Part shown: piece after piece, positions 1-64,000 of the stretch
Layout: each line of letters starts with the position of its first letter
Numbering within the stretch: the stretch's first letter is position 1
Virus record (IMG/VR): IMGVR_UViG_3300050014_000823
Location: 235,145 to 299,144 of that record
Length of the DNA: 64,000 bases
Direction: 5' to 3' (one strand)
Program-made: the position numbers and the translations under genes
The notes under the pieces: generated by a model
The model's database searches: none
Told to the model about the DNA's origin: nothing
Seen by the model: the letters and a program-made list of their open reading frames with translations, nothing else

Positions 1-730
1 CATCTGCCTTTGTTAATTTTCTACCAAGTTGTTTTATATCGGTAATTTTACCACCAATCGGACTAACACCGCCAATTGGGGGAACAGGAGCAACCTCTTC
101 TTTTACAAATTTGTCGAGTTCCGGAGATTTTACTCTTACAGAAGGATTTGTAGGTTTATTGTCTGCGTAATTATGTCCTGTTTGCATTTTATCGAAACTA
201 TTTTTGCCAAACGGCATAGTATCGATAATATTAATTGCCTCTTGAAGTTCCTCTGCATTTGGTCCTTCTTGACCTTTCACGTCAATATACTTGTCGATAA
301 TATCGAATAGTTCGTTTGTATAGTTGCTGTTGAAGTTCTGTAAAGCATTTTCATCCAACTCAAAAGTTTGTGAACCATTTGCATTGGCATATGAGAATTT
401 CTGTAACTGTACACCTTGAACATTGTACACACCCTGTTGGTCACCATCATTGAATTCTAATTTGAATACGAATGTATATTGGTTTTTATCTTTATCAACA
501 CCGTTGATTGAAACTACGCTGTTGTCATCAGTCATTTGTACTGTAGTCGTATTGCTACCACCATCATTTATTGTTAACTGACCATTTTTTAATGCCATGA
601 AGCCACGGGTTAAAATTGTTTTAGCATCGGGTGTACCGAAACCTAAGTCTTCATTTAGCTTAACCTTATTGACTTTCTGAAACACTTCAAGAAGTCTGTC
701 TGTACTGCCAACTGGTTTATATATTCTCAT
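1..730 (-). CDS. Hypothetical (probably virion) protein, 3' end runs off the window
   Basis: Not in the ORF track. Manual translation from ATG at 730 gives MRIYKPVGSTDRLLEVFQKVNKVKLNED..., with no stop found to base 1. Confidence 0.75.
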   Translation of the reverse strand, partial: MRIYKPVGSTDRLLEVFQKVNKVKLNEDLGFGTPDAKTILTRGFMALKNGQLTINDGGSNTTTVQMTDDNSVVSINGVDKDKNQYTFVFKLEFNDGDQQGVYNVQGVQLQKFSYANANGSQTFELDENALQNFNSNYTNELFDIIDKYIDVKGQEGPNAEELQEAINIIDTMPFGKNSFDKMQTGHNYADNKPTNPSVRVKSPELDKFVKEEVAPVPPIGGVSPIGGKITDIKQLGRKLTKAD

Positions 731-741
731 GTTTATATCTA

Positions 742-1188
742 TTATTCGAAAATTATTGGGTTTTTCTGACCGAATTCTCTTAATAAAACACCTGCAAGAG
801 CATTTGCTTCGTTTTCATGCTCACTACCCGTTTCATTTGAACCATCTTTCAAAACACCCGCTTTACGTTGTTTATCGTGTACTAATTCATGTGCAAGCGT
901 CCTTAAAACGTCTGCTAAATTCCTATTTGTTGCCACCACTCGCAATTCATTTGTCTTTGGTGTGTACTTACCGAAGGAATGCATTGTTGGTGCTTCAGTT
1001 TCATCATACGAAATCACTATGTCTGGCATACTTTCACCCAAACCAAGTTTATTCTTAGCAAACTCAACGAACTGATTAATAACCTCTTCCTTCTTCTCCT
1101 TTGGGAGAATCGACTCGTTGAGATTATTAACTCTTCTCATCATTTCAAAGAGTCGTTGTGGACTGCCGTATGCATGAAATACTCTCAC
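742..1188 (-). CDS. Small protein with HExxH zincin-like metallopeptidase motif
   Basis: TLAHELVHDKQ...EHENEANALAG: HExxH plus a downstream Glu ligand. Confidence 0.6.
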   Translation of the reverse strand: MRVFHAYGSPQRLFEMMRRVNNLNESILPKEKKEEVINQFVEFAKNKLGLGESMPDIVISYDETEAPTMHSFGKYTPKTNELRVVATNRNLADVLRTLAHELVHDKQRKAGVLKDGSNETGSEHENEANALAGVLLREFGQKNPIIFE

Positions 1189-1190
1189 TA

Positions 1191-1982
1191 TTAATTAAAA
1201 TCATTAAAACTATTCTGAACATCTGTTTTGGAACTCTGTGGCAGGTCATCAAAGTCTGCAATAAAACTACCATCGGGTAATTCTCTTACACCCTTCTCGT
1301 GCTCTTCATTACGTTTCTCACTGAACCAGTTACCCGACCAAAAATCATTTAAGTTAAAATAATATGGATAACTCACATTTTTCTTACTCATAAGTTTCTC
1401 GGTATTAGTCGGTTCACGGACTTCCTCAACATCGACACTAAGAGTTTCTAACTTCGCATTTAAACCTTGTACGGTTGCGTTTAGACCTTCTAATTGGTCG
1501 TGTATGCTTTGCATTGCTGCAATATTATGTTTAATAATGTCATTCTGAATGTCATCAACTTCCTGTTGTGGCTCTGCACCCATACCCATAGGGTCAGGAT
1601 TCATACCACTTGGGTCTACTGGTGGTTCAGGCATTGTGCCACCGCCTGCTGTCGGAGCATCTGTTCCGGGTGGTGTTTCTGCAGGTGGACCTGCTGCTGG
1701 TGGTTCGGGTAATGCACCCGGAGCACCTGTATTTCCTGCAGGGGGTTCACCCATACCCAAAGGCTGGTCATTGGAAGGCGCAGGAGGCACTTCGCCCCCA
1801 CCTGGTTTAGGTGCGTCTTCTTGGTCACCTGCTTCGTTAGTAATCGCAGGTATCTCATCGAACTGGTCGTTAGCACTAACTAAAGAACGATATCTTGGCG
1901 ATTCATTAATCGTATAGCCAACACGATACTTAAAGTTTCTAAGACCTTCCTCAAAAACTTTATCTTTCTTATTATCTTTCAT
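1191..1982 (-). CDS. Hypothetical protein with Pro/Gly-rich linker and coiled coil
   Basis: 263-aa ORF packed in an operon; low-complexity PPA/PG segment followed by heptad LEGLNATVQGLNAKLETL. Confidence 0.7.
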   Translation of the reverse strand: MKDNKKDKVFEEGLRNFKYRVGYTINESPRYRSLVSANDQFDEIPAITNEAGDQEDAPKPGGGEVPPAPSNDQPLGMGEPPAGNTGAPGALPEPPAAGPPAETPPGTDAPTAGGGTMPEPPVDPSGMNPDPMGMGAEPQQEVDDIQNDIIKHNIAAMQSIHDQLEGLNATVQGLNAKLETLSVDVEEVREPTNTEKLMSKKNVSYPYYFNLNDFWSGNWFSEKRNEEHEKGVRELPDGSFIADFDDLPQSSKTDVQNSFNDFN

Positions 1983-1995
1983 CTATATGAAATTA

Positions 1996-2178
1996 TTAAT
2001 ATTGCTCTCTTAATAATTGTTTACCGTCTTTAGTAACATAGATACGGTCAACACGTTCAATCAAGCCTTCACGTTCATCGAGAATGACTTTTTTTGCAGT
2101 GTCAACCTTTGGTTTCACTTCCTCAGTTTGAGGAACTTCAACAAAGTTATCAAGTGCGTTTTCTACTTTAGTTTCCAT
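1996..2178 (-). CDS. Small hypothetical protein
   Basis: 60-aa ORF preceded by GTATTTAT motif (2199-2206, minus strand). Confidence 0.65.
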   Translation of the reverse strand: METKVENALDNFVEVPQTEEVKPKVDTAKKVILDEREGLIERVDRIYVTKDGKQLLREQY

Positions 2179-2261
2179 AGTACTTATAATTATTTCATAT
2201 AAATACTATGTTTTGTTAGAAAATAATTATTTTGGGAGTATCGTAGATGTGTATTTGAAAT

Positions 2262-3041
2262 TTATTTTAAATCTTGTAGTGTATAGCCACCAATTCCACC
2301 AGTTTTACACCTATTTAATGGTATCCAACCCTCAGAAACATATTTATTTAATGTTTCACGTTCTAATTTAATCGCATTTTCAACTGAAACATATTCAGTT
2401 AATTGTTTTCTTATTGGTACTAAACCTGTCATTTTCATGTGAATTGTGACACTATCCCTTTCATCAGAATTTCTAATGTATTGTCTTTTAACTATATTAT
2501 ATGTTAATCCAACATATACGTGATTGTCTGAAAACTCATATGCGTATATACATCTTTTATATTTACTACCCACAGGAATCATGTGTTGACAAATATCATC
2601 AAGCCAACCACTTTTCAACGAAATAGTATATACGTGTGGTGAGAATTTACAAAATTCGGTTTTTGTCTTATATTCCAATGCTCTATTTCGGCAATTTTCA
2701 ACATTATTCCAATGTCCATTCGGCAATTTTTTAAATTTCATATGCCGACAAACATTTTCAAGCCACCCATTGTGTTTTGCTGATTCATATGCTTTTTTAT
2801 CTCCTTGTTGAAATTCTATTCTATGTTGATATTTTAACGCAACAGTGCGACATTTTTCCTCAGTCCACTTAAATGTATCTTCATACGGCTTTTTCATGTG
2901 TTTACATGCAATATCAAGCTGTCCACCTTTTCTCAATATTTCGTATGCTCTCGAAGATATTTCTCTGAAATCACGTCTATTCGAAAATTTAAGTGCTTCG
3001 TCAAAACACATTTTTTCAGTCCACTTATTGTATTTTTTCAT
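2262..3041 (-). CDS. Putative homing endonuclease: three N-terminal repeats plus C-terminal GIY-YIG-like domain
   Basis: CIYAYEFSDNHVYVGLT is GIY-YIG-like. Repeats KWTEKMCFDEALKF / KWTEEKCRTVALKY / HWNNVENCRNRALEY, each followed by G(Q/W)L(D/E)xxCxHM. Confidence 0.65.
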   Translation of the reverse strand: MKKYNKWTEKMCFDEALKFSNRRDFREISSRAYEILRKGGQLDIACKHMKKPYEDTFKWTEEKCRTVALKYQHRIEFQQGDKKAYESAKHNGWLENVCRHMKFKKLPNGHWNNVENCRNRALEYKTKTEFCKFSPHVYTISLKSGWLDDICQHMIPVGSKYKRCIYAYEFSDNHVYVGLTYNIVKRQYIRNSDERDSVTIHMKMTGLVPIRKQLTEYVSVENAIKLERETLNKYVSEGWIPLNRCKTGGIGGYTLQDLK

Positions 3042-3095
3042 AATAAAAAACCGTTAATATAAATACTAACGGTTTACATAAATTTTAAATTATAT

Positions 3096-3737
3096 TTATA
3101 ATATTGTAACTAAATATCTTTTAAGTAAAGTAAAATTAGGGAGAATTTTATAATATGTCAGGTACGTATCACCGCTTAAATCTTCGTGAGATTTAATTGC
3201 CCTATTACATAAACCCAATTTTATTTCATCTATACTAATCCGAAAAAAACCATACATATTGAGATTCACACCCCAAATACATTTTTGTTTTGAAATGGCT
3301 GTTCCTAACACATATAACATTTCGTCTTTGTAATTATAAAGCATGTCTATTTCTTTCGGCAAAACATCCATTAAACCCTGTACATCAACGATTTGAAAGA
3401 ATATTGGGTCTAAATTTACGTATAGGTATTTTGGACTGAAATAAAATTGTGGTACGGCTGCGATAAAACTTTCAATGCCTCTGACGTGCGATTGTTTGCT
3501 TTCTTCGAAGCTGCATTCCCAATAAAGTTCATTGCTAACTATGCGTTTTTTCAGAATATCCGCATTCTGAATTATCTGATTGTTGGGGTTTGAAGCCTTC
3601 ATGAACGACCATCCAACGTATAGTGTAGGAAGTTTGTCGAGACTGTCATACTCTTGTGGTCCTTTATAGTAGTTAATATAACTGACTTCGGTATGATTTA
3701 CCAGTTCTTTTTCATAAATAATGTTACCTATTTTCAT
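3096..3737 (-). CDS. Hypothetical protein
   Basis: 213-aa ORF overlapping the end of hldD; no motif recognised. Confidence 0.65.
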   Translation of the reverse strand: MKIGNIIYEKELVNHTEVSYINYYKGPQEYDSLDKLPTLYVGWSFMKASNPNNQIIQNADILKKRIVSNELYWECSFEESKQSHVRGIESFIAAVPQFYFSPKYLYVNLDPIFFQIVDVQGLMDVLPKEIDMLYNYKDEMLYVLGTAISKQKCIWGVNLNMYGFFRISIDEIKLGLCNRAIKSHEDLSGDTYLTYYKILPNFTLLKRYLVTIL

Positions 3738-4641
3738 TTTTTAGCTTATTTACGTATTTCAAAACACCATCTTCTAACTCATGAAAAGGCTTTTTATAGC
3801 CAGCAACCCTCAACTTATTCATCTTAGCCTCAGTAAAATACTGATACTTGTCTCTGATTTTAATTGGGGTGTCAATATAATTAATAGTTCCGGGATTACC
3901 AAGACTTTTAAAAACTGCTTTCGCCAAGTCATTAAAAGTACGTGCTTTTCCTGTTCCGACATTATAAATACCCGAAAGTGGTTTTTCTGTTGCCATAAAT
4001 ATGCAAACGTCAACAATATCATCCACATATACAAAATCACGTAGCTGTTCACCGTCTTTGTAGTCTGGACGATGTGACTTAAATAATTGAATTTTTGCAG
4101 GACCTGAACAAAACTCAATTTGGTGATATAAATGTAAAACAACAGAAGCCATTTTACCTTTATCGGCTTCTCCGTAGCCGTAAACATTAAAAAATTTTAG
4201 TCCGTACCAATAAGGTGGTTGTTTTTCCTGGACTTCTGCCCAAACATCGAACTGTTGCTTTGACCAACCGTAGGGATTAAGTGGTTGTAACTTAATGATA
4301 TCCTTCTCGTCATTAAAACCTAATTCTCCGTCACCATAGGTTGCTGCACTTGAAGCATAAACCAAAGGGATTTGGTATTCTGCGCAGATATTCCAGATAA
4401 ATATACTTGCGCCAACATTATATTCGTCAAAAAGATTTCTGTCCATAACAGTAGTATCGGTAATAGCACCTAAGTGATAAATAACATCTATATCTTTGGC
4501 GTGAATTAAAAGCCATTCATATATCGACTGCAGACTTTCGGTACGGGTATCAAGTACCACAACACCAATTGCTCCACGTCTTTGCAATTCTGCAACGAGA
4601 TTCTGACCAATAAAACCTAAACCACCTGTTACTACTATCAT
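3724..4641 (-). CDS. hldD: ADP-L-glycero-D-manno-heptose 6-epimerase (extended SDR)
   Basis: VTGGLGFIG Rossmann motif, YASSAATYG, PLNPYGWSK (YxxxK), FFNVYGYGEADKGKMASV, GEQLRDFVYVDD. Confidence 0.9.
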   Translation of the reverse strand: MIVVTGGLGFIGQNLVAELQRRGAIGVVVLDTRTESLQSIYEWLLIHAKDIDVIYHLGAITDTTVMDRNLFDEYNVGASIFIWNICAEYQIPLVYASSAATYGDGELGFNDEKDIIKLQPLNPYGWSKQQFDVWAEVQEKQPPYWYGLKFFNVYGYGEADKGKMASVVLHLYHQIEFCSGPAKIQLFKSHRPDYKDGEQLRDFVYVDDIVDVCIFMATEKPLSGIYNVGTGKARTFNDLAKAVFKSLGNPGTINYIDTPIKIRDKYQYFTEAKMNKLRVAGYKKPFHELEDGVLKYVNKLKNENR

Positions 4642-5066
4642 AAATTTTTTATTTTCTCAATAATATTTGTGCTTGACCTTTTATCTGTTGGGTAAAAAAC
4701 CACACCAAACCTTGAATTTTCACTGCCGATTACCTCTTTATTTCTATATTGGTCACCAACAACCATATAATCAATATCTAACTTATCGACTAAGTTTCTC
4801 AACTCATCATCTGTGTCAAAGATAAATACTTGATGAACCATTCGCAAATTTCGCATTATTGTTATTCTTGTGTTAATGTCATTAATGGGTCGTTTATCAC
4901 CCTTTAACCTCTTAACACGCTCATCTGTATCAAGTCCAACATATAGCTTATTTTCCGCATCGAGAACTGGATATACATCACCGGGTTGATAGTTCTTTGC
5001 ATACCAAAGTAAGTCTATGTGTCCCGTATGTAAGATGTCAAAGCACCCGTTTACCCAGATATTCAT
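4638..5066 (-). CDS. Heptose-1-phosphate nucleotidyltransferase (HldE/RfaE domain II, cytidylyltransferase fold)
   Basis: NGCFDILHTGH (HxGH), VGLDTDERVKRLKGDKRPIN, VVGDQY. Confidence 0.85.
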   Translation of the reverse strand: MNIWVNGCFDILHTGHIDLLWYAKNYQPGDVYPVLDAENKLYVGLDTDERVKRLKGDKRPINDINTRITIMRNLRMVHQVFIFDTDDELRNLVDKLDIDYMVVGDQYRNKEVIGSENSRFGVVFYPTDKRSSTNIIEKIKNL

Positions 5067-5350
5067 ATTTCTTCGATTCTTTTAGTTTTGTCATCAATAA
5101 GTAGGTCGTATGAGGGTTTAGTTTGGGTGTCAAGTCTGTGAAATTTACAACCCCAATCAGCAAGTTGTTTCGCTGTTAATTCTTTCCAATCTATACCAGT
5201 ATTTCCACCCCTGGCGGTCCAATAGGTAATTGAATGTCCTTCGTCAAAGAGTTTGTTGATTTTCTCAATCATATCATATCTTGGCTTGGCATTTGGATAT
5301 CCCTCACTACTGTCACAGATTGTTCCGTCTATGTCTACTAAAATTTTCAT
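5063..5350 (-). CDS. Small HAD-superfamily phosphatase
   Basis: ILVDIDGTIC (DxDGT motif I), YWTARG (motif II), KPSYDLLIDDK (motif III/IV). Confidence 0.75.
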   Translation of the reverse strand: MKILVDIDGTICDSSEGYPNAKPRYDMIEKINKLFDEGHSITYWTARGGNTGIDWKELTAKQLADWGCKFHRLDTQTKPSYDLLIDDKTKRIEEI

Positions 5351-6498
5351 TGCTGGCTATCTCCTTTCTCTATTCTTATTGAATCTTCCGGAAAATCGGT
5401 TGTTGACACTTCAACTATAATCGAATTTGTAATCGCCATTAACTGATGTTCTACGTTTTGTTTAATTTCTATTTTGTCTCCTCTTTTAAAAAGAAAATAA
5501 TCGAAAAAATCACCGTTTTCACTATTCATAACACATTCCAAACTACCCCACATACAAAACCACAATTCTTGTTTGAGAATATGTTTATGCCAACTAAATT
5601 TTTTTCCTTTGAAAAATACTAAATATTTTAAACAATATTTTTCGTTATTTACTAAGTGAATTTCCAACCCCCACCCCTTCTTAACTACCTTCGAGTTCGA
5701 ATTTAATCCAATAAAAACTTGTGTCCAGAATTCTCGATTGAAATTTGTAATATTATGACACTTTTTACATAATGTAATTAAATTATCTTCACCATTATTT
5801 TTTTTATTATAATCAACGTGATGTACATGTAAGTCTTCGGTTTCGCCACACAATTGACAACAATTACCGTCCCTCTCTTTTATTCTGTCTTTTAATCCTT
5901 TATTAAATCCTCTCGCATATTTATGGTCTAACCTAACATTATCTTCAATTTCTTTATTATTTCCATTATTTCTGGAACAATTTAGTGAACAAAATACCAC
6001 ATTCTGTCCCTTATGTAAATTTCTCCTTGTGTATTCAAAAACTTTACCACATCTTTTACACGTAGCCTTTTCTTTATCTTCAATCCACGCAGGATTATTT
6101 TCATTTAGTCTTTGTTGACTCAAGTACACGCTTAGACATTCTCTTGAACACACAATTCTTTCGCCATAATGCTTAAATTCATTACCACAAACCTCACAAT
6201 TACTCGTTGTTCTTATATCGGTCTTTGGTCTTACTGAATCTAACTGACATGTTTTTGAACAATATTGTCTGTCCTTCTCCCAAGTTGGTGCATTAAATTC
6301 TTTCTGACATTGTTTACAAACCAATGTTGATTTACGATTTTCATCAGTTTGTTTTTTATTTCGATTTCGCTTACACTCATAACAAATATCACTTTTAACA
6401 TATCTCTTATCGACATGTCCATATTTACAAGGTTCACCAGTAAAGTACCACTTCTGACCGATTTCTTTAGCTTCTTCCCTTGTAATTATCTCAATCAT
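5347..6498 (-). CDS. Fusion: zinc-ribbon/HNH endonuclease (N-terminal) + cupin sugar-isomerase-like domain (C-terminal)
   Basis: CxxC...CSxxC repeats and CQLCGETEDLHVHHVDYNKKNNGEDNLITLCKKCH (HNH), then VVKKGWGLEIHL...FSWHKHILKQELW...EHQLMAITNSIIVEVST (cupin). Confidence 0.75.
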   Translation of the reverse strand: MIEIITREEAKEIGQKWYFTGEPCKYGHVDKRYVKSDICYECKRNRNKKQTDENRKSTLVCKQCQKEFNAPTWEKDRQYCSKTCQLDSVRPKTDIRTTSNCEVCGNEFKHYGERIVCSRECLSVYLSQQRLNENNPAWIEDKEKATCKRCGKVFEYTRRNLHKGQNVVFCSLNCSRNNGNNKEIEDNVRLDHKYARGFNKGLKDRIKERDGNCCQLCGETEDLHVHHVDYNKKNNGEDNLITLCKKCHNITNFNREFWTQVFIGLNSNSKVVKKGWGLEIHLVNNEKYCLKYLVFFKGKKFSWHKHILKQELWFCMWGSLECVMNSENGDFFDYFLFKRGDKIEIKQNVEHQLMAITNSIIVEVSTTDFPEDSIRIEKGDSQQ

Positions 6499-7283
6499 AA
6501 TTTTGCTTTATTTAAATCCACAACAACCACACCCTTTTGAGTAACAACCCAAGCTGCGCACTTGTTTGCAAACTGAATTGCTTTGGAAATATCTTTATTT
6601 TTCATATAATCTGCAACCAAAGCCGCAAGGAAAGTATCTCCTGCACCACTTAAATCTCTGACTGGGTGTTCATCGTCTTCATTTAAAATCTCTTGATAAT
6701 CAAAAATACCTACTTTATTGTGTGAATACATTGCCCCCTTTTTACCGAGAGTTACAACTAATATATTACTGTATTGAAAGTCCAACCATTGTTTATTTTT
6801 CAGAAATTCTTTTTCGTTTATTTTAACACAAAAAACCTTATCACACCAATGACCAAAATCTTTCTTCGTGTCCATAAAAACCAACGGATGTGAATTTGCA
6901 ATGTGTTCTATTACTTCCTCACTAATAAAACCCTTATCATAGTCACTAATAACAATTGCTTCGTATTGACTATAATCAAACGCCATTTGCCTATCATATA
7001 TGTTTGGTCCAACAAATATCATGTCGTTTTCATCAACCCGAAGTAACATCTGATTTGAAACTTCATCAACATATCGGGTTTTTGTTATGCCACTATATGT
7101 GTGGATATCTGCATCAATACCTAATGCAAGTAAGTTTGCATAGACATTCACAGCCATACCACCATTAGACTTATCACCCAAAGGTTTAAAAACGGGTACT
7201 GGTGCTTCAGGACTTAACCTGTCGCATTTTCCATAGCGAAACACATCTTTACAACCGTCACCGATTACTAATACTTTACTCAC
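6495..7283 (-). CDS. Heptose-7-phosphate kinase (HldE/RfaE domain I, PfkB family)
   Basis: RLSPEAPVPV, GGMAVNVYANLLALG, SDYDKG, DLSGAGDTFLA. Confidence 0.88.
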   Translation of the reverse strand: MSKVLVIGDGCKDVFRYGKCDRLSPEAPVPVFKPLGDKSNGGMAVNVYANLLALGIDADIHTYSGITKTRYVDEVSNQMLLRVDENDMIFVGPNIYDRQMAFDYSQYEAIVISDYDKGFISEEVIEHIANSHPLVFMDTKKDFGHWCDKVFCVKINEKEFLKNKQWLDFQYSNILVVTLGKKGAMYSHNKVGIFDYQEILNEDDEHPVRDLSGAGDTFLAALVADYMKNKDISKAIQFANKCAAWVVTQKGVVVVDLNKAKL

Positions 7284-8311
7284 TGTAATCTCTTTAAAAT
7301 CTCAATTATTTTTTCCGCAGCGTGACCATCACCAAATGGGCACTCTACATTTATTTCATAATCATTATGTACTTCGTCAAAAAAGTACTTTAAGTCTTCT
7401 GGTCTTGTTACCAAAAGACCATTTACACCAATTGCTTCCGGACGTTCTGTAACAATTCGGCAAGTTAAACATATTTTATTGAAAAAACAAGATTCTTCCT
7501 GAAGTCCACCACTATCAGTTATTACCATACGACACTGAACCAGTAATTCAAGCATATCCTCATATGGCAATGGGTCAATAACTACAACATTTTTTAATAA
7601 ATGCTTCCATTTCTGCACATTTGGATTTGGATGCATTGGTAATATGAAAGCATATTGTGGATATTCCGTTGCAAGTTTTTCCAACTCAGTAAACCATCTG
7701 TCCATCCAATGATGATTTTCACGCCTATGTAATGTAACCAAAATTTTGTTGGTATATATGCATTTATCTTTATATAACAAGAGATTATCAATGACCGTAT
7801 TACCAACAACATAAACATCATCCAAAATTTTTTCTCCCGCAAGATTTCTTGCTGCCCAATCAGTTGGACATAGGTGAATATCTGCAATTTGTGATATTAT
7901 TCTCCTGTTGACTTCTTCGGGATATGGGTTTTCTTTGTCGTATGTTCGGAGTCCGGCTTCCAGGTGTATTACTTTAATACCATGATGAAATGCAGACAGT
8001 GCTACCGCAAATGCCGATGTGGTATCGCCTTGGACCATTACATATGCATCAACGAATTTACCTGTTTCTGTGTTGAGTTTACAGAAAGACCGAAAAAATT
8101 CCCACAACTGTCCTGTTATCGAACTAACAATCGAATCCAGTCTGTTGGGTTTATTCTCGATATTAAGAATCCAATCATATTCGAATTCTCCTATGTGAAC
8201 CTGTTGTCCAGTGAATAGTATGTTAAACTCAAAATTATTCTTCCTTAATTCATCGATAATCGGCTTAAGTTTAATGTATTCTGGTCGTGTGCCGTATGCT
8301 AATAATATCAT
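7280..8311 (-). CDS. wecB: UDP-N-acetylglucosamine 2-epimerase (non-hydrolysing)
   Basis: GTRPEYIKL, QGDTTSAFAVAL, HLEAGLRT, PEEVNRR, VTLHRREN, TDSGGLQEE. Confidence 0.92.
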   Translation of the reverse strand: MILLAYGTRPEYIKLKPIIDELRKNNFEFNILFTGQQVHIGEFEYDWILNIENKPNRLDSIVSSITGQLWEFFRSFCKLNTETGKFVDAYVMVQGDTTSAFAVALSAFHHGIKVIHLEAGLRTYDKENPYPEEVNRRIISQIADIHLCPTDWAARNLAGEKILDDVYVVGNTVIDNLLLYKDKCIYTNKILVTLHRRENHHWMDRWFTELEKLATEYPQYAFILPMHPNPNVQKWKHLLKNVVVIDPLPYEDMLELLVQCRMVITDSGGLQEESCFFNKICLTCRIVTERPEAIGVNGLLVTRPEDLKYFFDEVHNDYEINVECPFGDGHAAEKIIEILKRLQ

Positions 8312-9075
8312 TGTAAATCTTTTAATACTTCAGGTAATTCTTCGTTAAACTCAACTGCCTTACACCAAGCAGGTGGATTAACAGGATGCATATTAACCAT
8401 GTCTGGTGTCCATTTAAGCCATATATTATTAAACCACGCATCTACATCAAAATCATTATGATGACCCCAAGTTTTTAACTTTTCTCTGAGTTCACTATCG
8501 GTTAATACGTATGATGCATGATAACAAATGGCATTTGGAATATTAATGGTTGATATCCCCGTAGGTTTTCTTTTTCTTTCGAACCTATTTCCTCTGTTTA
8601 GGTTAATAAATATTTGGGGGTGACCAACAATTTGACTGCCTAAATTAGCTACTGTTATATGTTTAAATGATTTCCAGAAACTTATCCACCCACAAGTATA
8701 AATGTCGTAGCCGGGATGATTAACAATAAACATTTTCATCTGCTCAAAGCCATCGTGAAAATAAAATTCGTCTGCATCATGAATCATAAGATAGTCAATA
8801 CCATCTTCTTTGGCTCTGTCAACACATGCATTCCTTTGTGCTTCTTCGGTAAGCCAATCACCTAAAATCAAGACAATTTTATCAGCAAATCTCGATTCTC
8901 TTATTATTTTCAAGTCAAAAGAATTTACATATTCTTGTCTTGCGGTGGGGTTATATCCCCAAGGCTTATCGCTATATGCAATATAAATTTTATCTACATG
9001 TGGATATGCATTTTCAATATTTCTCATAATCCACTTGTCTTGACCGAACAATACTATGTGTGTTGCAAATTTCAT
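8308..9075 (-). CDS. GT-A fold glycosyltransferase (GT2-like)
   Basis: EAQRNAC and IHDADEFY (DxD), HASY; lies within the sugar operon. Confidence 0.75.
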   Translation of the reverse strand: MKFATHIVLFGQDKWIMRNIENAYPHVDKIYIAYSDKPWGYNPTARQEYVNSFDLKIIRESRFADKIVLILGDWLTEEAQRNACVDRAKEDGIDYLMIHDADEFYFHDGFEQMKMFIVNHPGYDIYTCGWISFWKSFKHITVANLGSQIVGHPQIFINLNRGNRFERKRKPTGISTINIPNAICYHASYVLTDSELREKLKTWGHHNDFDVDAWFNNIWLKWTPDMVNMHPVNPPAWCKAVEFNEELPEVLKDLQ

Positions 9076-9707
9076 TTCTTTTTAGCTATTAAACATCCAC
9101 AATCGGTTACAGAATCTTTAAATCCCTGAAAACCATCAAACATATGTTTCATTTCATCCCACGCACGCCAAACCCCGCATTGGTCTGGTTTACTTCTTTG
9201 CCAATAATCGTGCGTCCAAACATAATATTTATTTTGCATGTTATATTTAAGTATTAACTCAATTTCTTTTCTTACGTGCTCTTCTGTGTGGTCACCATCC
9301 TGTATAATTAAATCGAAATCAAATGGTTCTGACAATATTTTCAGCGAATCGTCAAGAACACGTTTAAAATTATTTGAATGTAACTTGTCATATTCAAGTC
9401 TTTCTTGAATGTCAAGCAATGTGACTTCACCGCAACCATTCATTTCAACCGCCTGCAATATGTGATTAGAACTTCTACCAAGAAAATTACCGATTTCCAA
9501 TATTCTTTTTGGCTTTAAAATGCGCATCAACACAAATATTGACTTGCCCTCACTTTCCCATATGCTTCCTGCAGGTTCTTCGGGATAGCCACCATATAAC
9601 GACTCATCATAATAACCACAAAAATCCGTAAGATTAACTCCCGTTAGTTTTTCAAACCCAATAAAATACGTCTTTATAAAGTCTTCCCTTTTATCCATTT
9701 TTTTCAA
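9072..9707 (-). CDS. Class I SAM-dependent methyltransferase
   Basis: ILEIGNFLGRSS motif I, DLIIQDGDH, VWTHDY. Confidence 0.75.
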   Translation of the reverse strand: MKKMDKREDFIKTYFIGFEKLTGVNLTDFCGYYDESLYGGYPEEPAGSIWESEGKSIFVLMRILKPKRILEIGNFLGRSSNHILQAVEMNGCGEVTLLDIQERLEYDKLHSNNFKRVLDDSLKILSEPFDFDLIIQDGDHTEEHVRKEIELILKYNMQNKYYVWTHDYWQRSKPDQCGVWRAWDEMKHMFDGFQGFKDSVTDCGCLIAKKK

Positions 9708-10254
9708 ACATAAAAAATTTTGCTGAAGTCAATAAAAAATTATCAACCTCTTCTATTAATTTAAAATCTTTACGATTCTCTTCCACCCAATCAGTAAACT
9801 TGCGATGAATGACATGTGGTGCACTACTATCGTAGCTATTAAAATTTGACGAAAATATTAACACGTATTTCTTTGACCCATCAAACAATCTGGTCAAATA
9901 TTTTTCATATTCCTCTTGAGAAAGAATGTGATATACTACGTCTAAGGATATACACAAATCTGCTTGGGGCAAATCCGACATTAATGAACAAAAATTCATG
10001 GCTTTATTGTTCTTAAACTTTTCGTGGCATAAATAAAGTGCATATGAAGATATGTCATAACCCATATAACTATCAAAACCCTTTAACAGACTAATTTGAT
10101 TACCATCACCACACCCAAAGTCCGATATTGTTTTAATTCCGAACTTCGTGATATAATTATTAATCACAGTCGCTTTATGGTCGGCAGTTTCGCCATACGA
10201 CCCATTACCCGAATTACCGCCTGCTCTATATCTCTCTTCCCAATAATTATTCAT
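9691..10254 (-). CDS. Class I SAM-dependent methyltransferase
   Basis: YWEERYRAGGNSG, ISDFGCGDG motif I, GYDIS, LCISLDVVYH. Confidence 0.8.
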   Translation of the reverse strand: MNNYWEERYRAGGNSGNGSYGETADHKATVINNYITKFGIKTISDFGCGDGNQISLLKGFDSYMGYDISSYALYLCHEKFKNNKAMNFCSLMSDLPQADLCISLDVVYHILSQEEYEKYLTRLFDGSKKYVLIFSSNFNSYDSSAPHVIHRKFTDWVEENRKDFKLIEEVDNFLLTSAKFFMFEKNG

Positions 10255-10264
10255 AATTAATTTA

Positions 10265-10918
10265 TTAATCGCTCCACCCTCTTAAACCTGCGTTTAGATG
10301 AATATACCCAACTTGTGGTGGCATTTCAACATTATATAGCATAGATTCACTGTGTACATATTTAATTATATTTGATTTTAAGTTTGTTGTTGCAATTTTT
10401 TTATAAAACCAAAGTTCGGGACAAATACTACCATTTTTATATTTGTCAATTTCCGATTCACTTTTTAATAGCGAAATTTTAGTAAACAATGCTTCAACCG
10501 CCCTTCTATTCATAAATATCACTTCCATCATTGCATATTCATTGCCATACCACACGGGGTTTCTATATACTAAATCACATTTATTTTCGAAAACACTTGT
10601 TATATGGTTCATAACAACATCAATAGACTTTGGATTTATTCTGACATCATCGTGTGAAAAAATTAAAACATCGAAATCTGTTTCCAATGACATATTACAT
10701 GACAACATCAGTCCATTAACACATCCAATTTTATGTTGGGGTGTTTCCATGTAATATTTAATACTTAGGTTATTTTCTTGACTAAAAAACTCATCATTTT
10801 TATAACTATTACACGCAATAAACTCTTGTGCGTCAGGAAAAAAACTTCTTTCAATATTTATTGTTTCCTTTAACGTTTTAAATCTATTATAAACATTATG
10901 TGCAAAAACTATTTTCAT
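10265..10918 (-). CDS. Putative GT-A glycosyltransferase
   Basis: IFSHDDV DxD-like motif; position in the sugar operon. Confidence 0.5.
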   Translation of the reverse strand: MKIVFAHNVYNRFKTLKETINIERSFFPDAQEFIACNSYKNDEFFSQENNLSIKYYMETPQHKIGCVNGLMLSCNMSLETDFDVLIFSHDDVRINPKSIDVVMNHITSVFENKCDLVYRNPVWYGNEYAMMEVIFMNRRAVEALFTKISLLKSESEIDKYKNGSICPELWFYKKIATTNLKSNIIKYVHSESMLYNVEMPPQVGYIHLNAGLRGWSD

Positions 10919-10927
10919 CTTACTAAT

Positions 10928-11656
10928 TTACCATATACAAACTTTATTTAATGTGTCAGCACCACGCAAATACCCTCTTGTTGGACCAAGACTCATCATT
11001 GAATCTAATGTCGAACCTGCGTCCAGATAAGTGTTGTTGGGGGAAGACTTAAAACATTCCATGATTAGAATGTTCGAAAACGGACCTGCACAGAAGAGAA
11101 ACAAATGATTTTCAATTTTTTTCTCTTCGATATATTTTTTCATCTTACCAACCAACTCAAAATCTTGCATCCACGCATTAGTACCAACGTAAAACGTCTG
11201 TACTATTTTACCTGCAAAGGGCAAGTGATTAATAACTGCCTTGTTGTTTACTACCATAACAACATTATAATTGTTAAACTCAGGAATTATTGTTTTCACA
11301 TAGTTGGGATAGTTTGCATTGACAAATATATTACCCCATGTCAGATGCTCATCGTCCTGTCCTGTTAGTGCTTTTAATTTTTCGTGTTTCTCGTTACCAA
11401 CACAACATCTACATGCAATTCCAACATAATAATTGTCTGCCTTGTATTGTGCAGATTCAAGTAATTTTTCCCTGAAGTATCCGTGGTCTGGTTGATTTGG
11501 GTCATAAATAAACTCACCGTTTAATTTTTGCCTTAAGTCAATGAATTCGTTGAAAAGAATAATCATTTCACCGTCATTGTTTCTTGAAACAGCAAAAGGT
11601 ATGTGATTTTTTATCTTTTCTTGAAACTTTATAAAATCTCCACCAAATGTTTTCAT
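10928..11656 (-). CDS. Putative GT-D/DUF1792-like glycosyltransferase
   Basis: FAVSRNNDGE, LFLFCAGPFSNILI and YLDAGS resemble the S-R-x-G-D-G-E / A-G-P / D-x-G motifs of GT-D fold proteins. Confidence 0.5.
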   Translation of the reverse strand: MKTFGGDFIKFQEKIKNHIPFAVSRNNDGEMIILFNEFIDLRQKLNGEFIYDPNQPDHGYFREKLLESAQYKADNYYVGIACRCCVGNEKHEKLKALTGQDDEHLTWGNIFVNANYPNYVKTIIPEFNNYNVVMVVNNKAVINHLPFAGKIVQTFYVGTNAWMQDFELVGKMKKYIEEKKIENHLFLFCAGPFSNILIMECFKSSPNNTYLDAGSTLDSMMSLGPTRGYLRGADTLNKVCIW

Positions 11657-11657
11657 A

Positions 11658-12392
11658 TCATTTAATATTATTTACAGTTTTCCAACCATTATTTATACAA
11701 TGTACACAAATCTCACCACGTAAATCCAGGTGATTTCCAATTCTCCATGAAGCATTTGCATCACTGCCAACCTCATTACCTGTTCGAAAATCCGAACTCC
11801 AGAGATTCTGATTATTATCTGGATGTGGTGGAACAAATGTATTAATGTTGCCGTACTTTTGTGCTAAGTAAGAAAATGTAATATCTTCACCATTATCCCA
11901 AGAATATGGCTTTTCATACCACATATATTTTGCCCATTCTTGTCTAAAAAACCAAGCATGTCCAACTAAATCAACACGTTCAACTTTATTGGAGTGTCCA
12001 CCATTCCAACCGAACTTATGATGAGGATAATACCCTTTACAGTCAACAATTACACCACTACCACCAAGTATACCGTTGCTTTCAGGTTTTTCAATTGTTT
12101 CTACACAATTTTTAAACCAGTCCTTCTGTGGAAGTATATCATCATCAAACATTGCAACGAACTTTGTTTTAAGCATTGGTAGTATGGAAAATCTACCCCA
12201 AAATTTAGTGTTCCAGTTACATGCATATGTTCGTATATCTTTATCAACAGGAAAATATTGTGCAACATCTGTTTTATTGTACCAAACATGAATGTTTTCG
12301 CTTTTAATTTCAACTGACTGTGCCTTTACTGCTTGAATTTGTCTTTCGAGCATATAGGGTCTTTTATATACATTTAATACAACACTAATCAT
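11658..12392 (-). CDS. GT2-like glycosyltransferase
   Basis: ISVVLNVYKR start, AMFDDDILP DxD, GEDITFS. Confidence 0.75.
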   Translation of the reverse strand: MISVVLNVYKRPYMLERQIQAVKAQSVEIKSENIHVWYNKTDVAQYFPVDKDIRTYACNWNTKFWGRFSILPMLKTKFVAMFDDDILPQKDWFKNCVETIEKPESNGILGGSGVIVDCKGYYPHHKFGWNGGHSNKVERVDLVGHAWFFRQEWAKYMWYEKPYSWDNGEDITFSYLAQKYGNINTFVPPHPDNNQNLWSSDFRTGNEVGSDANASWRIGNHLDLRGEICVHCINNGWKTVNNIK

Positions 12393-13366
12393 AATTTTTC
12401 AATATATTTTTGAGTATAAACACCGCCACCCCTTCTTGAGTCTGCATGAAGTTGTGAATCATCATTGCCGTCATGATAAACCATAGAATATTGTGTTCTG
12501 AAAATCCAACAACTCATTTCTTTAATTGCATCGTTTATTTGATTCCACGCACGCACAGGTGTTCCTGGTTTACTCACCGCAACAGCATCAACGGGTTTCA
12601 TCTTATATTCCATGTGTTTAATAACAGCATCGTCTATTAGTGCAATTCCATCCACAAAATCTTTTCTCTGCCACCATTGTTCGTGCTCAGTTATTTTTTT
12701 AAATGACCATAAATGTGGTGCAATTGCCATAATTCTGCCATTTTCTGCCTTTTTACTAAAAAACATATCCACAACCGCATCCAAGAATCCTTTAGAAAGT
12801 ATAAAATCGTCATCCATCTGTAAAACAACATGACAAGTAATATTCTTTAAAAATTCCCACATCTGATTATAACAATACCAGTGCAACACCTTTCCGTTGG
12901 GGGTTTTATTTTCAATGTATGTAAGATTTGAAAACTCATTTATTAAACTACCATATCTCGTATCAGTTGAACCGTCATTGAGAAGTATTATTTTTATTGT
13001 ATATTTTGTTGGTTGCTCGTGAAATTGTTGTATTAATCTCCGAACCTTTTCATATCTATTGTGTGACGGTATGCAAATAACTACGTCATAATCAACAAAT
13101 GCTTTTTTTTCATATATTCTAAAGCCACTTGCGCCATTTTCAGCACGTAAAGCAGTACGTTCAGAATTATTTAATCGACTCACATCAATATATGTGTTCT
13201 GTTTATCTTGTAAATAGACATCAGCACGTTTTCTATTTCTAATTTCATCCAAATCATCCATTGCTTTATTTCCTCTTTTATCGAGAAATAATAATTTCTG
13301 ATTTCGTAATTCGATTTTCTTCTCGATTAACCTCTTTCTCGAAATTTTTTGCCTTTTCATTACCAA
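12389..13366 (-). CDS. GT2 family glycosyltransferase with basic N-terminal extension
   Basis: VICIPSHNR, LLNDGSTD, LQMDDDF. Confidence 0.78.
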   Translation of the reverse strand: MVMKRQKISRKRLIEKKIELRNQKLLFLDKRGNKAMDDLDEIRNRKRADVYLQDKQNTYIDVSRLNNSERTALRAENGASGFRIYEKKAFVDYDVVICIPSHNRYEKVRRLIQQFHEQPTKYTIKIILLNDGSTDTRYGSLINEFSNLTYIENKTPNGKVLHWYCYNQMWEFLKNITCHVVLQMDDDFILSKGFLDAVVDMFFSKKAENGRIMAIAPHLWSFKKITEHEQWWQRKDFVDGIALIDDAVIKHMEYKMKPVDAVAVSKPGTPVRAWNQINDAIKEMSCWIFRTQYSMVYHDGNDDSQLHADSRRGGGVYTQKYIEKL

Positions 13367-14970
13367 CTTTCAGCTATAACTTCCTCATATAGTGTAAATA
13401 CTTTATTGGCAGAAAAGTCCGAGTGATATTTTTCCAAGTCCTGTGGAACTTCCTGTAATTCCTTATTTTGAATGTTTCCTTGGTCATCCACAACATATAT
13501 CCAACCTGGTTTTCCACATAAAAATCCCTCAATGGTTGTTCTGCCTTTAAAAATTCCTGCAGTATAGTCACACTTCTTAATGTATTCTTCGACATTCTGC
13601 TTAACCCCAAGATATTTCACATGGTCGCCAACGAGAATATTAGCATACCCGCCATTATCCGCACCGATTATCTGTAATAATTGACCATTCGTTCTGGTCA
13701 TTTCAACTAAGTCGAGTAAAATGTTTTTTCTTAAATGGTCAAGTGTACCAATAAACAGTACAATCTCTTTGGGATTCTTAACAGGCGTATAGTTTGTATT
13801 AAACCTCTTAGTATCGAATGGATTGTCAATTGTGACAATCTTATCAGCCTCAATACCGTAAGACCTAATATAATCGGTGATGCTATCACGAATACTTATG
13901 TATCTCGCAATTCTTGGATTGATAATTGGTTCTTCGAAGGTAGGTATGACTTCGCTTCTGACATGCATAACTGCAGGAGTATTCGGGTATAAGCCTAACA
14001 TAAGTTCCCCGATAGGTTTGTGGTTAATGTGAATGATATCGAATTCCTGCTCATTTTTAATAAAATGAAATTTACCGTCTTGGTCCAGTACATAATTGGG
14101 TAAATTTATGTAACTGCAAACTCTTACACCATTTGCAAGTGCTTTCTTGTGTAATGGTTCGCCAACAACTTGAGAAATTATAGTAACATCACAACCCTGT
14201 TTAACAAGTTCCTTTGAAAGTTCGTAATTTGACATTTCAGAACCCGTGTAGTTTTTAAAGAACTGACAGCAGAGCAGTACTTTTAATCTACCCTCAGAAA
14301 CATGACGAATAGGTAAATTATATTCACTGGCGAACTTTATCCTATTTCTGTCCCAATCTGGATTAGTTTGACCCATTGACTTGTGTAATACTCTTATTGA
14401 GGCGGTTACACCAATATTAACATCTTTCAGATAGTTATCTACACAAAATGGTAAGTCATAAAAGTGAAATAAACCATAATTCTCGTTGAAATTTTTAACT
14501 ATTTGGTCGGGGTCAACACCCATGAATAAACCATCAATAATTATAACTGGTTTTACTCCGTTGAATTGTGGTGAATACTCACTTACCCATGTACTCATGC
14601 CGTTTGTGTGTTCAACAATACCATACATTTTGCTTCTGTCTTCCCACCACATGCCAGATGCCGGGAGAAATGTTGTCCCCGCAAGTCCAATAATTGCGTA
14701 GTCGGTATGATTAAATTGGTTTAACAATACTTTTCCCCAGTTTTTTGTCTTATATACCATGTCGTTATGACAAAAAACAAACACACAATCTTTTTCTGCG
14801 TGGGTTTTTAGTGCATCGTTATAAATCTGTGGCAAACCAAACTGTCCAAAGTTCGGATAACAAATGGTTTTATGTTGAACTCCAATAGTCTCTTTTATGT
14901 GTGATATGAATTTATTATTTTCTTCCTCAGACAAATGTGAGGAAAACACTACGACAATATTATTTTTCAT
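13360..14970 (-). CDS. Two-domain glycosyltransferase (GT-A N-terminal + GT-B/GT4-like C-terminal)
   Basis: VFCHNDM, IIDGLFMG, FHFYDLPFC (GT-A); GSEMSNYELSKEL...FDIIHINH, IDNPFDTKRF, GRTTIEGFLCGKP (GT-B). Confidence 0.78.
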   Translation of the reverse strand: MKNNIVVVFSSHLSEEENNKFISHIKETIGVQHKTICYPNFGQFGLPQIYNDALKTHAEKDCVFVFCHNDMVYKTKNWGKVLLNQFNHTDYAIIGLAGTTFLPASGMWWEDRSKMYGIVEHTNGMSTWVSEYSPQFNGVKPVIIIDGLFMGVDPDQIVKNFNENYGLFHFYDLPFCVDNYLKDVNIGVTASIRVLHKSMGQTNPDWDRNRIKFASEYNLPIRHVSEGRLKVLLCCQFFKNYTGSEMSNYELSKELVKQGCDVTIISQVVGEPLHKKALANGVRVCSYINLPNYVLDQDGKFHFIKNEQEFDIIHINHKPIGELMLGLYPNTPAVMHVRSEVIPTFEEPIINPRIARYISIRDSITDYIRSYGIEADKIVTIDNPFDTKRFNTNYTPVKNPKEIVLFIGTLDHLRKNILLDLVEMTRTNGQLLQIIGADNGGYANILVGDHVKYLGVKQNVEEYIKKCDYTAGIFKGRTTIEGFLCGKPGWIYVVDDQGNIQNKELQEVPQDLEKYHSDFSANKVFTLYEEVIAESW

Positions 14971-15649
14971 TTAGCTTATATATTTCTACCTGTGCTTCCA
15001 ATAATGCTTTTGTTTTTTCCATAGAATAGTCTCTATTAAAACATCCAATTAAAATGCTTTGTAAATTTTTTCTTAATTTTAATTCTGATTCGCTTGCATG
15101 TTGCCAAGGATTAGCTGGAAAAGTTTTTCCAAACACTAATATCTGAATTGTTCTTGCTTTATCCTTATAATCTTCCATTGTGGCTTCTTTATCAAAACGT
15201 CTCATGTAATACATATTTACCGCATTACACAATTCGCCATACAAATCAGAAGTTTCTTTACGTAATTCAATGAGGCTATCATAAACAAATTTTATTACAT
15301 GATACTCAAATTTAGGATTAAGCCACATTGAGAATTTAATGAAAAGATATGGATGCATCCATATCTCATCTGGCTTTCTTCCCATAAGAGTGTTTCCACC
15401 CTTTTTAATCGTAAATGCCTGATTTTGAGCCAAGTCACTATTCTGACTTGGGATATTTTCTTCTTTAAAAAGGACCTCAATGAAATCCTCTGTCTGTTTT
15501 AAACCCAAAAAATTTGCAATTTTTTTTGTGTCGTTATTAGACCTGTTCCATTGTTGAATTAAATAACTTGCATTGAACATTTCGTCTTTTGTACGCTGAT
15601 TAACTAAATAATCACCCATTTGACGAACCATTATCACACTACTTTTCAT
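14960..15649 (-). CDS. KilA-N domain DNA-binding protein
   Basis: QRTKDEMFNASYL, WMHPYLFIKFSMWLNPKFEYHV. Confidence 0.8.
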   Translation of the reverse strand: MKSSVIMVRQMGDYLVNQRTKDEMFNASYLIQQWNRSNNDTKKIANFLGLKQTEDFIEVLFKEENIPSQNSDLAQNQAFTIKKGGNTLMGRKPDEIWMHPYLFIKFSMWLNPKFEYHVIKFVYDSLIELRKETSDLYGELCNAVNMYYMRRFDKEATMEDYKDKARTIQILVFGKTFPANPWQHASESELKLRKNLQSILIGCFNRDYSMEKTKALLEAQVEIYKLNEK

Positions 15650-15676
15650 TTATTTCTATTTACGATTTAATTTTCG

Positions 15677-15707
15677 CAAATATAAACAATAAAAAAGTCA
15701 ATGTCAA
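15677..15707 (-). promoter_or_regulatory. Bacteroidota-type host sigma promoter (TTG-N20-TATATTTG) upstream of KilA-N and the sugar operon
   Basis: Minus strand TATATTTG (15684-15677) matches TAnnTTTG; TTG lies 20 nt upstream (15707-15705). Confidence 0.55.
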
Positions 15708-15715
15708 GGTATTTT

Positions 15716-15997
15716 TTAAACTTCGATAAATATTCCGTTTTTCAGCCACCCATGATAGGTACACTTCAGTCCTTCATCGGTTATCGAGTTACAAACTATT
15801 GACGGATGTAAGGTTTTGGTGTCTTGGTCATAAATGTGAGGACCAGTAGAAGTTTTACCGCATTTGGGACAGCAAATGATTAGTCCACGTGAGATTAATT
15901 TACCGTCTTTATCGTTTCTGACGTAAACAATACATTCACCACGGACTAATTCATCCGGATATGCGTCTTGTTTTATTACTGCCAGTAATTCTGCCAT
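15716..15997 (-). CDS. Small Cys/His metal-binding protein (DUF6527-like)
   Basis: CCPKCG...TLHPSIVC...CTYHGWLKNG. Confidence 0.5.
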   Translation of the reverse strand: MAELLAVIKQDAYPDELVRGECIVYVRNDKDGKLISRGLIICCPKCGKTSTGPHIYDQDTKTLHPSIVCNSITDEGLKCTYHGWLKNGIFIEV

Positions 15998-15999
15998 GT

Positions 16000-16311
16000 T
16001 TATTGTGAACGAAATGCAGTCAACGCAGCTTCATAGTCTGCTTTTACCTTTGCAAGCGGGAATGGAATACGAATTAATGCGCCATCAGGTATGTCAAATT
16101 CATTCATATAGCCGTTTGCGTATAAAATCAAAAAGTCATAGAATGGATTACCATAATATTTATTTGCTATTTTATCCAACCTACTAAATTCAGTATTCCA
16201 ATTTTCAAATTTATCACTCTGATTAACTGGCAACTGAACAAAAGGCATCATATCGGTAGTACCGTTACTATTAACGAGTATTGCGTATCTATTATAATCT
16301 CTCTGTGCCAT
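16000..16311 (-). CDS. Baseplate wedge subunit, LysM/gp53-like
   Basis: RLDKIANKYYGNPFYDFLILYAN...IPDGALIRIP. Confidence 0.75.
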   Translation of the reverse strand: MAQRDYNRYAILVNSNGTTDMMPFVQLPVNQSDKFENWNTEFSRLDKIANKYYGNPFYDFLILYANGYMNEFDIPDGALIRIPFPLAKVKADYEAALTAFRSQ

Positions 16312-16313
16312 AA

Positions 16314-19300
16314 TTATTGTTGTTTAGGTGGAAATTTTTTAATATATGCTGCATTTAATATGTCTGATTCTGCTTTTAATATGCCATTCATATATGTTTG
16401 TTGGTTTTCTGCTTCTTTCCAAGGTCTGTTGTATAATCCCTCTGATGTAAAGTTTGAATTAGCATAATAGTTAAATGTAATAGCATTCTGTAAAGCATCA
16501 ATTGGTCCTTTGAGTGACTGACCACCAATAACTTTCATTTGTAACGTTACTTTTGCTATCATTGGTTGCATACCAAAACCTTCGGGGTTCATATCCCAAG
16601 TAGTTTCAGCATAGTCAATGCTCAGGTTTTCAATAATAACCTTAGTAAAGAAAAAGTCACCAACTCTCAATATACATACAGGTTGTCTACCAAAAACTGA
16701 ATTCTTTGCTCTTGGAATTCCAGCTTCATCAACAACATCATAACGTTTTGCAGCTCCCTGTCTCATACATTGCTGTAAGAAGGTCAATCTCTTATGAAAA
16801 TCTTCTGGTGTTTGAGTATGAAAAACAGGATTATAATAATTGCTTTCAACAGACTGAAAACCTTTCTGCATTGCAGCATCCTCTTTACGAACACTCATAA
16901 CACACTGACTCGCATTATTACTGTTCTGTGACTTAACAAGCGGTTGATTACTTGCACGTAATCCCGCAACAATTACTGTATCGGGATAAGAAAGCGGTGG
17001 AATCTTCTTGGGTGGTGCTTCTCTCGTTCTCCTAAATTCAATTGTAGCATAACGCTCTTGTGTGGTTGCGGGAAGTTCAAGTTTAGCCTCAATTTCCTTT
17101 TGGGTTTTACCTGATGAGTTTGCAGGATTAGCACCTGTTGCACCCACACTATCTATGCTAATTTGTATACTGCTAATATCTTCGCCAGGAAATATGGCTT
17201 CAAGTCTACCTAATACAATTTGTCTTGCTGCCTGTGCTCTTCTTCTGCCAAGCATATAATTATAGCCAGATTTACTGTCATTTAATTTAGAAGCTGCTCC
17301 GACTATTTTAATACCAAACATTCTTCTATTACCGACAGGCTTAAACAATTCGTTGAGTTTTTTATCTAAAGCACTTTTAACACCAACATAATTATATTGT
17401 GAAAATCCGGGTGGTAATAAATTCTTATCAAGTACTGGTGGGTCTGTTTTGGTCATACCTGTAACAAAGAATATGTCTTGATTAAACCCCGAACTAATAA
17501 CTTTTTTTTGTTGTCTACTACCCGGCATAATTTGATATTCATAATCCAAATACATAGTATCAACTATCTGAGAACTTTCACTTGCATCTTTAGGTAAGTC
17601 ATTAGGAAATACCATTGTTACTGGTTCGGGTATTGTAACTTCAGGTTCAGGAGTATCAACAGGACCAGTAATTTGCTCTATATGGTCGTCATTGACTCTT
17701 TGTTTTTGAGCAGGATTTTCTAATATTGGAGCAGGACTATATGGGTCACCACCAAATGCGAAAAATTCTGCAATTGCACGATGTTTATCAGTACCTTTAT
17801 ATGTGGCATTTTTCAACTGTTGTGGATAGTCAATAAGCATGGTAAAGTTCAAAGTAGCTGACCTTTCACTGTGCATGTAGTTATACATTGGTTCGTTTCT
17901 GCCAACCATAACAGTCTTGTCAAAGTTTGATTGCGTACTTTCGTTTATTTCGAGATTATATGGTGGAAACCACATAAGTCTGCCATTAAACTGTCCAACT
18001 TCACAAATAGGTATCTGTGAACCATACTCATCGTCAATAATACCAACACTGTCTTTACTAATAACTCTAACTGCAAGGTTTTCAATTGAAAACATTAAAT
18101 TACGATTATTTGGTTGGTCCGAACTGCTTTCGTGCGGTGGTAAGGTAGGGTGAATTCTTGGCATTACTCTGTCATAAATTACTGAGTTCTCGTTGCCACC
18201 ATAAACATAGTTACCTTCGAATCTGATTGCTTTGGCAAATCTATCGTATTGGTCAAGCATAGAATGCTGTCGCACACCTGTAAGACCTGCAGTTTCCGCA
18301 TTCATTGCATAATCACTGTCATTAGCCACCCACAAACCAGAGCCGTTAAAACCAACAATGTTTTTATTTTTATTTTGAAATGCTTTTCTTGTAATGTCAA
18401 CGACTGCACCATCACTGGCATTAAGTAAGTTACGTGTATATTCAAGCAATCCCGAATATGCACGAAAACTAACATTTCTTTGATTTGTTGGATTTACCTG
18501 TTCGTCTGCATGATTTGAAGTACCTAATAATTTATTAATATTATCACTTGCATTAGGTGATATTCCATTCATACCCCAAACAAGTTTATTACTTACTGCA
18601 TCATCACCAAATTCGTCTGAAGTATTAATCCATTCATTTGCGGTTTCACTTAATTTAAAACCGTTTACTTCTTTAAATCTGATGTTTGCAACACCAAAGT
18701 TTTTTTCTACAAAGTCTGCAGTAGGAGCATACTCTTGAGTATTATTTGAATCTAATTCCAAAGTATTTAATGCAAACGAAGTTGCCGTATTTGCCTGACT
18801 AATACTATCATCACTTGGCAAAATATTGCTATATGGATTGGTTTTAAAATAGTTAAAGTAACTTCTATAATGACTAAGCGGAGCATTAACTAAATCACTT
18901 CTTAATAATAATTGAGTGTCTGCAAATCCCTTACCACTATATTGAAGTAATGCCTTATCGTCCAATATGCTCTGACCAAAATACTCTGAACTTGCAAATC
19001 CTTGTTTATAAACGTTATTATTTAAAGCTGAATATAAAAATGAAAGTTGTCCCGTACCACTATTTTTAATATAATCGGCTTCGGTAGAATTCGGAGTAAA
19101 AGGATAATCAACAGCAGGAAAATAATATACTACAGCATTAAGAAAACTTTGAAAGTTTGATATTGCTGGTTTTTTTGTAATTCTTACGTCTAACCTCTTG
19201 GTAAATAGGTGAGTATTCTTAGCACCGTCAAATAAGTTTGAAACCTTTATAACAGGAAAATTCTGTTGTGCAATATGTGAACCTGCGTTCATTGCAAACT

Positions 19301-19634
19301 GTTTACCTAACATAGCCAAGCCTATTTTAGTCAAAGGACTTGCTTCTGCAGGATTTAACAGTCTACCATAAACGGTATTCTTGAGATTATATGACTTGAA
19401 TGGTGCGATAATACTTGCAATACCATTGACAGCATTAATAATATTTTGTGCTTGATTCTTTTCAGTAACAGGATAAAGATTGTTTGGGGTATAGAGATTC
19501 CTTGTCTGCAAGTCATTTCTTAGACTATCAGTATTAAGTAAAAGTCTTGAAGGAGTGATACCTGCATTCTGCGAAGCATTACCAGTATTATTAGTACCTC
19601 TTACGAGTGTTGGGGGTGTATTGCTACCTGCCAT
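16314..19634 (-). CDS. Large baseplate/tail protein with internal OmpA-C-like segment
   Basis: 1106 aa, lies between tape measure and LysM gene. C-terminal PVCILRVGDFFFTKVIIENLSIDY...WDMNPEGFGMQPMIAKVTL (tube-like baseplate fold); IKIVGAAS...YNYMLGRRRAQA...RYATIEF (OmpA-like). Confidence 0.65.
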   Translation of the reverse strand: MAGSNTPPTLVRGTNNTGNASQNAGITPSRLLLNTDSLRNDLQTRNLYTPNNLYPVTEKNQAQNIINAVNGIASIIAPFKSYNLKNTVYGRLLNPAEASPLTKIGLAMLGKQFAMNAGSHIAQQNFPVIKVSNLFDGAKNTHLFTKRLDVRITKKPAISNFQSFLNAVVYYFPAVDYPFTPNSTEADYIKNSGTGQLSFLYSALNNNVYKQGFASSEYFGQSILDDKALLQYSGKGFADTQLLLRSDLVNAPLSHYRSYFNYFKTNPYSNILPSDDSISQANTATSFALNTLELDSNNTQEYAPTADFVEKNFGVANIRFKEVNGFKLSETANEWINTSDEFGDDAVSNKLVWGMNGISPNASDNINKLLGTSNHADEQVNPTNQRNVSFRAYSGLLEYTRNLLNASDGAVVDITRKAFQNKNKNIVGFNGSGLWVANDSDYAMNAETAGLTGVRQHSMLDQYDRFAKAIRFEGNYVYGGNENSVIYDRVMPRIHPTLPPHESSSDQPNNRNLMFSIENLAVRVISKDSVGIIDDEYGSQIPICEVGQFNGRLMWFPPYNLEINESTQSNFDKTVMVGRNEPMYNYMHSERSATLNFTMLIDYPQQLKNATYKGTDKHRAIAEFFAFGGDPYSPAPILENPAQKQRVNDDHIEQITGPVDTPEPEVTIPEPVTMVFPNDLPKDASESSQIVDTMYLDYEYQIMPGSRQQKKVISSGFNQDIFFVTGMTKTDPPVLDKNLLPPGFSQYNYVGVKSALDKKLNELFKPVGNRRMFGIKIVGAASKLNDSKSGYNYMLGRRRAQAARQIVLGRLEAIFPGEDISSIQISIDSVGATGANPANSSGKTQKEIEAKLELPATTQERYATIEFRRTREAPPKKIPPLSYPDTVIVAGLRASNQPLVKSQNSNNASQCVMSVRKEDAAMQKGFQSVESNYYNPVFHTQTPEDFHKRLTFLQQCMRQGAAKRYDVVDEAGIPRAKNSVFGRQPVCILRVGDFFFTKVIIENLSIDYAETTWDMNPEGFGMQPMIAKVTLQMKVIGGQSLKGPIDALQNAITFNYYANSNFTSEGLYNRPWKEAENQQTYMNGILKAESDILNAAYIKKFPPKQQ

Positions 19635-19996
19635 TTATTCTTTTTTAAATAAATACTTGCAATTTAATTTATTTGAATTATCTTTACATTGCCAAATTCT
19701 ATACAAACCTGGCGCACGGGTCGAACCTTATATCTATCGTAAAATTATTGGGTTGAAATGTTAAAACATAAATTACAAGGCGATTTAATTTGTTTCTTTT
19801 GTCAAAAAGAAATAAATATAGTATCCCGAATTTACCACAGGTTTTTTGAAAGTCTGAAAGAATTTCGAACAAATCTTTGTAATTTCGTGTTTGATTCGGA
19901 GAAGCGAACAAGCGTTTGAGTTTTCACGAAAAACGTGGCGAAGTTACAACTTTTTTTCGAGATTATTACTATGTTTTTAAAAATATTTGAAAAATT

Positions 19997-20587
19997 ATGA
20001 AATTAAACACAAAAAAATTTGCAGGACTATGTGGAGTTAGTACAAGTACTATTAGATGTTGGTCAAGAAAAAACAAATTAAATTTTATATGTACTAAAGG
20101 TGGTCAAAGAAGATATGATGAATCTGAAGTTATAATATTTTTAAATAAAAGTAAAAGAAATTCTATTAATATAATTGAAGATTTAAAAAAATATGAAACA
20201 TCATCACCAGAATATATGAAAGCATGGTGAAATAATAATCGTGAAAAATGTCGTGAATATACAAAAAATAGAAATCATAAAAATCTTCAGTTATCTGCAA
20301 TTAAATGGATGAGAAATTTTTTATATAGAACAGAACAACAAGGATTTAAAAAAACTAAATTAAATACTATTACTGAATTTGGTTATACTCCAGAGCAATT
20401 AATAAAAAGAATTGAATGTCAGTTTCAAGATGGTATGTCATGGAGTAATAGAAAAGAATGGCATATTGACCACAGAAAACCAATTTCTATGTTTATTGAA
20501 GGTACAAGTCCAAGAATAATTAATATGTTATGTAATTTAAAACCTGTATGGGCAAAAGATAATCTATCTAAAGGTTTTAAGTTTTAA
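19997..20587 (+). pseudogene. MerR-type HTH + HNH endonuclease interrupted by an in-frame TGA
   Basis: ORFs 19997..20230 and 20309..20587 share one frame with an open 26-codon bridge (KAW*NNNREKCREY). N-terminus FAGLCGVSTSTIRCW...TKGGQRRY; C-terminus WHIDHRKPIS...NLKPVWAKDNLSKG. Confidence 0.7.
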
Positions 20588-23124
20588 CCCTTACCCTTAT
20601 AACCTCTTTTTGACTCATAGCTGTCATTTCTGATGTAAGCACCTGTCTGAGTGGCTTCATGAAACTTATAGCCGTCAATATTCATAGTAATATTTGAAAC
20701 TACTGCAACTTGTTTGTCACTGAATTCAACTTTTAATGGATTTTTAAGTAAATTTGTTAATTCTGAAAGTCCGCTACCGCCCTTGAAGTTTGCTTTTGAG
20801 ATTCTTTCAACTGCATCGGCAACTGCCATAAAGTCTTCACGACTTCCAGACATAACTGCCTTTATGTTTGCAAATGCTTCACCAACTTTTGAAACTTTAT
20901 TTGCTGTAAGAGCAATAATACCTAAAGTACTACCAAGTACTGCTAAACCAACCCAACCACCTACACCTGCGATAGCCAAAGCTGCACCGATTTCTGCAAT
21001 ACCAAGTCCGACTTCCATCATGTCTTTACCTGCACCTTTACTATTTTTTACAAGGTCACCTAAACCAAATCCTAATACTCCAATACCCGCTGCAGCCAAA
21101 CCAATGCCTGCACCAATTAATGCAACACCTGCACCGAAAGCAATAAGTGGACCTGCTGATGCACCAGCTGCTGTACTAAATGCTAAAATGCCAACGGCAG
21201 CCAAAGAAGTTACACCAATTGAAATACCTAATGTTAATACAATATCTCTTAAAACTTTTGCTTGTTTATCGTCAAGTTTACTCATGGAATTTGCAAGTAA
21301 ACTAATACCTGCGGCAGCAGTTCCAATACCTGCACCTATACCTAATGCAGCAGCCCCAACACCTGCACCTGCGCCAGCAAGCATTTTTCCTTTTCCTGCC
21401 ATTGCAGCACCTTGACCAATACCTTCACGTTGTTTACCTAAACTACTAAGACCACCACCACCTTTACTTTTACCCATGCCCATACCACCACTAACCCATT
21501 TTTCTATAGTGTGATTTAGACCTGCAGTAACTGCTTTCCATGCAACGGCTGCGGTAATTAAGCCAGCACCAGTTATCCACGGACCAACTGATTTAAATAA
21601 AGCAGTAAGTGGTTCTAAAACATTTGCCCTTGTCCAAGTTAAAACAGTATTAACAGTTTCAAGTATGGGTAATAAACCCGATTTTATTTCAAGTAAAGTA
21701 TTTTTAAGTGCATCTTCGAAGGTCTGTGAATCTATTGCACGGTCTTCCAAGGACTTACTTTCTTTCATAAATGAATTTGCCTGTTCTTTAGTAAGTGTTG
21801 AAATATCGTGCATATGACCTGCAAGTTTAACTTCATACCCCATAGTATTCTTATTAAAGATTGCAGCACCCTTAACTAATTCCTTTTCTCTATCAGATAA
21901 TCCCAGACCAGCTAAGTCTTGATTCATTTTATCTAAGTCCAGTCGTCTTTTAGTAGTTTCAAAGATTTCTTCTTTAGAAATAATACCCAATGACTCTGCA
22001 ACACTTGCAAGACGCTGTTTATCAGCAGGACTAATAAACTTTTCAAATGTACCGTCTGCTTGTTTTCTGAAAGTAGCAATGCCCTTAGTCATTTCAGAGA
22101 TTTTTTCCATGACTTTTTCAGGTTCATTACGCATCTGATAAAACATCTGCATTGGGTCTACCTTTGCAAATTCTCCACCCATAACCTGCAAGTTTGCAGT
22201 TAATTCGATTACCTTTTCAAGACTATCACCCATGTCAGCAACTTTAAGTGCTGAGTCCATGCTGACTTTCATCTTTTCAGAGTTCATAGCCATTTCAGCC
22301 ATTGCTTTTGAACCTCTCTGGAAAGTATATGTATTTAATTTTTTAAAATTATCATTTAAATTCTTAAGTACTTTAATTGTATTAACACCCATACGTTCTG
22401 AAGTATCAACAATACCTTGTACATAATTCATGGTGTTTTTAGCGTCAAAACCCATTAATTCAAATTGTGCACCGAGTTTGGTTGCCTGTTCAACACCAAG
22501 TCCAGTACCTTTACCAATTTTCATAATATCATCAACCATTTCAGAAGATAATGCACGTGCACGTCCTGTTTCATCAGCATAACCTGTCATGATAGTGCCA
22601 ACATCTTCAAGACTTCCACCTAATTTAGCAGCAAATCCTGCAGATTGTTCAAAGGTTTGACGGAGTTCAGCAGCTTTAGCACCCGACATACCAAGATTTA
22701 AAACAGTAGTTTTAATAATCTTGTCTTGGTCCATTAAAAACTTAATACCTGCACCAATTTGCTTATTGGTTTCACTAATAGTATTAACAAGATTTTTTCT
22801 ACAATTTTGCTGTTTTTCTAATTGAGCATTAACTTCTTTTTCATTTTTAATTTGCTCCTTTTGTAAATCAACAAGTTTTTTTAGTGCGGCTTTCTGTGGG
22901 TCACTTAATTTATTTTGATTGGCTAATAAGTCATTAATCATACGCTGTCTCTCAGCGATTTTCTCTGATTCTTTCGCTCTGGCAGTCTCCATATCCCCAA
23001 TACTCTTATACCACTTAGCTTCTTCGCTTAATGCGTCTTGGATAGCCTTGTGGTTTTCAAGTTCGTCTCTCAACTGATTTTGAATCTGCCTTCTTGATGG
23101 ACCTGCTGCTGGTGTTGTAGCCAT
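20584..23124 (-). CDS. Tape measure protein
   Basis: 846 aa, helical Ala/Lys/Glu-rich N-terminus and Gly/Ala-rich hydrophobic C-terminus, immediately downstream of tail chaperone genes. Confidence 0.8.
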   Translation of the reverse strand: MATTPAAGPSRRQIQNQLRDELENHKAIQDALSEEAKWYKSIGDMETARAKESEKIAERQRMINDLLANQNKLSDPQKAALKKLVDLQKEQIKNEKEVNAQLEKQQNCRKNLVNTISETNKQIGAGIKFLMDQDKIIKTTVLNLGMSGAKAAELRQTFEQSAGFAAKLGGSLEDVGTIMTGYADETGRARALSSEMVDDIMKIGKGTGLGVEQATKLGAQFELMGFDAKNTMNYVQGIVDTSERMGVNTIKVLKNLNDNFKKLNTYTFQRGSKAMAEMAMNSEKMKVSMDSALKVADMGDSLEKVIELTANLQVMGGEFAKVDPMQMFYQMRNEPEKVMEKISEMTKGIATFRKQADGTFEKFISPADKQRLASVAESLGIISKEEIFETTKRRLDLDKMNQDLAGLGLSDREKELVKGAAIFNKNTMGYEVKLAGHMHDISTLTKEQANSFMKESKSLEDRAIDSQTFEDALKNTLLEIKSGLLPILETVNTVLTWTRANVLEPLTALFKSVGPWITGAGLITAAVAWKAVTAGLNHTIEKWVSGGMGMGKSKGGGGLSSLGKQREGIGQGAAMAGKGKMLAGAGAGVGAAALGIGAGIGTAAAGISLLANSMSKLDDKQAKVLRDIVLTLGISIGVTSLAAVGILAFSTAAGASAGPLIAFGAGVALIGAGIGLAAAGIGVLGFGLGDLVKNSKGAGKDMMEVGLGIAEIGAALAIAGVGGWVGLAVLGSTLGIIALTANKVSKVGEAFANIKAVMSGSREDFMAVADAVERISKANFKGGSGLSELTNLLKNPLKVEFSDKQVAVVSNITMNIDGYKFHEATQTGAYIRNDSYESKRGYKGKG

Positions 23125-23167
23125 TTGTAATAGTTATTATAGATATAAATACAAAAGACCGAGATTT

Positions 23168-23347
23168 TTATCGTCCCGGTCTAAAATTGTTTTTACTTCG
23201 TGCTTGCTCTTGAAGTTTTTCTATTTCTTCATTCTCTCTTTGTAGTAAAAATAAGAAGTGTCGTCTTCTGTAGATTGGCAAGTGTTCGATATAATCTGCT
23301 TGGAACTTAGCGTGCTTGGTCAAGACGTATATCTCTTCATCGACCAT
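23168..23347 (-). CDS. Tail assembly chaperone second segment (T part of a G/GT pair), likely reached by -1 frameshift
   Basis: Not in the ORF track. MVDEEIYVLTKHAKFQADYIEHLPIYRRRHFLFLL...; the frame is open back to the T9C4 slippery run at 23374-23386. Confidence 0.75.
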   Translation of the reverse strand: MVDEEIYVLTKHAKFQADYIEHLPIYRRRHFLFLLQRENEEIEKLQEQARSKNNFRPGR

Positions 23348-23364
23348 TTTTTTATATTCGCCCG

Positions 23365-24279
23365 TTAAGTTGAGGGGAAAAAAAAATCTATGCCCACAGT
23401 TAGGTTAGCATGAAATTTATATCCGTCTTTAGCCATGAACTCGTAATCCATATCAACATCAGGACTGACATCCATAATTTTTCTACGAATTGTAAAAGCA
23501 TCCAAAGCAGGCATTGCATCAACAAACTTGTCAATATATGACCTGTCGGTTTTCTCGTTGATAGCAACAATATGTGATTTTAATTTCATTGTGTTGAAGT
23601 CTGAAAACTCTTGATTATAAGTTTCTTGTAATGCCTGTGCTTTCTTAAATAATTGATTTTCATCACCCGAACTAATAAGTCTGAATGTTACAGTCTTCTT
23701 ACGCATAGGAATTTCAACAGTGAAATGACCATACTGGTCAGGTTCTTGCTTAACTATCTTATACTTAAGTTTAGTTAAATCAATGGTATCTTTAAAAGGT
23801 ATACCACTTCGTGGGTCAGTAACTTGTACGGTATAATCTGGACCATAACTTGAAGTCCTTAAGAACAATATAACCGCATTTCTGTCGCCTGCAAGAAGTT
23901 CTTCGGGAAGAATACCTGGAGTTTTAATCTTTCTACGGAGTAAAACATCCAATACAGTACCATTTTCTATTAAAGAAGGTGTAGTAAGTAAGTCTTCGTC
24001 TTTTGAAGTCATGTATTCAACATTAACTTCGGCAATACGACTTTGATAAAACTGACCTTTTGACGGAAGTTTAATGGCTTCATAAGAAGTCATCAAGTCT
24101 GGGTCGGTCTCTTTCGACATGGTTTTTTCAAAGTCCTGTGGATTAAAAACAGGCATTTTAGGTATTCCTGCACCAACTACTGGTGGCTGACCCTTTTCCT
24201 GACCTACAGTCGCTTCTTTATATTTTTTAATGGTTTCAGAGATATTCTGCTTTTTTGGTTTGTCGTTAATTTCTTCCAT
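23365..24279 (-). CDS. Tail assembly chaperone / baseplate hub assembly protein (G part)
   Basis: IKLPSKG..Y, VEYMTSKDEDLL, LLAGDRNAVILFLR, ending VGIDFFFP, upstream of tape measure. Confidence 0.75.
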   Translation of the reverse strand: MEEINDKPKKQNISETIKKYKEATVGQEKGQPPVVGAGIPKMPVFNPQDFEKTMSKETDPDLMTSYEAIKLPSKGQFYQSRIAEVNVEYMTSKDEDLLTTPSLIENGTVLDVLLRRKIKTPGILPEELLAGDRNAVILFLRTSSYGPDYTVQVTDPRSGIPFKDTIDLTKLKYKIVKQEPDQYGHFTVEIPMRKKTVTFRLISSGDENQLFKKAQALQETYNQEFSDFNTMKLKSHIVAINEKTDRSYIDKFVDAMPALDAFTIRRKIMDVSPDVDMDYEFMAKDGYKFHANLTVGIDFFFPST

Positions 24280-24417
24280 AATTATAAAATTTTATATTTT
24301 ATTATTGTTTTCAATAAATACGTAGAAAAAAATTTTCGACATAAATTCAAGATTTTTTATTAAGACTCGTATAAGTGGGTATTGAAGTAAAACATTAGAT
24401 AATTTAACATAAATTTT

Positions 24418-25281
24418 ATGAGTAGAGATAGATATAAAGAAGAAAAAGACTTTCAGGAACTAACTTCGGTTTCAGTAAATAGTGGTGAACAAATATCCCA
24501 AATAAAAGCAGAAATAAGTAAATTACTGCCACCGGACATTAAAATCATCGCAAAAAATGAAAGTCAAAAAAAACTTATAAATTCTATAAAAAATAATGAG
24601 ATAACGATTTGTGCAGGTCGGGCAGGAACTGGTAAAACCTTTGTTGCAATGGCAATAGCACTTGGATTACTGAGAAAACCGTCAAATAGATTTAAAAAAA
24701 TCTACTTGGTCAAATCAGTTACCACGTTAAAGGGTGAGGAACTTGGATTTCTTAAAGGCGATTTAAAAGAAAAAATTGACCCGTTTATGTGGAGTTTCTA
24801 CATTAATATGGAAAAGCTAATACTTGAATCTTCGATGAAGTCCCTTCTTGAAAAGGATATTATCAGACCATTCCCGCTTGCATACATGCGTGGTGCCAGC
24901 TTGGATGATTGTATAATCATTGCAGATGAAATGCAGAACGTCAACATTGACAACTCTTTAACACTTATGACTCGTATTGGTAGTAACTCAAAGTTAATAT
25001 TACTTGGGGACATGAACCAAATCGACATGAAGAACAAGCACGAGAGTTCATTAGAGGCTATTTTAGACATGTTTACTGACACACAGAACATCGGAACTAT
25101 AATGATGTCAGGTGAGGATGAGAATGTCAGAAACCCTCTTATTGTTGTAATAGAAGCAAAATATCTCGCATATCAGAAACTGCCGAAGAAGAAAAAGGTA
25201 ACAATGGTCAATTCTACAACTCTTATGGTTGAAAACCGATATGTTGACGCAAATAAAATAACAGTAGGAAGTAGTGAATAA
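24418..25281 (+). CDS. phoH: PhoH-family ATPase
   Basis: GRAGTGKT Walker A, GEELGFLKGDLKEK, PLAYMRGASL, IADEMQN, LLGDMNQID. Confidence 0.9.
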   Translation: MSRDRYKEEKDFQELTSVSVNSGEQISQIKAEISKLLPPDIKIIAKNESQKKLINSIKNNEITICAGRAGTGKTFVAMAIALGLLRKPSNRFKKIYLVKSVTTLKGEELGFLKGDLKEKIDPFMWSFYINMEKLILESSMKSLLEKDIIRPFPLAYMRGASLDDCIIIADEMQNVNIDNSLTLMTRIGSNSKLILLGDMNQIDMKNKHESSLEAILDMFTDTQNIGTIMMSGEDENVRNPLIVVIEAKYLAYQKLPKKKKVTMVNSTTLMVENRYVDANKITVGSSE

Positions 25282-25564
25282 TATGGACACAAAAATATTA
25301 GTAATATACATTGGTGTTGCTGGAATTCGTAGTGAAGATATTCCAGAGTACGTACAGAAAGTATCGAGCAAAATAACACCACAAACTTTTGAGGGTGAAA
25401 TAATTTTATTACCCACACAATCATACGATACAAAGGTCGTATGCATCAACCCTGAGTATATAACCGAACCAGAATTGGTCGAGCGACACAGGACTATGAT
25501 GAAAGAATTACAGGAAGCACTCCAGAATCAATTGGAGCAATTAAAAACAAAAAGCAATGAGTAA
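25274..25564 (+). CDS. Hypothetical protein
   Basis: 96-aa ORF overlapping both neighbours in the operon. Confidence 0.7.
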   Translation: MNNMDTKILVIYIGVAGIRSEDIPEYVQKVSSKITPQTFEGEIILLPTQSYDTKVVCINPEYITEPELVERHRTMMKELQEALQNQLEQLKTKSNE

Positions 25565-26300
25565 AAAACTTAAAATCGGAATTGACATTAATGAAGTACT
25601 GAGGGCAAGATGGCTTCAGTTTGACAGGTTTTACGACCAGGAATTTGGTACTGAGGATAGTGAAACAAAATATGAGTTTGACCTATTTGGTAAATATCCT
25701 TGGAAAGATACCGTTGAGGTAGAAAAGGAATTAAAAGAACCTGACGATATGCCTGCAGATATCAACCCAATTGATTATCAACTGGATAAAGACGGTGAAG
25801 CACCTGCTGACATTTTCTTATTTAAAGCACCTGTGGAGAAACATCTTACCGTAAAGGAAGTTTATAATCGTTTCATGTATGAAGATTTTCTATTTGAAAT
25901 CTTCGCAAGTGCACCAATGATGTACAAGGACATGGATGTGCACGTAAACAGATTTCAAGAAAAATATCGTGACACGGTTGATTTTACAATTGTTTCAAAA
26001 GAAAATCGTTTCAGCATACCATCGACATTGTTCTTTCTCAGTAAAATTCGCAGTAGATTTACTGAGTTTCGCTTTGTTGAAACCAACGAAGAAATGTTTG
26101 AAGGTCTTGATATTCTTATCACTGCAGACCCTGAACTTCTCGATGGCGTTGTTCCAAGCAAAAGCGTAGTAAAACTATTAAGACCATATAACGAAAAATG
26201 TTTTAGTGGCGAAATTACTCCGGTATTTCAAATCAATGACTTGATTGACAACGAAGAATTTGAAAAATTAATTGACTATATAAAACCAGTAACAGAATGA
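25557..26300 (+). CDS. HAD-superfamily 5'(3')-nucleotidase-like protein
   Basis: IGIDINEVLR (DxN variant of motif I), IVSKE, TLFFLSK, LITADP. Confidence 0.55.
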   Translation: MSKKLKIGIDINEVLRARWLQFDRFYDQEFGTEDSETKYEFDLFGKYPWKDTVEVEKELKEPDDMPADINPIDYQLDKDGEAPADIFLFKAPVEKHLTVKEVYNRFMYEDFLFEIFASAPMMYKDMDVHVNRFQEKYRDTVDFTIVSKENRFSIPSTLFFLSKIRSRFTEFRFVETNEEMFEGLDILITADPELLDGVVPSKSVVKLLRPYNEKCFSGEITPVFQINDLIDNEEFEKLIDYIKPVTE

Positions 26301-27511
26301 GCACAGACGTATTAAATGTAGAAGCACAAAAAGCCGAAACAGAAAAAATCGAAAAGATTAAAACATCTTTAAATAACATCGTGACCAAGAAATCAAAATT
26401 CTTGTTTTGCGTATCTGAATCTCAAAGTCCCGCAGCAAGTGTGTATGAAATTTATTTTCATGCAACAGTTGTAAAAAACATGGGATACGAAGTCCTTATC
26501 TTAGTTGAAAAGGGCGATTACGTTATTCCTACTTGGATTGAAAAGGAACTCACAGCATTTAAACACGTATCAATGGCTGACCCAAAATTAGCAGTTGGAC
26601 CTGAAGATGTAATGATAATTCCTGAAGTATATTCCAACGTAATGGAACAGACCAAAAACTTACCTTGCGTAAGAGTTGGATTATTGCAGTCAGTTGACTA
26701 CATGGTTAACTCTTTAATTCCCGGCACAGACTGGAAATCATTTAACATTAACGATATTGTCACAACTTCAGAAACATTGAAAGAGTGGGTTGAAACTTTC
26801 TACGGTAAGAATAAATTCAACATTAAAACTTACAACATTGGTATTCCCGATTACTTCGAAAGAACAGAAGTTCCACAGAAACCAATAATTTCTGTTGTAG
26901 GTAGGAATGCCAATGAAATCTCAAAGTTTGTTAAATTGTTTTTCAGCAGGTTTCCGCAGTACAGTTGGGTTACTTTTGACCCGATGCTTACAAAATCAAA
27001 ACCACCACAGCAAATGCGTAGGGTTGACTTTGCAAAAAGACTTCAAGGTAACTTCGCAGCCGTTTGGATTGACAGGATTGCCAGCTTTGGTACATTTCCA
27101 CTTGAGTGTATGAAATCCGGTACAATTCCTATTTGTTTGAAACCCGATATTACACCTGAATATATTCTCGAAAGAGATACTGTAAGCGGTAACACCGTTG
27201 TAAAAATTGCCGATGGTGCAGGAATTTGGACTGATAATTATTATGACCTTCCGGTTATAACAGGTGAAGTTCTTGTTAAGTTCCTTGACGATGCAATTTC
27301 TCCCGACCTATATACTTCAATGGAAAAAATTGCAAGTAAATACAGCCAGGAAAATGCAGAACTGCAGCTTGCAGAAATCTATCAAGGATTTCTTAACACA
27401 AGAATTGCATTATTCCAAAGTGCTTTAGGACTTCCAGAAGTACCTGCAAACGGTCCTGTTCAAGAAGAACACGCTCCAGAAGCACCAAAAAATAACTTAA
27501 GAATTGTATAA
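26297..27511 (+). CDS. GT-B fold glycosyltransferase-like protein
   Basis: VMIIPEVY, WIDRIASFGTFPLECMKSG (ExFG-like nucleotide-sugar motif). Confidence 0.65.
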   Translation: MSTDVLNVEAQKAETEKIEKIKTSLNNIVTKKSKFLFCVSESQSPAASVYEIYFHATVVKNMGYEVLILVEKGDYVIPTWIEKELTAFKHVSMADPKLAVGPEDVMIIPEVYSNVMEQTKNLPCVRVGLLQSVDYMVNSLIPGTDWKSFNINDIVTTSETLKEWVETFYGKNKFNIKTYNIGIPDYFERTEVPQKPIISVVGRNANEISKFVKLFFSRFPQYSWVTFDPMLTKSKPPQQMRRVDFAKRLQGNFAAVWIDRIASFGTFPLECMKSGTIPICLKPDITPEYILERDTVSGNTVVKIADGAGIWTDNYYDLPVITGEVLVKFLDDAISPDLYTSMEKIASKYSQENAELQLAEIYQGFLNTRIALFQSALGLPEVPANGPVQEEHAPEAPKNNLRIV

Positions 27512-27520
27512 TTTATAAAC

Positions 27521-28351
27521 ATGAATACAACAGTAATAATTCCAATACATGAGTATAACGATAAGATTTCAAGTCTTTTAGACCACGCAATTGAATCGGT
27601 ACTTAAACAAGAAAAACTAACAGAGCAACCACAAATTCTTGTGGTATATGCTTCTGCAATAGAAGAAGGTATAATCGCCTTTCAACAGAGTCTGTTGAGA
27701 AAGTACCAGAATGCTCTTGACATTCTTTTTATTAAGAATGACGGTAAAACCGATTATCAGTCACAAGTTAATCTTGGAGTAGAGTCGGTAACTACCGCAT
27801 ATTTCTCGGTACTTGAATTTGATGACGAATATGGTACTACCTATTTCAGCATTGCAAACAAATACATTAAAGCATATCCGGAAATTGACGTATTTCTTAC
27901 CATGATGATTGAGGTCAACGAACAGAATATGGGTATTAAGTTAACCAATGAAACCGTATGGGCACAACAGTTTGTAGGTGAGAACGGTGAAATGGGTTAC
28001 TTGAACCTTAACGCATTGAAACAGTACACAGACTTTAAAATGAGTGGTGCTATTATTAAAAAGTCAGAATTTGTCAACGTAGGTAAGTTTAAATCAAACA
28101 TTAAGTTAACCTTCATGTATGAATTCTTACTCAGAGCATTAAACAATGCCTGCAAAGTCTTCAGTATTCCAAAAATCGGCTACAAACACCTTGCAACACG
28201 TGAAGACAGTATGTTTGATGTTTACCAGAAGAACATGCCTGCAGACGAAAGAAAATTTTGGTTTGATACTGCAACTAAAGAAGCAAACTTTGTCAATGAC
28301 AGAACTATTGACATGTCAAGAATGCTGAAGATAGTTGTAGATGAAAAATAA
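27521..28351 (+). CDS. GT2 family glycosyltransferase
   Basis: TVIIPIHE, QVNLGVESV, SVLEFDDEY. Confidence 0.75.
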   Translation: MNTTVIIPIHEYNDKISSLLDHAIESVLKQEKLTEQPQILVVYASAIEEGIIAFQQSLLRKYQNALDILFIKNDGKTDYQSQVNLGVESVTTAYFSVLEFDDEYGTTYFSIANKYIKAYPEIDVFLTMMIEVNEQNMGIKLTNETVWAQQFVGENGEMGYLNLNALKQYTDFKMSGAIIKKSEFVNVGKFKSNIKLTFMYEFLLRALNNACKVFSIPKIGYKHLATREDSMFDVYQKNMPADERKFWFDTATKEANFVNDRTIDMSRMLKIVVDEK

Positions 28352-28374
28352 TCGTATACTGAATTCTACCGTGA

Positions 28375-29130
28375 ATGAAAGAGAAAGAGTTAGAATGTGC
28401 TCCGTATTTTGCAGAAAGGGAAGAGAAAGCAGTACTCGATTATATTAATTCAAATTCCGCACAGGAAAAGAATAAAATATACAACGAAATCCTGCTCGAA
28501 CCCTTCCGCAAGATGATTCAATCCATACTTCGTAGGTATCCGATTCATATCGGAAACTACGATATGGAAGAAGTCGAATCTAATGCTTTGACACACCTTA
28601 TAGAACATATGGTGAAGTTTAATCCCGACAAGATTACCAAGTCCGGAGTGAAAACCAAAGCATTTAGTTATTGCCAGACGATTATCAGAAACTACTACAA
28701 AGACCACAGTAAAAAAAGTTACACTGAGAAAAAAATCAACTTGAGTTTTGACGACTATGTTGATGAGATTAATGAAAATATCGAATACACCTATGAAATG
28801 GAAGTCGATACACACAATCAACTCGATAAACTTATTAAAACTGTGATAGATAAAATAGAGGATAAAATCAATAATGACCCTCTAATGAAGAAGAATGAGG
28901 TAATTGTCGGTGATGCTATCGCCAACGTATTAAAAAATTGGCAGGTGTTATTTCAAGAAGACACTCCAGATGGCAAATACAATAAGAGAGTAACAAATAA
29001 GTTTGCAAAAAACAAAATATTACTTTTTTTAAAAGAGCAAACTGGTCTGTCAACCAAAGAGATAAGAATTGCAATTAAACCTTTCAAGGATATTTACTTC
29101 CTGGAAAAAATTGACTATCTCGATGACTAA
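28375..29130 (+). CDS. gp55: Phage late-transcription sigma factor (T4 gp55-like)
   Basis: YFAEREEKAV..., region-2-like EEVESNALTHLIEHMVKFNPDK and KAFSYCQTIIRNYY; no recognisable region 4. Confidence 0.65.
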   Translation: MKEKELECAPYFAEREEKAVLDYINSNSAQEKNKIYNEILLEPFRKMIQSILRRYPIHIGNYDMEEVESNALTHLIEHMVKFNPDKITKSGVKTKAFSYCQTIIRNYYKDHSKKSYTEKKINLSFDDYVDEINENIEYTYEMEVDTHNQLDKLIKTVIDKIEDKINNDPLMKKNEVIVGDAIANVLKNWQVLFQEDTPDGKYNKRVTNKFAKNKILLFLKEQTGLSTKEIRIAIKPFKDIYFLEKIDYLDD

Positions 29131-29147
29131 CATAAATTAAAAAACCT

Positions 29148-29155
29148 GTATTTAT
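29148..29155 (+). promoter_or_regulatory. Putative late promoter GTATTTAT
   Basis: Motif 20 nt upstream of ATG 29176; one of 22 gene-oriented copies. Confidence 0.65.
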
Positions 29156-29175
29156 ATGTACTAAAACTATAAACG

Positions 29176-29565
29176 ATGGCAAGACCTGTTAGAAGAAAAT
29201 TGGCATTTGACGAAGAAAGCGTGAATAAGCTACTTCAAGAAATCTATGATGATAGTCACAATTTAAAAGCTAAGATTACCCGCTTATTTAATAAGTGGGA
29301 AATCAAGGTGAAAGAAAGTGGCGAAGTTGCCGCAATTGGCGACCAGATAATTAAACTTATTTTGGCTGAAGCTAAAAATCAAGACCAGAAAATCATGATA
29401 TTAAAATATCTGAAGGAAGTGGTGTTTGATAACAAGGTAGGTGGACCGAACAACAGACCTGAACCTGAAAGGGAAGGTGAAATGACTACAGCAAGAAGAA
29501 ATGAACTTCTTAAGATGGTGGAAGACGGTATTGAGAGAAAAGATAAAGAAAGACAGCAAAACTAA
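29176..29565 (+). CDS. Hypothetical protein
   Basis: 129-aa helical ORF after the late motif. Confidence 0.75.
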   Translation: MARPVRRKLAFDEESVNKLLQEIYDDSHNLKAKITRLFNKWEIKVKESGEVAAIGDQIIKLILAEAKNQDQKIMILKYLKEVVFDNKVGGPNNRPEPEREGEMTTARRNELLKMVEDGIERKDKERQQN

Positions 29566-30884
29566 TGGGATTACTCGACCAAAAAAAGGATATTTTTACT
29601 ACTATTGGTGCATATACTTCTATGTCGCAGTCTGGAAGTATGCCCGATACAACCAATATTTTTCCGTCAATTAATAACAAAAAAGACATTGTACCGCTAT
29701 TGCTTGATGTTATGAAAGTCGTGGTTGGTACGGATGCCCTACAACAATTGACTGGTCAACTTTTTACAAAATTTATTACTAAGGTTGAACCTACATTAAA
29801 AGCTGCAGTTAAAAACCAAACTGTTCAGCCAAATAGCGGAACAGTAATTCCCGATGGTTTTAAAAATAACGGCTATACCATTAAAGTAAGGGATGTTGAC
29901 CCATATAGTTTATTGAAAATCAATCCTACAAGTACTTCGGGAAGTATGCTTTACGATACTTCTAAACCAAATTTTAATAAACTTGCATATCAAGCAATAC
30001 AAAATGCTGGTACTGACACGATTTTTGGTAGTATAATTATAAACTACAGTCAATCAACAGATACTTTTAATTTTAAACCAAACTTAGCAGTTACGGGTGC
30101 AAATCCAAAAATAGGTGATTTTCTCGGTGGGTTTGTTGATGACATGGAGATTATAAATAAAAAAACTTTCACTACCGATGTAATGAATAGCATTTATGGA
30201 ACGATTTCACATGCTCAGAAAAAAACAGTCGAACAAATTGCCGCAGAACTTGAAATAAATAAACTTATTGAACAATTAATAAACGACAACGATAGTTTTG
30301 TAATTTCACCCGAAGACTATGAAGCAATTCTCAGACAGGCACAAGAATTTGCCAATGGTGTTGTTTTTTACGACATGGGTTGCGGTGTTATGGGTGCAAG
30401 TCTGCCGTTAAGCGGATTATCTGCACTAATCGGCAGTATCAGTGGCTCAACCGACCCGTTTTTTGTTGGTAATGCAGTAAATGCTACAATTGACGCAAGT
30501 ACAAAAAATACTCCCGAAATGGCAACTGCCAATAAACAGACAGTCAAAGACGGATTTTTTCAAAGACTCATAAAATTAATAACACAATCACTTGCACAGG
30601 CGGTAACAACTGCCCCGCAGATTAGAACACTACAGGGAATTATAAGTGGATTTCAAAATAATGGTGTGGTGCAACTCGGTAATCCAAAAGATGACTTGAA
30701 AAAATTTAAGGTGTATTTAAATTGTGTGATTAAAGCTGCAATGGCAATGATAAATAAATTTATCTTTGACTTGGTAGTTACACTTTTAAATAAGTTGTTA
30801 GTTCCGGTAATAAAAGCAATAATTAGAGAAAAAATAAATCAATATATAAAAATTTTACAAAGTTTAATACCAGTAAAGACATGA
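29565..30884 (+). CDS. Hypothetical structural protein
   Basis: 439-aa ORF in a late operon leading to the gp5-like gene. Confidence 0.7.
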   Translation: MGLLDQKKDIFTTIGAYTSMSQSGSMPDTTNIFPSINNKKDIVPLLLDVMKVVVGTDALQQLTGQLFTKFITKVEPTLKAAVKNQTVQPNSGTVIPDGFKNNGYTIKVRDVDPYSLLKINPTSTSGSMLYDTSKPNFNKLAYQAIQNAGTDTIFGSIIINYSQSTDTFNFKPNLAVTGANPKIGDFLGGFVDDMEIINKKTFTTDVMNSIYGTISHAQKKTVEQIAAELEINKLIEQLINDNDSFVISPEDYEAILRQAQEFANGVVFYDMGCGVMGASLPLSGLSALIGSISGSTDPFFVGNAVNATIDASTKNTPEMATANKQTVKDGFFQRLIKLITQSLAQAVTTAPQIRTLQGIISGFQNNGVVQLGNPKDDLKKFKVYLNCVIKAAMAMINKFIFDLVVTLLNKLLVPVIKAIIREKINQYIKILQSLIPVKT

Positions 30885-31129
30885 TAGTAGACCAGAAATT
30901 AAACAAACAGTTTGTGGGTGTATATCTTATCGATGGCGATATAGAAGGCACACAACTCGCAACAACAGTTAAGCCTAATTGGTTCAGGATACTGATGACC
31001 AATTGGTTTTTAGGTTGGAAATGGATGAGTATTCCAGTTTTAAAAACAAAACAAGAGCAACTTAAAAGAATGAAAGCAATTGCTACCGACATCGCAAATG
31101 GTGTTGAGGAAGCAAATAAAGCAAAGTAA
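30881..31129 (+). CDS. Hypothetical protein
   Basis: 82-aa ORF with ATGA overlap. Confidence 0.6.
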   Translation: MIVDQKLNKQFVGVYLIDGDIEGTQLATTVKPNWFRILMTNWFLGWKWMSIPVLKTKQEQLKRMKAIATDIANGVEEANKAK

Positions 31130-31130
31130 T

Positions 31131-31538
31131 ATGCCAATTAATTTCAACAGCGTAGAGTCAATAATCGGTGGTTTCGACAAGATATTGAAACTTACCTCTA
31201 TTGGTGGTCCACCAAAAGTTCCACCGCCTTTGATATTGGTAGGTGTTCCCCAACGTCCGGGATTATCACCGACTAAAATTGCTTCACGCATTATTTCAAG
31301 AAAGTCAGAAGCGGGACTACCTGTTGGTGCATTACCTTCAGGTGGTGTCAGTCCAGATGAACTTATGGAAAGAATTAGGGTTGAAGAAATTATAAACGCA
31401 TTACAGCAAGAAGCTATTATTACTATTGTCATTCCACCAGGAATTACATTAAGTGCGTCAGGTATTGGACCTACAGGACCTGTTTCTGTATTTGGTTCAA
31501 CCATTTATTATGCTAAAGGTTATGGAGTAATACAGTAA
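31131..31538 (+). CDS. Hypothetical baseplate-region protein
   Basis: MPINFNSVES...PGLSPTKIASRII; start moved from 31080 to the ATG just after the upstream stop. Confidence 0.65.
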   Translation: MPINFNSVESIIGGFDKILKLTSIGGPPKVPPPLILVGVPQRPGLSPTKIASRIISRKSEAGLPVGALPSGGVSPDELMERIRVEEIINALQQEAIITIVIPPGITLSASGIGPTGPVSVFGSTIYYAKGYGVIQ

Positions 31539-31542
31539 AATT

Positions 31543-31938
31543 ATGGTGGAACATTTTAAATCACCGATGGCTTATGAGCCATTTCGCCCAAATCGTTGGA
31601 TACTAAGTTTTCCAGACGACTTTAATTTACCAGAATATTGTGTCAATAAGGTTTCAAAGTTGAAACATTATAGTGAGGGTAAGGGTAGTTGGAGAAAACT
31701 TACAATTACACTATACGATATAATGGGTGTAACCGTTACGAAAAATTTGCTTGATAATCTCAATCATGCACCAATAAGGGTTACATTAAAAAAATTAGAC
31801 CCCACGGGTGTATCTGTTGAAACCATTGAAATTTTTTCTAAGACGGTTGATATAAATTTTGGTGAGTTTGATTATGCTTCTGATGGCATAAGTAAGATTA
31901 AGGTAATATTAAAACCAACAAAAGTACAGGTATCATAA
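31543..31938 (+). CDS. Tail-tube-like paralog
   Basis: YEPFRPNRWIL, WRKLTITLYD, LKKLDPTGVSVE, VDINFGEFDY parallel the tube motifs YEPKRVNRFF, WESMDITFLD, LKALDPTGIEVE, TSIDFGDNSY. Confidence 0.75.
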   Translation: MVEHFKSPMAYEPFRPNRWILSFPDDFNLPEYCVNKVSKLKHYSEGKGSWRKLTITLYDIMGVTVTKNLLDNLNHAPIRVTLKKLDPTGVSVETIEIFSKTVDINFGEFDYASDGISKIKVILKPTKVQVS

Positions 31939-32180
31939 TGGAAAATTTAAGCGGATATACCCCAACACAGTTACTGAAGATGATAAATGATTGCAAAGCA
32001 AAGCATGAAACATTAAAACAGGAAATCATTGGTTTCGTTGACGAAGTTGAAACAATAGAAATGAAAATCAATGCAAGAATTGATGTTCTTGGTAAATGGG
32101 AAAAAGAATATGTTGAATTAATCGAAGAATTAAGTAATAGAGAAAATGGCATACGACAAACCGATATTACAAACGAGTAA
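31938..32180 (+). CDS. Small coiled-coil protein
   Basis: 80-aa heptad-rich ORF. Confidence 0.65.
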   Translation: MENLSGYTPTQLLKMINDCKAKHETLKQEIIGFVDEVETIEMKINARIDVLGKWEKEYVELIEELSNRENGIRQTDITNE

Positions 32181-33036
32181 TCCATATAAACAAGAGGGCA
32201 TGCAGATTTCTGTAACCCGCACGATTTATTATGGTGAAGTGGTTGACATTGCCGACCCTACTGAGGGTGGTAGAATTAAGGTAAAAATTCCAGACTTGGA
32301 TAATAAAACAACCAATGCTGATTTACCTTGGTGTTATCCTATGATGCCTAAATTCGTACACATATATCCTAAAGTAGGTGAAATGGTAAGAATTTATCTC
32401 GAAGACGTAAAATATCCACAAAGAAGTCGTTATTGGATGGGTAGTATTATCTCACAGATGCAAAAAGTCGAATTTGACTCGATTTATACCGCACTTTCAA
32501 CAACAAATATGGCATTGACCGCACCAGACCCTGCACCTTCAACATATCCGGATGCGGTTGGTGTATATCCACTACAGGAAGACATTGCAATCGTTGGTAG
32601 AGTTAATACCGATGTAATATTAAAAGTAAATGAAGTTCAAATCAGAGCAGGTAAACACGAAGACGGTAATCCTCTTAAACTCAACGTAAGAAATCCCGCA
32701 ACAATTGACATGAACTTCGAGCCGAAGACAAACGAAACAAACTATTATAGTAACACAGTTATCATGTCGGATAAAATTGCAATAATTTCTCACGATGGTA
32801 AACCACAGTTCAAAGCTGCAAGAATTACTCCCGAAGACCGTGTAAAGATTTTCGAAAACGGTCATCCTATGGCGAGAGCAGATGTTTTAGTTGAGGCACT
32901 GAATGTTATGAGAAATGCAATTATTCAACACATTCATGGCTATTCAAATCTTCCTGCGGATAAAACTGCTATAATTCATAGCTTAGAGAATATTAATTTT
33001 GACGCAATTTTACAAAAAAACATTGTCATAAATTAA
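32146..33036 (+). CDS. Baseplate spike/hub protein, gp5/VgrG-like OB fold
   Basis: YGEVVDIADPTEGGRIKVKIPDLD...LPWCYPM...PKVGEMVRI. Confidence 0.8.
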   Translation: MAYDKPILQTSNPYKQEGMQISVTRTIYYGEVVDIADPTEGGRIKVKIPDLDNKTTNADLPWCYPMMPKFVHIYPKVGEMVRIYLEDVKYPQRSRYWMGSIISQMQKVEFDSIYTALSTTNMALTAPDPAPSTYPDAVGVYPLQEDIAIVGRVNTDVILKVNEVQIRAGKHEDGNPLKLNVRNPATIDMNFEPKTNETNYYSNTVIMSDKIAIISHDGKPQFKAARITPEDRVKIFENGHPMARADVLVEALNVMRNAIIQHIHGYSNLPADKTAIIHSLENINFDAILQKNIVIN

Positions 33037-33052
33037 TTTTATTGTACATTTG
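33023..33052 (+). promoter_or_regulatory. Bacteroidota-type host promoter TTG-N19-TACATTTG
   Basis: TACATTTG at 33045-33052 and TTG at 33023-33025, directly before the nuclease gene. Confidence 0.5.
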
Positions 33053-33058
33053 TCCTGT

Positions 33059-33844
33059 ATGGATTTTACAATACCTACCGAACTATTTACTGCATTTAAT
33101 GATATTACGTTTTTTGACGTACCTCATAAATATTACATTGACAATAAAGAACTAATATCGGTAACCACATTAATTCACAAGTATCAAGAGGAATTTCAAG
33201 AAGATTTCTGGGCAGAAATTAAGGGTTGTCAACATGATTTGACTCCAAATCAAGTTAAACGTGCATGGAGATTTATTAATAAGAAAGGTACTATTAAGGG
33301 TTCTGCAATACACGACTATGCTGAAAATATGTTTCAGAATAAGGAGTTTGACTATCCTCTACATACAATTCTGACCGAATTTGGCTTTGACCCTGTTTGG
33401 AACGAATACCAAACAACCAAAAAACACGTTGAGGCATTTTATAAGGCAGTTCAAGGTAAATTAATTCCTATCCGTACTGAATTTGTTGTTTATGACAGAG
33501 AATCCCTTATTGGTGGTATGCTCGACATGTTGTTTTATAATGTCAAAGCACGGGAATTTCAGATTTGGGACTGGAAGACTAACAAGAAATTCATTCGAGA
33601 AGAAAAATCCAGGCATTTACTCAATGAACTTTGTATGATTGAGGATTGTGACTTGGAAGTTTATAGTTTGCAATTAGAACTCTACAAATACATCATAGAG
33701 AAGAATACAGGCATGAAACTCGGTAAGTCTTACATAGTATGGTTTTCTCATAATAACCCAACCTACGAGATAATAGAGACCAAAAACCGCAAATATGACA
33801 TCGGTGTTATAGTCAACAACAGAATTGCTGAACTTGCAGCTTAA
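33059..33844 (+). CDS. PD-(D/E)XK exonuclease
   Basis: SVTTLIHKY, KGSAIHDYAE, TEFVVYD...IGGMLDML...IWDWKT, YSLQLELY. Confidence 0.82.
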   Translation: MDFTIPTELFTAFNDITFFDVPHKYYIDNKELISVTTLIHKYQEEFQEDFWAEIKGCQHDLTPNQVKRAWRFINKKGTIKGSAIHDYAENMFQNKEFDYPLHTILTEFGFDPVWNEYQTTKKHVEAFYKAVQGKLIPIRTEFVVYDRESLIGGMLDMLFYNVKAREFQIWDWKTNKKFIREEKSRHLLNELCMIEDCDLEVYSLQLELYKYIIEKNTGMKLGKSYIVWFSHNNPTYEIIETKNRKYDIGVIVNNRIAELAA

Positions 33845-33919
33845 TTCTGGCTCAGTACATTTACTGTTGTGGCTCACATATTAGCTATTGTGAGCCAGAA
33901 ACCCGTTAGTAGCTAACAT

Positions 33920-34549
33920 TTAGGCTACGTGTGACCAAGTTTTTCTTGTGATTATTTTATTAATTGCACCATAACTCACATTAAACATATTTCCAATTTT
34001 TTCTTGTGTTAACTTACCTTCGGCATATATCCTACGAATTTCAATGACTTCTAACAGATTTAATTTTAAATTAGTTTGTCTGTGTGTTGGAATACCCATT
34101 TTAGCTGATGATATTTTATCTTTTGTTTTAAGCGAAGTGGTCATGCCATATCTGGGATGCTTATTACCCGTTCTACCATACATTGGATTTTTTTCACCTA
34201 ATTTTTTAAATGAAAGTTTTTGTTTTGTCTTTTCACTATGTTTTCTATCTAAAAACGTATGCTCTGGGTCGTTGACATTATAACCAAAGCTATTATCGAA
34301 AGAATTATGTGCCAATATAAAACTTAGTTCATGTGATAATAAATCATCTATTCTACATTCTAACAATATTGTAAACTCAAATGATTCTGCCCCGTACTTA
34401 TTCCACGATGACTGTAAATGTAAATTATGGTGTTTATTATGATTTAAGTGCCACTTATGGTCACGCCATCGTTTTTCAATAGTGGTAGTACTACCAATAT
34501 ATACTTTATTATTGATTTTATTTAATATTTTATATATTCCCGTTTTCAT
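33920..34549 (-). CDS. GIY-YIG homing endonuclease with NUMOD3 and C-terminal HTH
   Basis: MKTGIYKILNKINNKVYIGST, RKHSEKTKQKLS, TQEKIGNMFNVSYGAINKI. Confidence 0.88.
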   Translation of the reverse strand: MKTGIYKILNKINNKVYIGSTTTIEKRWRDHKWHLNHNKHHNLHLQSSWNKYGAESFEFTILLECRIDDLLSHELSFILAHNSFDNSFGYNVNDPEHTFLDRKHSEKTKQKLSFKKLGEKNPMYGRTGNKHPRYGMTTSLKTKDKISSAKMGIPTHRQTNLKLNLLEVIEIRRIYAEGKLTQEKIGNMFNVSYGAINKIITRKTWSHVA

Positions 34550-34556
34550 ATAAAAG

Positions 34557-34589
34557 AAAACCACAAATATACTAAATATTTGTGGTTTT
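34557..34589 (-). terminator. Hairpin/intrinsic terminator after the tail tube gene
   Basis: Perfect 14-bp stem AAAACCACAAATAT / ATATTTGTGGTTTT, with U-run on the minus strand. Confidence 0.7.
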
Positions 34590-34622
34590 ACAATACTTTT
34601 TAGTTTATGTATAACTACTTGA

Positions 34623-35114
34623 TTACAAGTTGAGTATACATCTCCAGGGCTGGATTGAAAGTGTAATGTTGGTCAAAGTATCTTCATCGTAACTGTTGTC
34701 GCCAAAGTCGATTGATGTTATCATACATTGTTCCAAGAACCATTTTTCTACCTCAATACCTGTTGGGTCGAGTGCTTTTAATAGAATGTTCTTCTTATAA
34801 CCTGCTGCGTAACCCATACGTCCTGTAAGAGATTCAGCGTGTAATCTAACCCATTCCATGAGTTGCTGTGATGTTGATGGACCAATTGGGTCAAGGAATG
34901 TGATATCCATTGATTCCCAGTTATAACGTCCCGCAACATAGTTACGCTCATTCATGAAGTTAATTTCTACTGAATTGATTTTCATTGAAGGTCTTTTGAA
35001 TTTTTGTACTTTCCAAACTTCAATGCCTAATTCATCTGCGAACTCCGCAAAGAATCTATTTACTCTTTTCGGTTCATATTCGAAAGGGATGCCCCTAATC
35101 ATTTCTCCTGCCAT
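34623..35114 (-). CDS. gp19: Tail tube protein
   Basis: 163 aa, YEPKRVNRF, RPSMKI, YVAGRYNWESMDITFLDP, GYAAGYKK; lies downstream of the sheath. Confidence 0.88.
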   Translation of the reverse strand: MAGEMIRGIPFEYEPKRVNRFFAEFADELGIEVWKVQKFKRPSMKINSVEINFMNERNYVAGRYNWESMDITFLDPIGPSTSQQLMEWVRLHAESLTGRMGYAAGYKKNILLKALDPTGIEVEKWFLEQCMITSIDFGDNSYDEDTLTNITLSIQPWRCILNL

Positions 35115-35180
35115 GTTTTTATCTGTTTAATTAAATAATGCTTATTTTTCTAATAAATACTTACGTATTTGAAAATAAAA

Positions 35181-35696
35181 TTACAATAGCGGCATTATTC
35201 CGGTCTTATGAAATATGTTGATTTCACATGCAGTCATCTGTTCTAATGTTTTTTTCTTTGGTGCTTCAGTTACCATGAGGGGAATATATGGTTCTTCTGC
35301 AGGAAGTGTCAAATCACATGTACAGTCTTTGTCGCATTTTTCATCGCATTTTTCGTCATCCTTACATTCGCAATTTGGGTCTGCACATGCACATTTTGGT
35401 TCTTCGGGAAGTGTGTCAATTACTGCATCACCGTTTCCTGGTCCGAAATGATATTCGTCTTGAAATTCAAATTTAACTTCTTTTGGAGTCATTTCTTCCT
35501 CAAGCAATTTTGAAATTTCTGCTTCCGCATCAACATTATGATAATTTTCAAGATTTTCAGTGATTTTTTCCGGTGTTTCACCGACTTCATTGATGAAATG
35601 TTCACGTGCTTCTTCGTCTGTTATTATTTTTACTTCTTCTACAGGTGTGTTAAGTATTGGCTTAACATATTCCTTTTTATTATTTCTTGTACTCAT
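35181..35696 (-). CDS. Acidic hypothetical protein with Cys cluster
   Basis: KCACADPNCECKDDEKCDEKCDKDCTCD; has its own GTATTTAT motif at 35726-35733. Confidence 0.65.
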   Translation of the reverse strand: MSTRNNKKEYVKPILNTPVEEVKIITDEEAREHFINEVGETPEKITENLENYHNVDAEAEISKLLEEEMTPKEVKFEFQDEYHFGPGNGDAVIDTLPEEPKCACADPNCECKDDEKCDEKCDKDCTCDLTLPAEEPYIPLMVTEAPKKKTLEQMTACEINIFHKTGIMPLL

Positions 35697-35746
35697 TTTA
35701 TAAAAAATTATAATATTATTTTCTCATAAATACTATATAAAAAAGA

Positions 35747-35770
35747 AAAGACCCACGGAAGTGGGTCTTT
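35747..35770 (-). terminator. Intrinsic terminator after the tail sheath gene
   Basis: AAAGACCCAC-4 nt-GTGGGTCTTT stem followed by a U-run on the minus strand. Confidence 0.8.
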
Positions 35771-35790
35771 GTCAATATGAAAGTCATCAA

Positions 35791-38682
35791 TTATGCACCA
35801 ACGTCAGCAAAGGATGCTCCGGTAGGAGTAATTGTAAATGTGATTCCGATATATTCAACTGCACGTGTTGGTTTGATGAAGATTTCGCCAAATAACTCGT
35901 TTCTGTCGATTGTTTCTGGAGTGTTAATAATGTCGTCCATTTTAATTCTGAAGTCATATAAACCTCTTTCTCTCTTAACTGTATCGAGTACAGGAGTTGC
36001 TTTTGACAAGAACTGGTCGATAGTAGTTTGGTCGTTCTGTTCGAATACCAATCTGATTGCGATGTTTGTAATAAGAACTTTAAGTTGAAGAAGTAATCTA
36101 CGAACATTGATTCTATCAAGAGCACTTGCTTTAACCTGTAAGGTCTTCTGACCAAAGATTGCTGTACCTGCATCTGCAAAGTCAGCCATTGGATTGATTC
36201 TACCTGTGTAAAGAATATCACGTGCTTCCAGTGATAATTTATACATAGATTTTCTTGCATTTGTAACACCACGGTTCAAACCAGCAGGTGCGAACCAAGG
36301 GAATGCTGTATTGTCAGTATAAGCCATTGCTTTTACTACTTCACCTGTAGGTGGAATATAAACGTTGACGTTATTCTGAGTATCCCTCATTTGAATCCAA
36401 GGGAAGTATGTACATGAGTAGTTGCTGTCAATACCTGATGTATCAAGTAAATCAACAATACCCTGTGCTGCAAGTACGTCCTGTTTTTCACTACCTGTTG
36501 TTTTAGGTATTTCAATGTCAGGAGTATCAATTACATAAAGTGTGTCAGTTCTTTGAGTAGTCAACATGTTGATTGTATCGAGAACTAATACGTTTTGGTC
36601 TGACCAGTTGATACCTGGAGTTGCAAATACGTTAATTGTTACCTGTTCTGGGTTTGAGAATGTATTTATTGCAGTTTCCCATGCTTGGAAGTCATTTGTT
36701 GCTGGAACTAATGGCTGAACACCATCATAAATTCCACCTTGACGATAAAAGTCACCGTATGAACGACTGTTTCTGTTAACATCCCAACCATCGAAACCAC
36801 CTGCAGGTGCAAGAGTGAATTTTCTTGAAGCCAATAAGTAATAAGGATTTAATGGGTCAACAACATCTGCGATACTTTCAAACGAACCTGCACCAACCTC
36901 AAAACTACCAATTAATTCAGCACCATCCATATATGTTGCACCAGTTGCGTTAATATCCATGTGGAAACCTTTAGTTTTTGTGTATCCAATTGGATTTGCA
37001 TTTACATTATTGTAGCCGTCAAAGTTAAAGAAGTTCTGGTTGATACCATCACCAACAACACCCGGAGCATCATAACCACTTGCTGACATACCTAAGTATA
37101 CTCTTGCAACTCTTTCGTTTGACTCATAATGAGTTTTGTAGAATACCTTTGGTGTTATACCTGCATAGTTAGTAGGAACACTTCCTGTGGTAGTTGCACT
37201 TAATGCATAATCATTAAACCACAAACCTTCGAAACCTGCAGGGAATGAATCCTGATGTTCTTCTGAATCCATTTCAACCATGATGTATTTGCTCTGAAGG
37301 TCATATTCGCCATCAGTTGTACCGATACGCTGTGCAATATATGCATTAGTACCTTTTATTAATGTACATCTTGTGTATGTTTCCAAAACATTGGGAGCTG
37401 CGTCAGTATCGTAGAAAGCACGTACAAGTACGTCAAATTCCATTGTAATTGGATTGATATTTCCAATACTGATTTTTATTTCTTGGTTAGCTGCGTCACC
37501 GTCAGAGATACTTATGAATTTAAATAATCTTGCAACATTATTACCTTTAAGTTGTGACACAACCCAAGGAGTTTCTGGAGTTTTGAATTGTGTTTTATAG
37601 TCTCCAAATAAAGTGGTGTTTGTTCTAATCATATCGGTGTGAATACCATATGCATATGATTGAACGCCACTTATTCCGTATTTTGTTAATCCACTTAAAA
37701 CTGGGTCTGTAATTAAAACAGAAGTACCGTCTGCATCAAGTTTTTTAATTAATTGAGGATAGGTTGCTTGACACCAAATTTTAGTTTTTTTGTCTTTAGG
37801 AAGGTTTCCTATTACGTTTGGTAAGAAACTTGAAGCATCTGGATTTAATGAAGCCGTATAAGATTCTGTACCACCACTATAGTTATTAGGTGCTGGAACT
37901 GCAGGTACTTTAAGTCCTCTATTTGTTGCTTTCAAAGTAAATTGTCCAAACAAATCACCACTACCAATTAATGTGGTATTAGTCGAAGCTGAAATTGTAA
38001 GACCAGTACAATCAAATACAGTTGTTGATGGCAAGTTTACGTTATCTTGAACATAACCTCTGCTTCTTATAACTGCAAGCACCATACCTTCATATGCTGA
38101 ATATGAAGTACCGCTTAAAACAGTTGTTATTTGACGAACAGTACCACCTGTAAGGTTTACTGTTGTTGCTGTGAAAGAATATGATGTTCCAAGGAATGAA
38201 GTTGGACCTGTTTTAGTAAAACCTGAGAATGATGTTCCTGTTTGACCACTACTATATATTGTAACACCCAAATAGGTATTGCCTGCATATGTTTTAGTCA
38301 CAGCACTGCTCGTTGAAACAACACCCATTGTGTGAGGGTCAACACCCGCACTTAAGGTAATGTTCCACGCATTTCCTGCATCATATCCGCTTAAACCCAA
38401 TACTCTTGTAACCCACATTTGGTTTGATTCATCCAAATATGCATTAGCTGTATAAGGTAATTGATATTGAAGTTGTCCGTTACTTGGAAACCTTTTAACG
38501 CTCTGAGGACCAAATCTATTTGCAAATTCAGTCTGGTCTTGAACATATACTGGTTCGAAAGCAGGACCTTTTGTTGTTTCGCCAACAACACCTAATGTTG
38601 TTATACCTACGTTACGTGTAACGAATGTTAAGTCACGTTCTCTAAATTTTATACCCGGAGAGGTAAATACGAATTCTGCCAT
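35791..38682 (-). CDS. gp18: Contractile tail sheath protein
   Basis: FTSPGIKFRERDLT, LGVVGETTKGPAFEP, PWFAPAGLNRG, GQKTLQVKASALDRINVRRLL, IFIKPTRAVEYI. Confidence 0.95.
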   Translation of the reverse strand: MAEFVFTSPGIKFRERDLTFVTRNVGITTLGVVGETTKGPAFEPVYVQDQTEFANRFGPQSVKRFPSNGQLQYQLPYTANAYLDESNQMWVTRVLGLSGYDAGNAWNITLSAGVDPHTMGVVSTSSAVTKTYAGNTYLGVTIYSSGQTGTSFSGFTKTGPTSFLGTSYSFTATTVNLTGGTVRQITTVLSGTSYSAYEGMVLAVIRSRGYVQDNVNLPSTTVFDCTGLTISASTNTTLIGSGDLFGQFTLKATNRGLKVPAVPAPNNYSGGTESYTASLNPDASSFLPNVIGNLPKDKKTKIWCQATYPQLIKKLDADGTSVLITDPVLSGLTKYGISGVQSYAYGIHTDMIRTNTTLFGDYKTQFKTPETPWVVSQLKGNNVARLFKFISISDGDAANQEIKISIGNINPITMEFDVLVRAFYDTDAAPNVLETYTRCTLIKGTNAYIAQRIGTTDGEYDLQSKYIMVEMDSEEHQDSFPAGFEGLWFNDYALSATTTGSVPTNYAGITPKVFYKTHYESNERVARVYLGMSASGYDAPGVVGDGINQNFFNFDGYNNVNANPIGYTKTKGFHMDINATGATYMDGAELIGSFEVGAGSFESIADVVDPLNPYYLLASRKFTLAPAGGFDGWDVNRNSRSYGDFYRQGGIYDGVQPLVPATNDFQAWETAINTFSNPEQVTINVFATPGINWSDQNVLVLDTINMLTTQRTDTLYVIDTPDIEIPKTTGSEKQDVLAAQGIVDLLDTSGIDSNYSCTYFPWIQMRDTQNNVNVYIPPTGEVVKAMAYTDNTAFPWFAPAGLNRGVTNARKSMYKLSLEARDILYTGRINPMADFADAGTAIFGQKTLQVKASALDRINVRRLLLQLKVLITNIAIRLVFEQNDQTTIDQFLSKATPVLDTVKRERGLYDFRIKMDDIINTPETIDRNELFGEIFIKPTRAVEYIGITFTITPTGASFADVGA

Positions 38683-38743
38683 GTTTATAGTTATTAATAG
38701 TTTCTATTATTATTTCTGTAATTAAACGTTTTGTCGTTTTCAA

Positions 38744-38751
38744 ATAAATAC
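38744..38751 (-). promoter_or_regulatory. Putative late promoter GTATTTAT for the sheath operon
   Basis: ATAAATAC on the plus strand upstream of sheath ATG 38682. Confidence 0.65.
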
Positions 38752-38820
38752 TAAAAATTTATTGAAAAGGTAATTTACCATAATTTATATCACAGGGGTA
38801 TTGGTACTGATAAACACAGA

Positions 38821-38935
38821 TTTGGGGAAATTCGGGATTTTTCGCCAGGAATTTCGGATTTTTCTGGATTTTTTGCATGAAATTTTCAGAAATTTCATGC
38901 AATTTTTTTTCAGTTTTTTTTAAAGATTTTTCAGA
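38821..38935. repeat. Helically phased GA(A/T)TTT repeats with a central palindrome
   Basis: T-tracts recur about every 10 bp; GCATGAAATTT-TCAG-AAATTTCATGC at 38875-38900. Confidence 0.7.
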
Positions 38936-38948
38936 AAATATCGTATAA

Positions 38949-38956
38949 GTATTTAT
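38949..38956 (+). promoter_or_regulatory. Putative late promoter GTATTTAT
   Basis: 21 nt upstream of ATG 38978. Confidence 0.65.
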
Positions 38957-38977
38957 GTGAAACACAAATTAGTTACT

Positions 38978-41152
38978 ATGAACAAATCACAACGCATTTA
39001 TTTAAACACTGGAACTACTCAAAACGATAAATATATCCAGTTTCAACTCGAACAAGACGTGGATACTATTGAGTTCATGACAATGAACATCTATACCAAA
39101 GACGCATACCAAGACTTTAACTCAGACTACGGTGTATTGGTGGGTAGAGTCATAGCAAATGGTGGAATTGGTATTCCTAATGCAAAAATAAGCATATTCA
39201 TACCTTTGACTGATGCAGATGCCGACATTGGAGATATTGCAAGTATCTATCCATATAAAACCCCAAGGGATAAGAACAGTGAGGGTAAAAGGTATAACTT
39301 ACTTCCAAGAGTCTCAGAGTTTGAACCAAGTACTGGCGTTTTTAAACCAAAACAACCTTTCGGCAGTTTTCCAATTAAACCTGAAATAGTAACAAATCAA
39401 GCATTTTTGGATGTTTATAAAAAGTATTATAAATATACGGCACTAACTAATAATGCGGGTGACTATATGATATTTGGTGTACCAATTGGCGTACAGACGG
39501 TTCATTTAAGTGTAGATATTACTGACATTGGTAAATTTTCGATGACTCCTGCTGCTATGGTAACTAACTTAGGTTACTCACCGAACTTCTTTACAGACAA
39601 TAATACGAGAATTAAGCCTTCGGAAGACTTAACCGACTTACCGAATATTGAAACCCAAGAAATTACCGTTGATATTGTACCTTTCTGGGGTGATACAACA
39701 AACTTTACAATAGGAATTACACGTCAAGACTTCAGAATTCGTTCTGTACTCACAAATACTTTTACAATCTTTGGGTCGGTGTTTACCGATGCATATAAGT
39801 CAATGTGGGGACGTGGTATATCCGGTACTGATAGTACGTGGGCATTATATCAAATGGGAGTAGATAATGGTTTAACAGTTAGACAAAATATTGGTGCTGC
39901 ACAAAAAGCTGCGGGAACTGTAACGGAGAAAATATATTATTATCCAGTAAATATCAGTGATACACAAATTGCCACTGGAAAATTTGTGGACCAAATGCTA
40001 TTATTAGACACAACACAATATTCTGTATATAAAAGGGGTGGTGACTTTGCGGCTATTGTTAGTTGTAATAGAAGAAAAATTATTACAGATGATTTTGGTA
40101 ATGAAGTGGTGGTTGCAGATAATGCACCAGACGGTATATTTACAAGATTCAGTGGATTTATGACACTTGAAATTTCTCCCGATACCATTCCTTTGGATTG
40201 GGAATCAATCGGTCATCACGTAGAAATGAAACCAATAAGACAAATAATCAAAATTCCACAATATGCAGATGCAGGAAAAACATTTGTTAATCCTAACACT
40301 TATCATGATTGTTGTAATAGTAGTTTTCATGGTAATGATACAGATATTGCACAAAATAATGCATGGAGAGCCGAACATTATAGTTTTAGTGGTGGTGGAC
40401 TTTATAGCGTAAGCAGATTTCATGGAATTGTTGCTAATGGTCTTGATAGGGAAAGTAGTTGTCCATATGGATTTATTGCTGGTGATACCATAAACGTTGC
40501 ATGTATTGCTTGGTCTCAAAATGCAGGGGTAATTCAAACAAATAATTATGATTCGGGTAATAATGATGATGTTGAATTTCCAACAAATTCTATTATGACT
40601 GGTTGCGCTGCTATTAGTGGTTTGACATGTGCGACTGTTTTTGGTGCTAACTGGATGAATTTATCGATATATCTGCCACAAACGGGATGGGTTTATAATA
40701 ATTATGCTTATATACATTGTTGGAGAGTCAATTCTCAATTTACTTTTGCTGACCGAAATAAATATAATAATAGTTATTATCAATTACCCAACAAACAATT
40801 AATTGCGGGAAAATATACTGACACATGTAGTTTTACACGTTCAGACTTAAACTGGAGTGATTTTATTCCTATGACAAAATGTGATGTGGTTAAGATGAAC
40901 GAAACTGGAACCAAAGGATTTAAGACATTTAATGATGGTAAGACTATTACTACTATAAGTGGTAATTACCCATTACAGGGCACGTATCGTAATGGAACAT
41001 ATAAACCTTCGTGTAATCCCACACCTGCCCCATTCTGTGGGGGTAAATGTAATGGTGTTTCCACATGTGCGTCAGATGGTAAAACATATTTCTTCAAGGG
41101 AATTGATACCTCAGACTGTGTTGCCTTTATTACTTGTTTAGGAATTATATAA
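38978..41152 (+). CDS. Structural (baseplate/tail-associated) protein with Cys-rich C-terminal half
   Basis: YGVLVGRVIANGGIGIPNAKISIFIP and TNNAGDYMIFGVPIGVQTVH (carboxypeptidase-regulatory-like beta sandwich); preceded by a late motif. Confidence 0.6.
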   Translation: MNKSQRIYLNTGTTQNDKYIQFQLEQDVDTIEFMTMNIYTKDAYQDFNSDYGVLVGRVIANGGIGIPNAKISIFIPLTDADADIGDIASIYPYKTPRDKNSEGKRYNLLPRVSEFEPSTGVFKPKQPFGSFPIKPEIVTNQAFLDVYKKYYKYTALTNNAGDYMIFGVPIGVQTVHLSVDITDIGKFSMTPAAMVTNLGYSPNFFTDNNTRIKPSEDLTDLPNIETQEITVDIVPFWGDTTNFTIGITRQDFRIRSVLTNTFTIFGSVFTDAYKSMWGRGISGTDSTWALYQMGVDNGLTVRQNIGAAQKAAGTVTEKIYYYPVNISDTQIATGKFVDQMLLLDTTQYSVYKRGGDFAAIVSCNRRKIITDDFGNEVVVADNAPDGIFTRFSGFMTLEISPDTIPLDWESIGHHVEMKPIRQIIKIPQYADAGKTFVNPNTYHDCCNSSFHGNDTDIAQNNAWRAEHYSFSGGGLYSVSRFHGIVANGLDRESSCPYGFIAGDTINVACIAWSQNAGVIQTNNYDSGNNDDVEFPTNSIMTGCAAISGLTCATVFGANWMNLSIYLPQTGWVYNNYAYIHCWRVNSQFTFADRNKYNNSYYQLPNKQLIAGKYTDTCSFTRSDLNWSDFIPMTKCDVVKMNETGTKGFKTFNDGKTITTISGNYPLQGTYRNGTYKPSCNPTPAPFCGGKCNGVSTCASDGKTYFFKGIDTSDCVAFITCLGII

Positions 41153-41156
41153 AATG

Positions 41157-41183
41157 AAAAACCCCCGAAATTCGGGGGTTTTT
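41157..41183. terminator. Bidirectional intrinsic terminator
   Basis: AAAAACCCCCGAA-A-TTCGGGGGTTTTT between convergent genes. Confidence 0.85.
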
Positions 41184-41184
41184 A

Positions 41185-41931
41185 TTATTTGTTAAAAGTG
41201 TAAACTGCGCTTGAAGACGGAGTGTGCAGAACAACCTTAGAACTCAAAAGTGATAGTTTAAGTTCTGTTTTTCCAGAATTAAGTGATTTTATTTTAAACA
41301 CAAGTTCATCGGATTGATTTCCTTTACAATGAATGGTATTATCGGTTGTGTTAATGGTAACATCATAATCATAACCATTAACATCAGCAGGAACGGCACA
41401 AAGGTCTTTGATATTTAATATGTCTGGATTTAAAGTAAATTTAAGATTCAGCGCACCATAATTAATGCCATCATTTTTCAATGTAACAAAATCGGCAGAT
41501 GTATTTCCGTATTTTTTTGTTGGTGTAGTTTCCAAAGAAATAAATCTCCAAGTACCGAGCAACATATTTACTGTTATGGGATTTACTTTTACAGTTACAC
41601 TATTTGATGTGGCAGGACTACCAATTGCATCCGATGCATTTGATGTAAGTACACATGTTACCGCATCGTTATTATTGGGAGTGTAAGTATATGTGGGACT
41701 ATTTGTTCCAGCATTTACACCATTAACTTTCCACTGATATTGTGGTGATGTTCCACCAAATGTCGGAGTGGCTGTAAATGTAACAGAAATACCTGGGTCA
41801 ACAGGATTTGTCAACGTTGCAATTGATACTTTTACATAATTAATGTCTTCATTAGCGGGTTTTTCACAACTGGTACTCATAATTACCATTGCAAACATCA
41901 GAGTCATAAAATAAATAGCTTTTTTCATCAT
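41185..41931 (-). CDS. Bacteroidota-type lipoprotein with Ig-like domain
   Basis: MKKAIYFMTLMFAMVIMSTS-CEK lipobox; VTFTATPTFGGTSPQYQWKVNGVNAGTNSPTYTY..NNDAVTCVLTSN Ig-like repeat. Confidence 0.8.
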   Translation of the reverse strand: MMKKAIYFMTLMFAMVIMSTSCEKPANEDINYVKVSIATLTNPVDPGISVTFTATPTFGGTSPQYQWKVNGVNAGTNSPTYTYTPNNNDAVTCVLTSNASDAIGSPATSNSVTVKVNPITVNMLLGTWRFISLETTPTKKYGNTSADFVTLKNDGINYGALNLKFTLNPDILNIKDLCAVPADVNGYDYDVTINTTDNTIHCKGNQSDELVFKIKSLNSGKTELKLSLLSSKVVLHTPSSSAVYTFNK

Positions 41932-42046
41932 ACAAGTTTTTAGTTAAACAATAAAAAATTAAAATTAAGTTAAACAACAACTGATTATACGTATTTGCTC
42001 AGAAAATGTTACAAAAAAGTGCAACTATTTTAAAAAAAATTTCTGG

Positions 42047-42054
42047 GTATTTAT
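42047..42054 (+). promoter_or_regulatory. Putative late promoter GTATTTAT
   Basis: Only 5 nt before ATG 42060, implying a near-leaderless transcript if functional. Confidence 0.55.
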
Positions 42055-42059
42055 AGAAT

Positions 42060-43211
42060 ATGAGCGAAAACATTCAAATATTACTCGGCAGTTGCCAAAA
42101 TATCCACTCTGTCAATACGGATAATTTTCAGAAGATAGAATTGGAAAACAAACCTGCACAGATTAACGAATATGACATAAAGAATGCTTTAAGTGCAACC
42201 GAGATTTTCGATGCGGAGCGAGAAGCAAATCAAAACTACAGAATTTATGGCAGAATTGAGTATTTGTCATTGTTGAATGGTCTTAAATTGGATTACACTA
42301 AATTACAGGACTTTTTTATTCCACAAACACTAAACAGTAAGAACATTTTTAGTTCGTTTAAGTTTTACTTGCTTAAGCCAGGAACAGGATATACTCAAAT
42401 TGCTGGAAGTACTGTTGAATACATAAGATATTTCGATGTGATTGCAACTCCAGATGATTTCGAACTTTATAACGCTGGCTTTACCAATAATGTTTATGGA
42501 GAACAAGTATATGCGTTTAACTTCAACAAGGACTTTGATGTTTTACCATACGTAGATAACTTCGGATTTCCACTAATGGAATTGTTTCTATATGCGGTGT
42601 ATCAACCCGCAAGAAACGGAAGTTTTCAACTTGAAACAATGTTTAGTACTTCTTTTGGTACAACTGGCGTTTCAACAAAAGTACCATTTACACCCACAAC
42701 ACTTAATACTGGCAATAGAATATATGGTGACCTAATAGAATATTCAAAATCAGATTTTCTACAAGTGCCTTCAACTCAGCACCCAAATGAGCAGCTAATG
42801 TATATTAATACACCATATGACGCAGGTACGCTTCAATGGGTATACAATTCGTTAATTCCATTCAGACTAAGATATTTTTATGACAATCTTAATGCGGCAA
42901 ATACAGGAAGTACTTCATATGAGCAATCTTCAACAATACCATACTATGCAACTTCGCTTGGTCAGGGTAATTATGTTTGGAGAGATATTATACTACAGGG
43001 AAATATTGACCCACTAACAGGATTAGGTGTTGATTATCCGTTTGTTAATAAAAGGAGATATTTGTTTTCACCTGTTATTCTCGATGTATCTCCAAATTTA
43101 AATGACCCATTTACTCTCGGTGTATTCACTGAGATTAAGTTCGGTACACCTACAATAATGAACACCAAACCAATTAGCGATTTAAAAAATATTGGAAAGC
43201 CATGTCTATAA
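42060..43211 (+). CDS. Hypothetical structural protein
   Basis: 383 aa after a late motif; aromatic/Thr-rich. Confidence 0.7.
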   Translation: MSENIQILLGSCQNIHSVNTDNFQKIELENKPAQINEYDIKNALSATEIFDAEREANQNYRIYGRIEYLSLLNGLKLDYTKLQDFFIPQTLNSKNIFSSFKFYLLKPGTGYTQIAGSTVEYIRYFDVIATPDDFELYNAGFTNNVYGEQVYAFNFNKDFDVLPYVDNFGFPLMELFLYAVYQPARNGSFQLETMFSTSFGTTGVSTKVPFTPTTLNTGNRIYGDLIEYSKSDFLQVPSTQHPNEQLMYINTPYDAGTLQWVYNSLIPFRLRYFYDNLNAANTGSTSYEQSSTIPYYATSLGQGNYVWRDIILQGNIDPLTGLGVDYPFVNKRRYLFSPVILDVSPNLNDPFTLGVFTEIKFGTPTIMNTKPISDLKNIGKPCL

Positions 43212-44041
43212 TTAAAGAAACAATAAAATATCTTGGAGTTGATATGAATCTGAAAATTAATTTGGGTTCAACAGATGGCTTTTTGGGTTTACAACAGGAA
43301 ATAGACAATCTTACACAGGTTGTTGGTGTTGATTTAGTCAATCCACCTGTAGATGGCGAAGAGCGTAGACTTAAATATTTGCCAAGTATTACACCGTTGT
43401 CATTGTCATTCAGATTCTACGACATACCTTCAAGCGGGTGGGGCGCAAGTTTCCAAAATGTGGGTTTTAGTTTAGATGATATTCATGGCTTAAGTTCAAA
43501 CATGCTGAATAGTTTTTTCATTATGGATTACTATGACAGTGTTGATACGACAACACAGAATAAAATATTTACAACATATTTAACAAAATTAATTTTATAC
43601 GATGCTTATGGTAATAAAGTCTACACCCCGACATATACAATTGGTGGGACAATACCAAATCAGTTCTACTATCAATACATACCGCTTTGGTACTTGAATT
43701 CATTTACTGGAAATACTATTACAGGTTACACTAAATTTAGTTTTTATAATGCAATCAACGGTAAAATTGTGTCGTTTTATAATTACGACAATGGCAATCC
43801 TTTGCCGGGAAACTATGTTAATCCGGAGAAAATGTATTTTAAGACTGAAATTAATCGTACAAACAAGACATGGAGAATAATAACGACATCATTCCCCAAT
43901 GCATTTGCAAATGAATTGTGGGATGCACCTGCTTATAAGGATAAAGTTGATAAGACTGTTCAGAACTTCAACAATGAAGCACAGGATTATCCTTCGGGTA
44001 ATACGTTTAATTATGTAAATGGAACTTACAATACTATTTAA
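43202..44041 (+). CDS. Hypothetical structural protein
   Basis: 279 aa, overlapping the previous ORF. Confidence 0.7.
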   Translation: MSIIKETIKYLGVDMNLKINLGSTDGFLGLQQEIDNLTQVVGVDLVNPPVDGEERRLKYLPSITPLSLSFRFYDIPSSGWGASFQNVGFSLDDIHGLSSNMLNSFFIMDYYDSVDTTTQNKIFTTYLTKLILYDAYGNKVYTPTYTIGGTIPNQFYYQYIPLWYLNSFTGNTITGYTKFSFYNAINGKIVSFYNYDNGNPLPGNYVNPEKMYFKTEINRTNKTWRIITTSFPNAFANELWDAPAYKDKVDKTVQNFNNEAQDYPSGNTFNYVNGTYNTI

Positions 44042-44798
44042 CAACAATACCAATTTGTGGTTTTCTCATAGTCTTAACAATGTCAAAGTCTTTTTCGTCT
44101 TGGATGAAACCTTGGACTTTCAAAGCATATTTAGCTACGAAAAATCTATCACCGTCAATATTCTCAATAGGATTGGCTTCTGCGAAACCTTCGAATAATA
44201 GTGGCATTGGTGCACCTTTAATCCACACGTATTCTTGACGTGATTTGAAATTTCTCAGAATTTGCTCATCGTATTGGTTAACGTCTACACGGTATTTTGT
44301 AAAAAGAGTTGCCTCAAAGGTCAAATCGACATTTGTAGGTTCAGGCATCTTAAACATTAATGAGATTATTTCGCCTGCATCCATGATAGGCACGTTCATG
44401 TATCTGAATTTACGTGGTTGTGGAATACTGTATTTAGTACCAAGTCTTGTGCCGGGTTGTTTATCAATACGTCTGACTGTAATGTAGGGAGTTGGAACGT
44501 TTTTGTCATTATCTACGAATTTCCAAGTCTTAGAAAATTCACCCCAACGGTCATTGTCGAGATAAAAGGTCGGAACTATCTGACCATCGATTGCAATTTT
44601 CATACCGTCAGTATTCACATAGTGAAACAAAGCTGCGTCAATATCTTCAAGTAAAATAGTTCTTGGTAGATATTTAGTCTTTTTGTCGGTATTGACCATC
44701 AGTTCCTCAATCCTGTCGAAGCCGTACTTAAGATATTCACATCCAGGCTTTGGTGGATTTATGTCAATGGTGTATTTTATTTTCTTTGGTAATGACAT
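44034..44798 (-). CDS. Tail terminator/completion protein (gp15-like)
   Basis: LEDIDAALFHY, VPTPYITVRR, PEPTNVDLTFEATLFTKYRVDVNQYDEQI; late motif at 44816-44823. Confidence 0.65.
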   Translation of the reverse strand: MSLPKKIKYTIDINPPKPGCEYLKYGFDRIEELMVNTDKKTKYLPRTILLEDIDAALFHYVNTDGMKIAIDGQIVPTFYLDNDRWGEFSKTWKFVDNDKNVPTPYITVRRIDKQPGTRLGTKYSIPQPRKFRYMNVPIMDAGEIISLMFKMPEPTNVDLTFEATLFTKYRVDVNQYDEQILRNFKSRQEYVWIKGAPMPLLFEGFAEANPIENIDGDRFFVAKYALKVQGFIQDEKDFDIVKTMRKPQIGIVVK

Positions 44799-44825
44799 TT
44801 AATTACAGTTTTTATATAAATACTC

Positions 44826-44856
44826 TTGCCTTTTAATTAGATTAATACTATATTTG
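44826..44856 (+). promoter_or_regulatory. Bacteroidota-type host promoter TTG-N20-TATATTTG
   Basis: TATATTTG at 44849-44856 and TTG at 44826-44828, heading the plus-strand KTSC-mazG-dut-thyA run. Confidence 0.6.
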
Positions 44857-44875
44857 CCTTCTTAAATCACAGCAG

Positions 44876-45223
44876 ATGTTAATTGAACGCAAAGAAATAC
44901 TCAATGAGGACAAGAGTACCGGATATATAGAAGCAGTTTTTAATTCGGACAATGTACTCAAAACTACCTACTTTCCTCAAGCACAAAGACTTTACATTGC
45001 ATTTAGCAGAGGACACACATATTCTTACGGCAATGTTTCACGTGAAATGTATAATGAATTTGAAGCTGCGGACTCCCAAGGCAAGTACTTTCACGCAAAA
45101 ATAAATAATAAGACAAAATTCCCGACACGCAAAGAATTTACTCTGTACCCAAGTGAAGTACAGGGTTTAAAGGAAACTGTTAAAAACAAAATGTCGGAAT
45201 TAAAAGAAGACGAAGATGAATAG
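44876..45223 (+). CDS. KTSC domain protein
   Basis: SDNVLKTTYFPQAQRLYIAFSRGHTYSYGNVSREMYNEFEAADSQGKYFHAKI. Confidence 0.8.
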   Translation: MLIERKEILNEDKSTGYIEAVFNSDNVLKTTYFPQAQRLYIAFSRGHTYSYGNVSREMYNEFEAADSQGKYFHAKINNKTKFPTRKEFTLYPSEVQGLKETVKNKMSELKEDEDE

Positions 45224-45521
45224 TATCGAAGAACGAGACAATCTTATTCAGTTAATGCAAGAAGCGTTGAAATTCTATGCAGACCCAACCAATTATATTG
45301 GTCCAATGGGAACTATTGCACCGATTTATTCTGATGATTATGGCTCACAAGCACGTTTTGCTTTAGAAAAGGTTAAACAATTAAATGAGCAAAATCAGAA
45401 AATTCAAGACGATTACGACAAACTTATATTGGAAGCAGAAGAACTCGAATCTACAGGTGAAACAAGTCCTTTGGACCTAATTAACATATTTATACAAACC
45501 CGTGATGATAAAAACGTTTAA
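45216..45521 (+). CDS. Hypothetical protein
   Basis: 101-aa ORF in the operon (ALKFYADPTNY). Confidence 0.65.
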   Translation: MNSIEERDNLIQLMQEALKFYADPTNYIGPMGTIAPIYSDDYGSQARFALEKVKQLNEQNQKIQDDYDKLILEAEELESTGETSPLDLINIFIQTRDDKNV

Positions 45522-45836
45522 AGAATATCAGCAAGAAGCAAATTTTCTCAAAATATCTTTGGATAGGTTTCTTGAGAAATATCCCGACTTGCCTGCAGAC
45601 GTAATTCTTTTAATGAGAGTTACTTACGATGGTTTAGGACTTGGTGAAGCAGGTGAAGTACAGGGTAAAATCAAAAAGATTATTCGGGATGATGGTGGAA
45701 AAATAACACCTGAACATATTGAAGCAATTAAGGGTACGTGAACAGTTCGGTTAAATCTACAAAAATCTATTAAAACCTATGAAAATCTATGGACGAAATA
45801 ATTTTAATAAAAACTGATATTTTTAATTAATATATA

Positions 45837-45844
45837 CTATTTAT
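45837..45844 (+). promoter_or_regulatory. Late-promoter-type motif CTATTTAT inside the IS left end, upstream of tnpB
   Basis: 33 nt before tnpB ATG 45878. Confidence 0.5.
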
Positions 45845-45877
45845 AAAAGAGTATTAAAATTACCCAATTAAATTAAA

Positions 45878-47215
45878 ATGTTGAAAGCAATTAAAATTAG
45901 ACTTTATCCGAACAAAACTCAAAGTAGTTATATAAATCGTCTATGTGGTTCATATAGAAAGGTATTTAATATGTGTTTGGAAAAAAAGATAAGTGCTTAT
46001 AACAATGACAAGACAAGTCTGGGATTAAAGGAATTAGGAAATTATTTTCATCAGGACTTAATTAAAAAAGAAGAATTTTTATATCTCAATGAGCACAACA
46101 CCAAAGTATTAAAACAAACAATCATAAATTTACTTGATAGTTATAAAAGATTTTTTGTAAATGGTAATGGTTTCCCCAAATATAAATCAAAACATGATAA
46201 CAATCAGTCAGCGAGATTTCCGCTGGAAGCAATATCAAAATTAAATAGTTATTCTGATAACAAGATAACATTAGGCAGACCATTAAAAAATATTAGTTTT
46301 GAATGTTCTAACAGAGATAAAAATTATTTAACAAATCACAAAGATAAAATCAAGTCAGCAACCATAAGTAGAACAAAATCCGATAAATACTTTTTATCTG
46401 TTCTTATTGATAATATAATTGAAAAACAAATACCAGAACCAACTAATGATATTTTAGGTATTGATATTGGTATAAAAGATTTTATGGTTTGTTCTGATGG
46501 TCAAGTGTTTAATAACTTGAAACTTAAACGTAATAATGAAAAAACATTAATTAAATTACAAAGACAATTAAGTAAAAAACAATTAGTTGGGACTGGTGAA
46601 TATCGGTTAAATAAATATGGTAATAAGGTTGAAATAAATAAACCTTCAAACAATAGATATAAAGCAAGAGTAAGACTTGTAAAATTTCAAGAAAAATTAA
46701 ATAATATAAAAATAAATTACATACATAACATTACAACTCAATTAGTTCGTGAGAACCAAACGATAGTTATTGAGAATTTAAATGTTAAAGGTATGTTAAA
46801 AAACCATTGTTTGGCAAAATCAATTCAAGATTTAAGTATCAACGAGGCATTCAGACAGTTAAAATACAAATCTGAATGGTATGGAAGAGATTTGATTATA
46901 ATAGACAGATGGTTTCCTTCGAGTAAATTATGTAATGTTTGTGGTTATAAGTATAAGAATTTATCATTAAAAGAAAGACATTGGACTTGTCCAGACTGTG
47001 GGACACAACATGATAGAGATTATAATGCGGCAACAAATATTATGAAAGAAGGAAAGAGATTGATAGGGACACGTTATCCCGAATTTACGCTTGTGGACTA
47101 TCCAACTATGGATGACAGACTCAGTAATGAGGTACTAAAAAGTAGTGATAGGTTGAGACAAGAAGAAAAAAGTACAAATAGTGAACGAAGTGAACTTCGT
47201 ACTAAGTTTTTGTAG
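45878..47215 (+). CDS. tnpB: TnpB RNA-guided endonuclease
   Basis: KAIKIRLYPNKTQ N-terminal HTH; RuvC GIDIG (D), VIENL (E), HDRDYNAA (D); zinc finger CNVC...CPDC. Confidence 0.95.
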   Translation: MLKAIKIRLYPNKTQSSYINRLCGSYRKVFNMCLEKKISAYNNDKTSLGLKELGNYFHQDLIKKEEFLYLNEHNTKVLKQTIINLLDSYKRFFVNGNGFPKYKSKHDNNQSARFPLEAISKLNSYSDNKITLGRPLKNISFECSNRDKNYLTNHKDKIKSATISRTKSDKYFLSVLIDNIIEKQIPEPTNDILGIDIGIKDFMVCSDGQVFNNLKLKRNNEKTLIKLQRQLSKKQLVGTGEYRLNKYGNKVEINKPSNNRYKARVRLVKFQEKLNNIKINYIHNITTQLVRENQTIVIENLNVKGMLKNHCLAKSIQDLSINEAFRQLKYKSEWYGRDLIIIDRWFPSSKLCNVCGYKYKNLSLKERHWTCPDCGTQHDRDYNAATNIMKEGKRLIGTRYPEFTLVDYPTMDDRLSNEVLKSSDRLRQEEKSTNSERSELRTKFL

Positions 47216-47245
47216 ATTTTTTTGAACGGTGAATTATCTGATATA
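47060..47245 (+). ncRNA. Putative TnpB omega/reRNA (scaffold overlapping the tnpB 3' end, guide from the right flank)
   Basis: Inferred from established TnpB architecture; boundaries are approximate and were not folded computationally. Confidence 0.55.
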
Positions 47246-47415
47246 TTATGGTATATCTCATCAATATGTGATACACTTGGATTAAAAATGGAAGATGTTG
47301 CCACATATAATATCGAAAAATTAAAGTCCCGTAGAGATAGGGGAGTATTACATGGCAGTGGTGATAATCGTTAAAAAAATATTATTGTGTTTATTGATTA
47401 TTTCAATAACACCAA

Positions 47416-47423
47416 GTATTTAT
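47416..47423 (+). promoter_or_regulatory. Putative late promoter GTATTTAT upstream of the HNH gene
   Basis: 15 nt before ATG 47439; supports 47439 rather than 47352 as the start. Confidence 0.6.
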
Positions 47424-47438
47424 TGTAAAAATAATACT

Positions 47439-48068
47439 ATGGTTGAAAAGGTATGTTTAAATTGTGGTGGTCAATATAAAGTAATTGACAGTCGAAAAGA
47501 TAAGGCAAAATTTTGTTCAAAAGAATGTGCCAATATACAATTAAATGGTGAAAAAAATACTGTATGTACTGAATGTGGTGAATCGTTTCATTTAAAGGAA
47601 TCGTCAAAGAGAAGATATAAGAGAACACAAGGTTATTTTTGCTCGACAAAATGTGTTGCAGATTTTAGAAAGAAAGCATATATAGGTATCAATAATCCTA
47701 ATTTTAGAAATGCTGAAACAAGTAATGGCTATTTGCTTGAGCAATTACCTAAATTCGGAAGAATTAAATTACATCATAAAGTAGTGTTTGAGTATTTAAA
47801 CATCAATGAAATACCACACAATTATTGTATTCACCATAGAGATTGTCAAATTAATAACAACGACAAAGAAAATTTGGCACTATTAACAGGAAGCGACCAT
47901 AGATGGTTACATAAAAATTTTGGCAATGCAACTTTATGGGCATACGTAAATAACAGAATATCTCTGAAAGAATTGTGTAGTTGGTGTAAAAATCCCGAAA
48001 AGGCTATGAAATTGTTACCATTTAACATTATAACACAAAAAGAATTAATTATATATGAAAACAGTTAA
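47439..48068 (+). CDS. HNH homing endonuclease with zinc-ribbon repeats
   Basis: CLNC..FCSKEC, CTEC..FCSTKC, IHHRDCQINNNDKENLALLTGSDHRWLH. Confidence 0.82.
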   Translation: MVEKVCLNCGGQYKVIDSRKDKAKFCSKECANIQLNGEKNTVCTECGESFHLKESSKRRYKRTQGYFCSTKCVADFRKKAYIGINNPNFRNAETSNGYLLEQLPKFGRIKLHHKVVFEYLNINEIPHNYCIHHRDCQINNNDKENLALLTGSDHRWLHKNFGNATLWAYVNNRISLKELCSWCKNPEKAMKLLPFNIITQKELIIYENS

Positions 48069-48480
48069 AATAAAATTACTACATCCCGATGCACAAATAC
48101 CACGAAAAATTATTAATAGTGATGCATGTTATGATGTTGTTGCAACAAGTAAACGAGATTTGGGTGATGGTAGAATTCATTATGGACTTGGATTCGCATT
48201 AGAAATACCGGAAAATACACAATTGGATTTACGACCAAGAAGTTCAGTACATAAAACCGGACTTATATTAAGCAATTGTATTGGAACTGGTGATGAAGAA
48301 TATCGTGGAGAATTTCAGGCGGTTTTTTATCACATAATATCAACACTACCACCGTATGAAATTGGCGACAGAATATTACAAATACAATTAAGAACAAGGG
48401 AAGATGTTGAATTTGAATTAACAGACGAATTATCTAACACCCAAAGAAATAGTGGGGGTTTCGGAAGTACGGGAAAATAA
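48055..48480 (+). CDS. dut: Trimeric dUTPase
   Basis: SDACYDV, GLGFALEIP, PRSS, GTGDEEYRGE, GDRILQI, RNSGGFGSTG. Confidence 0.92.
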   Translation: MKTVKIKLLHPDAQIPRKIINSDACYDVVATSKRDLGDGRIHYGLGFALEIPENTQLDLRPRSSVHKTGLILSNCIGTGDEEYRGEFQAVFYHIISTLPPYEIGDRILQIQLRTREDVEFELTDELSNTQRNSGGFGSTGK

Positions 48481-48504
48481 CTTTATTAAATACAGGCAAA
48501 TAAT

Positions 48505-48693
48505 ATGGAAGAAAGAATTTTAGAAGAAGTAGACCCAAAAGAAGTTTTGGATGAACAAGGACCAAACGTATTTCTTTATTATAGAGATACTAAATCGGTA
48601 TTCATAACATCAGGTGAAGCATGGTATATGAGAATATGGCTATTGCTATCAAACCCATTCCGTTACTTATTTACGGGACGTGTGAGATATTAA
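48505..48693 (+). CDS. Small hypothetical protein
   Basis: 62-aa ORF in the operon. Confidence 0.55.
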   Translation: MEERILEEVDPKEVLDEQGPNVFLYYRDTKSVFITSGEAWYMRIWLLLSNPFRYLFTGRVRY

Positions 48694-48719
48694 AATAATT
48701 TTATTAAAAACAAACAATT

Positions 48720-48965
48720 ATGTTTACAAAAGAAGATTTCAAAAACGATTCGGGTCTTGAATTCAAAGACCTATCCGATGAACTAATGCGTGTTTATGTA
48801 TTTCCCGACATGAAAATAAGAATAAATGAACCTCTCCTGTTGAATGTTTCAACAAGCGGTGGTCATAGAATTTTTGACTCAGAAGGCAATTCAAATTATA
48901 TTCCTTCGGATTGGAGACGACTTTATTGGGTCGTAAAAGAGGGCAAGTCTCACTTCGCTTTCTAA
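48720..48965 (+). CDS. Small hypothetical protein
   Basis: 81-aa ORF (VSTSGGHRIFD...YIPSDW). Confidence 0.65.
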   Translation: MFTKEDFKNDSGLEFKDLSDELMRVYVFPDMKIRINEPLLLNVSTSGGHRIFDSEGNSNYIPSDWRRLYWVVKEGKSHFAF

Positions 48966-48994
48966 AAATAATTTTATTTAAAATAATCTCGATA

Positions 48995-49201
48995 ATGAAG
49001 GGTACAACTGGAATCAGATTAAGAAGAGAAAGTGCTAAAAGACTACTTGAGGCACAACTATTACGTGGCACTAAGCCAGAAAAAATCAACAAGAAGACTA
49101 CCGCTAAGATGATACCGCTAACTCCTGCGGACATCACCCGCATCAATAAAGAAATTGCTGCGTTAAATAATCCGAAAAACAAAAAGACCGTAAGTGCTTA
49201 A
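48995..49201 (+). CDS. Small basic hypothetical protein
   Basis: MKGTTGIRLRRESA...; start moved to the ATG after the upstream stop. Confidence 0.55.
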   Translation: MKGTTGIRLRRESAKRLLEAQLLRGTKPEKINKKTTAKMIPLTPADITRINKEIAALNNPKNKKTVSA

Positions 49202-50280
49202 TGGAAAGTTATTTAGACTTACTTCAAAACATCATTGATAATGGTGTTGAGAAAGAAAGTGGTAGAGCAAACATGCCGAATACCATAGGTATTTCACATG
49301 GAGTGATTAAAATGGACCTTCAAGAAGGTTTTCCACTACTTACCACAAAGAAAATGTACTGGAAGGGCATCGTACATGAACTTCTTTGGTTTCTCCGTGG
49401 AGAAACAAACATAAAATATCTCGTTGATAACAACGTGAATATCTGGAACGGTGACGCATACCGTTGGTATTTAAAATGGTGGGATGAAAAGGGTAAAACA
49501 TTGGGTGGACTTTGTAAACTCGAAACAATTGAAGAATTTGTTGAACAAGTTAAGCAGGATTCAAATTGTTCATATACTTGGATTGATGTTCCATCAACAG
49601 GTCAAGGTGTAAAAGAATATACTATTGGTGACTTGGGTAAAGTCTATGGCTACCAATGGAGAAATCAGAATGGTGTTGACCAAATAAAGGAAGTTCTTGA
49701 TGGTTTAAAGTCAAACCCATACAGTCGCTACCATGTAATTGATGCTTGGAATAAAGCAGACTTCAAGGAAATGGCATTACCACCATGCCACCTAATGTAT
49801 CAGTTTATTGTCAGACCACTGAGTTTAAAAGAAAGAATTGATTATCATTTTAATGTACTGAAAGGCGAATTCTATCTGACACCTGACGATAATGAAGAAT
49901 TAGCATATCTCGATGCGGCAGGCGTTCCGAAGTTCTACTTGGACCTTAACATGTATCAGAGAAGCTGTGATACGCTATTAGGTGTACCATTTAACATTGC
50001 TTCGATGTCGTTACTGCTTAAATTATTCGCAACGGTAAACAATATGCTTGATGGCGTGGCTACTTGGATTGGCGGTGATACACATTTATATGTGAATCAT
50101 ATCGAACTTGCCAAAGAACAAATATCAAGAGTTCCTTATGACCTGCCACAACTATTCATTAGAAAAGAATTAAGTTGCCTTGACGATATTCTTGCATTGA
50201 CCATTGAAGACTTTGAATTGGTTGGCTATAAAAGTCATCCTGCAATTAAAGCAGAATTGTTCACTGGCTTAAAAAAGTAA
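49201..50280 (+). CDS. thyA: Thymidylate synthase
   Basis: GFPLLTTKK, ELLWFLRG, LGKVYGYQWR, ALPPCH (catalytic Cys), YQRSCD, PFNIAS, GDTHLYVNH. Confidence 0.95.
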   Translation: MESYLDLLQNIIDNGVEKESGRANMPNTIGISHGVIKMDLQEGFPLLTTKKMYWKGIVHELLWFLRGETNIKYLVDNNVNIWNGDAYRWYLKWWDEKGKTLGGLCKLETIEEFVEQVKQDSNCSYTWIDVPSTGQGVKEYTIGDLGKVYGYQWRNQNGVDQIKEVLDGLKSNPYSRYHVIDAWNKADFKEMALPPCHLMYQFIVRPLSLKERIDYHFNVLKGEFYLTPDDNEELAYLDAAGVPKFYLDLNMYQRSCDTLLGVPFNIASMSLLLKLFATVNNMLDGVATWIGGDTHLYVNHIELAKEQISRVPYDLPQLFIRKELSCLDDILALTIEDFELVGYKSHPAIKAELFTGLKK

Positions 50281-50284
50281 ACAA

Positions 50285-50562
50285 ATGGGTGACAAAAACT
50301 TCAAGCAAATCGGCAAATTTCAGTTTTCGGTAGAAGTGCCTGTAGATTCTGATTTGGCACTTGCTATCAGACTTGCTACTGAAAGACGTGATAAAAAGTT
50401 GAGTTTATAAAATTGGGTGCAAACAGGGATGACAAGGATAAGATTCTTGAAAATCTTGACGGTATACTCAAAATGAACGAGAGCATTAAGCTAATGGAAG
50501 ATGCAGCTATTGCCGTGAGAATGTATAAACTTGAAGAACAGAAAAATAAAAGTGTTGAATGA
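50285..50562 (+). pseudogene. Small gene apparently split by a -1 shift at an A5 run
   Basis: 41-aa ORF 50285-50410; the -1 frame continues VEFIKLGANRDDKDKILENLDG...KSVE* to 50562. Confidence 0.4.
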
Positions 50563-50813
50563 TAATATTATACATAATAGTCACATTATTAACAGTTGCA
50601 GTATTACTACTTGCAGGTGCACTTTATTTCTTTGCGAGAAAGAGTCAGTACATTTCTGATAAGGAAAAAGAGTTTATTGTCTTCGTCATAGATATATTTG
50701 AGCAATACGGTGACGACTTAGGTGTTCAAACTAAAGCAGAACATAAGAGACTCTGTGAAGAACTCGAAAAGATTAAAACAAAGTATTTTACAATAAAAAA
50801 AGAGGACAAATAG
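50559..50813 (+). CDS. Small single-pass membrane protein
   Basis: N-terminal hydrophobic helix ILYIIVTLLTVAVLLLAGALYFF. Confidence 0.7.
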   Translation: MIILYIIVTLLTVAVLLLAGALYFFARKSQYISDKEKEFIVFVIDIFEQYGDDLGVQTKAEHKRLCEELEKIKTKYFTIKKEDK

Positions 50814-50825
50814 TCCTCTTTTTTA
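50795..50825. terminator. Bidirectional intrinsic terminator
   Basis: AAAAAAGAGGAC-AAATA-GTCCTCTTTTTT between convergent genes. Confidence 0.8.
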
Positions 50826-50843
50826 TTTCCGGTTTTTAAAGAC

Positions 50844-51026
50844 TTACCATTTCTCCATGAGAATTGATAATGCATCTAATGCTGCAAGTTGTGCTACAAC
50901 GCTTGCGTCACTATTAGTTACTAAAGTCACACCTGGAGTACTGTTAAAACCACTACCTGCTAAACCTGCGCCAATTCTTGCCCATAGTCTGTAGGTATTT
51001 TGTGTTAAAGGTGATGTTGCTGTCAT
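50844..51026 (-). CDS. Small late protein
   Basis: 60 aa, late motif at 51060-51067; shares a Y-x-LWA-x-IG motif with its neighbour. Confidence 0.65.
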   Translation of the reverse strand: MTATSPLTQNTYRLWARIGAGLAGSGFNSTPGVTLVTNSDASVVAQLAALDALSILMEKW

Positions 51027-51095
51027 TTCGTTTTAGTTTTTAAATAATATTATTTACATATAAATACTCAAAATTTCCCTAAAATCGAGATATAA

Positions 51096-51530
51096 TTAGG
51101 GTTGTTCATGAATAACTGCTTCTGCAGCCAAGTATGCCAATTGTCTTGCTATACTTTCATCTGTAGGTGTAACGCCAGGTATATAACCGATTTTTGCCCA
51201 TAAATCGTAATCTTCGGTTGACAAATCTACTGCCAAACCTGCGGTAAAGCTAACTTGATTACCATATGTGGTTACACCACCTGTGGTTGCATATGCTCTG
51301 ACATAATATGTGTTATTTGCAAGCAATCCAGTTAATGAACTTACAAAAGGTGCTAAAGAAGTACCATTGGTTGTTTTACTGTTTGCTATGGTTGGGTTCG
51401 GTGAAGTATTCCATACTACACCCTTTGCTGTAAGAGTCACACCTGTGACTGTTGAAGTGACTGTACCACCACCAGTTGCGGTTGCTGTGGTTATCGAACT
51501 TATTGCGGAAGTAGTAACTATAAGTGCCAT
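51096..51530 (-). CDS. Fibronectin type III-like domain protein (possible virion decoration)
   Basis: TAKGVVWNTSPNPTI...FVSSLTGLLANNTYYVRAYAT...YGNQVSFT; late motif at 51564-51571. Confidence 0.75.
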   Translation of the reverse strand: MALIVTTSAISSITTATATGGGTVTSTVTGVTLTAKGVVWNTSPNPTIANSKTTNGTSLAPFVSSLTGLLANNTYYVRAYATTGGVTTYGNQVSFTAGLAVDLSTEDYDLWAKIGYIPGVTPTDESIARQLAYLAAEAVIHEQP

Positions 51531-51587
51531 AATTTTTTCTATATTTAGTTTAAGTTATTTTATATAAATACTTTGAAATATCTGGAT

Positions 51588-52145
51588 TTACTTAAAATCG
51601 CCTTTAGTTTCATTGAGAAAAGGTACAACGTCCTCTTTTACAGGGACTCCAGTTACCAATTTCCAGTATGTTTTAAACCCACCGATTGTTTTTTTAGTTT
51701 CATCGGTAACATTATTGGCAGTTTCAACTTCATAAAATCTGCGTTTTTCGCCACTCATGTTGTATTCGATGAAATCGCCACGGTTGATTTCTACTTGTAG
51801 TTCTTCCAGTTCTTTCAAATAAACACCAAAGCGTAGATTTCCCGTATCATCCCTTGTAATGCCACCTTGACCTGCACCATAATAATCCTGCTTGCCGTCT
51901 TCAACATCAACCATAACAGATATTTTAACTGGTGCCAAGAATTTCTTATCTTTGGTTTTTGCTTGACCATATAAGGCATGAACCTGTGTCTGATTAATGT
52001 TAACTCTGTGAAGTATAATAAATTGTGGGTTATCTGCTTTCAGATAATTTCTACCGTACATTATATCCAAATCAAAAGAATTCTGGGTCATAAACATCCC
52101 ATATCTGTCATTCTCAAGGTCAAGTAATTGCTTTTTCTTTTTCAT
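51588..52145 (-). CDS. Neck/head-closure protein (gp14-like)
   Basis: Directly after the neck gene; QVHALYGQAK, GNLRFGVYLKELEELQVEINRGDFI. Confidence 0.6.
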   Translation of the reverse strand: MKKKKQLLDLENDRYGMFMTQNSFDLDIMYGRNYLKADNPQFIILHRVNINQTQVHALYGQAKTKDKKFLAPVKISVMVDVEDGKQDYYGAGQGGITRDDTGNLRFGVYLKELEELQVEINRGDFIEYNMSGEKRRFYEVETANNVTDETKKTIGGFKTYWKLVTGVPVKEDVVPFLNETKGDFK

Positions 52146-52148
52146 TGG

Positions 52149-53267
52149 TTAAATAGCTATAATTGGGAACATTGGTGGTTGATATCCACGTTCTCTGTTG
52201 ACATTCTCTGCAATATCTGCACGAATCTTAGTCATGTTTTCCTGGCTTAAGTATGCCAATTGTTCCATTATAATTTTTTCTGTTGCTTCTTTTAGTTCTT
52301 TACCTTCGTCAAGTAAATGTCTGTAGTCCATAGTTAACTGCTTGTCAGTTACACCAAGTTCACCACTGTAGAAACCTCTCATACCACCGATAACAATTTT
52401 CACTTTAGCCAACAATAGATTTCTTATTTGCTGATGTGCAACGTCATTCATCTTTGACCACTCAAGTATTTTGGCAGGTGGGTCTGAAGGTAATTTAATA
52501 ACATCGTTATTTTCCTCCAAACATTTATCTCTGTCGGCAGGATTCGTATCGTAATACCAATACCAAACTTTCCTACCTGCATAGTGTGTTCCCCACTGAC
52601 CAGCAATTTCATGACGGTCACCGGGAACTGGGTATAAATGCAAAATCTTTTCGCCTGATGCCAAACCTGTAATACGATAGGTTAATATTGACTGTAAAAC
52701 TCTTTGCTTCATTCTACGGTCCTGTGCAGCAAGTAATGTTGAAAAGGTCGGTTGTACATATGATGCAGGACGACCTAAATATGACCATCCAACCATGCCG
52801 GGTGACCAAGCATTCATTGCGAATGGGTCAGCAAGTCCACCGTCAATTTCTGGTGGTGTTTCCCAAAGCACTTCATTAACTTCTCTACCCGCAGGTATGA
52901 TATAGTGCTGAGTATGTCCCGAAGTTACAATAAAATCACGTTTTAGTTCCCATCCTTCTGCTGCAGGAGCATTAGTACCCAAACCTACTTGTTTAGAATA
53001 GGCATAGGTAAAACTCTCCATGTAATGGTTTGATTTATTGGTATATGCTGAGAGAAAGTCGCCTGTCTCTTTATCCATACCTTCCAATGAAATCCACTGC
53101 TGTTGAATTAACCAGCCATTTACAAGTGCGGAATAGTCCTCAACGACCATTTCAAGAAACGAAATCATCTGTTCGTCATCAAGTTCAAATGGTCTTTTTG
53201 GGTGACCCATTTCGTGTTTTATCTTAAGAAATAAATTATTTCTATCAACTGTTGTTATTAATCCCAT
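52149..53267 (-). CDS. Neck/head-tail adaptor protein (gp13-like)
   Basis: LFLKIKHEMGHPKRPFELDDEQMISFLE, IRNLLLAKVKIVIG..R, LTMDYRHLLDEGKELKE. Confidence 0.75.
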   Translation of the reverse strand: MGLITTVDRNNLFLKIKHEMGHPKRPFELDDEQMISFLEMVVEDYSALVNGWLIQQQWISLEGMDKETGDFLSAYTNKSNHYMESFTYAYSKQVGLGTNAPAAEGWELKRDFIVTSGHTQHYIIPAGREVNEVLWETPPEIDGGLADPFAMNAWSPGMVGWSYLGRPASYVQPTFSTLLAAQDRRMKQRVLQSILTYRITGLASGEKILHLYPVPGDRHEIAGQWGTHYAGRKVWYWYYDTNPADRDKCLEENNDVIKLPSDPPAKILEWSKMNDVAHQQIRNLLLAKVKIVIGGMRGFYSGELGVTDKQLTMDYRHLLDEGKELKEATEKIIMEQLAYLSQENMTKIRADIAENVNRERGYQPPMFPIIAI

Positions 53268-53318
53268 AATTACATATATTTGTGGTCTGTTTCACATAAA
53301 TACTTTAATAGAACTATT

Positions 53319-53783
53319 ATGCCTACAATTGAGTACGAAATTAAATTAAATGATGAGGGTAGACCTTGTATTGATTTACCTAAAGATTATGAGCATAGAC
53401 CAGAAGACAAATTTTTCTGGATTGAAATGGCAAGATATTTCTTGCAAGTCACTCGTGGGCACATGATTGCACCACCATACGACCAAAATACAATGAACAT
53501 GATGGATGTCACAATTCCATTGCTCGGACAAATCGGTGATGAAATGGCGAGAATTGTATACCACAACATGATTGCGGCAGGTGAGGCAAACAAACTCATT
53601 GGTATGGATTGGGATATGTCAGTTCAGACAATTGCAGAGCGTGACGCAATACCTGACGTGGGAATTGTATACAATAACAGACTATATTTAAGAAAAGAAG
53701 GACTGAAAGTCTTTGTTCTTGAAGGTGGTGCGATATACGAATTAAATGGTGGTACAACAAACGAAAATTGGACAGAAATATGA
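53319..53783 (+). CDS. Hypothetical protein
   Basis: MPTIEYEIKLNDEGRP...; start adjusted. Confidence 0.65.
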   Translation: MPTIEYEIKLNDEGRPCIDLPKDYEHRPEDKFFWIEMARYFLQVTRGHMIAPPYDQNTMNMMDVTIPLLGQIGDEMARIVYHNMIAAGEANKLIGMDWDMSVQTIAERDAIPDVGIVYNNRLYLRKEGLKVFVLEGGAIYELNGGTTNENWTEI

Positions 53784-54025
53784 TACAAACATTAAAGTTT
53801 TCAATTGAAGTCGAAGTCGGAATTCCTGACCATGAATATGGTATGAAAATCAGAAATAGGTTTATTAAAGCATTAATTGCCGATACTCCCGAAAGAATAT
53901 CTTTCGAAGAATTGGAGAAAATACTTTGTCTTACTGGTTTACAATATTATATTCAAAGTGTAGACTTTGCGCAAAAAAGTCCAAATGACGATGAGTCAAT
54001 AACTAAATTTGTAATCAGAGGATGA
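53780..54025 (+). CDS. Hypothetical protein
   Basis: ATGA-coupled ORF. Confidence 0.55.
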   Translation: MIQTLKFSIEVEVGIPDHEYGMKIRNRFIKALIADTPERISFEELEKILCLTGLQYYIQSVDFAQKSPNDDESITKFVIRG

Positions 54026-55506
54026 GTTTTAAACCTACCGATGAACAGGAAAGGATATTTCTTTTCATAAAGAAACGTCCTGAGAACGTATTAATTAAGG
54101 CATTTGCTGGTTGTGGTAAAACTTCAACCGTTGTCGAAGCAGTTAAATTACTGCCACCCGATAAGTCTATTACCTTCTTGGCTTTCAACAAGCATATCCA
54201 AGAGGAACTGAAAACAAAGTTGCCGGAGCATGTAAGATGCTATACTACCTATGGTTTGGGAACTTCCGCAATTAAGAGGAAGTATGGTGACAAAATAACT
54301 TTCGATGAGTTCAAGGCAGATAAAATCATATTGAAAAAATCGAAAAATTGGGGATTGGAAGATGAGTTTAAAAGCCAGGAAAAACTTGACTATTATCTTA
54401 ACTCAATTAAAAAACTTGCGAACCTCTGCAGACTTACTTTAACAGTTAAGCCGGAATACATTCCGTATATAGCTGACCGATACGAAATAAATAATCTGAG
54501 CAAACCTCAAGATATCAAGAGGGTATTGAAAGTACTCGATGAAATGTCAACCAATAGGGAAACCTTTGATTTTACGGACATGGTTTACTTACCTGCAATA
54601 GATAATGGTATCTGGATGTTCCCGCAGGATTACGTATTTGTAGACGAAATCCAAGACGTTAATCGTTGTCAGATTCGTATGATTGAGAAAGTCTTAAAAC
54701 GTGACAGAAAAACAGGCAAACTTTTGGGTAGGTTAATTTGTGTTGGTGACTTTTATCAAGGTATCTATGGTTTTAATGCAGCCGATGAGAAGTCTTTCGA
54801 ATGGTTCGAAAAGTTTCCGAACACCAAAACTCTACCACTTTCATATTCCTTCCGTTGTGCTAAGAATATTATTACCGAAGCAAACCGACTTGTTCCGGAA
54901 ATTAAGGCACTTCCCGAAGCACCCGATGGTATTGTCCGGGAAGGACATGTGCTTGAAGAAGCAGAAAGCGGTGACTTTGTACTCTGCAGGACCACAATGC
55001 CGTTAGTTAAATTATTCTTTGAGTTCTTGGTTCAACACAAAAAAGCAATTGTTAAAGGTTCTGATATTGGTGTACATCTTAAGGAGTTAATCGGCACAAT
55101 TAAAACACTTAGCGAATTAAAAACTTTCTGGGAACAGGAACTTGATAATTTTAAAGCCGACTTGAAAAGCAAAGGTGTGCTGAATCCCGAAGAACACTCA
55201 GGGTTTGTTGCACTTGCCGACAAGGTTTTGACATTAGTATTTCTTGCCAAACTTTCAACAGATATTCCCGACTTAAAATCAAAGATTGAAACCATATTTA
55301 CCGACAAAATACAGGGTATTTGTCTTAGCACTGTGCATAAAGCTAAAGGATTAGAGGCGAACCGAGTATTTATAGTACGTCCGGACCTATTACCAATGAA
55401 AGCCGTAAAGGGTTGGCAACAGATTCAAGAGACAAATTTGGAGTATGTGGCAATAACAAGAGCAAAAACCGAACTTATATATGACAATGAATGGTCTGAT
55501 GAATAG
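54022..55506 (+). CDS. uvrD: Superfamily I (UvrD/Rep-like) helicase
   Basis: AFAGCGKTST Walker A, FVDEIQD, VGDFYQGIYGF, LSYSFRC, STVHKAKGLE, YVAITRAK. Confidence 0.88.
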   Translation: MSFKPTDEQERIFLFIKKRPENVLIKAFAGCGKTSTVVEAVKLLPPDKSITFLAFNKHIQEELKTKLPEHVRCYTTYGLGTSAIKRKYGDKITFDEFKADKIILKKSKNWGLEDEFKSQEKLDYYLNSIKKLANLCRLTLTVKPEYIPYIADRYEINNLSKPQDIKRVLKVLDEMSTNRETFDFTDMVYLPAIDNGIWMFPQDYVFVDEIQDVNRCQIRMIEKVLKRDRKTGKLLGRLICVGDFYQGIYGFNAADEKSFEWFEKFPNTKTLPLSYSFRCAKNIITEANRLVPEIKALPEAPDGIVREGHVLEEAESGDFVLCRTTMPLVKLFFEFLVQHKKAIVKGSDIGVHLKELIGTIKTLSELKTFWEQELDNFKADLKSKGVLNPEEHSGFVALADKVLTLVFLAKLSTDIPDLKSKIETIFTDKIQGICLSTVHKAKGLEANRVFIVRPDLLPMKAVKGWQQIQETNLEYVAITRAKTELIYDNEWSDE

Positions 55507-55720
55507 AAAACACGTCAAAATCACAGTCAACTTACCAAAAGGTTGTGATGACGTAATTGGCACAGCCGTCAAAGACGGTGAAGATGTCGTAGGTAAAGTC
55601 ATTGAATATGACAAAGAAACTGGTAAGGCAACAATGAAATTAAAAGCTGCAACATGGAAAAAAATTGCAGGTAACACAGGATTACCAAAAAATTTATACA
55701 GCGAACAAAAGAAGAATTAG
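55481..55720 (+). CDS. Small hypothetical protein
   Basis: 79-aa ORF; true start may be a few codons downstream. Confidence 0.5.
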   Translation: MTMNGLMNRKHVKITVNLPKGCDDVIGTAVKDGEDVVGKVIEYDKETGKATMKLKAATWKKIAGNTGLPKNLYSEQKKN

Positions 55721-56087
55721 TATGTTACATGAAATGGAATGGCAAGTAAAAATTGAGGGACAATCAAAGCAAAGGATTTTGGTTACCTTCGACCCACAGG
55801 GAGAATTAATAATTTTCAAAGGTCAGTACTCGATTAAAAACAATTGGGTTGACTTTAGCACAGACACTTATCCAATGGACATTACGTTGGAAGGTATACA
55901 GGCAAAAATAATTAAGGTGTATAATCAGATGAATGACAGACTTAAAGTCTATGATGACCTTAATAAAAGTTTCGCCTTGATTAAAAATGTGGAAATACGA
56001 AACGGAGAATTGGCAGGTACTATAGTAGTTACCGACAATTCCATTTATGGAAGTCCCGTAGAAGACAGGGGAAGAGATAACGTTTAG
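55665..56087 (+). CDS. Hypothetical protein
   Basis: 140-aa ORF; start uncertain. Confidence 0.55.
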   Translation: MQVTQDYQKIYTANKRRISMLHEMEWQVKIEGQSKQRILVTFDPQGELIIFKGQYSIKNNWVDFSTDTYPMDITLEGIQAKIIKVYNQMNDRLKVYDDLNKSFALIKNVEIRNGELAGTIVVTDNSIYGSPVEDRGRDNV

Positions 56088-56473
56088 TGTCCACCTGCAT
56101 TTGATGCAGTGTTTTGACCATTTATGTTGGTATTTAATGAAGTACCACCGTTCCTATTATTACTGCTACTAAACTGACCACCACTATTATTTACAGGTGG
56201 AGTAGTTGCTCTTTCTCTAACAAGTGCTTCGACAGTACCGTTTAATGTACCAATGGATGTATTGATTTTAATGAGTTCTTGTGAAGTTGCCGCATTTTGG
56301 TCATTTTGTGCTTTAAACATTTCACTATAGTGTGATTCTGTGGCATTAACTTTAGGTACTACAACAAGTTGATAGAACCCATAGAATAACCCCAATAATG
56401 CAAATATTAACGCAAAAAAACTTTTTACAGTAAAAACAATTTGCGTACTTCCGCTAATTTGATTGAGTCCCAT
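56084..56473 (-). CDS. Single-pass membrane protein with coiled coil and Ser/Asn/Gly tail
   Basis: MGLNQ...FFALIFALLGLFYGFYQLVVV transmembrane segment; start adjusted to 56473. Confidence 0.65.
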   Translation of the reverse strand: MGLNQISGSTQIVFTVKSFFALIFALLGLFYGFYQLVVVPKVNATESHYSEMFKAQNDQNAATSQELIKINTSIGTLNGTVEALVRERATTPPVNNSGGQFSSSNNRNGGTSLNTNINGQNTASNAGGH

Positions 56474-56513
56474 CAGTTTAAATTTCTTATTTCCTAATTT
56501 ATTTTTTAACCAC

Positions 56514-56972
56514 TTATTTATCTCTGTAATACAGAGAACTTTTCCAAGTGATTTTAATATTAATTGTATCCAAGTCACTATCATATCTGTATACTACTGT
56601 TGGCGTTGTTCCAATTATTACTGCAAATCCGTTTGGTGATTGTTCACGTGTAATTTCCAAACTATCTATAAATATTTTTGCACCGCTTATCCAAGTTTTA
56701 ACCGCTTGACCATTGTACTTTGAATTGCTTTGTAACACCAATTCATATCTGTATTTGGGTAAGACATTAACCTGTTTCTGAATAGTAGTCTGATTTATAG
56801 ACATTACATTCAGTTGTTTTGTAACATATGATGAAATACTTATTTTATTTGCTTGTGATGTTTCTCTATCCCAAGTTCCTAAATCTTCTACCTTACTTTT
56901 TTTGACATAATCTTGTGCATTTAATGCAATAAATCCAAACAATAGTACGGCAATAATTAAAATTTTTTTCAT
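56514..56972 (-). CDS. Secreted protein with signal peptide I
   Basis: MKKILIIAVLLFGFIALNA-Q; Gln at +1 is typical of Bacteroidota; late motif at 56991-56998. Confidence 0.75.
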   Translation of the reverse strand: MKKILIIAVLLFGFIALNAQDYVKKSKVEDLGTWDRETSQANKISISSYVTKQLNVMSINQTTIQKQVNVLPKYRYELVLQSNSKYNGQAVKTWISGAKIFIDSLEITREQSPNGFAVIIGTTPTVVYRYDSDLDTINIKITWKSSLYYRDK

Positions 56973-57011
56973 TATATAAACATTACGACTATAAATACTT
57001 TTATAAAAAGA

Positions 57012-57037
57012 AAAAGGGTGTCAATTGACACCCTTTT
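57012..57037 (-). terminator. Intrinsic terminator after the major capsid gene
   Basis: Palindrome AAAAGGGTGTCAA/TTGACACCCTTTT with a U-run on the minus strand. Confidence 0.8.
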
Positions 57038-57057
57038 CTATATTGGTTGTTTTAAGA

Positions 57058-58731
57058 TTACCTTAAGTCACCGATTCCGAAGGTTGTTAAACCATCGCAG
57101 TAGATTCTACCGTAGTAACGGTTAAGTACCATTTTCTTTGCATAACGAGTCATGATACCACGGATTGGTGTGAAATCAAATGGGTTATACATTACAGGGG
57201 TTAACTGCATTGGTACGTAAGGAGCGTAGATGTAACCTGTTTCCAAGATACTTGTTCCTTTATGTCCGATAAGCACTGTGTTAGCAGGTGAATAAGGGTC
57301 ACGATATACAAGATAACGTCCGCTAAGTGTACCGATTTTCTCAATACCCATGTTGTACTTGTCCTGTTCTGGAGAAGCGTTAGATACATGGAAATATTCA
57401 AGGTCATCGAATACTGCAGATACCTCAGGAGATACTACAATCCATGATGCGCCACCACGAAGGGTTGCTTTGTGAATCTGTGCAGAAATCTGGTTAATTT
57501 TCGTAACCAAAGTCTGGTTCCAGTCCTTCTGTGTACCCATGTAAGCAGTTGTCTGTCTACGGATACCGTTGTAGTCCCATCTTGATGTCCAAGCAGCACC
57601 ACGTCTCAAATCACGAAGGATTTCACGGTCAATTTCAGCAGCCATTTGCTCAGAAAGCAATGCTGTTAATTCAGCTTCAGCGTCAATGTTTTGGAAAGCA
57701 CTAACGTCCTGTGCAAGTTCTGGAGTCCACTGTGCACGCATTTTTCTTGTCTCAACTGATACAGTTACCTGGTCAAGTTGGAAAGTTACTTCAGCCATAC
57801 GGCTATCTTCTTCCATATCAGAGTAAACTCTGTATTCGAATGAGAAAGCAGGTGTGCCTGTTGATGCGCTTAATGCCTGGTAACCATCAGTTCCAGCGTA
57901 GGTTAAGTCAACAAGTAAGGTCATGTTACCAAGTTTGTCAACCATTGCCTGTCCGTATTTCTGAACTTTTACGTTGAAAGGAATAGATGTACCTGCAAGA
58001 AGACTTTCACTTACGAAAGGAGCAGGAGCAGTAAAGTTAGCACTTGATTTGATTTTCAAACCAGCTAAGAAAGATTCAGTGTCCATTGGAACGCCCGTAG
58101 GTCCAACTAACTTACCTTCGAAGGTTGTACTGAAACCACCAACTACTACTGTAAGATATTTTGTTCCAGGTGCGTAAGGGAATGGAAGTGAAGTAGCACC
58201 AGTTACAACGGTGATTTCACCTTTGCTTCTGTCAAATAATGATGCACCTTCTTCAGCGTATTCAGTTGCATAGAAAGCATCGTATAATGAACGGCTTTCG
58301 AACTGAGTTCTTGCTGATAATACTGTGGTTGCTGCGTTAGCATATGCACCATCAGGTGAAGTGTTAGCGAACTGAGCTGCGTTAACTTGAACTCTCTCAG
58401 ATGCTTTAGGGTTGATGTAGTACAATTTACCGATAGGTAAGTTAAGTGCTTGTACAGACACGATGTCGTTTGCTAAAAGTTTAGCGAACACTCTACGGAT
58501 AACCGGGAATGCAACGGTTTCAAACTGACCACTGTTATATGATTCAGTTGACTCGTTAATCATGTGTGATAACTGGTTTTCGAAAAGCTGTGCGCAGTTC
58601 TCTTTTACGTTACCTTCAAGACCTTCAAGAAGTCCGATTTTTTCCCAACGATTCGTTGTTATTTCTCTTTGTTCACGGAGTTGTTTCAAACCAATGTTGC
58701 CAACTTCCGCACTTTCTAATAAAAATCCCAT
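57058..58731 (-). CDS. gp23: Major capsid protein (T4 gp23-like)
   Basis: RWEKIGLLEGL, AQLFENQ, FPVIRRVF, VSVQALNLPIGKLYY, RKMRAQWTPELAQD, EIDREIL, YAPYVP, GIMTRYA. Confidence 0.95.
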   Translation of the reverse strand: MGFLLESAEVGNIGLKQLREQREITTNRWEKIGLLEGLEGNVKENCAQLFENQLSHMINESTESYNSGQFETVAFPVIRRVFAKLLANDIVSVQALNLPIGKLYYINPKASERVQVNAAQFANTSPDGAYANAATTVLSARTQFESRSLYDAFYATEYAEEGASLFDRSKGEITVVTGATSLPFPYAPGTKYLTVVVGGFSTTFEGKLVGPTGVPMDTESFLAGLKIKSSANFTAPAPFVSESLLAGTSIPFNVKVQKYGQAMVDKLGNMTLLVDLTYAGTDGYQALSASTGTPAFSFEYRVYSDMEEDSRMAEVTFQLDQVTVSVETRKMRAQWTPELAQDVSAFQNIDAEAELTALLSEQMAAEIDREILRDLRRGAAWTSRWDYNGIRRQTTAYMGTQKDWNQTLVTKINQISAQIHKATLRGGASWIVVSPEVSAVFDDLEYFHVSNASPEQDKYNMGIEKIGTLSGRYLVYRDPYSPANTVLIGHKGTSILETGYIYAPYVPMQLTPVMYNPFDFTPIRGIMTRYAKKMVLNRYYGRIYCDGLTTFGIGDLR

Positions 58732-58751
58732 TTTGTATGATTTTTTTTATG

Positions 58752-60359
58752 TTATTGAATTATTTTTTTGTCTCTTCTTTCGACATACTCAATCAGTTTT
58801 TTCATTTTATTGATGTGTTTGTCGTCTTTGTAAGCGGTTACCTCATCAAGTTGTTGCTTAGAAGAAGGCTGTATAGAGACACTTGCCTTTGCTTCTACGC
58901 TCTCAGTTAGAGTTTTCTTACCTTCCTTCATTTCTGTAAGGAAGTTTTTGTACACCTTCTGTGATGAAGCGATACTATCAACCTTTTTAAATTCGTTGAT
59001 AATCTTTATTTTATCATCTTGTGTCAAGGCGAGTTCTTCGTTAACCAACAGATTGTTGACGTGAGCCAAGTTGGTGTTGAATACTGCCATTTCTTTCAAT
59101 TGATTGCGATACTTGTCAAGTGCAATTTTGTAATTTTCAAGTAATTTGGTAACACTCTGTTTGTACTCCTTAGTTTCATTCAACTTTTTAGTGAGAATTT
59201 TGTTCTCTTTGATTAAACCACCTAATTTCTTAGCTGATTCATCCTGTTGACGGAATCTTCCGTGAGTTCCTTCGTGGTCACCTAATTTACCGGGTGTGAT
59301 TGTACCTGCAGAATAAGAAATTTGCATAGTTTCATCAACTGGTGCTTCTGAACCTGCTGAACCCAATACGTCTTGTACGTCTTGGTCGGTAATAGTTGGC
59401 TCTTCGTCAATCATTGGCTGAGTAGGTCCACCCGGATGAATGCGGTTTGCACCTTGTCCACCGTTGTTTTTTTGTTCGCCTAATTCGTCAATCATTGGGT
59501 GAGTAGGTCCACCAGCGTTGACTTGGTTTGCACCTTGTCCACCGTTGTTTTTCTGCTCTCCAAGACCACCGAGATTATTAATCATTTCATCAAGTTGTTC
59601 TCTCATTTTTACAAGTTGGTCCACCGGACTGCCTGTAGTTGTTGCAGCTTGTACTCCGTTTAATTCCTCACCAAGTCCCTGCATCTGAGAAATTTCTTCC
59701 TCGATTTGTTCCATTGTGAGAACGTCATCGTTTCCACCTGCATTACCCAAAGCATTGTCCACACTCTGTGTATCAAGTTCTGTTATGTCGAATTCTTCTG
59801 TTAAATTTGGCATTGGTTTACCTGAAGTTGGTCCTTTGATTTTTTCTTTAAAAGCAACACCCTTTTCGAGTTCACCTTTACCCTGATTTGGAGTTTTAGC
59901 TTCCACATCAGCTACGAAATCTTTTTCACGTTCTTCTTCAAGCATGTCCTTTCCTTTAGCTTTCGCTTTTTCTTTGAAAGGTTCACCCTTACCAACAGTA
60001 TCAGTGATTTTTACATCTTCTGCTACTTTCTGAATTCCTTTTGGTTTTTCACCGAAAGGCTTGCTGCTACCAGCTTCTTCTTTTACGACCTTTTTGGTCT
60101 CTTTTTCTTGATTCTTCATATCAGATTCTTTGTTTGATTCAGTTTCATCTGATTCCTCAGATTCTTTGTCATTATCCAATATTTTATAGGACTCTTTTAC
60201 TGACTTTTTATTTTTAGTTATTTCTTCTTTTAATAAGTTGTTAAATTCCTTTGGGAATTCTTCTGCCAATCTTTTTTTAGCATTAGCATCTGCAGCTTCT
60301 TGGATTGAGTTATAATCCACTAAGGCTTCTTTGAGAATAGATTTGCTTTCGTTTGCCAT
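58752..60359 (-). CDS. Prohead scaffold/core protein
   Basis: Acidic/charged coiled coil between protease and capsid; MANESKSILKEAL, C-terminal EMAVFNTNLAHVNNLL; late motif at 60395-60402. Confidence 0.75.
   Translation of the reverse strand: MANESKSILKEALVDYNSIQEAADANAKKRLAEEFPKEFNNLLKEEITKNKKSVKESYKILDNDKESEESDETESNKESDMKNQEKETKKVVKEEAGSSKPFGEKPKGIQKVAEDVKITDTVGKGEPFKEKAKAKGKDMLEEEREKDFVADVEAKTPNQGKGELEKGVAFKEKIKGPTSGKPMPNLTEEFDITELDTQSVDNALGNAGGNDDVLTMEQIEEEISQMQGLGEELNGVQAATTTGSPVDQLVKMREQLDEMINNLGGLGEQKNNGGQGANQVNAGGPTHPMIDELGEQKNNGGQGANRIHPGGPTQPMIDEEPTITDQDVQDVLGSAGSEAPVDETMQISYSAGTITPGKLGDHEGTHGRFRQQDESAKKLGGLIKENKILTKKLNETKEYKQSVTKLLENYKIALDKYRNQLKEMAVFNTNLAHVNNLLVNEELALTQDDKIKIINEFKKVDSIASSQKVYKNFLTEMKEGKKTLTESVEAKASVSIQPSSKQQLDEVTAYKDDKHINKMKKLIEYVERRDKKIIQ
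59403..59564 (-). repeat. 81-bp (27-aa) tandem duplication in the scaffold gene
   Basis: LGEQKNNGGQGANQVNAGGPTHPMIDE / LGEQKNNGGQGANRIHPGGPTQPMIDE. Confidence 0.85.
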
Positions 60360-60494
60360 ATCTTTATTGTCGTGACTAATACTATAATTTTTATATAAAT
60401 ACGTAATTTTTATCAAAAAGTATTATTTTTAATGATTTCGCCTTTAATTTTCTTGCTTATCAGAAAAATTATACTATATTATGCGCCCAAATAT

Positions 60495-62414
60495 TTATAA
60501 TAAAAATTTGTCTATTGCCGTAATTATCTTATCGTCACCTTCTTTAAGATAAATACCATTTTTATTTACGTAGGTTTCTCCAAAGCTAAGTTCGCCATTT
60601 TTGCCAGGGAATAGAAATGCTCCGGGAGTACTTGGTGTTGCAACTAAGTCAAAACCAATTAATTCGAAGTCATTTTGTACAAGGTTCTCACCATGTAATT
60701 CCTTAAGCGTTCCGACACCACGGCTGGAAATACCTAATCTGATTTTATTTTGTAAGTAGAGAATTACCTTATCGCCAACAACTGAAACCACACCATACTT
60801 AATAAAGCCGGGTGATACAATTATTTTTAATTCTCCGAATAAAACATTTTCTTGCTGACCTTTACCCCACCACATTTTTGTAATCATGTGTGAGATATTC
60901 TGAAGTGATATTATGCTTGAATTACCTGTCCAATGTGATTTGCCGTTTACTTTAACTAAAAAGTTGCCATTTTTAACTCTAACGCAAGCAATGTCACCAT
61001 CAAAATCAATCTCATTAACACTAATACATCTTTTATCTAAATAAATGTTTTTTCTTTTTGATATATTTAAATTATATTGTAAATGAGAGTTTTCTTCTTT
61101 AATCAACCTTCTTTCATTAACATCTTCGTTCATATGTTCAATTGTTCCATCGGATAAAACAATCTCTTTTTTTATTATTACACAATCTATTAAATATCTG
61201 TCTTTAGGTTGATATGTAGTAATATTACCGTTTCCACCAATTTTAATCAGCACTTCGTGTAAATCATTAATTAATTGTTTTGATATTGAAAAAACCGATT
61301 CTTTATTCGACCAATTTTTATGCTTTGACTTAACCGATTTACCATCGCCAATTTGAAACCAATCAAAAAATATTTTCAATAAATTTGATGATGCCTGTTT
61401 TAATTCAACAGGAATATATTTATTATATGAATATCCTAATGGATATAAATAATTATATAATCTTGCGTCTGCTATATGATATTGACATTTTCCATTATCA
61501 TGTTCATCAACCCAATATTTAAAAGGTAATTTATTTAATAATTCTACAATAATTTTCTTTTTTTCCGTATTTTTTTGTGTTATAACAACATCATATCCTT
61601 TCAATTTATATTGATTGGACTTTGTACCGCCACAATGCCCTTCAGCCAAATAAATACCTATAAATGCAAACCAATCCTCAGACTTAATATTGATTGGTCG
61701 TGTATATTTTTCAATTAAATCATGTTTTGTATTAAAACTAAGAATATTTGTGTCAACGCCATTTAATGTGAAATATTCATTATATTGACCAACCCATTCA
61801 CCTGTTTTTAATAATTTATATTTACCTGATGAGAAAATATTGTTTTTATTATTAAAAATATCTTCAGCAAAAAAATAATTTCTATCACCTTTCGAGTTTT
61901 CAAGTAAAAATCTGTGATTACCAGTCACAGTTAAATCAATATTTTGACCAAAAAATTTATACATCTTACCCTTATAATCCAAATAGATTTTTTTATCAAT
62001 TTTTTGAATTTCAATTTGATTTGTTTCGGTATTTAATGTTAATATTTCTTCATCTTCTGAAATGTCCTTGAACCATTTCCAACCATTTTTAGTACAAATC
62101 ATTGATTCAGAAGCATTTACGCAGTCTGGGTGGTCGGCTTCGGAAACCGCACTATTAGTATCAACTAACTTTTGATACTCCATAACTTGTGGTAGAAGAA
62201 CCTCTTTAGGATAAATCCTACCGTTCTTATTTTTAACACCCCACTTCTGTAAAATACAGTTTATTAAAACTGGCTCATTTGGCTTAAGCACAAATGCTTC
62301 GTTAACGTATTTGGGATTTAAATCAGAGTCTAAATAACCAGCATCGTGCTCGATTAAAATTCCAAAACCCACATCACCAGCTTCCAGTATCCTGCTTAAT
62401 TGTTTCTTTAGCAT
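60495..62414 (-). CDS. gp21: Prohead core protease (T4 gp21-like) containing an intein
   Basis: ILQKWGVKNKNGRIYP, SEADHPD...SSIISLQNISH, LGISSRGVG, FDLVATPSTPGA. Confidence 0.92.
   Translation of the reverse strand: MLKKQLSRILEAGDVGFGILIEHDAGYLDSDLNPKYVNEAFVLKPNEPVLINCILQKWGVKNKNGRIYPKEVLLPQVMEYQKLVDTNSAVSEADHPDCVNASESMICTKNGWKWFKDISEDEEILTLNTETNQIEIQKIDKKIYLDYKGKMYKFFGQNIDLTVTGNHRFLLENSKGDRNYFFAEDIFNNKNNIFSSGKYKLLKTGEWVGQYNEYFTLNGVDTNILSFNTKHDLIEKYTRPINIKSEDWFAFIGIYLAEGHCGGTKSNQYKLKGYDVVITQKNTEKKKIIVELLNKLPFKYWVDEHDNGKCQYHIADARLYNYLYPLGYSYNKYIPVELKQASSNLLKIFFDWFQIGDGKSVKSKHKNWSNKESVFSISKQLINDLHEVLIKIGGNGNITTYQPKDRYLIDCVIIKKEIVLSDGTIEHMNEDVNERRLIKEENSHLQYNLNISKRKNIYLDKRCISVNEIDFDGDIACVRVKNGNFLVKVNGKSHWTGNSSIISLQNISHMITKMWWGKGQQENVLFGELKIIVSPGFIKYGVVSVVGDKVILYLQNKIRLGISSRGVGTLKELHGENLVQNDFELIGFDLVATPSTPGAFLFPGKNGELSFGETYVNKNGIYLKEGDDKIITAIDKFLL
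60921..62123 (-). mobile_element. 401-aa intein with LAGLIDADG endonuclease
   Basis: Starts CVNASESMICTKNGWK, contains VTGNHRF (block B) and FIGIYLAEGH (LAGLIDADG), ends LVKVNGKSHWTGN; +1 residue is Ser. Confidence 0.92.
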
Positions 62415-62446
62415 AACAAATTCTTTACTATAAATAGTTTGCAATA

Positions 62447-62599
62447 TTAATTTAACTCAACACTAACCTTTTGTTGAGGTTCTTTTACCGTTTTAACATC
62501 CTCAACATTAATATTTTCAATAAAAATGCGAGTCTCTGTCTCGATTAAAATTTTTTTAAGAGTTGCGTTAACCTCTTTTAGTTTTTCTAATTTGGTCAT
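62447..62599 (-). CDS. Small hypothetical protein
   Basis: Not in the ORF track; manual translation MTKLEKLKEVNATLKK... 50 aa, filling the gap in the operon. Confidence 0.45.
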   Translation of the reverse strand: MTKLEKLKEVNATLKKILIETETRIFIENINVEDVKTVKEPQQKVSVELN

Positions 62600-62608
62600 T
62601 GGATTGAA

Positions 62609-63025
62609 TTATGATTCTGGAGTTATTTTTTCAACCTTTTCACGAATTTCGTCTAACTTCAATAAGATTTTTTCACTCTCAACTCTTCCAATTTTTTCGT
62701 TTAAATCCAATAACATAGATACACCATTTAATACATGTAGGGTTTCTTTTTCACTTTCCATCCACTGACGACCTCTTTCTTCCTCTTTTTTAAGCATTTC
62801 CACTCTGATTCTTTCGAGTGTATCCGAATGGTCCTTTCTGATTGCATCAACTTTTGCAGTATGTTGCTGTTGCATGAGTTTCATTTCAGCAGTTTTCTTT
62901 TTTAGTGACCTCATTGCAATGATGATGGATATCGTGTATGTGACGACTGAAACACCAATCATCGCAATTATAATATATTGATGCAAAAGTGTGGCATCTG
63001 TTCCGGCTATTTGCATTAAAATCAT
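62609..63025 (-). CDS. Single-pass membrane protein with coiled coil (holin-like?)
   Basis: YIIIAMIGVSVVTYTISIIIAM transmembrane segment then a charged helix; CTATTTAT motif at 63041-63048. Confidence 0.6.
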   Translation of the reverse strand: MILMQIAGTDATLLHQYIIIAMIGVSVVTYTISIIIAMRSLKKKTAEMKLMQQQHTAKVDAIRKDHSDTLERIRVEMLKKEEERGRQWMESEKETLHVLNGVSMLLDLNEKIGRVESEKILLKLDEIREKVEKITPES

Positions 63026-63120
63026 AGTTTTTGTTTTATAATAAATAGTCTTGAAACTCTGATAAGATTTTATTATCTTTATATTTTTTCAATTTCTGTA
63101 TTTATAGTAAAATCAGAATA

Positions 63121-64000
63121 ATGGCAGTAACAAACTCAAATAACTTAGTAACATCACACGGCAATGTTTTATTGATTGACCCTAACATGGTTAACGTCAA
63201 TCCGAACATGATAAATAGCATACCGCAATACCAAGATATGTACATCTTTGCGGAGTTGACGGCTAAAAGGAAAATGAGAACTGTGTTGGAAACATCTGCA
63301 AAAGGAACAACAACAATTCAAGATAATGGCATGGCAGGCAATGATTTTATTGTAAACTTCATAGGCAATAATCAAGACTCAACTGATGCCAACCCAAACT
63401 ATTTAAAATTTACCACAAACTGGTATGATGGCAGTACTGGAAATAAAACACAGTTTGAGGGTTTTGGTATTAGCAGTATTAAGGTAGTAATCAACTCATC
63501 ATATATTCCGCAGGTAAACATTGAATTTATTGACTTAAGAGGCTTGGCATTCTTCAACCAAACCAATTCACCATATAGAATATTGTTCGATTTTCCACCG
63601 CCAATCTTTGAATTAAAACTCAAAGGATATTATGGTATGCCTTTATTATATAAGTTGCACCTTGTTAAATATACCTCAGAATTCAAGTCAGAAACAGGCA
63701 ACTACGTTATAAGTGCTCAGTTTGTTGCATTGACATATGCGCCATTAACTGACGTATTGTTTAGATACGTGATAAACTTTCCGCTAATCAGCAGTGGCTC
63801 AGTTTCAATAACTCCAAGTGCAGAGGTTAAACCAAAAAATACGTATGAACTTATACTTAAGTTGAAAAATCTTTATACACAATTCAATGAAAAGAAAAAT
63901 ACTGATGTAGATACACAGGTTTACAACAACATTCTGTCACAATTAAATGCGATTGACGCAGCTTTGGGAATATTAAACGGATATGCAGTAAATCCGGGAT
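63121..64000 (+). CDS. Large baseplate/tail protein, N-terminal part (runs off the window)
   Basis: Not in the ORF track; MAVTNSNN...FGISSIKVVINSSYIPQVNIEFIDLRG...FDFPPPIFELKLKGYYG; GTATTTAT at 63098-63105. Confidence 0.75.
   Translation, partial: MAVTNSNNLVTSHGNVLLIDPNMVNVNPNMINSIPQYQDMYIFAELTAKRKMRTVLETSAKGTTTIQDNGMAGNDFIVNFIGNNQDSTDANPNYLKFTTNWYDGSTGNKTQFEGFGISSIKVVINSSYIPQVNIEFIDLRGLAFFNQTNSPYRILFDFPPPIFELKLKGYYGMPLLYKLHLVKYTSEFKSETGNYVISAQFVALTYAPLTDVLFRYVINFPLISSGSVSITPSAEVKPKNTYELILKLKNLYTQFNEKKNTDVDTQVYNNILSQLNAIDAALGILNGYAVNPG

What the first reader, a model, noticed from the sequence alone, without database searches (positions are those of the whole stretch)
2199..63105. Late promoter looks like the reverse complement of the T4 late promoter
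(G/C)TATTTAT sits 5-61 nt upstream of 22 start codons, each time in the gene's orientation. Plus-strand cores start at 29149, 38950, 42048, 45838, 47417 and 63099. Minus-strand cores (ATAAATA on plus) start at 2199, 3059, 19649, 23145, 24314, 35153, 35726, 38744, 44816, 51060, 51564, 53296, 56991, 60395, 62430 and 63041. Nineteen copies have G and three have C at position 1. Most targets are structural genes. T4 gp55 reads TATAAATA on the coding strand; here the coding strand carries its reverse complement while a gp55-like sigma is encoded at 28375. This suggests a sigma with re-wired -10 specificity. My scan was by eye and not exhaustive.
Basis: partly seen in the sequence, partly recalled or inferred. 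Interest (0 to 1): 0.7.

Follow-up and report, generated by a model that had tools for sequence, protein, structure and literature searches.

The report
T4-type late promoter variant, Bacteroidota phage
A short DNA word, GTATTTATA, sits just upstream of the virion genes of this 299-kb uncultured phage and its relatives; it is most likely the late-gene promoter, a two-base variant of the classic phage T4 late promoter read by a distant relative of the T4 late sigma factor.

Summary
All 22 listed sites exist. The window holds 31 copies of [G/C]TATTTAT against 11.7 expected. 23 of 31 sense copies have an ORF-opening ATG 5-61 nt downstream, against an 18% background (p=1.5e-11); antisense copies sit at background. 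Genome-wide (299 kb) there are 117 copies, with spacing peaking at 13-18 nt. The consensus is a-GTATTTAT-A-nn-AAA, with no -35 element.

The motif is kept upstream of orthologous genes in 21/21 to 49/53 related metagenomic loci while the flanks diverge. It recurs as (C/A)TATTTATA before terminase, portal and sheath genes of the cultured Flavobacterium phage immuto.

"Reverse complement of T4" is literally true but is not the simplest reading. The T4 box is nearly palindromic, so in the same orientation TATTTATA differs from TATAAATA only at two central bases (AA to TT).

The ORF at 28375 is a divergent sigma. Its N-terminal half matches T4 gp55 (Z 9.9; profile-profile E 3e-5), and it carries an extra C-terminal domain. 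It co-occurs with the motif across its family.

No transcription start could be mapped. The genome also encodes a second gp55-like ORF and two ECF sigmas, so the sigma assignment is inferred.

Verdict: new variant of a known kind.

The parts
2199..2206 (-). GTATTTAT box, 20 nt upstream of ATG of 60-aa ORF 1996-2178
3059..3066 (-). GTATTTAT box, 17 nt upstream of ORF 2262-3041 (259 aa, phrog_20046, unknown function)
19649..19656 (-). GTATTTAT box, 14 nt upstream of 1106-aa ORF 16314-19634
23145..23152 (-). GTATTTAT box directly after a terminator-like hairpin, 20 nt upstream of 846-aa ORF 20584-23124
   Evidence: kept in 3/3 orthologous upstream regions
24314..24321 (-). GTATTTAT box, 34 nt upstream of the baseplate hub gene 23365-24279
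   Evidence: kept in 35/35 orthologous upstream regions
28375..29130 (+). Gene for a 251-aa divergent sigma factor (P0001). The N-terminal half is gp55/sigma-region-2-like; there is an extra C-terminal helical domain. It has no GTATTTAT box of its own.
   Evidence: 0/40 orthologous upstream regions carry the box
29148..29155 (+). GTATTTAT box, 20 nt upstream of the 129-aa ORF 29176-29565 that follows the sigma gene
   Evidence: The block GTATTTATATGTACTAAAAC is kept in 49/53 orthologous regions while flanks diverge. CTATTTATA stands at the same place in relatives with 30-34% sigma identity.
35153..35160 (-). GTATTTAT box, 38 nt upstream of the tail tube gene 34623-35114
   Evidence: 37/37 orthologous regions
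35726..35733 (-). GTATTTAT box after a terminator-like hairpin, 29 nt upstream of ORF 35181-35696
38744..38751 (-). GTATTTAT box, 61 nt upstream of the tail sheath gene 35791-38682
   Evidence: 21/21 orthologous regions
38949..38956 (+). GTATTTAT box, 21 nt upstream of ATG 38978 (724-aa ORF), divergent partner of the sheath promoter
42047..42054 (+). GTATTTAT box only 5 nt from ATG 42060 (383-aa ORF). This is too close for a T4-like start site unless the mRNA is leaderless or the true start codon lies further down.
44816..44823 (-). GTATTTAT box, 17 nt upstream of ORF 44034-44798
45837..45844 (+). CTATTTAT, 33 nt upstream of a TnpB-like transposase gene 45878-47215. It lies inside a repeated mobile element (second copy at genome 144282-145735, 83% identical), so membership of the class is doubtful.
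47416..47423 (+). GTATTTAT box, 15 nt upstream of ATG 47439 (209-aa ORF)
51060..51067 (-). GTATTTAT box, 33 nt upstream of 60-aa ORF 50844-51026
51564..51571 (-). GTATTTAT box, 33 nt upstream of ORF 51096-51530
53296..53303 (-). GTATTTAT box, 28 nt upstream of ORF 52149-53267 (372 aa)
56991..56998 (-). GTATTTAT box after a terminator-like hairpin, 18 nt upstream of ORF 56514-56972
60395..60402 (-). GTATTTAT box, 35 nt upstream of ATG 60359 (535-aa ORF). The major capsid gene 57058-58731 follows after a 20-nt gap with no box of its own.
62430..62437 (-). CTATTTAT box, 15 nt upstream of the head maturation protease gene 60495-62414
63041..63048 (-). CTATTTAT box, 15 nt upstream of ORF 62609-63025
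63098..63105 (+). GTATTTAT box, 15 nt upstream of ORF 63121-end, divergent partner of 63041

Best explanation
[G/C]TATTTAT[A] followed by nn-AAA is the late-gene promoter of this jumbo T4-like phage, whose host is most likely a member of the Bacteroidota. It is a single -10-like box without a -35 element.

Read in the same orientation as the T4 late box, it is TAT-TT-ATA against TAT-AA-ATA. The A residues at the positions T4 gp55 flips into deep pockets (-12, -8) are kept. Only the two central bases (-10, -9) differ.

A phage-encoded gp55-like sigma on the host RNA polymerase core reads it. The most likely candidate is the 251-aa protein encoded at 28375-29130.

Transcription would start in or just after the conserved A-run about 5-6 nt downstream of the box. 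That gives very short leaders (about 8-12 nt for the commonest spacing), consistent with the absence of Shine-Dalgarno sequences upstream of this genome's genes.

Shown: the enrichment, the strand and distance rule, conservation across relatives, the lack of a -35 element, the association with virion genes, and the sigma nature of the 28375 protein.

Inferred: that the box is a promoter rather than an RNA element, the start site, the late timing, and which sigma reads it.
For: Motif statistics.

No information above 0.3 bit anywhere from -50 to -1. A at +8 and AAA at +11 to +13 are conserved. T4 late promoters likewise have an AT-rich segment after the box and no -35 element (PMC2988020).

Several boxes follow terminator-like hairpins or sit back to back in divergent intergenic regions.

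Footprinting in 80 related loci: the box is kept in 35/35, 49/53, 37/37 and 21/21 unique orthologous upstream regions. It is absent upstream of the PhoH gene, the sigma gene, the ORFs at 25557, 26297 and 27521 (the last a possible glycosyltransferase) and the exonuclease gene.

The cultured Flavobacterium phage immuto (capsid protein 33% identical) has (C/A)TATTTATA 11-25 nt upstream of terminase, portal, sheath and other genes. 9 of 10 sense copies lie within 45 nt of annotated starts.

Sigma evidence:
- 27/80 family members hit Sigma70_r2.
- The family profile hits SigA region 2 at E=0.011, and T4 gp55 (7d7c) weakly at E=0.33.
- AlphaFold model pLDDT 90.7.
- VIA-align Z=9.9 to T4 gp55 chain 7d7c_F over 115 residues, and Z=9.0 to sigmaE region 2 bound to its -10 element.
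- hhalign against a gp55 family alignment gives E=2.9e-5, probability 74%.
- The alignment pairs T4 Y10, W23 and Y97 with Y11 (invariant), Y23 and Y99 (at least 90% conserved). T4 N13 and H95, which line the -9 pocket, are replaced by E and F/Y (PMC7892883).

Co-occurrence: the only sigma-like gene found in immuto is a member of this family, gp118 (E=7e-36). It is also that genome's only, weak, gp55-model hit. Relatives with only 30-34% sigma identity carry CTATTTATA right after the sigma gene.

The two ECF sigmas of the genome are accounted for by a separate two-element promoter class, TGTAAC-N16-CGTATAAT.

Host-type TTG-N19-TAnnTTTG promoters and the lack of SD sequences point to a Bacteroidota host. 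No phage RNA polymerase was detected.
Against: There are no transcription start data. Two read-laying runs on peat metatranscriptomes gave only short, diverged contigs of relatives.

The 28375 protein does not hit the gp55 family model directly, and the profile-profile probability is only 74%.

A second ORF, 114 aa at genome 98359-98703 outside the window, matches the gp55 model better (E=1.8e-9; hhalign probability 95% over 43 columns). It could be the late sigma.

No gp33 or gp45 homologue was found, so a T4-like clamp-activated mechanism is not supported.

The tight distance to the start codon would also fit an element acting on the mRNA.

The box at 42047 is only 5 nt from its ATG, and the one at 45837 belongs to a mobile element.

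Only 21 of 58 promoter positions needed at divergent junctions are explained by the two phage motif classes, and that count rests on crude gene calls.

Most target genes have no annotation, so 'late' rests on the few that have one.
Confidence: 0.62

Rival explanations
1. The box is the late promoter, but it is read by the other gp55-like protein of the genome (114 aa, genome 98359-98703, minus strand, outside the window). The 28375 protein would then serve another gene class.
For: The 114-aa ORF matches the T4 gp55 family model better than P0001 does: phrog_234 E=1.8e-9, hhalign probability 95%. It has the motif NAFAYVVQ aligned to T4 NPHAYITQ. A sigma-region-2-only protein would fit a promoter without a -35 element.
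Against: Its match covers only 43-48 residues, and the ORF is much shorter than gp55. No homologue was found in Flavobacterium phage immuto, which uses the same box and has a member of the 28375 family. The box follows the 28375-family gene even in relatives with 30-34% identity.
Confidence: 0.15
2. The box acts on the RNA, not the DNA. It would be a conserved 5' leader element for translation initiation, processing or stability of late messages in a host that does not use Shine-Dalgarno pairing.
For: The distance to the start codon is tight, peaking at 13-18 nt. SD sequences are absent. A conserved A-run lies between the box and the ATG.
Against: Boxes stand directly after terminator-like hairpins and back to back in divergent gaps, where promoters must lie. 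Distances range from 5 to 77 nt. Most genes inside operons lack the box. The box matches the T4 late box at 6 of 8 positions, and a gp55-like sigma is encoded alongside. No other promoter-like motif was found for the virion genes.
Confidence: 0.06
3. The box is read by the host primary sigma, possibly with a phage co-factor, as a variant of the Bacteroidota -7 element TAnnTTTG.
For: TATTTAT agrees with TAnnTTT at 4 of 5 defined positions. Host-type TTG-N19-TAnnTTTG promoters do occur in the genome.
Against: No TTG element is conserved at -33. The final G of the host element is absent. Single-base variants towards the host consensus lose the association. The phage carries four sigma-like genes of its own.
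Confidence: 0.07
4. Chance or compositional artefact of an AT-rich genome.
For: GC is 35%. Nine window copies inside ORFs look like background.
Against: Zero of 100 shuffles reach the observed count. The strand and distance tests give p=1.5e-11 in the window and 2e-44 in the genome. The box is conserved across relatives.
Confidence: 0.01

Closest known systems
Phage T4 late promoter (TATAAATA at -13 to -6) with gp55, gp33 and the gp45 sliding clamp
   Same: A single 8-bp A/T-only box with no -35 element and an A/T-rich stretch behind it. It occurs on both strands in front of virion genes. A phage sigma with a region-2-like domain is present. 6 of 8 box positions are identical in the same orientation, including the A at -12 and -8 that gp55 flips out (PMC2988020, PMC7892883).
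   Different: The two central bases are TT instead of AA. A G (or C) precedes the box. The T4 word itself is at background here. The candidate sigma is 251 aa with an extra C-terminal domain and does not hit the gp55 family model. No gp33 or gp45 homologue was found. The host polymerase is of the Bacteroidota type.
Variant late boxes of other T4-related phages (KVP40, 44RR and S-PM2 near-identical; Aeh1 with a/gC at -13/-12)
   Same: They show that the late box drifts between T4-related lineages while the system is kept (PMC2988020).
   Different: The variants reported there change the upstream edge of the box, not its centre. None of the papers searched reports TATTTATA.
ECF sigma promoters (AAC at -35, CGT at -10)
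   Same: This genome also uses them: TGTAAC-N16-CGTATAAT, about 45 copies, with two phage ECF sigmas.
   Different: That is a separate two-element class. It is confined almost entirely to genome 0-120 kb, in front of small non-virion genes, and is unrelated to the box studied here.
Bacteroidota primary-sigma promoters (TTG at -33, TAnnTTTG at -7)
   Same: The centre of the -10-like element is T-rich. Such promoters occur in this genome.
   Different: The box has no -33 element and no terminal G, and its sequence requirement is strict and different.

Membership tests
T4-type late promoter | A single A/T-only box near -10 is the only conserved element; there is no -35 element | tested here: met
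   In 94 aligned instances no position from -50 to -1 exceeds 0.3 bit
T4-type late promoter | Box sequence TATAAATA on the non-template strand | tested here: not met
   The sense box is TATTTATA (6/8 identical). Sense TATAAATA gives 15/102 near starts, which is background, p=0.56
T4-type late promoter | A/T-rich segment immediately downstream of the box | tested here: met
   A at +8 and AAA at +11 to +13, 0.4-0.75 bit
T4-type late promoter | Stands in front of late (virion) genes, on either strand | tested here: met
   Sheath, tube, baseplate hub, head protease and the capsid operon carry it. The genes for PhoH, the sigma, the exonuclease and the UvrD-like helicase do not. Most targets are unannotated.
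T4-type late promoter | Transcription starts about 6 nt downstream of the box, late in infection | not testable with these tools
   Metatranscriptome contigs were too sparse and too diverged
gp55 late sigma family | Match to the family sequence model (phrog_234) | tested here: not met
   P0001 has no hit. Its immuto homologue hits weakly, E=0.008. hhalign of the two family alignments gives E=2.9e-5, probability 74%.
gp55 late sigma family | Sigma region 2 homology fold that docks on the beta' coiled-coil | tested here: met
   Z=9.9 to 7d7c_F (gp55) over 115 residues; Z 8-9 to region 2 of sigmaE, RpoS and SigW. Docking itself was not tested.
gp55 late sigma family | Conserved aromatic residues at positions 10 and 23, and the Y97 pocket residue | tested here: met
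   hhalign pairs them with Y11 (invariant), Y23 and Y99 (at least 90% conserved). This rests on a weak alignment.
gp55 late sigma family | [quoted passage not shown] | tested here: inconclusive
   P0001 ends in IDYLDD, and some relatives end in [IL]D[ED]G[LYF][LI], but the tail is not conserved across the family
gp55 late sigma family | Works with gp33 and the gp45 clamp | tested here: not met
   No hit to phrog_254 or phrog_223; tblastn with T4 proteins gives only E>0.1. Very diverged homologues could have been missed.
ECF sigma / ECF promoter | Two-element promoter with AAC at -35 and CGT at -10; sigma with regions 2 and 4 | tested here: not met
   The box has no -35 element. The C-terminal domain of P0001 gives only noise-level region 4 matches, Z 4.5-5.1.

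The most novel reading that the evidence does not exclude
The 28375 family (more than 650 clusters at 50% identity, almost all from uncultured phages) could be an unsplit counterpart of the T4 late sigma. A gp55-like region 2 domain would be joined to a C-terminal domain that does the job of gp33 or sigma region 4 on the beta flap, working without a sliding clamp. Its -9 pocket would be re-specified (T4 N13/H95 replaced by E and F/Y), so that it reads TT instead of AA at the centre of the box. On this reading the late box of T4-like phages tracks the T-rich -10 grammar of the Bacteroidota polymerase.
Probability: 0.25. Interest if true: 0.7.

Novelty: new variant of a known kind. Interest (0 to 1): 0.55.

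Why it matters
This gives a testable promoter-sigma pair for a very large, almost wholly uncultured group of T4-like phages from soil, peat and fresh water that probably infect Bacteroidota. One cultured member, Flavobacterium phage immuto, makes experiments possible.

The box can be used now to call late operons and to correct start codons in these genomes.

Comparison with T4 offers a natural experiment on how a region 2 domain changes base preference at two positions of a -10-like element while keeping the flipped bases at -12 and -8. It also asks whether late transcription can work without gp33 and the sliding clamp.

The window also illustrates a three-tier promoter layout: host-type, ECF-type and gp55-type.

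Tried and rejected
- blastn of 7.9 kb against the phage collection found no match. Pfam and PHROGs on P0001 itself gave nothing useful. BLASTP of P0001 against T4 gp55 found nothing.
- The search for related loci with the diverse alignment failed for lack of a conserved stretch. The single protein worked.
- Both read-laying runs on metatranscriptomes (capsid operon 56500-62480; tube and sheath region 34500-40400) gave only short contigs, mostly 85-95% identical, from relatives. None ended at a box, so there is no start-site evidence either way. One contig with adapter sequence ended at 58730, the capsid start codon, but a single contig from a relative was not taken as evidence.
- Searches for gp33, for gp45, and for a multisubunit or T7-like RNA polymerase were negative. 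The T7-like search rang in no control genome, so it says little.
- The C-terminal domain, modelled alone (pLDDT 86), has no clear structural relative. Region 4 of sigma factors appears only at noise level. There is no similarity to gp33.
- The divergent-junction test explains only 21 of 58 expected promoters and depends on my crude longest-ORF gene calls.
- Literature searches for the word found nothing relevant.
- Rhodothermus phage RM378 does not share the box. It shows (T)ATTTAA instead, and its annotated sigma does not match the family.

Full report
What the window is. The window is the last 64 kb of a 299,144-bp IMG/VR virus record, 91% complete by CheckV and 35% GC. Near-identical DNA is found in peat metagenomes. 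The major capsid protein (57058-58731, minus strand) belongs to the T4 gp23 family. Its nearest cultured relatives are Flavobacterium phage vB_FspM_immuto (33% identity) and Rhodothermus phage RM378. Only 22 of 370 ORFs have an SD-like tetramer within 20 nt of the start, no more than random. The genome also carries promoters of the Bacteroidota primary-sigma type, TTG-N19-TAnnTTTG. A Bacteroidota host is therefore likely; this is an inference.

The observation. All 22 sites are present, with the stated G/C split and distances. The window has 31 copies of [G/C]TATTTAT against 11.65 expected, and none of 100 shuffles reached 31. The nine unlisted copies lie inside ORFs and look like background.
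- In the window, 23/31 sense copies have an ATG opening an ORF of at least 60 aa 5-61 nt downstream. Random positions give 18% (p=1.5e-11) and antisense copies 5/31.
- In the whole genome the figure is 81/117 against 13% (p=2e-44). The T4 word TATAAATA in sense orientation is at background, 15/102.
- The distance from the box to the ATG peaks at 13-18 nt.
- Exact GTATTTATA is followed by a start in 46/58 cases. Only G to C at the first base and A to G/T at the ninth are tolerated.
- Aligned instances give a-GTATTTAT-A-nn-AAA, with nothing conserved upstream and so no -35 element.

Conservation. Eighty loci of related phages were fetched through the sigma gene (67-100% identical).
- The box is kept upstream of the orthologues of the baseplate hub (35/35 unique upstream sequences), the ORF after the sigma gene (49/53), the tail tube (37/37) and the sheath (21/21).
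- It is absent upstream of the PhoH gene, the sigma gene, the ORFs at 25557, 26297 and 27521 (the last a possible glycosyltransferase) and the exonuclease gene.
- At the site after the sigma gene, the block GTATTTATATGTACTAAAAC is kept while the sequence to its left is unrelated between loci.
- In the cultured phage immuto, (C/A)TATTTATA stands 11-25 nt upstream of the terminase, portal, sheath and other genes. 9 of 10 sense copies lie within 45 nt of annotated starts.
- In two metagenomic relatives whose sigma is only 30-34% identical, CTATTTATA again follows the sigma gene, and the gene order glycosyltransferase, sigma, ~125-aa ORF is kept.

Which genes carry the box. In the window the annotated targets are all virion genes: tail sheath, tail tube, baseplate hub, head maturation protease, and the operon that ends in the capsid gene. 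Recognisable DNA-metabolism genes lack it. Most other targets are unannotated, so 'late' is an inference from the annotated ones. Several boxes follow terminator-like hairpins (23145, 35726, 56991). Two pairs sit back to back in divergent gaps (38744/38949 and 63041/63098).

Relation to T4. But TATAAATA is nearly its own reverse complement. Written in the same orientation, the two boxes differ only at positions 4 and 5: TAT-AA-ATA against TAT-TT-ATA. In the gp55 open complex, the bases flipped into protein pockets are A-12 (deep pocket, Y97), A-9 (shallow pocket, N13 and H95) and A-8 (deep pocket, T99) (PMC7892883). With the boxes in register, A-12 and A-8 are kept here and -10/-9 change. The simplest reading is an ordinary same-strand box with a changed centre, not an inverted one. 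T4 late promoters also lack a -35 element and have an A/T-rich stretch behind the box. Related phages show small box variants (PMC2988020).

The sigma at 28375. The 251-aa protein has more than 900 close homologues in metagenomes and 657 clusters at 50% identity.
- It has no direct Pfam or PHROG match.
- 27 of 80 diverse relatives hit Sigma70_r2. A family profile finds region 2 of SigA (E=0.011), other sigmas and, weakly, gp55.
- The AlphaFold model is confident, pLDDT 90.7. Its best structural matches are all sigma factors: T4 gp55 at Z=9.9 over 115 residues, and sigmaE region 2 on its -10 element at Z=9.0.
- hhalign against a gp55 family alignment gives E=2.9e-5 and probability 74%.
- The alignments pair the T4 residues Y10, W23 and Y97 with Y11 (invariant), Y23 and Y99 (at least 90% conserved). 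The -9 pocket residues N13 and H95 pair with E and F/Y. This fits a kept -12 contact and a changed -9 contact, but it rests on weak alignments.
- Residues 140-251 form a further helical domain with no clear relative. Region 4 of sigma factors appears only at noise level, and there is no similarity to gp33.
- No gp33 or gp45 homologue was found in the genome.

Other sigmas and promoter classes. Outside the window the genome encodes a 114-aa ORF (98359-98703, minus strand) that matches the gp55 model better, though only over 43-48 residues. It also encodes two ECF sigmas with regions 2 and 4. A second intergenic motif, TGTAAC-N16-CGTATAAT, has the ECF layout. It occurs about 45 times, almost only in genome 0-120 kb in front of small genes. 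That accounts for the ECF sigmas and leaves the single-element box to a gp55-like protein. Immuto, which uses the box, has a member of the 28375 family (gp118, E=7e-36, annotated hypothetical). That gene is also its only gp55-model hit. Immuto has no Sigma70_r2 hit and no homologue of the 114-aa ORF. This co-occurrence is why I assign the box to the 28375 family. It is not proof.

What could not be done. No transcription start was mapped. The metatranscriptomes that hold relatives gave only short, diverged contigs. The start in the A-run, the short leaders and the late timing are therefore inferred by analogy with T4.

Verdict. This is a new variant of the T4-type late promoter and sigma system, found across a large and mostly uncultured phage group. 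It was not reported in the literature I could search.

Noticed in passing
window 41985-42012 (-); about 45 further copies in genome 0-120 kb: A second promoter class with the ECF-sigma layout, TGTAAC-N16-CGTATAAT. It sits in front of small non-virion genes. Two phage ECF sigma genes lie outside the window, at genome ~30929-31495 (+) and ~145850-146533 (-). In several cases the ATG lies 6 nt after CGTATAA, so those messages would be leaderless. Many others share the leader GTAACCAAAACA.
   Followed up: partly
window 15677-15707 (-), 34564-34593 (-), 44826-44856 (+); others genome-wide: Promoters of the Bacteroidota primary-sigma type (TTG-N19-TAnnTTTG). Together with the absence of Shine-Dalgarno sequences, they point to a Bacteroidota host and a three-tier transcription programme.
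   Followed up: partly
genome 98359-98703 (-), outside the window (locus L002:1471-1815): A 114-aa ORF that matches the T4 gp55 family model (E=1.8e-9) over the region 2 helix. It is a second, minimal gp55-like protein of unknown role.
   Followed up: partly
window 60495-62414 (-): The head maturation protease gene (Peptidase_S77, T4 gp21-like) is interrupted by an intein-like insertion. Pfam Intein_splicing matches residues 126-497.
   Followed up: no
window ~45731-47230 (+) and genome 144282-145735: Two copies (83% identical) of a TnpB-like transposase element (phrog_506). Each carries CTATTTATA about 33 nt before the gene, so the mobile element may use or mimic the phage late box.
   Followed up: partly
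window 27521-29565; loci L094, L095, L096: The gene order glycosyltransferase-like ORF, sigma, ~125-aa ORF is kept in relatives whose sigma is only 30-34% identical.
   Followed up: partly
locus L097 (Rhodothermus phage RM378, 105587-129908): RM378, another distant T4-like phage, shows a different T-rich word, (T)ATTTAA, upstream of about half of its genes in this region. Its annotated sigma does not match the 28375 family.
   Followed up: partly
window 58730: One metatranscriptome contig of a relative (run X4) ends with Illumina adapter sequence exactly at the capsid gene's start codon. It is a single observation and was not interpreted.
   Followed up: no
C-termini of the 28375 family (alignment A1): P0001 ends in IDYLDD, and several relatives end in [IL]D[ED]G[LYF][LI]. 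This hydrophobic-acidic tail recalls the clamp-binding epitope of T4 gp55, but it is not conserved across the family.
   Followed up: partly

What the first reader, a model, noticed from the sequence alone, without database searches (positions are those of the whole stretch)
3724..8311. Phage-encoded nucleotide-heptose biosynthesis pathway
Contiguous, translationally coupled genes encode an HldD epimerase, HldE-type nucleotidyltransferase, HAD phosphatase, cupin, HldE-type kinase and WecB. In the established ADP-heptose route these cover the kinase, phosphatase, nucleotidyl-transfer and epimerase steps. A nearly complete activated-heptose pathway in a virus points to a dedicated phage glycan. 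ADP-heptose is also the ALPK1 agonist in animals, which matters if the host is gut-associated (inference).
Basis: partly seen in the sequence, partly recalled or inferred. Interest (0 to 1): 0.8.

Follow-up and report, generated by a model that had tools for sequence, protein, structure and literature searches.

The report
Phage heptose-sugar pathway with nuclease-fused isomerase
A giant phage from peat carries its own set of enzymes for making an activated seven-carbon sugar (probably ADP-heptose) next to a variable set of sugar-transferring enzymes; the same enzyme set is already annotated in ocean cyanophages, but two of its steps use unusual enzymes and one of these is fused to a DNA-cutting domain.

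Summary
Six minus-strand genes at 3724-8311 are joined by 4-nt stop/start overlaps. They encode an HldD-type heptose 6-epimerase (above NCBIfam cutoff), an HldE-domain-II-like nucleotidyltransferase, a 95-aa mini-HAD phosphatase, a cupin, an HldA/HldE-like PfkB kinase and WecB.

Corrections:
- The "cupin" gene is a 383-aa fusion of three zinc ribbons, an HNH nuclease motif and a cupin. It is conserved in frame and under purifying selection in five related phages.
- The HAD is not GmhB-type.
- WecB belongs to a second sugar route.
- The locus runs on to about 15.6 kb, with at least five glycosyltransferase candidates and two methyltransferases, all soluble.

The same five-gene module (nucleotidyltransferase, kinase, mini-HAD, cupin, epimerase) is already annotated in T4-like cyanophages such as P-SSM2, S-CAM1 and S-SM2. 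There the mini-HAD is mislabelled "phosphoheptose isomerase" and the cupin "cysteine dioxygenase".

No SIS-type GmhA occurs in the window or in any cyanophage record. The cupin resembles D-lyxose/D-mannose isomerases most closely. In other contigs it is fused to the kinase, the phosphatase or the nucleotidyltransferase. I therefore propose it is the missing sedoheptulose-7-P isomerase, which would make the pathway self-contained.

The glycan's target is inferred only; I favour virion proteins. The source is peat, so the gut/ALPK1 angle does not apply. Moderate interest.

The parts
3724..4641 (-). [quoted passage not shown]
   Evidence: TIGR02197 329.8 bits, above the 274.6 cutoff. Full-length alignment to E. 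coli AGME 1eq2, E=8e-48, with the YxxxK and downstream KG motifs conserved.
4638..5066 (-). Heptose-1-phosphate nucleotidyltransferase, HldE domain II-like (cytidylyltransferase fold, 142 aa)
   Evidence: Pfam CTP_transf_like E=2e-13. Best NCBIfam family is rfaE_dom_II, 91 bits, below its 181.5 cutoff. 37-40% identical to cyanophage homologues.
5063..5350 (-). Mini-HAD sugar-bisphosphate phosphatase (95 aa), not GmhB-type
   Evidence: DxDGT motif. PDB hits 9iqw E=3e-13 and 1xpj E=4e-4. 43-47% identical to the cyanophage genes labelled 'phosphoheptose isomerase'. Same family as the HAD phosphatase of the phage NDP-arabinose route.
5350..5739 (-). Cupin domain of the 383-aa fusion protein; proposed sedoheptulose-7-P isomerase
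   Evidence: AF2 model pLDDT 91.5. Top Foldseek and PDB sequence hits are D-lyxose/D-mannose isomerases 7nzo and 2y0o. H43, H45, K48 and H90 are invariant and E50 nearly so. Fused elsewhere to the kinase, HAD or nucleotidyltransferase. dN/dS 0.02-0.07.
5740..6498 (-). N-terminal two-thirds of the same ORF: three FCS-like zinc ribbons plus an HNH nuclease motif
   Evidence: Pfam HNH 27.9 bits, above the 21.4 cutoff, aa 214-250. Invariant Cys quartets in alignment A4. In frame with the cupin in all relatives. dN/dS 0.11-0.16. The junction is covered by exact contigs in peat runs.
6495..7283 (-). PfkB-family heptose-7-phosphate 1-kinase, HldA / HldE domain I-like (262 aa)
   Evidence: Best NCBIfam family is rfaE_dom_I, 122 bits, below its 345 cutoff. 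Best PDB hit is B. cenocepacia HldA 4e84, with an SPEAPVPV-type N-terminal motif and a C-terminal GAGD motif. 37-45% identical to cyanophage kinases.
7280..8311 (-). WecB, non-hydrolysing UDP-GlcNAc 2-epimerase (supplies UDP-ManNAc; a separate sugar route)
   Evidence: TIGR00236 257 bits, above the 210 cutoff. Present in relatives L009 and L011, replaced by other genes in L010.
8308..9075 (-). GT-A-like glycosyltransferase candidate (255 aa)
   Evidence: No Pfam hit. Protein-atlas feature score 0.99, 233 of 256 features shared, to a viral GT2-type cluster. A lead only.
9072..10254 (-). Two SAM-dependent methyltransferases (211 and 187 aa, overlapping ORFs 9072-9707 and 9691-10254)
   Evidence: Pfam Methyltransf_24 E=3e-9 and Methyltransf_11 E=4e-6.
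10265..10918 (-). Unknown 217-aa protein within the cluster
   Evidence: No hits in Pfam or NCBIfam.
10928..11656 (-). GT-D-like glycosyltransferase candidate (242 aa)
   Evidence: Protein-atlas score 0.97, 234 features shared, to viral clusters carrying GT-D / GT-D-like Pfam families. A lead only.
11658..14970 (-). Three glycosyltransferase genes: GT2 (244 aa), GT2 (325 aa), and a two-domain GT2_5 + GT4 protein (536 aa)
   Evidence: Pfam Glycos_transf_2 E=2e-7 and 9e-10; Glyco_tranf_2_5 E=1e-18 plus Glyco_transf_4 E=2e-11. No transmembrane segments.
14960..15649 (-). KilA-N domain protein, first gene of the coupled chain
   Evidence: Pfam KilA-N E=1e-14. A promoter-like site (11/12 match) at 15707-15679 lies just upstream (consensus match only).
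3096..3737 (-). Conserved 213-aa protein overlapping the epimerase stop; a core gene of this jumbo-phage clade, probably not a pathway enzyme
   Evidence: At least 504 homologues; the 120 best listed are 60% or more identical. Follows the epimerase in all relatives. No family or fold lead. A terminator-like hairpin at 3075-3048 follows it.

Best explanation
The region is the sugar-precursor half of a roughly 12.6-kb glycan-synthesis gene chain in a ~299-kb jumbo myovirus from peat. [quoted passage not shown] The cupin domain, a metal-dependent ketol-isomerase resembling D-mannose/D-lyxose isomerases, converts sedoheptulose-7-P to D-glycero-D-manno-heptose-7-P. It takes the place of the SIS-fold enzyme GmhA.
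2. The PfkB kinase phosphorylates C1.
3. The 95-aa mini-HAD removes the 7-phosphate, taking the place of GmhB.
4. The cytidylyltransferase-fold enzyme adds the nucleotide, probably AMP.
5. The HldD-type epimerase inverts C6.

WecB supplies UDP-ManNAc in parallel. The upstream soluble glycosyltransferases and two methyltransferases would assemble a methylated heteroglycan on a cytoplasmic acceptor. I think phage structural proteins are the most likely acceptor.

What is shown: gene content, family assignments, conservation, fusions, and absence of GmhA in the sequences examined. What is inferred: the cupin's reaction, the nucleotide used, the product and the acceptor.

The zinc-ribbon/HNH portion fused to the cupin most likely descends from a homing endonuclease that inserted at the 5' end of the cupin gene inside a translationally coupled operon. 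It has been kept in frame since.
For: Enzyme assignments.

Conserved module:
- The same five gene families lie together in cyanophages S-CAM1 and P-SSM2. They also lie together in five relatives of this phage: L004/L012, L009, L010 and L011.
- In those relatives the neighbouring glycan genes differ.

No SIS GmhA found:
- tblastn with E. coli GmhA gives nothing in the window (E>4).
- It gives nothing in any cyanophage record. Thirteen phage records hit, none of them a cyanophage, yet the search did find a 32%-identical GmhA in Caulobacter phage Cr30.
- Nothing in loci L014-L016.
- The cyanophage gene called 'phosphoheptose isomerase' is in fact the mini-HAD.
- Cyanobacterial LPS lacks heptose (PMC4390846), so those phages cannot count on a host pathway.

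The cupin as isomerase:
- The best sequence hit in PDB is D-lyxose/D-mannose isomerase 7nzo, E=1.2e-3, sharing the HxH...KQE...G motif.
- The top five Foldseek hits are the same enzyme, at 23-24% identity.
- Recurrent sub-threshold Pfam hits to MannoseP_isomer and Lyx_isomer occur across homologues.
- Metal ligands H43, H45 and H90 and Lys48 are invariant, and E50 is nearly so, in 61 sequences.

Fusions linking the cupin to the pathway:
- PfkB-cupin (P0121); cupin-NT (P0047, P0130); NT-cupin (P0091); HAD-cupin (P0055, P0136).
- In L015 an HldE-like kinase-NT protein and a HAD-cupin protein lie about 1 kb apart, with one gene between them.

The mini-HAD as sugar-bisphosphate phosphatase: it is 38-42% identical to the HAD of ara-hydroxycytosine phages. 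The homologue AfhF is reported to be a Mg-dependent phosphatase (PMC13326640).

A soluble acceptor: no cluster protein has a transmembrane segment, and there is no Wzx, Wzy or WaaL-like gene. A GT-D-like candidate is present. The cluster sits beside large tail/baseplate-region genes, as it does in cyanophages.
Against: - No enzyme activity has been measured for any of these proteins.
- The kinase and nucleotidyltransferase score below the NCBIfam equivalog cutoffs, so substrate and nucleotide are not certain.
- The cupin fold is promiscuous. Foldseek also lists dioxygenases, oxalate decarboxylase, CapF and KdgF at similar E-values. Lyx_isomer and MannoseP_isomer hits are mostly below Pfam thresholds; one distant homologue, P0109, reaches MannoseP_isomer 24.8 bits against a cutoff of 23.6.
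- The cupin is only about 120 aa, against 170-220 aa for lyxose isomerases.
- Only 64 kb of a ~299-kb genome was examined, so a GmhA could lie elsewhere, or the host could supply heptose-7-P.
- No recognisable heptosyltransferase (GT9 or BAHT) was found.
- The acceptor is pure inference. Iyer et al. (PMC7824862) favour host surface polysaccharide.
- Purifying selection on the HNH part does not fit simple selfish-element decay.
Confidence: 0.55

Rival explanations
1. The four recognisable enzymes (kinase, phosphatase, nucleotidyltransferase, epimerase) make ADP-heptose from heptose-7-P supplied by a GmhA of the host or one encoded elsewhere in the phage. The cupin does something else in the same pathway, for example a further epimerisation or isomerisation of the nucleotide sugar, like the cupin domain of CapF or WbuC-type proteins.
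For: WbuC-family cupin was the top NCBIfam hit, though weak (E=3.6e-4). The CapF cupin domain appears among the Foldseek hits (TM 0.77). FdtA/WxcM weak hits occur in some homologues. Only 64 kb of ~299 kb was inspected.
Against: Complete cyanophage genomes carrying the module have no GmhA, and their hosts lack heptose in LPS. The conserved His3-Glu metal site plus Lys matches ketol-isomerases rather than the metal-free RmlC/FdtA type. The kinase-cupin and HAD-cupin fusions tie the cupin to the early sugar-phosphate steps rather than to nucleotide-sugar tailoring. No 4,6-dehydratase is present to make a 4-keto intermediate.
Confidence: 0.2
2. The heptose-containing glycan is put on the host cell surface (LPS, capsule or S-layer) during infection or pseudolysogeny, to block superinfection by other phages. 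This is the reading proposed for the cyanophage clusters.
For: This is the published interpretation of the homologous clusters (PMC7824862 section 3.4.10; PMC7029224). The glycosyltransferase sets vary between close relatives as O-antigen loci do.
Against: No flippase, polymerase, ligase or ABC exporter is present, and no protein in the cluster has a transmembrane segment. Cyanobacterial hosts have no heptose-bearing core to extend. The window contains no recognisable lysogeny genes. The pathway assignment itself would stand under this rival; only the destination differs.
Confidence: 0.3
3. The module makes a nucleotide sugar for glycosylating the phage's own DNA, as in the NDP-arabinose route of RB69-like phages. 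That route has the same isomerase, kinase, phosphatase, nucleotidyltransferase logic and uses the same mini-HAD family.
For: The mini-HAD is 38-42% identical to the HAD of arabinosyl-hydroxycytosine phages. A zinc-ribbon/HNH (DNA-associated) module is fused to the cupin. One cupin homologue, P0003, sits among DNA-metabolism genes: dNMP kinase, thymidylate synthase and a DNA methylase.
Against: The thymidylate-synthase homologue in the window scores as ordinary ThyA (TIGR03284 271 bits against a cutoff of 108). No hydroxymethylase, 5-hydroxy-dCMP synthase or known DNA glycosyltransferase was seen. The kinase, nucleotidyltransferase and epimerase are of heptose type, not Afh type. Five or more glycosyltransferases and two methyltransferases suggest an oligosaccharide rather than a single base adduct.
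Confidence: 0.07
4. The HNH-cupin fusion is an assembly or gene-calling artefact: really two genes, a free-standing homing endonuclease and a separate cupin.
For: In relative L004 the gene caller split the region, and the N-terminal ORF ends early at a 1-nt indel. The cupin stands alone in cyanophages.
Against: The frame is open from the HNH motif into the cupin in the window and in L004, L009, L010, L011 and L012. There is no in-frame start codon between the HNH motif and the cupin core. Exact contigs from separate peat runs span the junction. Dozens of other clusters show the same architecture. The L004 contig has about 2.3x coverage, so its indel may be a sequencing error.
Confidence: 0.05

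Closest known systems
Bacterial ADP-L-glycero-beta-D-manno-heptose pathway (GmhA, HldE or HldA+HldC, GmhB, HldD)
   Same: Same reaction logic and three homologous enzyme families: a PfkB heptose kinase, a cytidylyltransferase-fold adenylyltransferase and an SDR 6-epimerase. The epimerase scores above the equivalog cutoff.
   Different: No SIS-fold GmhA; a 120-aa metal cupin is the candidate isomerase. The phosphatase is a capless 95-aa HAD of the 9iqw/1xpj family, not GmhB. Kinase and transferase are separate small proteins. The pathway is encoded by a virus and followed by non-GT9 glycosyltransferases.
'LPS/heptose' gene module of T4-like cyanophages (e.g. P-SSM2 PSSM2_309-313, S-CAM1, S-SM2)
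   Same: The same five protein families lie side by side, at 31-54% identity to the window's proteins, next to tail-fibre genes. This is the true nearest relative of the finding.
   Different: Gene order differs. The cyanophage cupin is a free-standing 117-aa protein without the zinc-ribbon/HNH part. Cyanophage clusters carry a carbamoyltransferase and 2OG oxygenases rather than WecB and methyltransferases. Public records mislabel the mini-HAD as phosphoheptose isomerase and the cupin as cysteine dioxygenase.
D-lyxose / D-mannose ketol-isomerases of the cupin superfamily (Thermofilum 7nzo, B. subtilis YdaE 2y0o)
   Same: Best sequence and structure match. They share the HxH...KxE...H metal/catalytic motif. 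They catalyse the ketose-to-aldose change that gives the manno configuration, the six-carbon counterpart of sedoheptulose to glycero-manno-heptose.
   Different: Only 22-24% identity. The phage cupin is about 50-100 residues shorter. Pfam Lyx_isomer hits stay below threshold. The proposed substrate is a phosphorylated heptulose.
Phage NDP-arabinose route for arabinosylated hydroxy(methyl)cytosine DNA (RB69, DLP3, HY126 Afh proteins)
   Same: The same four-step scheme (isomerase, 1-kinase, terminal phosphatase, nucleotidyltransferase) starting from a pentose-phosphate-pathway ketose, and the same mini-HAD family.
   Different: That route uses a SIS isomerase and a bifunctional NTP-transferase/kinase, has no 6-epimerase, and is linked to a modified-dCMP synthase and DNA arabinosyltransferases. 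None of these was found here.
Virus-encoded virion glycosylation systems (mycobacteriophage capsid/tail-tube glycans; giant-virus fibril glycans)
   Same: Viral clusters that combine nucleotide-sugar synthesis, methyltransferases and several soluble glycosyltransferases. Such clusters vary between close relatives.
   Different: No heptose pathway is known in those systems. Glycosylation of this phage's virion has not been observed.
Free-standing HNH and GIY-YIG homing endonucleases of T4-like phages
   Same: HNH motif with flanking CxxC pairs and zinc-ribbon DNA-binding-type modules. One relative has GIY-YIG+NUMOD3 in place of HNH. The window holds other such genes.
   Different: Here the nuclease is translated as one protein with a metabolic enzyme, is present in every close relative, and evolves under purifying selection. 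In some relatives the zinc ribbons persist after the nuclease residues are lost.

Membership tests
ADP-heptose biosynthesis pathway (bacterial GmhA-HldE-GmhB-HldD) | SIS-fold sedoheptulose-7-phosphate isomerase (GmhA) | tested here: not met
   tblastn with E. coli GmhA finds nothing in the window (best E=4.2). No SIS domain in any ORF scanned. None in relatives within 8 kb either side. The rest of the 299-kb genome was not examined.
ADP-heptose biosynthesis pathway (bacterial GmhA-HldE-GmhB-HldD) | PfkB-family D-beta-D-heptose-7-phosphate 1-kinase (HldE domain I / HldA) | tested here: inconclusive
   The best family is rfaE_dom_I, but 122 bits is under the 345 cutoff. The best PDB hit is HldA 4e84, with the SPEAPVPV-type motif.
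ADP-heptose biosynthesis pathway (bacterial GmhA-HldE-GmhB-HldD) | GmhB-type (HAD subfamily IIIA) heptose-1,7-bisphosphate 7-phosphatase | tested here: not met
   The 95-aa HAD matches BT0820, EcbF-BcbF and 9iqw/1xpj-type mini-HADs. No GmhB model was hit.
ADP-heptose biosynthesis pathway (bacterial GmhA-HldE-GmhB-HldD) | Cytidylyltransferase-fold heptose-1-phosphate adenylyltransferase (HldE domain II / HldC) | tested here: inconclusive
   The best family is rfaE_dom_II, 91 bits, under the 181.5 cutoff. Pfam CTP_transf_like E=2e-13.
ADP-heptose biosynthesis pathway (bacterial GmhA-HldE-GmhB-HldD) | [quoted passage not shown] | tested here: met
   TIGR02197 329.8 bits, above the 274.6 cutoff. 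1eq2 E=8e-48 over the full length.
ADP-heptose biosynthesis pathway (bacterial GmhA-HldE-GmhB-HldD) | Product is ADP-L-glycero-beta-D-manno-heptose | not testable with these tools
   Needs enzyme reconstitution and LC-MS/NMR.
Cyanophage-type phage heptose module (NT, PfkB kinase, mini-HAD, cupin, SDR epimerase) | All five protein families present, adjacent and homologous | tested here: met
   tblastn of each window protein hits the adjacent genes in S-CAM1 and P-SSM2 at 32-47% identity.
D-lyxose/D-mannose isomerase cupins (Pfam PF07385) | Cupin fold with His-His-Glu-His metal site and a Lys two residues before the Glu | tested here: met
   Model pLDDT 91.5. H43, H45, K48 and H90 invariant and E50 nearly so. 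Motif aligned to 7nzo. Top Foldseek hits.
D-lyxose/D-mannose isomerase cupins (Pfam PF07385) | Scores above the family's gathering threshold over the full ~220-position model | tested here: not met
   The window's own cupin shows no Lyx_isomer hit. In homologues the hits are 15-19 bits against a cutoff of 20.8 and cover about 30 positions only. The protein is about 120 aa.
Phage NDP-arabinose DNA-hypermodification system (Afh / RB69 type) | Modified-dCMP synthase (ThyA-like), SIS arabinose-5-P isomerase, bifunctional NT-kinase and DNA arabinosyltransferase | tested here: not met
   Only the HAD family is shared. The ThyA homologue scores as ordinary thymidylate synthase. No SIS protein. The kinase and nucleotidyltransferase belong to other folds.
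HNH homing endonuclease | HNH beta-beta-alpha-metal motif present | tested here: met
   Pfam HNH 27.9 bits, above the 21.4 cutoff. The CxxC...HH...N...CxxCH pattern is readable and conserved in close relatives.
HNH homing endonuclease | Free-standing selfish gene with sporadic distribution among close relatives | tested here: not met
   Fused in frame to the cupin and present in all five relatives. dN/dS 0.11-0.16. No HNH-less allele among contigs of four peat runs.
HNH homing endonuclease | Site-specific cleavage of the endonuclease-free allele | not testable with these tools
   Needs a nuclease assay.

The most novel reading that the evidence does not exclude
The ~120-aa cupin is the first non-SIS class of sedoheptulose-7-phosphate isomerase. 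It completes a virus-borne, host-independent ADP-heptose pathway shared by peat jumbo phages and marine cyanophages. The heptose ends up in a methylated glycan on the phage's own virion proteins rather than on host LPS. In this lineage the isomerase carries a nuclease-derived zinc-ribbon/HNH module that has been kept because it has a function of its own.
Probability: 0.25. Interest if true: 0.7.

Novelty: new variant of a known kind. Interest (0 to 1): 0.5.

Why it matters
If the cupin is a phosphoheptose isomerase, the ADP-heptose pathway has a second, unrelated entry enzyme that current annotation pipelines miss or mislabel. Hundreds of phage records call the mini-HAD 'phosphoheptose isomerase', and RefSeq cyanophage records call the cupin 'cysteine dioxygenase'.

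It would also mean that phages of hosts that make no heptose, such as marine picocyanobacteria, bring a complete heptose pathway with them. That raises the question of what they decorate with it. The question can be tested directly, because cultured cyanophages carry the same module.

The conserved in-frame nuclease-enzyme fusion is a tidy case for studying how a mobile endonuclease becomes locked into a metabolic operon.

Tried and rejected
- Megablast of the region against 50,697 phage records found nothing. Relatives were reached only at protein level.
- The 213-aa protein overlapping the epimerase was considered as a heptosyltransferase. I rejected this as unsupported. It is a highly conserved core protein of the whole jumbo-phage clade, and it gave no family, atlas or phage-record lead.
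- The 61-sequence cupin alignment was too diverse for the search for related loci. The 25-sequence alignment found only one 'genome', a 363-kb contig filed as a Paceibacterota MAG that is really a phage relative. So no bacterial context was obtained for the close subfamily.
- Full-length fusion model: pLDDT 75.6. The Foldseek result was dominated by the cupin and gave nothing for the zinc-ribbon/HNH part.
- Laying contigs from four peat runs on the region to look for an HNH-less allele found none. Only diverged strains of the same length appeared.
- DNA glycosylation was considered because of the shared mini-HAD and the nuclease fusion. I rated it low because ThyA looks ordinary and the other enzymes are of heptose type.
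- Caulobacter phage Cr30 has a true GmhA beside a heptose kinase, a glycosyltransferase and an epimerase, and no cupin there. Its kinase is not detectably related to the window's, so it is a parallel case, not a direct swap.
- The promoter/terminator scan gave bracketing sites, but overall counts were near shuffled expectation. I treat them as weak.
- Literature searches for a cupin-type sedoheptulose-7-P isomerase and for PDB entry 9iqw found nothing relevant.

Full report
**What is there**

The window is part of a large tailed phage.
- It encodes a tail sheath, a T4-type major head protein, a prohead protease, a helicase, baseplate proteins and PhoH.
- The region of interest is 100% identical to a 299,144-bp IMG/VR viral contig. 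Relatives reach 363 kb.
- The head protein is only 33% identical to its best isolate match, a Flavobacterium phage.
- The DNA is found in peat metagenomes.

From about 15.65 kb down to 3.1 kb, every gene lies on the minus strand, and most overlap their neighbour by 4 nt.

- 3724-4641: an ADP-heptose 6-epimerase. TIGR02197 scores 329.8 bits against a cutoff of 274.6, and the protein aligns over its full length to E. coli AGME 1eq2.
- 4638-5066: a cytidylyltransferase-fold enzyme whose best family is HldE domain II.
- 5063-5350: a 95-aa HAD protein.
- 5347-6498: a protein ending in a cupin.
- 6495-7283: a PfkB kinase whose best family is HldE domain I. Its best solved relative is the heptose kinase HldA.
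- 7280-8311: WecB, above its equivalog cutoff.

**Corrections to the observation**

1. The "cupin" gene encodes 383 residues. Only the last ~130 form the cupin.
   - The first ~255 contain three zinc ribbons of the C-x2-C...CS-x2-C kind and an HNH nuclease motif (Pfam HNH above threshold).
   - There is no start codon between the HNH motif and the cupin core. The cupin's own N-terminal helix, a conserved F-W motif, follows the HNH motif directly.
2. The HAD is a capless mini-HAD related to PDB 9iqw and 1xpj, not to GmhB.
3. WecB makes UDP-ManNAc and is not a heptose enzyme. It is absent from one close relative.
4. The coupled chain continues upstream. It holds a GT-A-like protein, two methyltransferases, an unknown protein, a GT-D-like protein, two GT2 enzymes, a two-domain GT2_5/GT4 enzyme and a KilA-N protein. 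A promoter-like site before KilA-N and a hairpin-plus-T run after the 213-aa ORF bracket about 12.6 kb. Such consensus hits are no more frequent here than in shuffled sequence.

**Relatives**

Five related jumbo-phage contigs keep the order kinase, HNH-cupin, mini-HAD, nucleotidyltransferase, epimerase, 213-aa protein. The genes upstream differ between them. One relative has three GT2-like genes, a DegT aminotransferase, a methyltransferase and a GNAT acetyltransferase where the window has WecB and methyltransferases. So the heptose module is constant while the tailoring and transfer genes vary, as in polysaccharide loci.

The 213-aa protein has at least 504 homologues, and the 120 best listed are 60% or more identical. 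It is a core gene of the clade, so I do not count it as a pathway enzyme.

Beyond this clade, the best matches for the kinase, cupin, mini-HAD and nucleotidyltransferase in isolate phage genomes are T4-like cyanophages such as P-SSM2, P-SSM5, S-SM2, S-CAM1, S-CAM3 and S-T4.
- The five families again sit together there, next to tail-fibre genes.
- Cyanophage papers list these as heptose/LPS genes (PMC7378029).
- A comparative study of jumbo phages already noted epimerases, cupin "sugar isomerases", PfkB kinases, HIGH-type nucleotidyltransferases and HAD phosphatases in these clusters. It proposed that they alter host surface polysaccharide (PMC7824862).

A phage-borne heptose module is therefore not new as an annotation. 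I found no biochemical study of it.

**The missing isomerase**

The gene annotated "phosphoheptose isomerase" in cyanophage records is 107-114 aa. It is 43-47% identical to the window's mini-HAD and has no SIS domain. The same label is attached to this HAD family in many Escherichia, Acinetobacter and other phage records.

A tblastn search with E. coli GmhA against all 50,697 phage records found 13 records, none of them a cyanophage. It was sensitive enough to find a 32%-identical GmhA in Caulobacter phage Cr30. It found nothing in the window or in the other cupin-bearing loci.

Cyanobacterial LPS is reported to lack heptose (PMC4390846), so those phages cannot rely on a host supply of the pathway. 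The one conserved member of the module without an assigned step is the cupin.

**Evidence on the cupin**

- The family is large: 1,615 cluster representatives at E<=1e-3.
- In 61 diverse members the classic metal ligands H43, H45 and H90 are invariant and E50 is nearly so. K48, E102 and D111 are also invariant.
- The AlphaFold model is confident (pLDDT 91.5).
- Its five best Foldseek matches in PDB are the D-lyxose/D-mannose isomerase of Thermofilum, at 23-24% identity. The B. subtilis lyxose isomerase is also high in the list. The same enzyme is the best sequence-only hit, and the alignment covers the HxH...KQE...G motif.
- Homologues repeatedly give weak hits to the mannose-6-phosphate isomerase and lyxose isomerase Pfam models.
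- These enzymes interconvert a 2-ketose and the aldose with manno configuration. That is the reaction needed to turn sedoheptulose-7-P into D-glycero-D-manno-heptose-7-P. This last step is inference from established carbohydrate chemistry.

Independent support comes from fusions elsewhere in the family.
- PfkB kinase-cupin: P0121.
- Cupin-nucleotidyltransferase: P0047, P0130.
- Nucleotidyltransferase-cupin: P0091.
- HAD-cupin: P0055, P0136.

In one contig an HldE-like kinase-transferase protein and a HAD-cupin protein lie about 1 kb apart, with one gene between them. In another, a cupin-transferase fusion is followed by the epimerase.

Caveats: the cupin fold is shared by many unrelated activities, and dioxygenases and decarboxylases appear at similar Foldseek E-values. 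The family-model hits are mostly sub-threshold. Only 64 kb of the genome was read.

**The other steps**

- The mini-HAD is 38-42% identical to the HAD of phages that make arabinosylated hydroxycytosine. In that route the homologue AfhF is reported to act as a Mg-dependent phosphatase on a sugar bisphosphate (PMC13326640). By analogy the mini-HAD would remove the 7-phosphate of heptose-1,7-bisphosphate.
- The kinase and transferase families point to the beta-anomer, ADP-linked route. The HldD-type epimerase acts on ADP-D,D-heptose in bacteria. I therefore expect ADP-L-glycero-beta-D-manno-heptose as the product. Both the nucleotide and the product are inference.

**Destination of the sugar**

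- None of the 17 proteins in the chain has a predicted transmembrane segment. There is no flippase, polymerase, ligase or exporter.
- One candidate transferase resembles GT-D enzymes. From my own knowledge, these act on serine-rich bacterial glycoproteins.
- The chain lies next to large tail-region genes.
- On this basis I favour glycosylation of phage structural proteins (about 0.45) over host-surface modification (about 0.3) and DNA glycosylation (about 0.07). None of these is shown.
- The DNA reading is weakened by a thymidylate synthase that scores as ordinary ThyA. It is also weakened by the absence of any known modified-base synthase.

**The nuclease fusion**

- The HNH-cupin reading frame is continuous in the window and in all relatives. 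One low-coverage contig has a single upstream 1-nt indel.
- Exact contigs from separate peat runs cover the junction. Co-occurring diverged strains have the same length there.
- Against four relatives the nuclease part has dN/dS of 0.11-0.16 at dS around 1-1.6. The cupin has 0.02-0.07.
- Across the wider family, most of the ~40 closest cluster representatives carry N-terminal extensions of 50-296 residues. These are zinc ribbons alone, zinc ribbons plus intact HNH, zinc ribbons plus an HNH that has lost catalytic histidines, or GIY-YIG plus NUMOD3 plus zinc ribbons.
- The zinc-ribbon cysteines are invariant where the nuclease residues are not.

The simplest account is a homing endonuclease that entered the 5' end of the cupin gene in a tightly coupled operon and can only be tolerated in frame. 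The purifying selection and the persistence of the zinc ribbons are not explained by that account, so I record this as unresolved.

**Verdict**

These genes very likely make a nucleotide-activated heptose in a phage, but this is a member of a module already known from cyanophage genomes. WecB and the gut/ALPK1 remark do not belong to the argument.

What appears to be new:
- the specific proposal that a small cupin replaces GmhA and a mini-HAD replaces GmhB, giving a host-independent pathway;
- the widespread mislabelling of both proteins;
- the conserved nuclease-isomerase fusion.

I rate it a new variant of a known kind, interest 0.5. Confidence in the full mechanistic statement is 0.55.

Noticed in passing
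window 5063-5350 and phage records: The ~95-115-aa mini-HAD family is labelled 'phosphoheptose isomerase' in many public phage records, including cyanophages and Escherichia, Acinetobacter, Erwinia and Cellulophaga phages (388 records match). It has HAD motifs and no SIS domain, so the label looks like a propagated error.
   Followed up: partly
L001 5001-5354; L002 4995-5351: RefSeq names the cyanophage cupin 'cysteine dioxygenase'. Its best structural and sequence relatives are sugar ketol-isomerases.
   Followed up: partly
window 2262-3041 (-), 33920-34564 (-), 47352-48068 (+), 45878-47215 (+): Several mobile-element-type ORFs: a weak GIY-YIG protein just downstream of the cluster, a GIY-YIG+NUMOD3 endonuclease, an HNH_3 endonuclease, and a TnpB-like 'transposase' (PHROG 506, E=1e-108). 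The last two lie in or beside the low-GC stretch at 46-48 kb (28% GC).
   Followed up: no
window 49201-50280 (+): The thymidylate synthase homologue (359 aa) is split in the profile alignment by an insertion of about 40 residues between positions ~206 and ~246. It still scores as ordinary ThyA.
   Followed up: partly
L013 / L010 (JBAZIW010000001.1, 362,763 bp): A GenBank contig filed as a Candidatus Paceibacterota MAG carries the same phage module and the clade's core protein. It is probably a mis-binned jumbo phage genome.
   Followed up: no
window 57058-58731 (-) and 60495-62444 (-): The major head protein (557 aa) matches the T4-type profile only from residue ~265 on, so it has a long unexplained N-terminal part. 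The 649-aa protease ORF lies in a 28% GC stretch and has an odd weak hit to a thymidylate-synthase PHROG.
   Followed up: no
L015 (ENA ERZ28594739 scaffold_73, 56.5 kb): A contig with a HAD-cupin fusion and an HldE-like kinase-transferase also carries DUF5899, HtrL_YibB and a TPR-glycosyltransferase. It may be a different kind of large virus using the same heptose enzymes.
   Followed up: no
P0003 context: One zinc-ribbon-cupin homologue sits among DNA-metabolism genes (dNMP kinase, thymidylate synthase, N6/N4 DNA methylase, GNAT) with no heptose genes nearby. This does not fit the sugar-pathway context seen elsewhere.
   Followed up: no

What the first reader, a model, noticed from the sequence alone, without database searches (positions are those of the whole stretch)
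8308..14970. Six glycosyltransferase-like genes and two methyltransferases beside the tail module
GT-A, GT-B and GT-D-like enzymes plus two SAM methyltransferases follow the nucleotide-sugar genes, enough to build and O-methylate an oligosaccharide. No flippase, polymerase or lipid-carrier initiating transferase is visible, so a cytoplasmic acceptor (virion protein or DNA) fits better than an exported polysaccharide. Virion glycosylation is established in some actinobacteriophages; the Ser/Thr-rich sheath insert and FN3 protein are candidate acceptors (inference).
Basis: partly seen in the sequence, partly recalled or inferred. Interest (0 to 1): 0.7.

Follow-up and report, generated by a model that had tools for sequence, protein, structure and literature searches.

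The report
Export-less glycan-building operon in jumbo phage
An uncultured 299-kb T4-like phage from peat carries a 12.6-kb operon of soluble sugar-adding, sugar-methylating and activated-sugar-making enzymes with no export genes, so it most likely decorates something inside the infected cell, probably the phage's own particle, though the target is not proven.

Summary
Window 8308-14970 is eight back-to-back minus-strand genes: six glycosyltransferase-like (seven GT domains: GT-A, GT-B, GT-D) and two SAM methyltransferases.

They belong to one tightly coupled unit of about 12.6 kb (15707 to 3048). It also encodes WecB (UDP-ManNAc) and an ADP-heptose module: HldA-like, small HAD, HldC-like, HldD and a cupin.

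No initiating phosphoglycosyl transferase, flippase, polymerase/ligase or ABC-2 permease was found in the 299-kb genome. None of 297 cassette ORFs in 35 related contigs has more than one hydrophobic segment.

The first gene, a bifunctional GT-A+GT-B enzyme ("GT536"), is a core gene of a large uncultured phage clade, about as conserved as the tail sheath. The genes behind it are hypervariable.

DNA glycosylation is unlikely: the only ThyA homolog has a canonical active site, and no TET/JBP was found.

Tail adjacency is not conserved in more distant relatives. The poly-Thr proteins I found as candidate acceptors are absent from relatives.

Best reading (about 0.42): cytoplasmic O-glycosylation of virion proteins. 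Main rival (about 0.3): remodelling of host LPS core or another host-exported glycolipid.

This is a new member of a known kind (GT/sugar islands of large T4-like phages) whose function is untested.

The parts
15679..15707 (-). Promoter-like site in the 66-nt gap upstream of the KilA-N gene: TTGACA-17-TATATT. It overlaps TATATTTG, which matches the Bacteroidota -7 motif TAnnTTTG (that motif is from my own knowledge).
   Evidence: This is a consensus match only, so it is inferred.
14960..15649 (-). KilA-N domain protein (229 aa), the first ORF of the unit. Relatives lack it, so it is probably a mobile insertion.
   Evidence: Pfam KilA-N 1.4e-14. No homolog in loci L007-L041.
13360..14970 (-). 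GT536: bifunctional glycosyltransferase with an N-terminal GT-A domain (Glyco_tranf_2_5, residues 1-225) and a C-terminal GT4-type retaining GT-B domain (226-536). It is the conserved anchor of the cassette.
12389..13366 (-). GT2 glycosyltransferase (325 aa), with NDGSTD and MDDDF motifs.
   Evidence: Glycos_transf_2 9.3e-10; sequence.
11658..12392 (-). GT2 glycosyltransferase (244 aa), with an FDDD motif. It travels with the GT-D gene as a module in L007, L009, L015, L016 and L019.
   Evidence: Glycos_transf_2 1.6e-7.
10928..11656 (-). GT-D (DUF1792-like) glycosyltransferase (242 aa).
   Evidence: invariant D28-G29-E30.
10265..10918 (-). GT-A-fold protein (217 aa) with an HDD motif.
   Evidence: Atlas structure search, TM 0.64-0.75 to GT2/GT-A clusters. 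No Pfam hit.
9691..10254 (-). Class I SAM methyltransferase (187 aa, DFGCGDG motif). Presumed to be a sugar O-methyltransferase.
   Evidence: Methyltransf_11 above its cut-off; phrog_3382 at 3.5e-12. The substrate is inferred.
9072..9707 (-). Class I SAM methyltransferase (211 aa, Methyltransf_24). Presumed to be a sugar O-methyltransferase.
   Evidence: A 69% ortholog lies in the cassette of L015.
8308..9075 (-). Weak GT2-like GT-A protein (255 aa) with a DAD motif.
7280..8311 (-). WecB, the non-hydrolysing UDP-GlcNAc 2-epimerase (makes UDP-ManNAc).
   Evidence: TIGR00236, 257 bits against a cut-off of 210; Epimerase_2 2.8e-73.
6495..7283 (-). HldA-like PfkB sugar kinase (heptose-7-phosphate kinase type).
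   Evidence: rfaE_dom_I 2.7e-35, below the equivalog cut-off; PfkB.
5347..6498 (-). HNH homing-endonuclease domain (residues about 1-260) fused in frame to a small cupin (about 262-383). The cupin is a stand-alone 125-aa gene at the same place in a relative's heptose module.
   Evidence: HNH 2.7e-6. Weak WbuC and PMI-type cupin hits. Sequence. Relative: PfkB, Cupin_2, GIY-YIG, CTP_transf_like, Epimerase.
5063..5350 (-). Minimal HAD phosphatase (95 aa) with DIDGT, TARG and DDK motifs. Presumed analogue of GmhB.
   Evidence: BT0820-family HAD 2.5e-5; sequence.
4638..5066 (-). HldC-like heptose-1-phosphate adenylyltransferase (cytidylyltransferase fold).
   Evidence: rfaE_dom_II 4.8e-26, below the cut-off; CTP_transf_like.
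3724..4641 (-). HldD, the ADP-glyceromanno-heptose 6-epimerase.
   Evidence: TIGR02197, 329.8 bits against a cut-off of 274.6. 79 of the 80 best genomic homologs are Bacteroidota, at 50-56% identity.
3096..3737 (-). p213: conserved protein of unknown function that closes the cassette in the close clade.
   Evidence: Orthologs at the cassette end in L009, L012 and L015. 65% identity to G001. No family hit.
3048..3075 (-). Terminator-like hairpin (12 pairs) followed by a T-run, right after p213.
   Evidence: Inferred.
27521..28351 (+). p276: a weak GT2-like protein in the conserved PhoH-side block. Possibly a further core glycosyltransferase.
   Evidence: Glycos_transf_2 E 0.0023, below the cut-off. 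71% identity to G001, rank 11 of 114.

Best explanation
The phage builds a glycan inside the infected cell and attaches it to its own virion proteins.

Shown:
- A single operon encodes only soluble enzymes: seven GT domains, two SAM methyltransferases, WecB and an HldA/HAD/HldC/HldD heptose module.
- No export or lipid-carrier machinery is encoded.
- The bifunctional first enzyme, GT536, is a core gene of the clade, while the genes behind it are hypervariable.

Inferred:
- GT536, perhaps with the second core GT4-like enzyme at genome 171397-172812, puts the first one or two sugars on a conserved phage-encoded acceptor, most likely Ser/Thr of surface-exposed virion proteins.
- The cassette GTs, including the GT-D enzyme, extend this into a strain-specific oligosaccharide. 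It would contain L,D-heptose and ManNAc and be capped by O-methylation.
- Phage-made ADP-heptose and UDP-ManNAc, plus host nucleotide sugars, supply the donors.
- The result would be a variable glycan coat on the particle.
For: - All 17 genes from 15649 to 3096 are translationally coupled and lack transmembrane segments.
- No Bac_transf, WecA/MraY, Wzx, Wzy_C or ABC-2 permease was found in the genome, and the controls were positive.
- None of 297 cassette ORFs in 35 related contigs has more than one hydrophobic segment.
- GT536 and GT471 are core genes, at 67.7% and 72.5% identity to a 340-kb relative of 25% GC. The sheath is at 70.4% and the median ortholog at 58.8%. This points to a phage-intrinsic or universal acceptor.
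- The cassette is hypervariable: 311 ORFs (297 of the relatives plus 14 of the window's cassette) fall into 145 clusters, and content already differs at 76-77% GT536 identity. That is expected for an exposed glycan.
- L021 and L041 keep GT536 with almost no cassette. This fits an initiator with optional elaboration.
- The founding GT-D enzyme extends an O-glycan on a protein (PMC5063993); that this happens in the cytoplasm is from my own knowledge.
- Virion glycosylation is established for mycobacteriophages (as cited in PMC12619734).
- DNA is disfavoured as acceptor.
Against: - No acceptor has been identified and no expression or proteomic data exist. No RNA run was listed.
- Tail adjacency is lost in the distant clade, where the neighbours are nucleotide-metabolism genes.
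- The operon may have a host-type (early) promoter rather than a late one.
- The poly-Thr proteins are absent from five relatives that keep the system.
- GT4 folds do not discriminate between protein, lipid, small-molecule and DNA acceptors.
- The best-known use of ADP-L,D-heptose is the LPS core.
Confidence: 0.42

Rival explanations
1. The operon remodels the host envelope. Peripheral cytoplasmic GTs would extend host LPS inner/outer core, LOS or another host-initiated lipid-linked glycan with heptose, ManNAc and methylated sugars. Host MsbA, Wzx or WaaL would then export it, changing the cell surface during infection, for example to block superinfection or stop progeny adsorbing to lysing cells.
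For: - ADP-L,D-heptose (HldD above the equivalog cut-off) is chiefly an LPS-core donor (my own knowledge).
- The host is probably a Gram-negative Bacteroidota.
- Core extension needs no phage-encoded flippase, so the lack of export genes is compatible.
- Cassettes of relatives carry families typical of LPS and capsule loci: GT25, GT11, WcbI, PglF-like, DegT.
- The same idea is the standard proposal for GT/epimerase islands of large T4-like cyanophages (PMC12801897).
- There is a possible host-type promoter.
Against: - No GT9 heptosyltransferase.
- No membrane-anchoring segments in any GT.
- GT536 and GT471 are conserved like structural proteins across phages of 25% and 35% GC, which presumably have different hosts.
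- The lifestyle appears lytic T4-like. This is an impression only: I ran no search for lysogeny genes.
- Not one of 35 diverse cassettes carries a glycan-specific Wzx/Wzy or ABC transporter.
Confidence: 0.3
2. The operon hypermodifies DNA. The GTs would build mono- to oligosaccharides on a modified base of the phage genome to evade restriction and other nucleic-acid defences, as in T4 (glucosyl-hmC), RB69/DLP3 (arabinosyl-5hoC) or MT/TET/GT systems.
For: - The structural neighbours of GT536 and GT471 (BshA 3mbo, MshA 3c4q, SPS 6kih, tll1591 7fg9, 7qsg, PimA 2gej) are the same PDB entries reported for the phage DNA arabinosyl- and glucosyltransferases.
- In distant relatives the anchor GT lies next to dUTPase, a 3'-5' exonuclease and NUDIX genes.
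- The kinase, phosphatase and nucleotidyltransferase logic parallels the UDP-arabinose pathway.
- A C5-cytosine methyltransferase exists in the genome.
Against: - The genome has a single ThyA-family gene. It keeps L143-P-P-C146-H, D169 and N177 (LPPCH, QRSCD, PFN). By the published diagnostic residues it is therefore a dUMP methylase, not an hmC, hoC or hmU synthase.
- No Tet_JBP was found even at E<=1.
- The C5-MT is about 185 kb from the operon, and none of the four neighbouring ORFs scanned with Pfam is a dioxygenase.
- Cassettes of 8-13 genes with aminotransferases, methyltransferases and FabH-like enzymes far exceed any known DNA glycan, which reaches a trisaccharide at most.
- Caveat: the record is only 91% complete.
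Confidence: 0.08
3. The acceptor is some other cytoplasmic molecule. Candidates are a host protein (takeover or inactivation by glycosylation), a soluble metabolite or a storage oligosaccharide. The operon would then be a metabolic or host-takeover module rather than a coat-building one.
For: - All the enzymes are soluble.
- The nearest GT4 structural neighbours include small-molecule GTs: BshA, MshA, sucrose-phosphate synthase and tetrahydrobiopterin GT.
- There is a possible early promoter.
Against: - Seven GT domains plus two MTs, and hypervariable elaboration, are hard to reconcile with a single metabolic product or the inactivation of one host protein.
- Hypervariability is the hallmark of exposed glycans.
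Confidence: 0.1

Closest known systems
GT / NDP-sugar ('LPS' or cell-wall synthesis and modification) gene islands of large T4-like cyanophages (P-SSM2, S-SCSM1, S-SCSM2R; PMC12801897)
   Same: A T4-like myovirus of more than 200 kb. Many GTs (13 in S-SCSM2R) clustered with nucleotide-sugar epimerases. No experimentally shown target.
   Different: No detectable sequence relatives of GT536 or the GT-D gene in 50,697 cultured-phage records. The host here is probably Bacteroidota from peat. This operon has an ADP-heptose module, a conserved bifunctional anchor GT and a sharply bounded hypervariable cassette.
Virion O-glycosylation of mycobacteriophages (Freeman et al. 2023, known here only through citing papers)
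   Same: Phage-encoded cytoplasmic GTs with no export genes. The close clade places them in the structural gene block.
   Different: Those systems have only a few GTs, are found in siphoviruses of Actinobacteria, and have targets (capsid and tail-tube C-termini) shown by mass spectrometry. Here there are 7 GT domains plus sugar pathways and MTs, no homology, and an unknown target.
Autonomous glycosylation machinery of giant viruses (chlorovirus PBCV-1 capsid glycans with methylated sugars; clade-specific Mimivirus fibril glycan clusters). From my own knowledge, not tested here.
   Same: Virus-encoded soluble GTs, nucleotide-sugar pathways and a sugar methyltransferase. Lineage-specific variable clusters. 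The glycan is built in the cytoplasm on virion proteins.
Phage DNA glycosylation clusters (T4 hmC-glucose; RB69/DLP3 5hoC-arabinose; RL38J1; PMC13326640)
   Same: T4-like background, GT4-like GT-B enzymes and a phage-encoded activated-sugar pathway.
   Different: The defining hydroxylated-pyrimidine synthase is absent: ThyA is canonical at L143, D169 and N177. There is no TET. The cassette is far larger and more varied.
Serine-rich-repeat adhesin glycosylation (GtfA/B plus dGT1 with a GT-D domain; PMC5063993)
   Different: That is a bacterial system coupled to accessory Sec export. No GtfB-like partner or SRR substrate has been identified here.
Bacterial O-antigen / capsule loci
   Same: The same enzyme repertoire and hypervariability between conserved flanks.
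   Different: All defining membrane components are absent: initiating transferase, Wzx, Wzy/WaaL and ABC transporter.

Membership tests
Phage DNA glycosylation via hydroxylated pyrimidines (T4 / RB69 / DLP3 type) | ThyA-family dCMP hydroxymethylase or 5hodCMP synthase (N177 changed for dCMP specificity; D169N for 5hoC) | tested here: not met
   There is one PF00303 gene in the genome. It keeps LPPCH, QRSCD and PFN and scores as the thymidylate synthase equivalog. The criteria come from PMC13326640.
Phage DNA glycosylation via 5mC methyltransferase + TET/JBP dioxygenase + GT | A TET/JBP (5mYOX) dioxygenase, usually next to the MT and the GT | tested here: not met
   No PF12851 match at E<=1. 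The C5-MT lies about 185 kb away, and its annotatable neighbours are PAP2 and NinG-like genes.
Phage DNA glycosyltransferases | A GT-B enzyme acting on DNA | tested here: inconclusive
   GT536 and GT471 are GT4-like GT-B enzymes with the same PDB neighbours as known DNA GTs. The fold does not reveal the acceptor.
Wzx/Wzy-dependent surface polysaccharide locus | Initiating phosphoglycosyl transferase (Bac_transf or WecA/MraY family) | tested here: not met
   PF02397 and PF00953 absent at E<=1, with positive controls.
Wzx/Wzy-dependent surface polysaccharide locus | Wzx flippase and Wzy polymerase / WaaL ligase | tested here: not met
   PF01943 and PF04932 absent. No ORF with more than 5 hydrophobic segments in the genome. 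None with more than 1 among 297 cassette ORFs of relatives.
ABC-transporter-dependent polysaccharide locus | ABC-2 type permease (Wzm) | tested here: not met
   PF01061 absent at E<=1.
gtrABC-type phage seroconversion | Membrane proteins GtrA (flippase), GtrB (membrane-anchored GT2) and GtrC | tested here: not met
   Hydropathy only. The GT2 proteins here have no hydrophobic segments, and no polytopic protein lies in or near the operon.
ADP-L-glycero-beta-D-manno-heptose pathway | HldD 6-epimerase | tested here: met
   TIGR02197, 329.8 bits against a cut-off of 274.6.
ADP-L-glycero-beta-D-manno-heptose pathway | HldA kinase, GmhB phosphatase and HldC adenylyltransferase | tested here: inconclusive
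   The best NCBIfam hits are rfaE domains I and II, but below the equivalog cut-offs (122 vs 345 bits; 91 vs 181.5 bits). The phosphatase is a 95-aa minimal HAD with all its motifs.
ADP-L-glycero-beta-D-manno-heptose pathway | GmhA sedoheptulose-7-phosphate isomerase (SIS domain) | tested here: not met
   No SIS_2 match in the genome. The isomerase is either supplied by the host or replaced by the cupin that sits in the module here and in a relative. That replacement is inference.
GT-D (DUF1792) glycosyltransferases | Homology to PF08759/PF22882 and a conserved acidic metal-binding motif (DXE; the motif is recalled from the literature, not read here) | tested here: met
   The protein has no direct Pfam hit. 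Homologs at 43-54% identity (E 1e-55 to 1e-73) carry the domains. Atlas features score 0.97. D28-G-E30 is invariant.
Actinobacteriophage virion glycosylation | Glycan demonstrated on capsid or tail proteins | not testable with these tools
   This needs virions, and the phage is known only from peat metagenomes.
Actinobacteriophage virion glycosylation | Sequence relationship of the GTs to those of glycosylated phages | tested here: not met
   tblastn of GT536 and of the GT-D protein against 50,697 phage records gave no match.
GT / sugar islands of large T4-like phages | A T4-like genome of more than 200 kb with clustered GTs and NDP-sugar enzymes of untested function | tested here: met
   The genome is 299 kb, with gp23-like MCP, gp18-like sheath and a T4 baseplate hub. 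The operon is as described. The comparison is with PMC12801897.

The most novel reading that the evidence does not exclude
A widespread, entirely uncultured clade of roughly 300-kb T4-like phages, probably infecting Bacteroidota, autonomously coats its virions with strain-specific oligosaccharides.

The glycans would contain heptose and ManNAc and be O-methylated. A conserved bifunctional GT-A+GT-B initiator would start them on a conserved virion protein, and a recombination-hotspot cassette shuffled by homing endonucleases and TnpB would diversify them.

This would be a bacterial-virus counterpart of the giant-virus glycan coats. The glycan would act as a variable shield or adhesin.
Probability: 0.33. 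Interest if true: 0.75.

Novelty: new member of a known kind. Interest (0 to 1): 0.5.

Why it matters
Clusters of glycosyltransferase and sugar-pathway genes in large phages have been noted for twenty years without a demonstrated target.

This locus is a clean example. It is a single operon of soluble enzymes only. Its anchor enzyme has more than a thousand metagenomic homologs, and its tail is hypervariable.

If the target is the virion, glycan coats would be a general and diversifying feature of environmental jumbo phages. That would bear on adsorption, stability in soils and peat, evasion of host and grazer recognition, and phage engineering. If the target is the host envelope, the locus would be a large lytic-phage surface-remodelling system.

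GT536 is a compact, well-folding protein (model pLDDT 89.6), so the question can be approached by heterologous expression without culturing the phage.

Tried and rejected
- **Cultured-phage searches.** Megablast of the region and tblastn of GT536 and the GT-D protein against 50,697 phage records found nothing. Only the second core GT (GT471) has weak hits, at 24-33% identity, in Phapecoctavirus-like phages.
- **PDB sequence searches.** Searches with the 255-, 217- and 242-aa proteins, GT536 and GT471 gave nothing usable.
- **Poly-Thr proteins as acceptors.** Three mucin-like poly-Thr proteins looked like ideal acceptors. However, a search for 10 or more consecutive Thr codons found 4 tracts in this genome and none in five relatives' records, including a complete 340-kb genome. 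That genome also has no window above 47% Ser/Thr. I rejected any coupling to the conserved GT system.
- **Tail adjacency as evidence.** Rejected as general, because it is not conserved in the clade at about 40% identity.
- **T4 late-promoter motif TATAAATA.** It is enriched in the window (23 sites against 9.3 expected). It does not sit upstream of the operon or the sheath, so it says nothing about timing.
- **Generic promoter and terminator scan.** Sigma-70-like promoter sites were somewhat more numerous than in shuffles (116 against a mean of 90.6, sd 9.1) and terminator-like sites were not (8 against 10.4). The scan may not suit a Bacteroidota host. I report only the two sites that fall in the right intergenic gaps.
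- **RNA data.** No RNA run was listed, so I did not attempt read laying.
- **Fold searches.** Searches with GT536 and GT471 return generic GT4 enzymes with protein, lipid, small-molecule and DNA acceptors alike. They cannot assign the acceptor.
- **Literature.** The Freeman 2023 paper is not held in the library.

Full report
**1. Where the window lies**

The window is the last 64 kb of a 299,144-bp IMG/VR virus record. CheckV puts it at 91% complete, and its GC is 35%. It is a distant T4-like myovirus:
- a gp23-like major capsid protein at 57058-58731;
- an intein-bearing gp21-like prohead protease at 60495-62444;
- a 963-aa gp18-like sheath at 35791-38682;
- a T4-type baseplate hub at 23365-24279.

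The best cultured relative of the sheath is Microcystis phage Mel-JY01, at 31% identity. The DNA occurs in peat metagenomes. An identical 85-kb contig comes from a second sample id (L006).

**2.

Window 8308-14970 corresponds exactly to eight consecutive minus-strand ORFs.

Pfam gives significant hits for five of them:
- the 536-aa protein (Glyco_tranf_2_5 plus Glyco_transf_4);
- the 325-aa and 244-aa proteins (Glycos_transf_2);
- both methyltransferases (Methyltransf_24 and Methyltransf_11, each above its gathering score).

The other three needed other evidence.
- The 242-aa protein is GT-D. Its homologs at 43-54% identity carry PF08759/PF22882, language-model features agree, and a D-G-E motif is invariant.
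- The 217-aa protein has a GT-A fold, from the Atlas structure comparison.
- The 255-aa protein is a weak GT2.

All have DxD-like motifs.

**3. The real unit is larger**

From the KilA-N gene (start 15649) to p213 (end 3096), 17 genes overlap or are 10 nt or less apart. A promoter-like site lies in the only upstream gap (15707-15679). A hairpin with a T-run follows p213 (3075-3048). Both are consensus matches only.

Downstream of the GTs lie:
- WecB, above the equivalog cut-off;
- an HldA-like kinase;
- an HNH endonuclease fused to a small cupin;
- a 95-aa minimal HAD phosphatase;
- an HldC-like nucleotidyltransferase;
- HldD, above the equivalog cut-off.

This module would make UDP-ManNAc and ADP-L,D-heptose. 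Two qualifications apply. The kinase and transferase score below their equivalog cut-offs. No GmhA (SIS) gene exists in the genome.

In a relative whose GT536 is 77% identical, the module reads PfkB, stand-alone Cupin_2, GIY-YIG, CTP_transf_like, Epimerase. The cupin is therefore a genuine module member and may replace GmhA, which is inference. The same spot has been invaded by two different homing endonucleases.

79 of the 80 best genomic relatives of HldD are Bacteroidota, at 50-56% identity. That suggests a Bacteroidota host.

**4. No export or lipid-carrier machinery**

HMM searches of the whole genome found none of the following, and all had positive controls:
- Bac_transf;
- WecA/MraY family;
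- Wzx;
- Wzy_C / O-antigen ligase;
- ABC-2 permease.

There is also no GT9 heptosyltransferase.

A hydropathy scan finds no ORF with more than five hydrophobic segments. The one large protein with five is the 846-aa protein beside the hub, probably a tape measure.

**5. Comparative genomics**

GT536 has 1291 homologs at E<=1e-5 in metagenomic proteins. The best 120 are 62-81% identical and lie on contigs of up to 340 kb. 36 viral contigs were fetched.

- *Close clade.* The order hub, p846, p1106, p103, (p93), GT536 is fixed. A variable set of genes follows, then p213, GIY-YIG, p263, p148 and p243.
- *Distant clade (about 40% identity).* GT536 instead follows NUDIX, p296, a second GT (GT471), a 3'-5' exonuclease and dUTPase. 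After 8-13 variable genes comes the PhoH block. Tail adjacency is therefore not a conserved property.
- *Minimal cassettes.* Two contigs, L021 and L041, keep GT536 with almost no cassette.

The 297 cassette ORFs of the relatives, clustered together with 14 proteins of the window's own cassette (311 in all), fall into 145 sequence clusters. None of the 297 has more than one hydrophobic segment. A Pfam census of 60 representatives gives:
- glycosyltransferase families GT2, GT11, GT17, GT25 and Gly_transf_sug;
- sugar-nucleotide enzymes: SDR epimerases/dehydratases, RmlD, DegT aminotransferases, UDP-glucose dehydrogenase, PglF-like and WcbI;
- FkbM methyltransferases and a FabH-like enzyme;
- a TnpB element.

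Content already differs completely at 76-77% GT536 identity.

Against a complete 340-kb relative of only 25% GC, 114 reciprocal best hits have a median identity of 58.8%. Selected ranks:

| Protein | Identity | Rank of 114 |
|---|---|---|
| GT471 | 72.5% | 10 |
| p276 (weak GT2) | 71.3% | 11 |
| Sheath | 70.4% | 15 |
| GT536 | 67.7% | 21 |
| p846 | about 51% | 82 |
| p1106 | about 51% | 84 |

So there is a core glycosylation set plus a hypervariable elaboration cassette.

**6. Which acceptor?**

*DNA is unlikely.* The only ThyA-family gene (49201-50280) keeps LPPCH, QRSCD and PFN, that is L143, C146, D169 and N177. By the diagnostic residues of the 2026 NAR study it is an ordinary thymidylate synthase with an insertion of about 40 aa. 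No TET/JBP exists. The intein-bearing C5-methyltransferase is about 185 kb away, and none of its four neighbours scanned with Pfam is a dioxygenase.

*Fold does not decide.* The GT536 model (pLDDT 89.6) and the GT471 model (pLDDT 69.7) match generic GT4 enzymes: BshA, MshA, PimA, PglA, WaaG, GtfA, TarM and T4 AGT.

*Candidate protein acceptors.* The sheath insert reaches 45% Ser/Thr over 40 aa, and its ortholog in the 340-kb relative reaches 47%.

Outside the window, three proteins in the fibre region carry T10-T17 runs followed by LPP/APP, set between Cys-rich modules. These are classic mucin-like linkers. However, such tracts are absent from five relatives that keep the system. They may be decorated in this phage, but they cannot be the conserved acceptor.

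**7. Weighing the explanations**

Four things point to a conserved phage-encoded protein acceptor that carries a variable, exposed glycan, that is, virion glycosylation (about 0.42):
- the inventory of soluble enzymes only, across the whole family;
- core conservation of the initiating enzymes across phages with very different GC;
- hypervariable elaboration;
- precedents: mycobacteriophage virions, protein-directed GT-D enzymes, and giant-virus machinery with sugar methyltransferases (my own knowledge).

The main rival is extension of host LPS core or LOS, or another host-initiated lipid-linked glycan, which needs no phage export genes (about 0.3). Three points favour it: the canonical role of ADP-heptose, the LPS- and capsule-like enzyme repertoire, and a possible host-type promoter. 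This is also the usual proposal for cyanophage GT islands.

DNA (about 0.08) and other cytoplasmic acceptors (about 0.1) trail behind.

**8. Novelty**

Clusters of many GTs and NDP-sugar enzymes in large T4-like phages are a known but functionally unresolved feature. This is a new member of that kind. Its distinctive features are:
- no relatives of GT536 or the GT-D gene among cultured phages;
- an ADP-heptose module apparently acquired from Bacteroidota;
- a conserved bifunctional anchor GT;
- a sharply bounded cassette associated with mobile elements.

Four literature searches found no description of such a system.

Noticed in passing
Outside the window: G000:C1:153723-156263, 163015-165867 and 203002-203733 (all minus strand): Three proteins in the fibre region carry mucin-like poly-Thr linkers (T10-T17 followed by LPP/APP) between Cys-rich modules. 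The 950-aa protein also has five FN3-like N-terminal repeats. The 243-aa protein overlaps the stop codon of a tail-fibre-like 666-aa protein. Five related phage records have no such tracts.
   Followed up: yes
window 5347-6498 (-), compared with the contig of P0009: An HNH endonuclease is fused in frame to the cupin of the heptose module. In a close relative the cupin is a separate 125-aa gene, followed at the same site by a GIY-YIG endonuclease. Two different homing endonucleases have therefore invaded the same spot independently.
   Followed up: partly
window 2262-3041 (-) and 14960-15649 (-): A GIY-YIG-like ORF (weak hit, E 0.003) lies just past the operon terminator. A KilA-N gene found only in this phage lies at the operon head. 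One relative's cassette carries a TnpB/IS605 element. Mobile genes thus frame the variable cassette.
   Followed up: partly
window 49201-50280 (+): The thymidylate synthase has a canonical active site but carries an insertion of about 40 aa between the catalytic Cys region and the QRSCD motif. A dUTPase lies just upstream at 48055-48480.
   Followed up: partly
Outside the window: G000:C1:61231-63063 (-) and 60638-61234 (-): A C5-cytosine DNA methyltransferase is interrupted by an intein. Next to it is a PAP2-family membrane phosphatase with 3 hydrophobic segments, a family that includes Und-PP and lipid A phosphatases.
   Followed up: no
window 60495-62444 (-): The gp21-like prohead protease also carries an intein. 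This is the second intein in the genome.
   Followed up: no
Outside the window: G000:C1:171397-172812 (-): A second core GT4-like glycosyltransferase (GT471, phrog_7162) is 72.5% identical to its ortholog in a 25%-GC relative. It lies adjacent to GT536 in the distant clade. It has weak homologs in Phapecoctavirus-like phages, Klebsiella phages and Campylobacter phages.
   Followed up: partly
window 24418-29130 (+): A PhoH, p247, p404, p276, p251 block forms the far boundary of the cassette in distant relatives. p404 is the fifth most conserved protein (78%) and has no family assignment. p276 is a weak GT2.
   Followed up: no
window 15716-15997 (-) and 16000-16311 (-): Two small conserved proteins lie between p1106 and GT536. 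p93 has a sub-threshold DUF6527/'BubE' hit (E 0.0012). p103 is about the size of a spike-tip protein. Neither has an assigned function.
   Followed up: no
window 20584-23124 (-): An 846-aa protein next to the baseplate hub has five hydrophobic segments at residues 582-720. It is probably the tape-measure/hub protein. It is the only large ORF in the genome with that many hydrophobic segments.
   Followed up: no
L049-L065 (G001, a 339,898-bp relative with direct terminal repeats): A complete relative has only 25% GC, against 35% here, yet keeps the hub, p846, p1106, p103, GT536 architecture and 114 orthologs. The clade therefore spans very different host compositions.
   Followed up: partly
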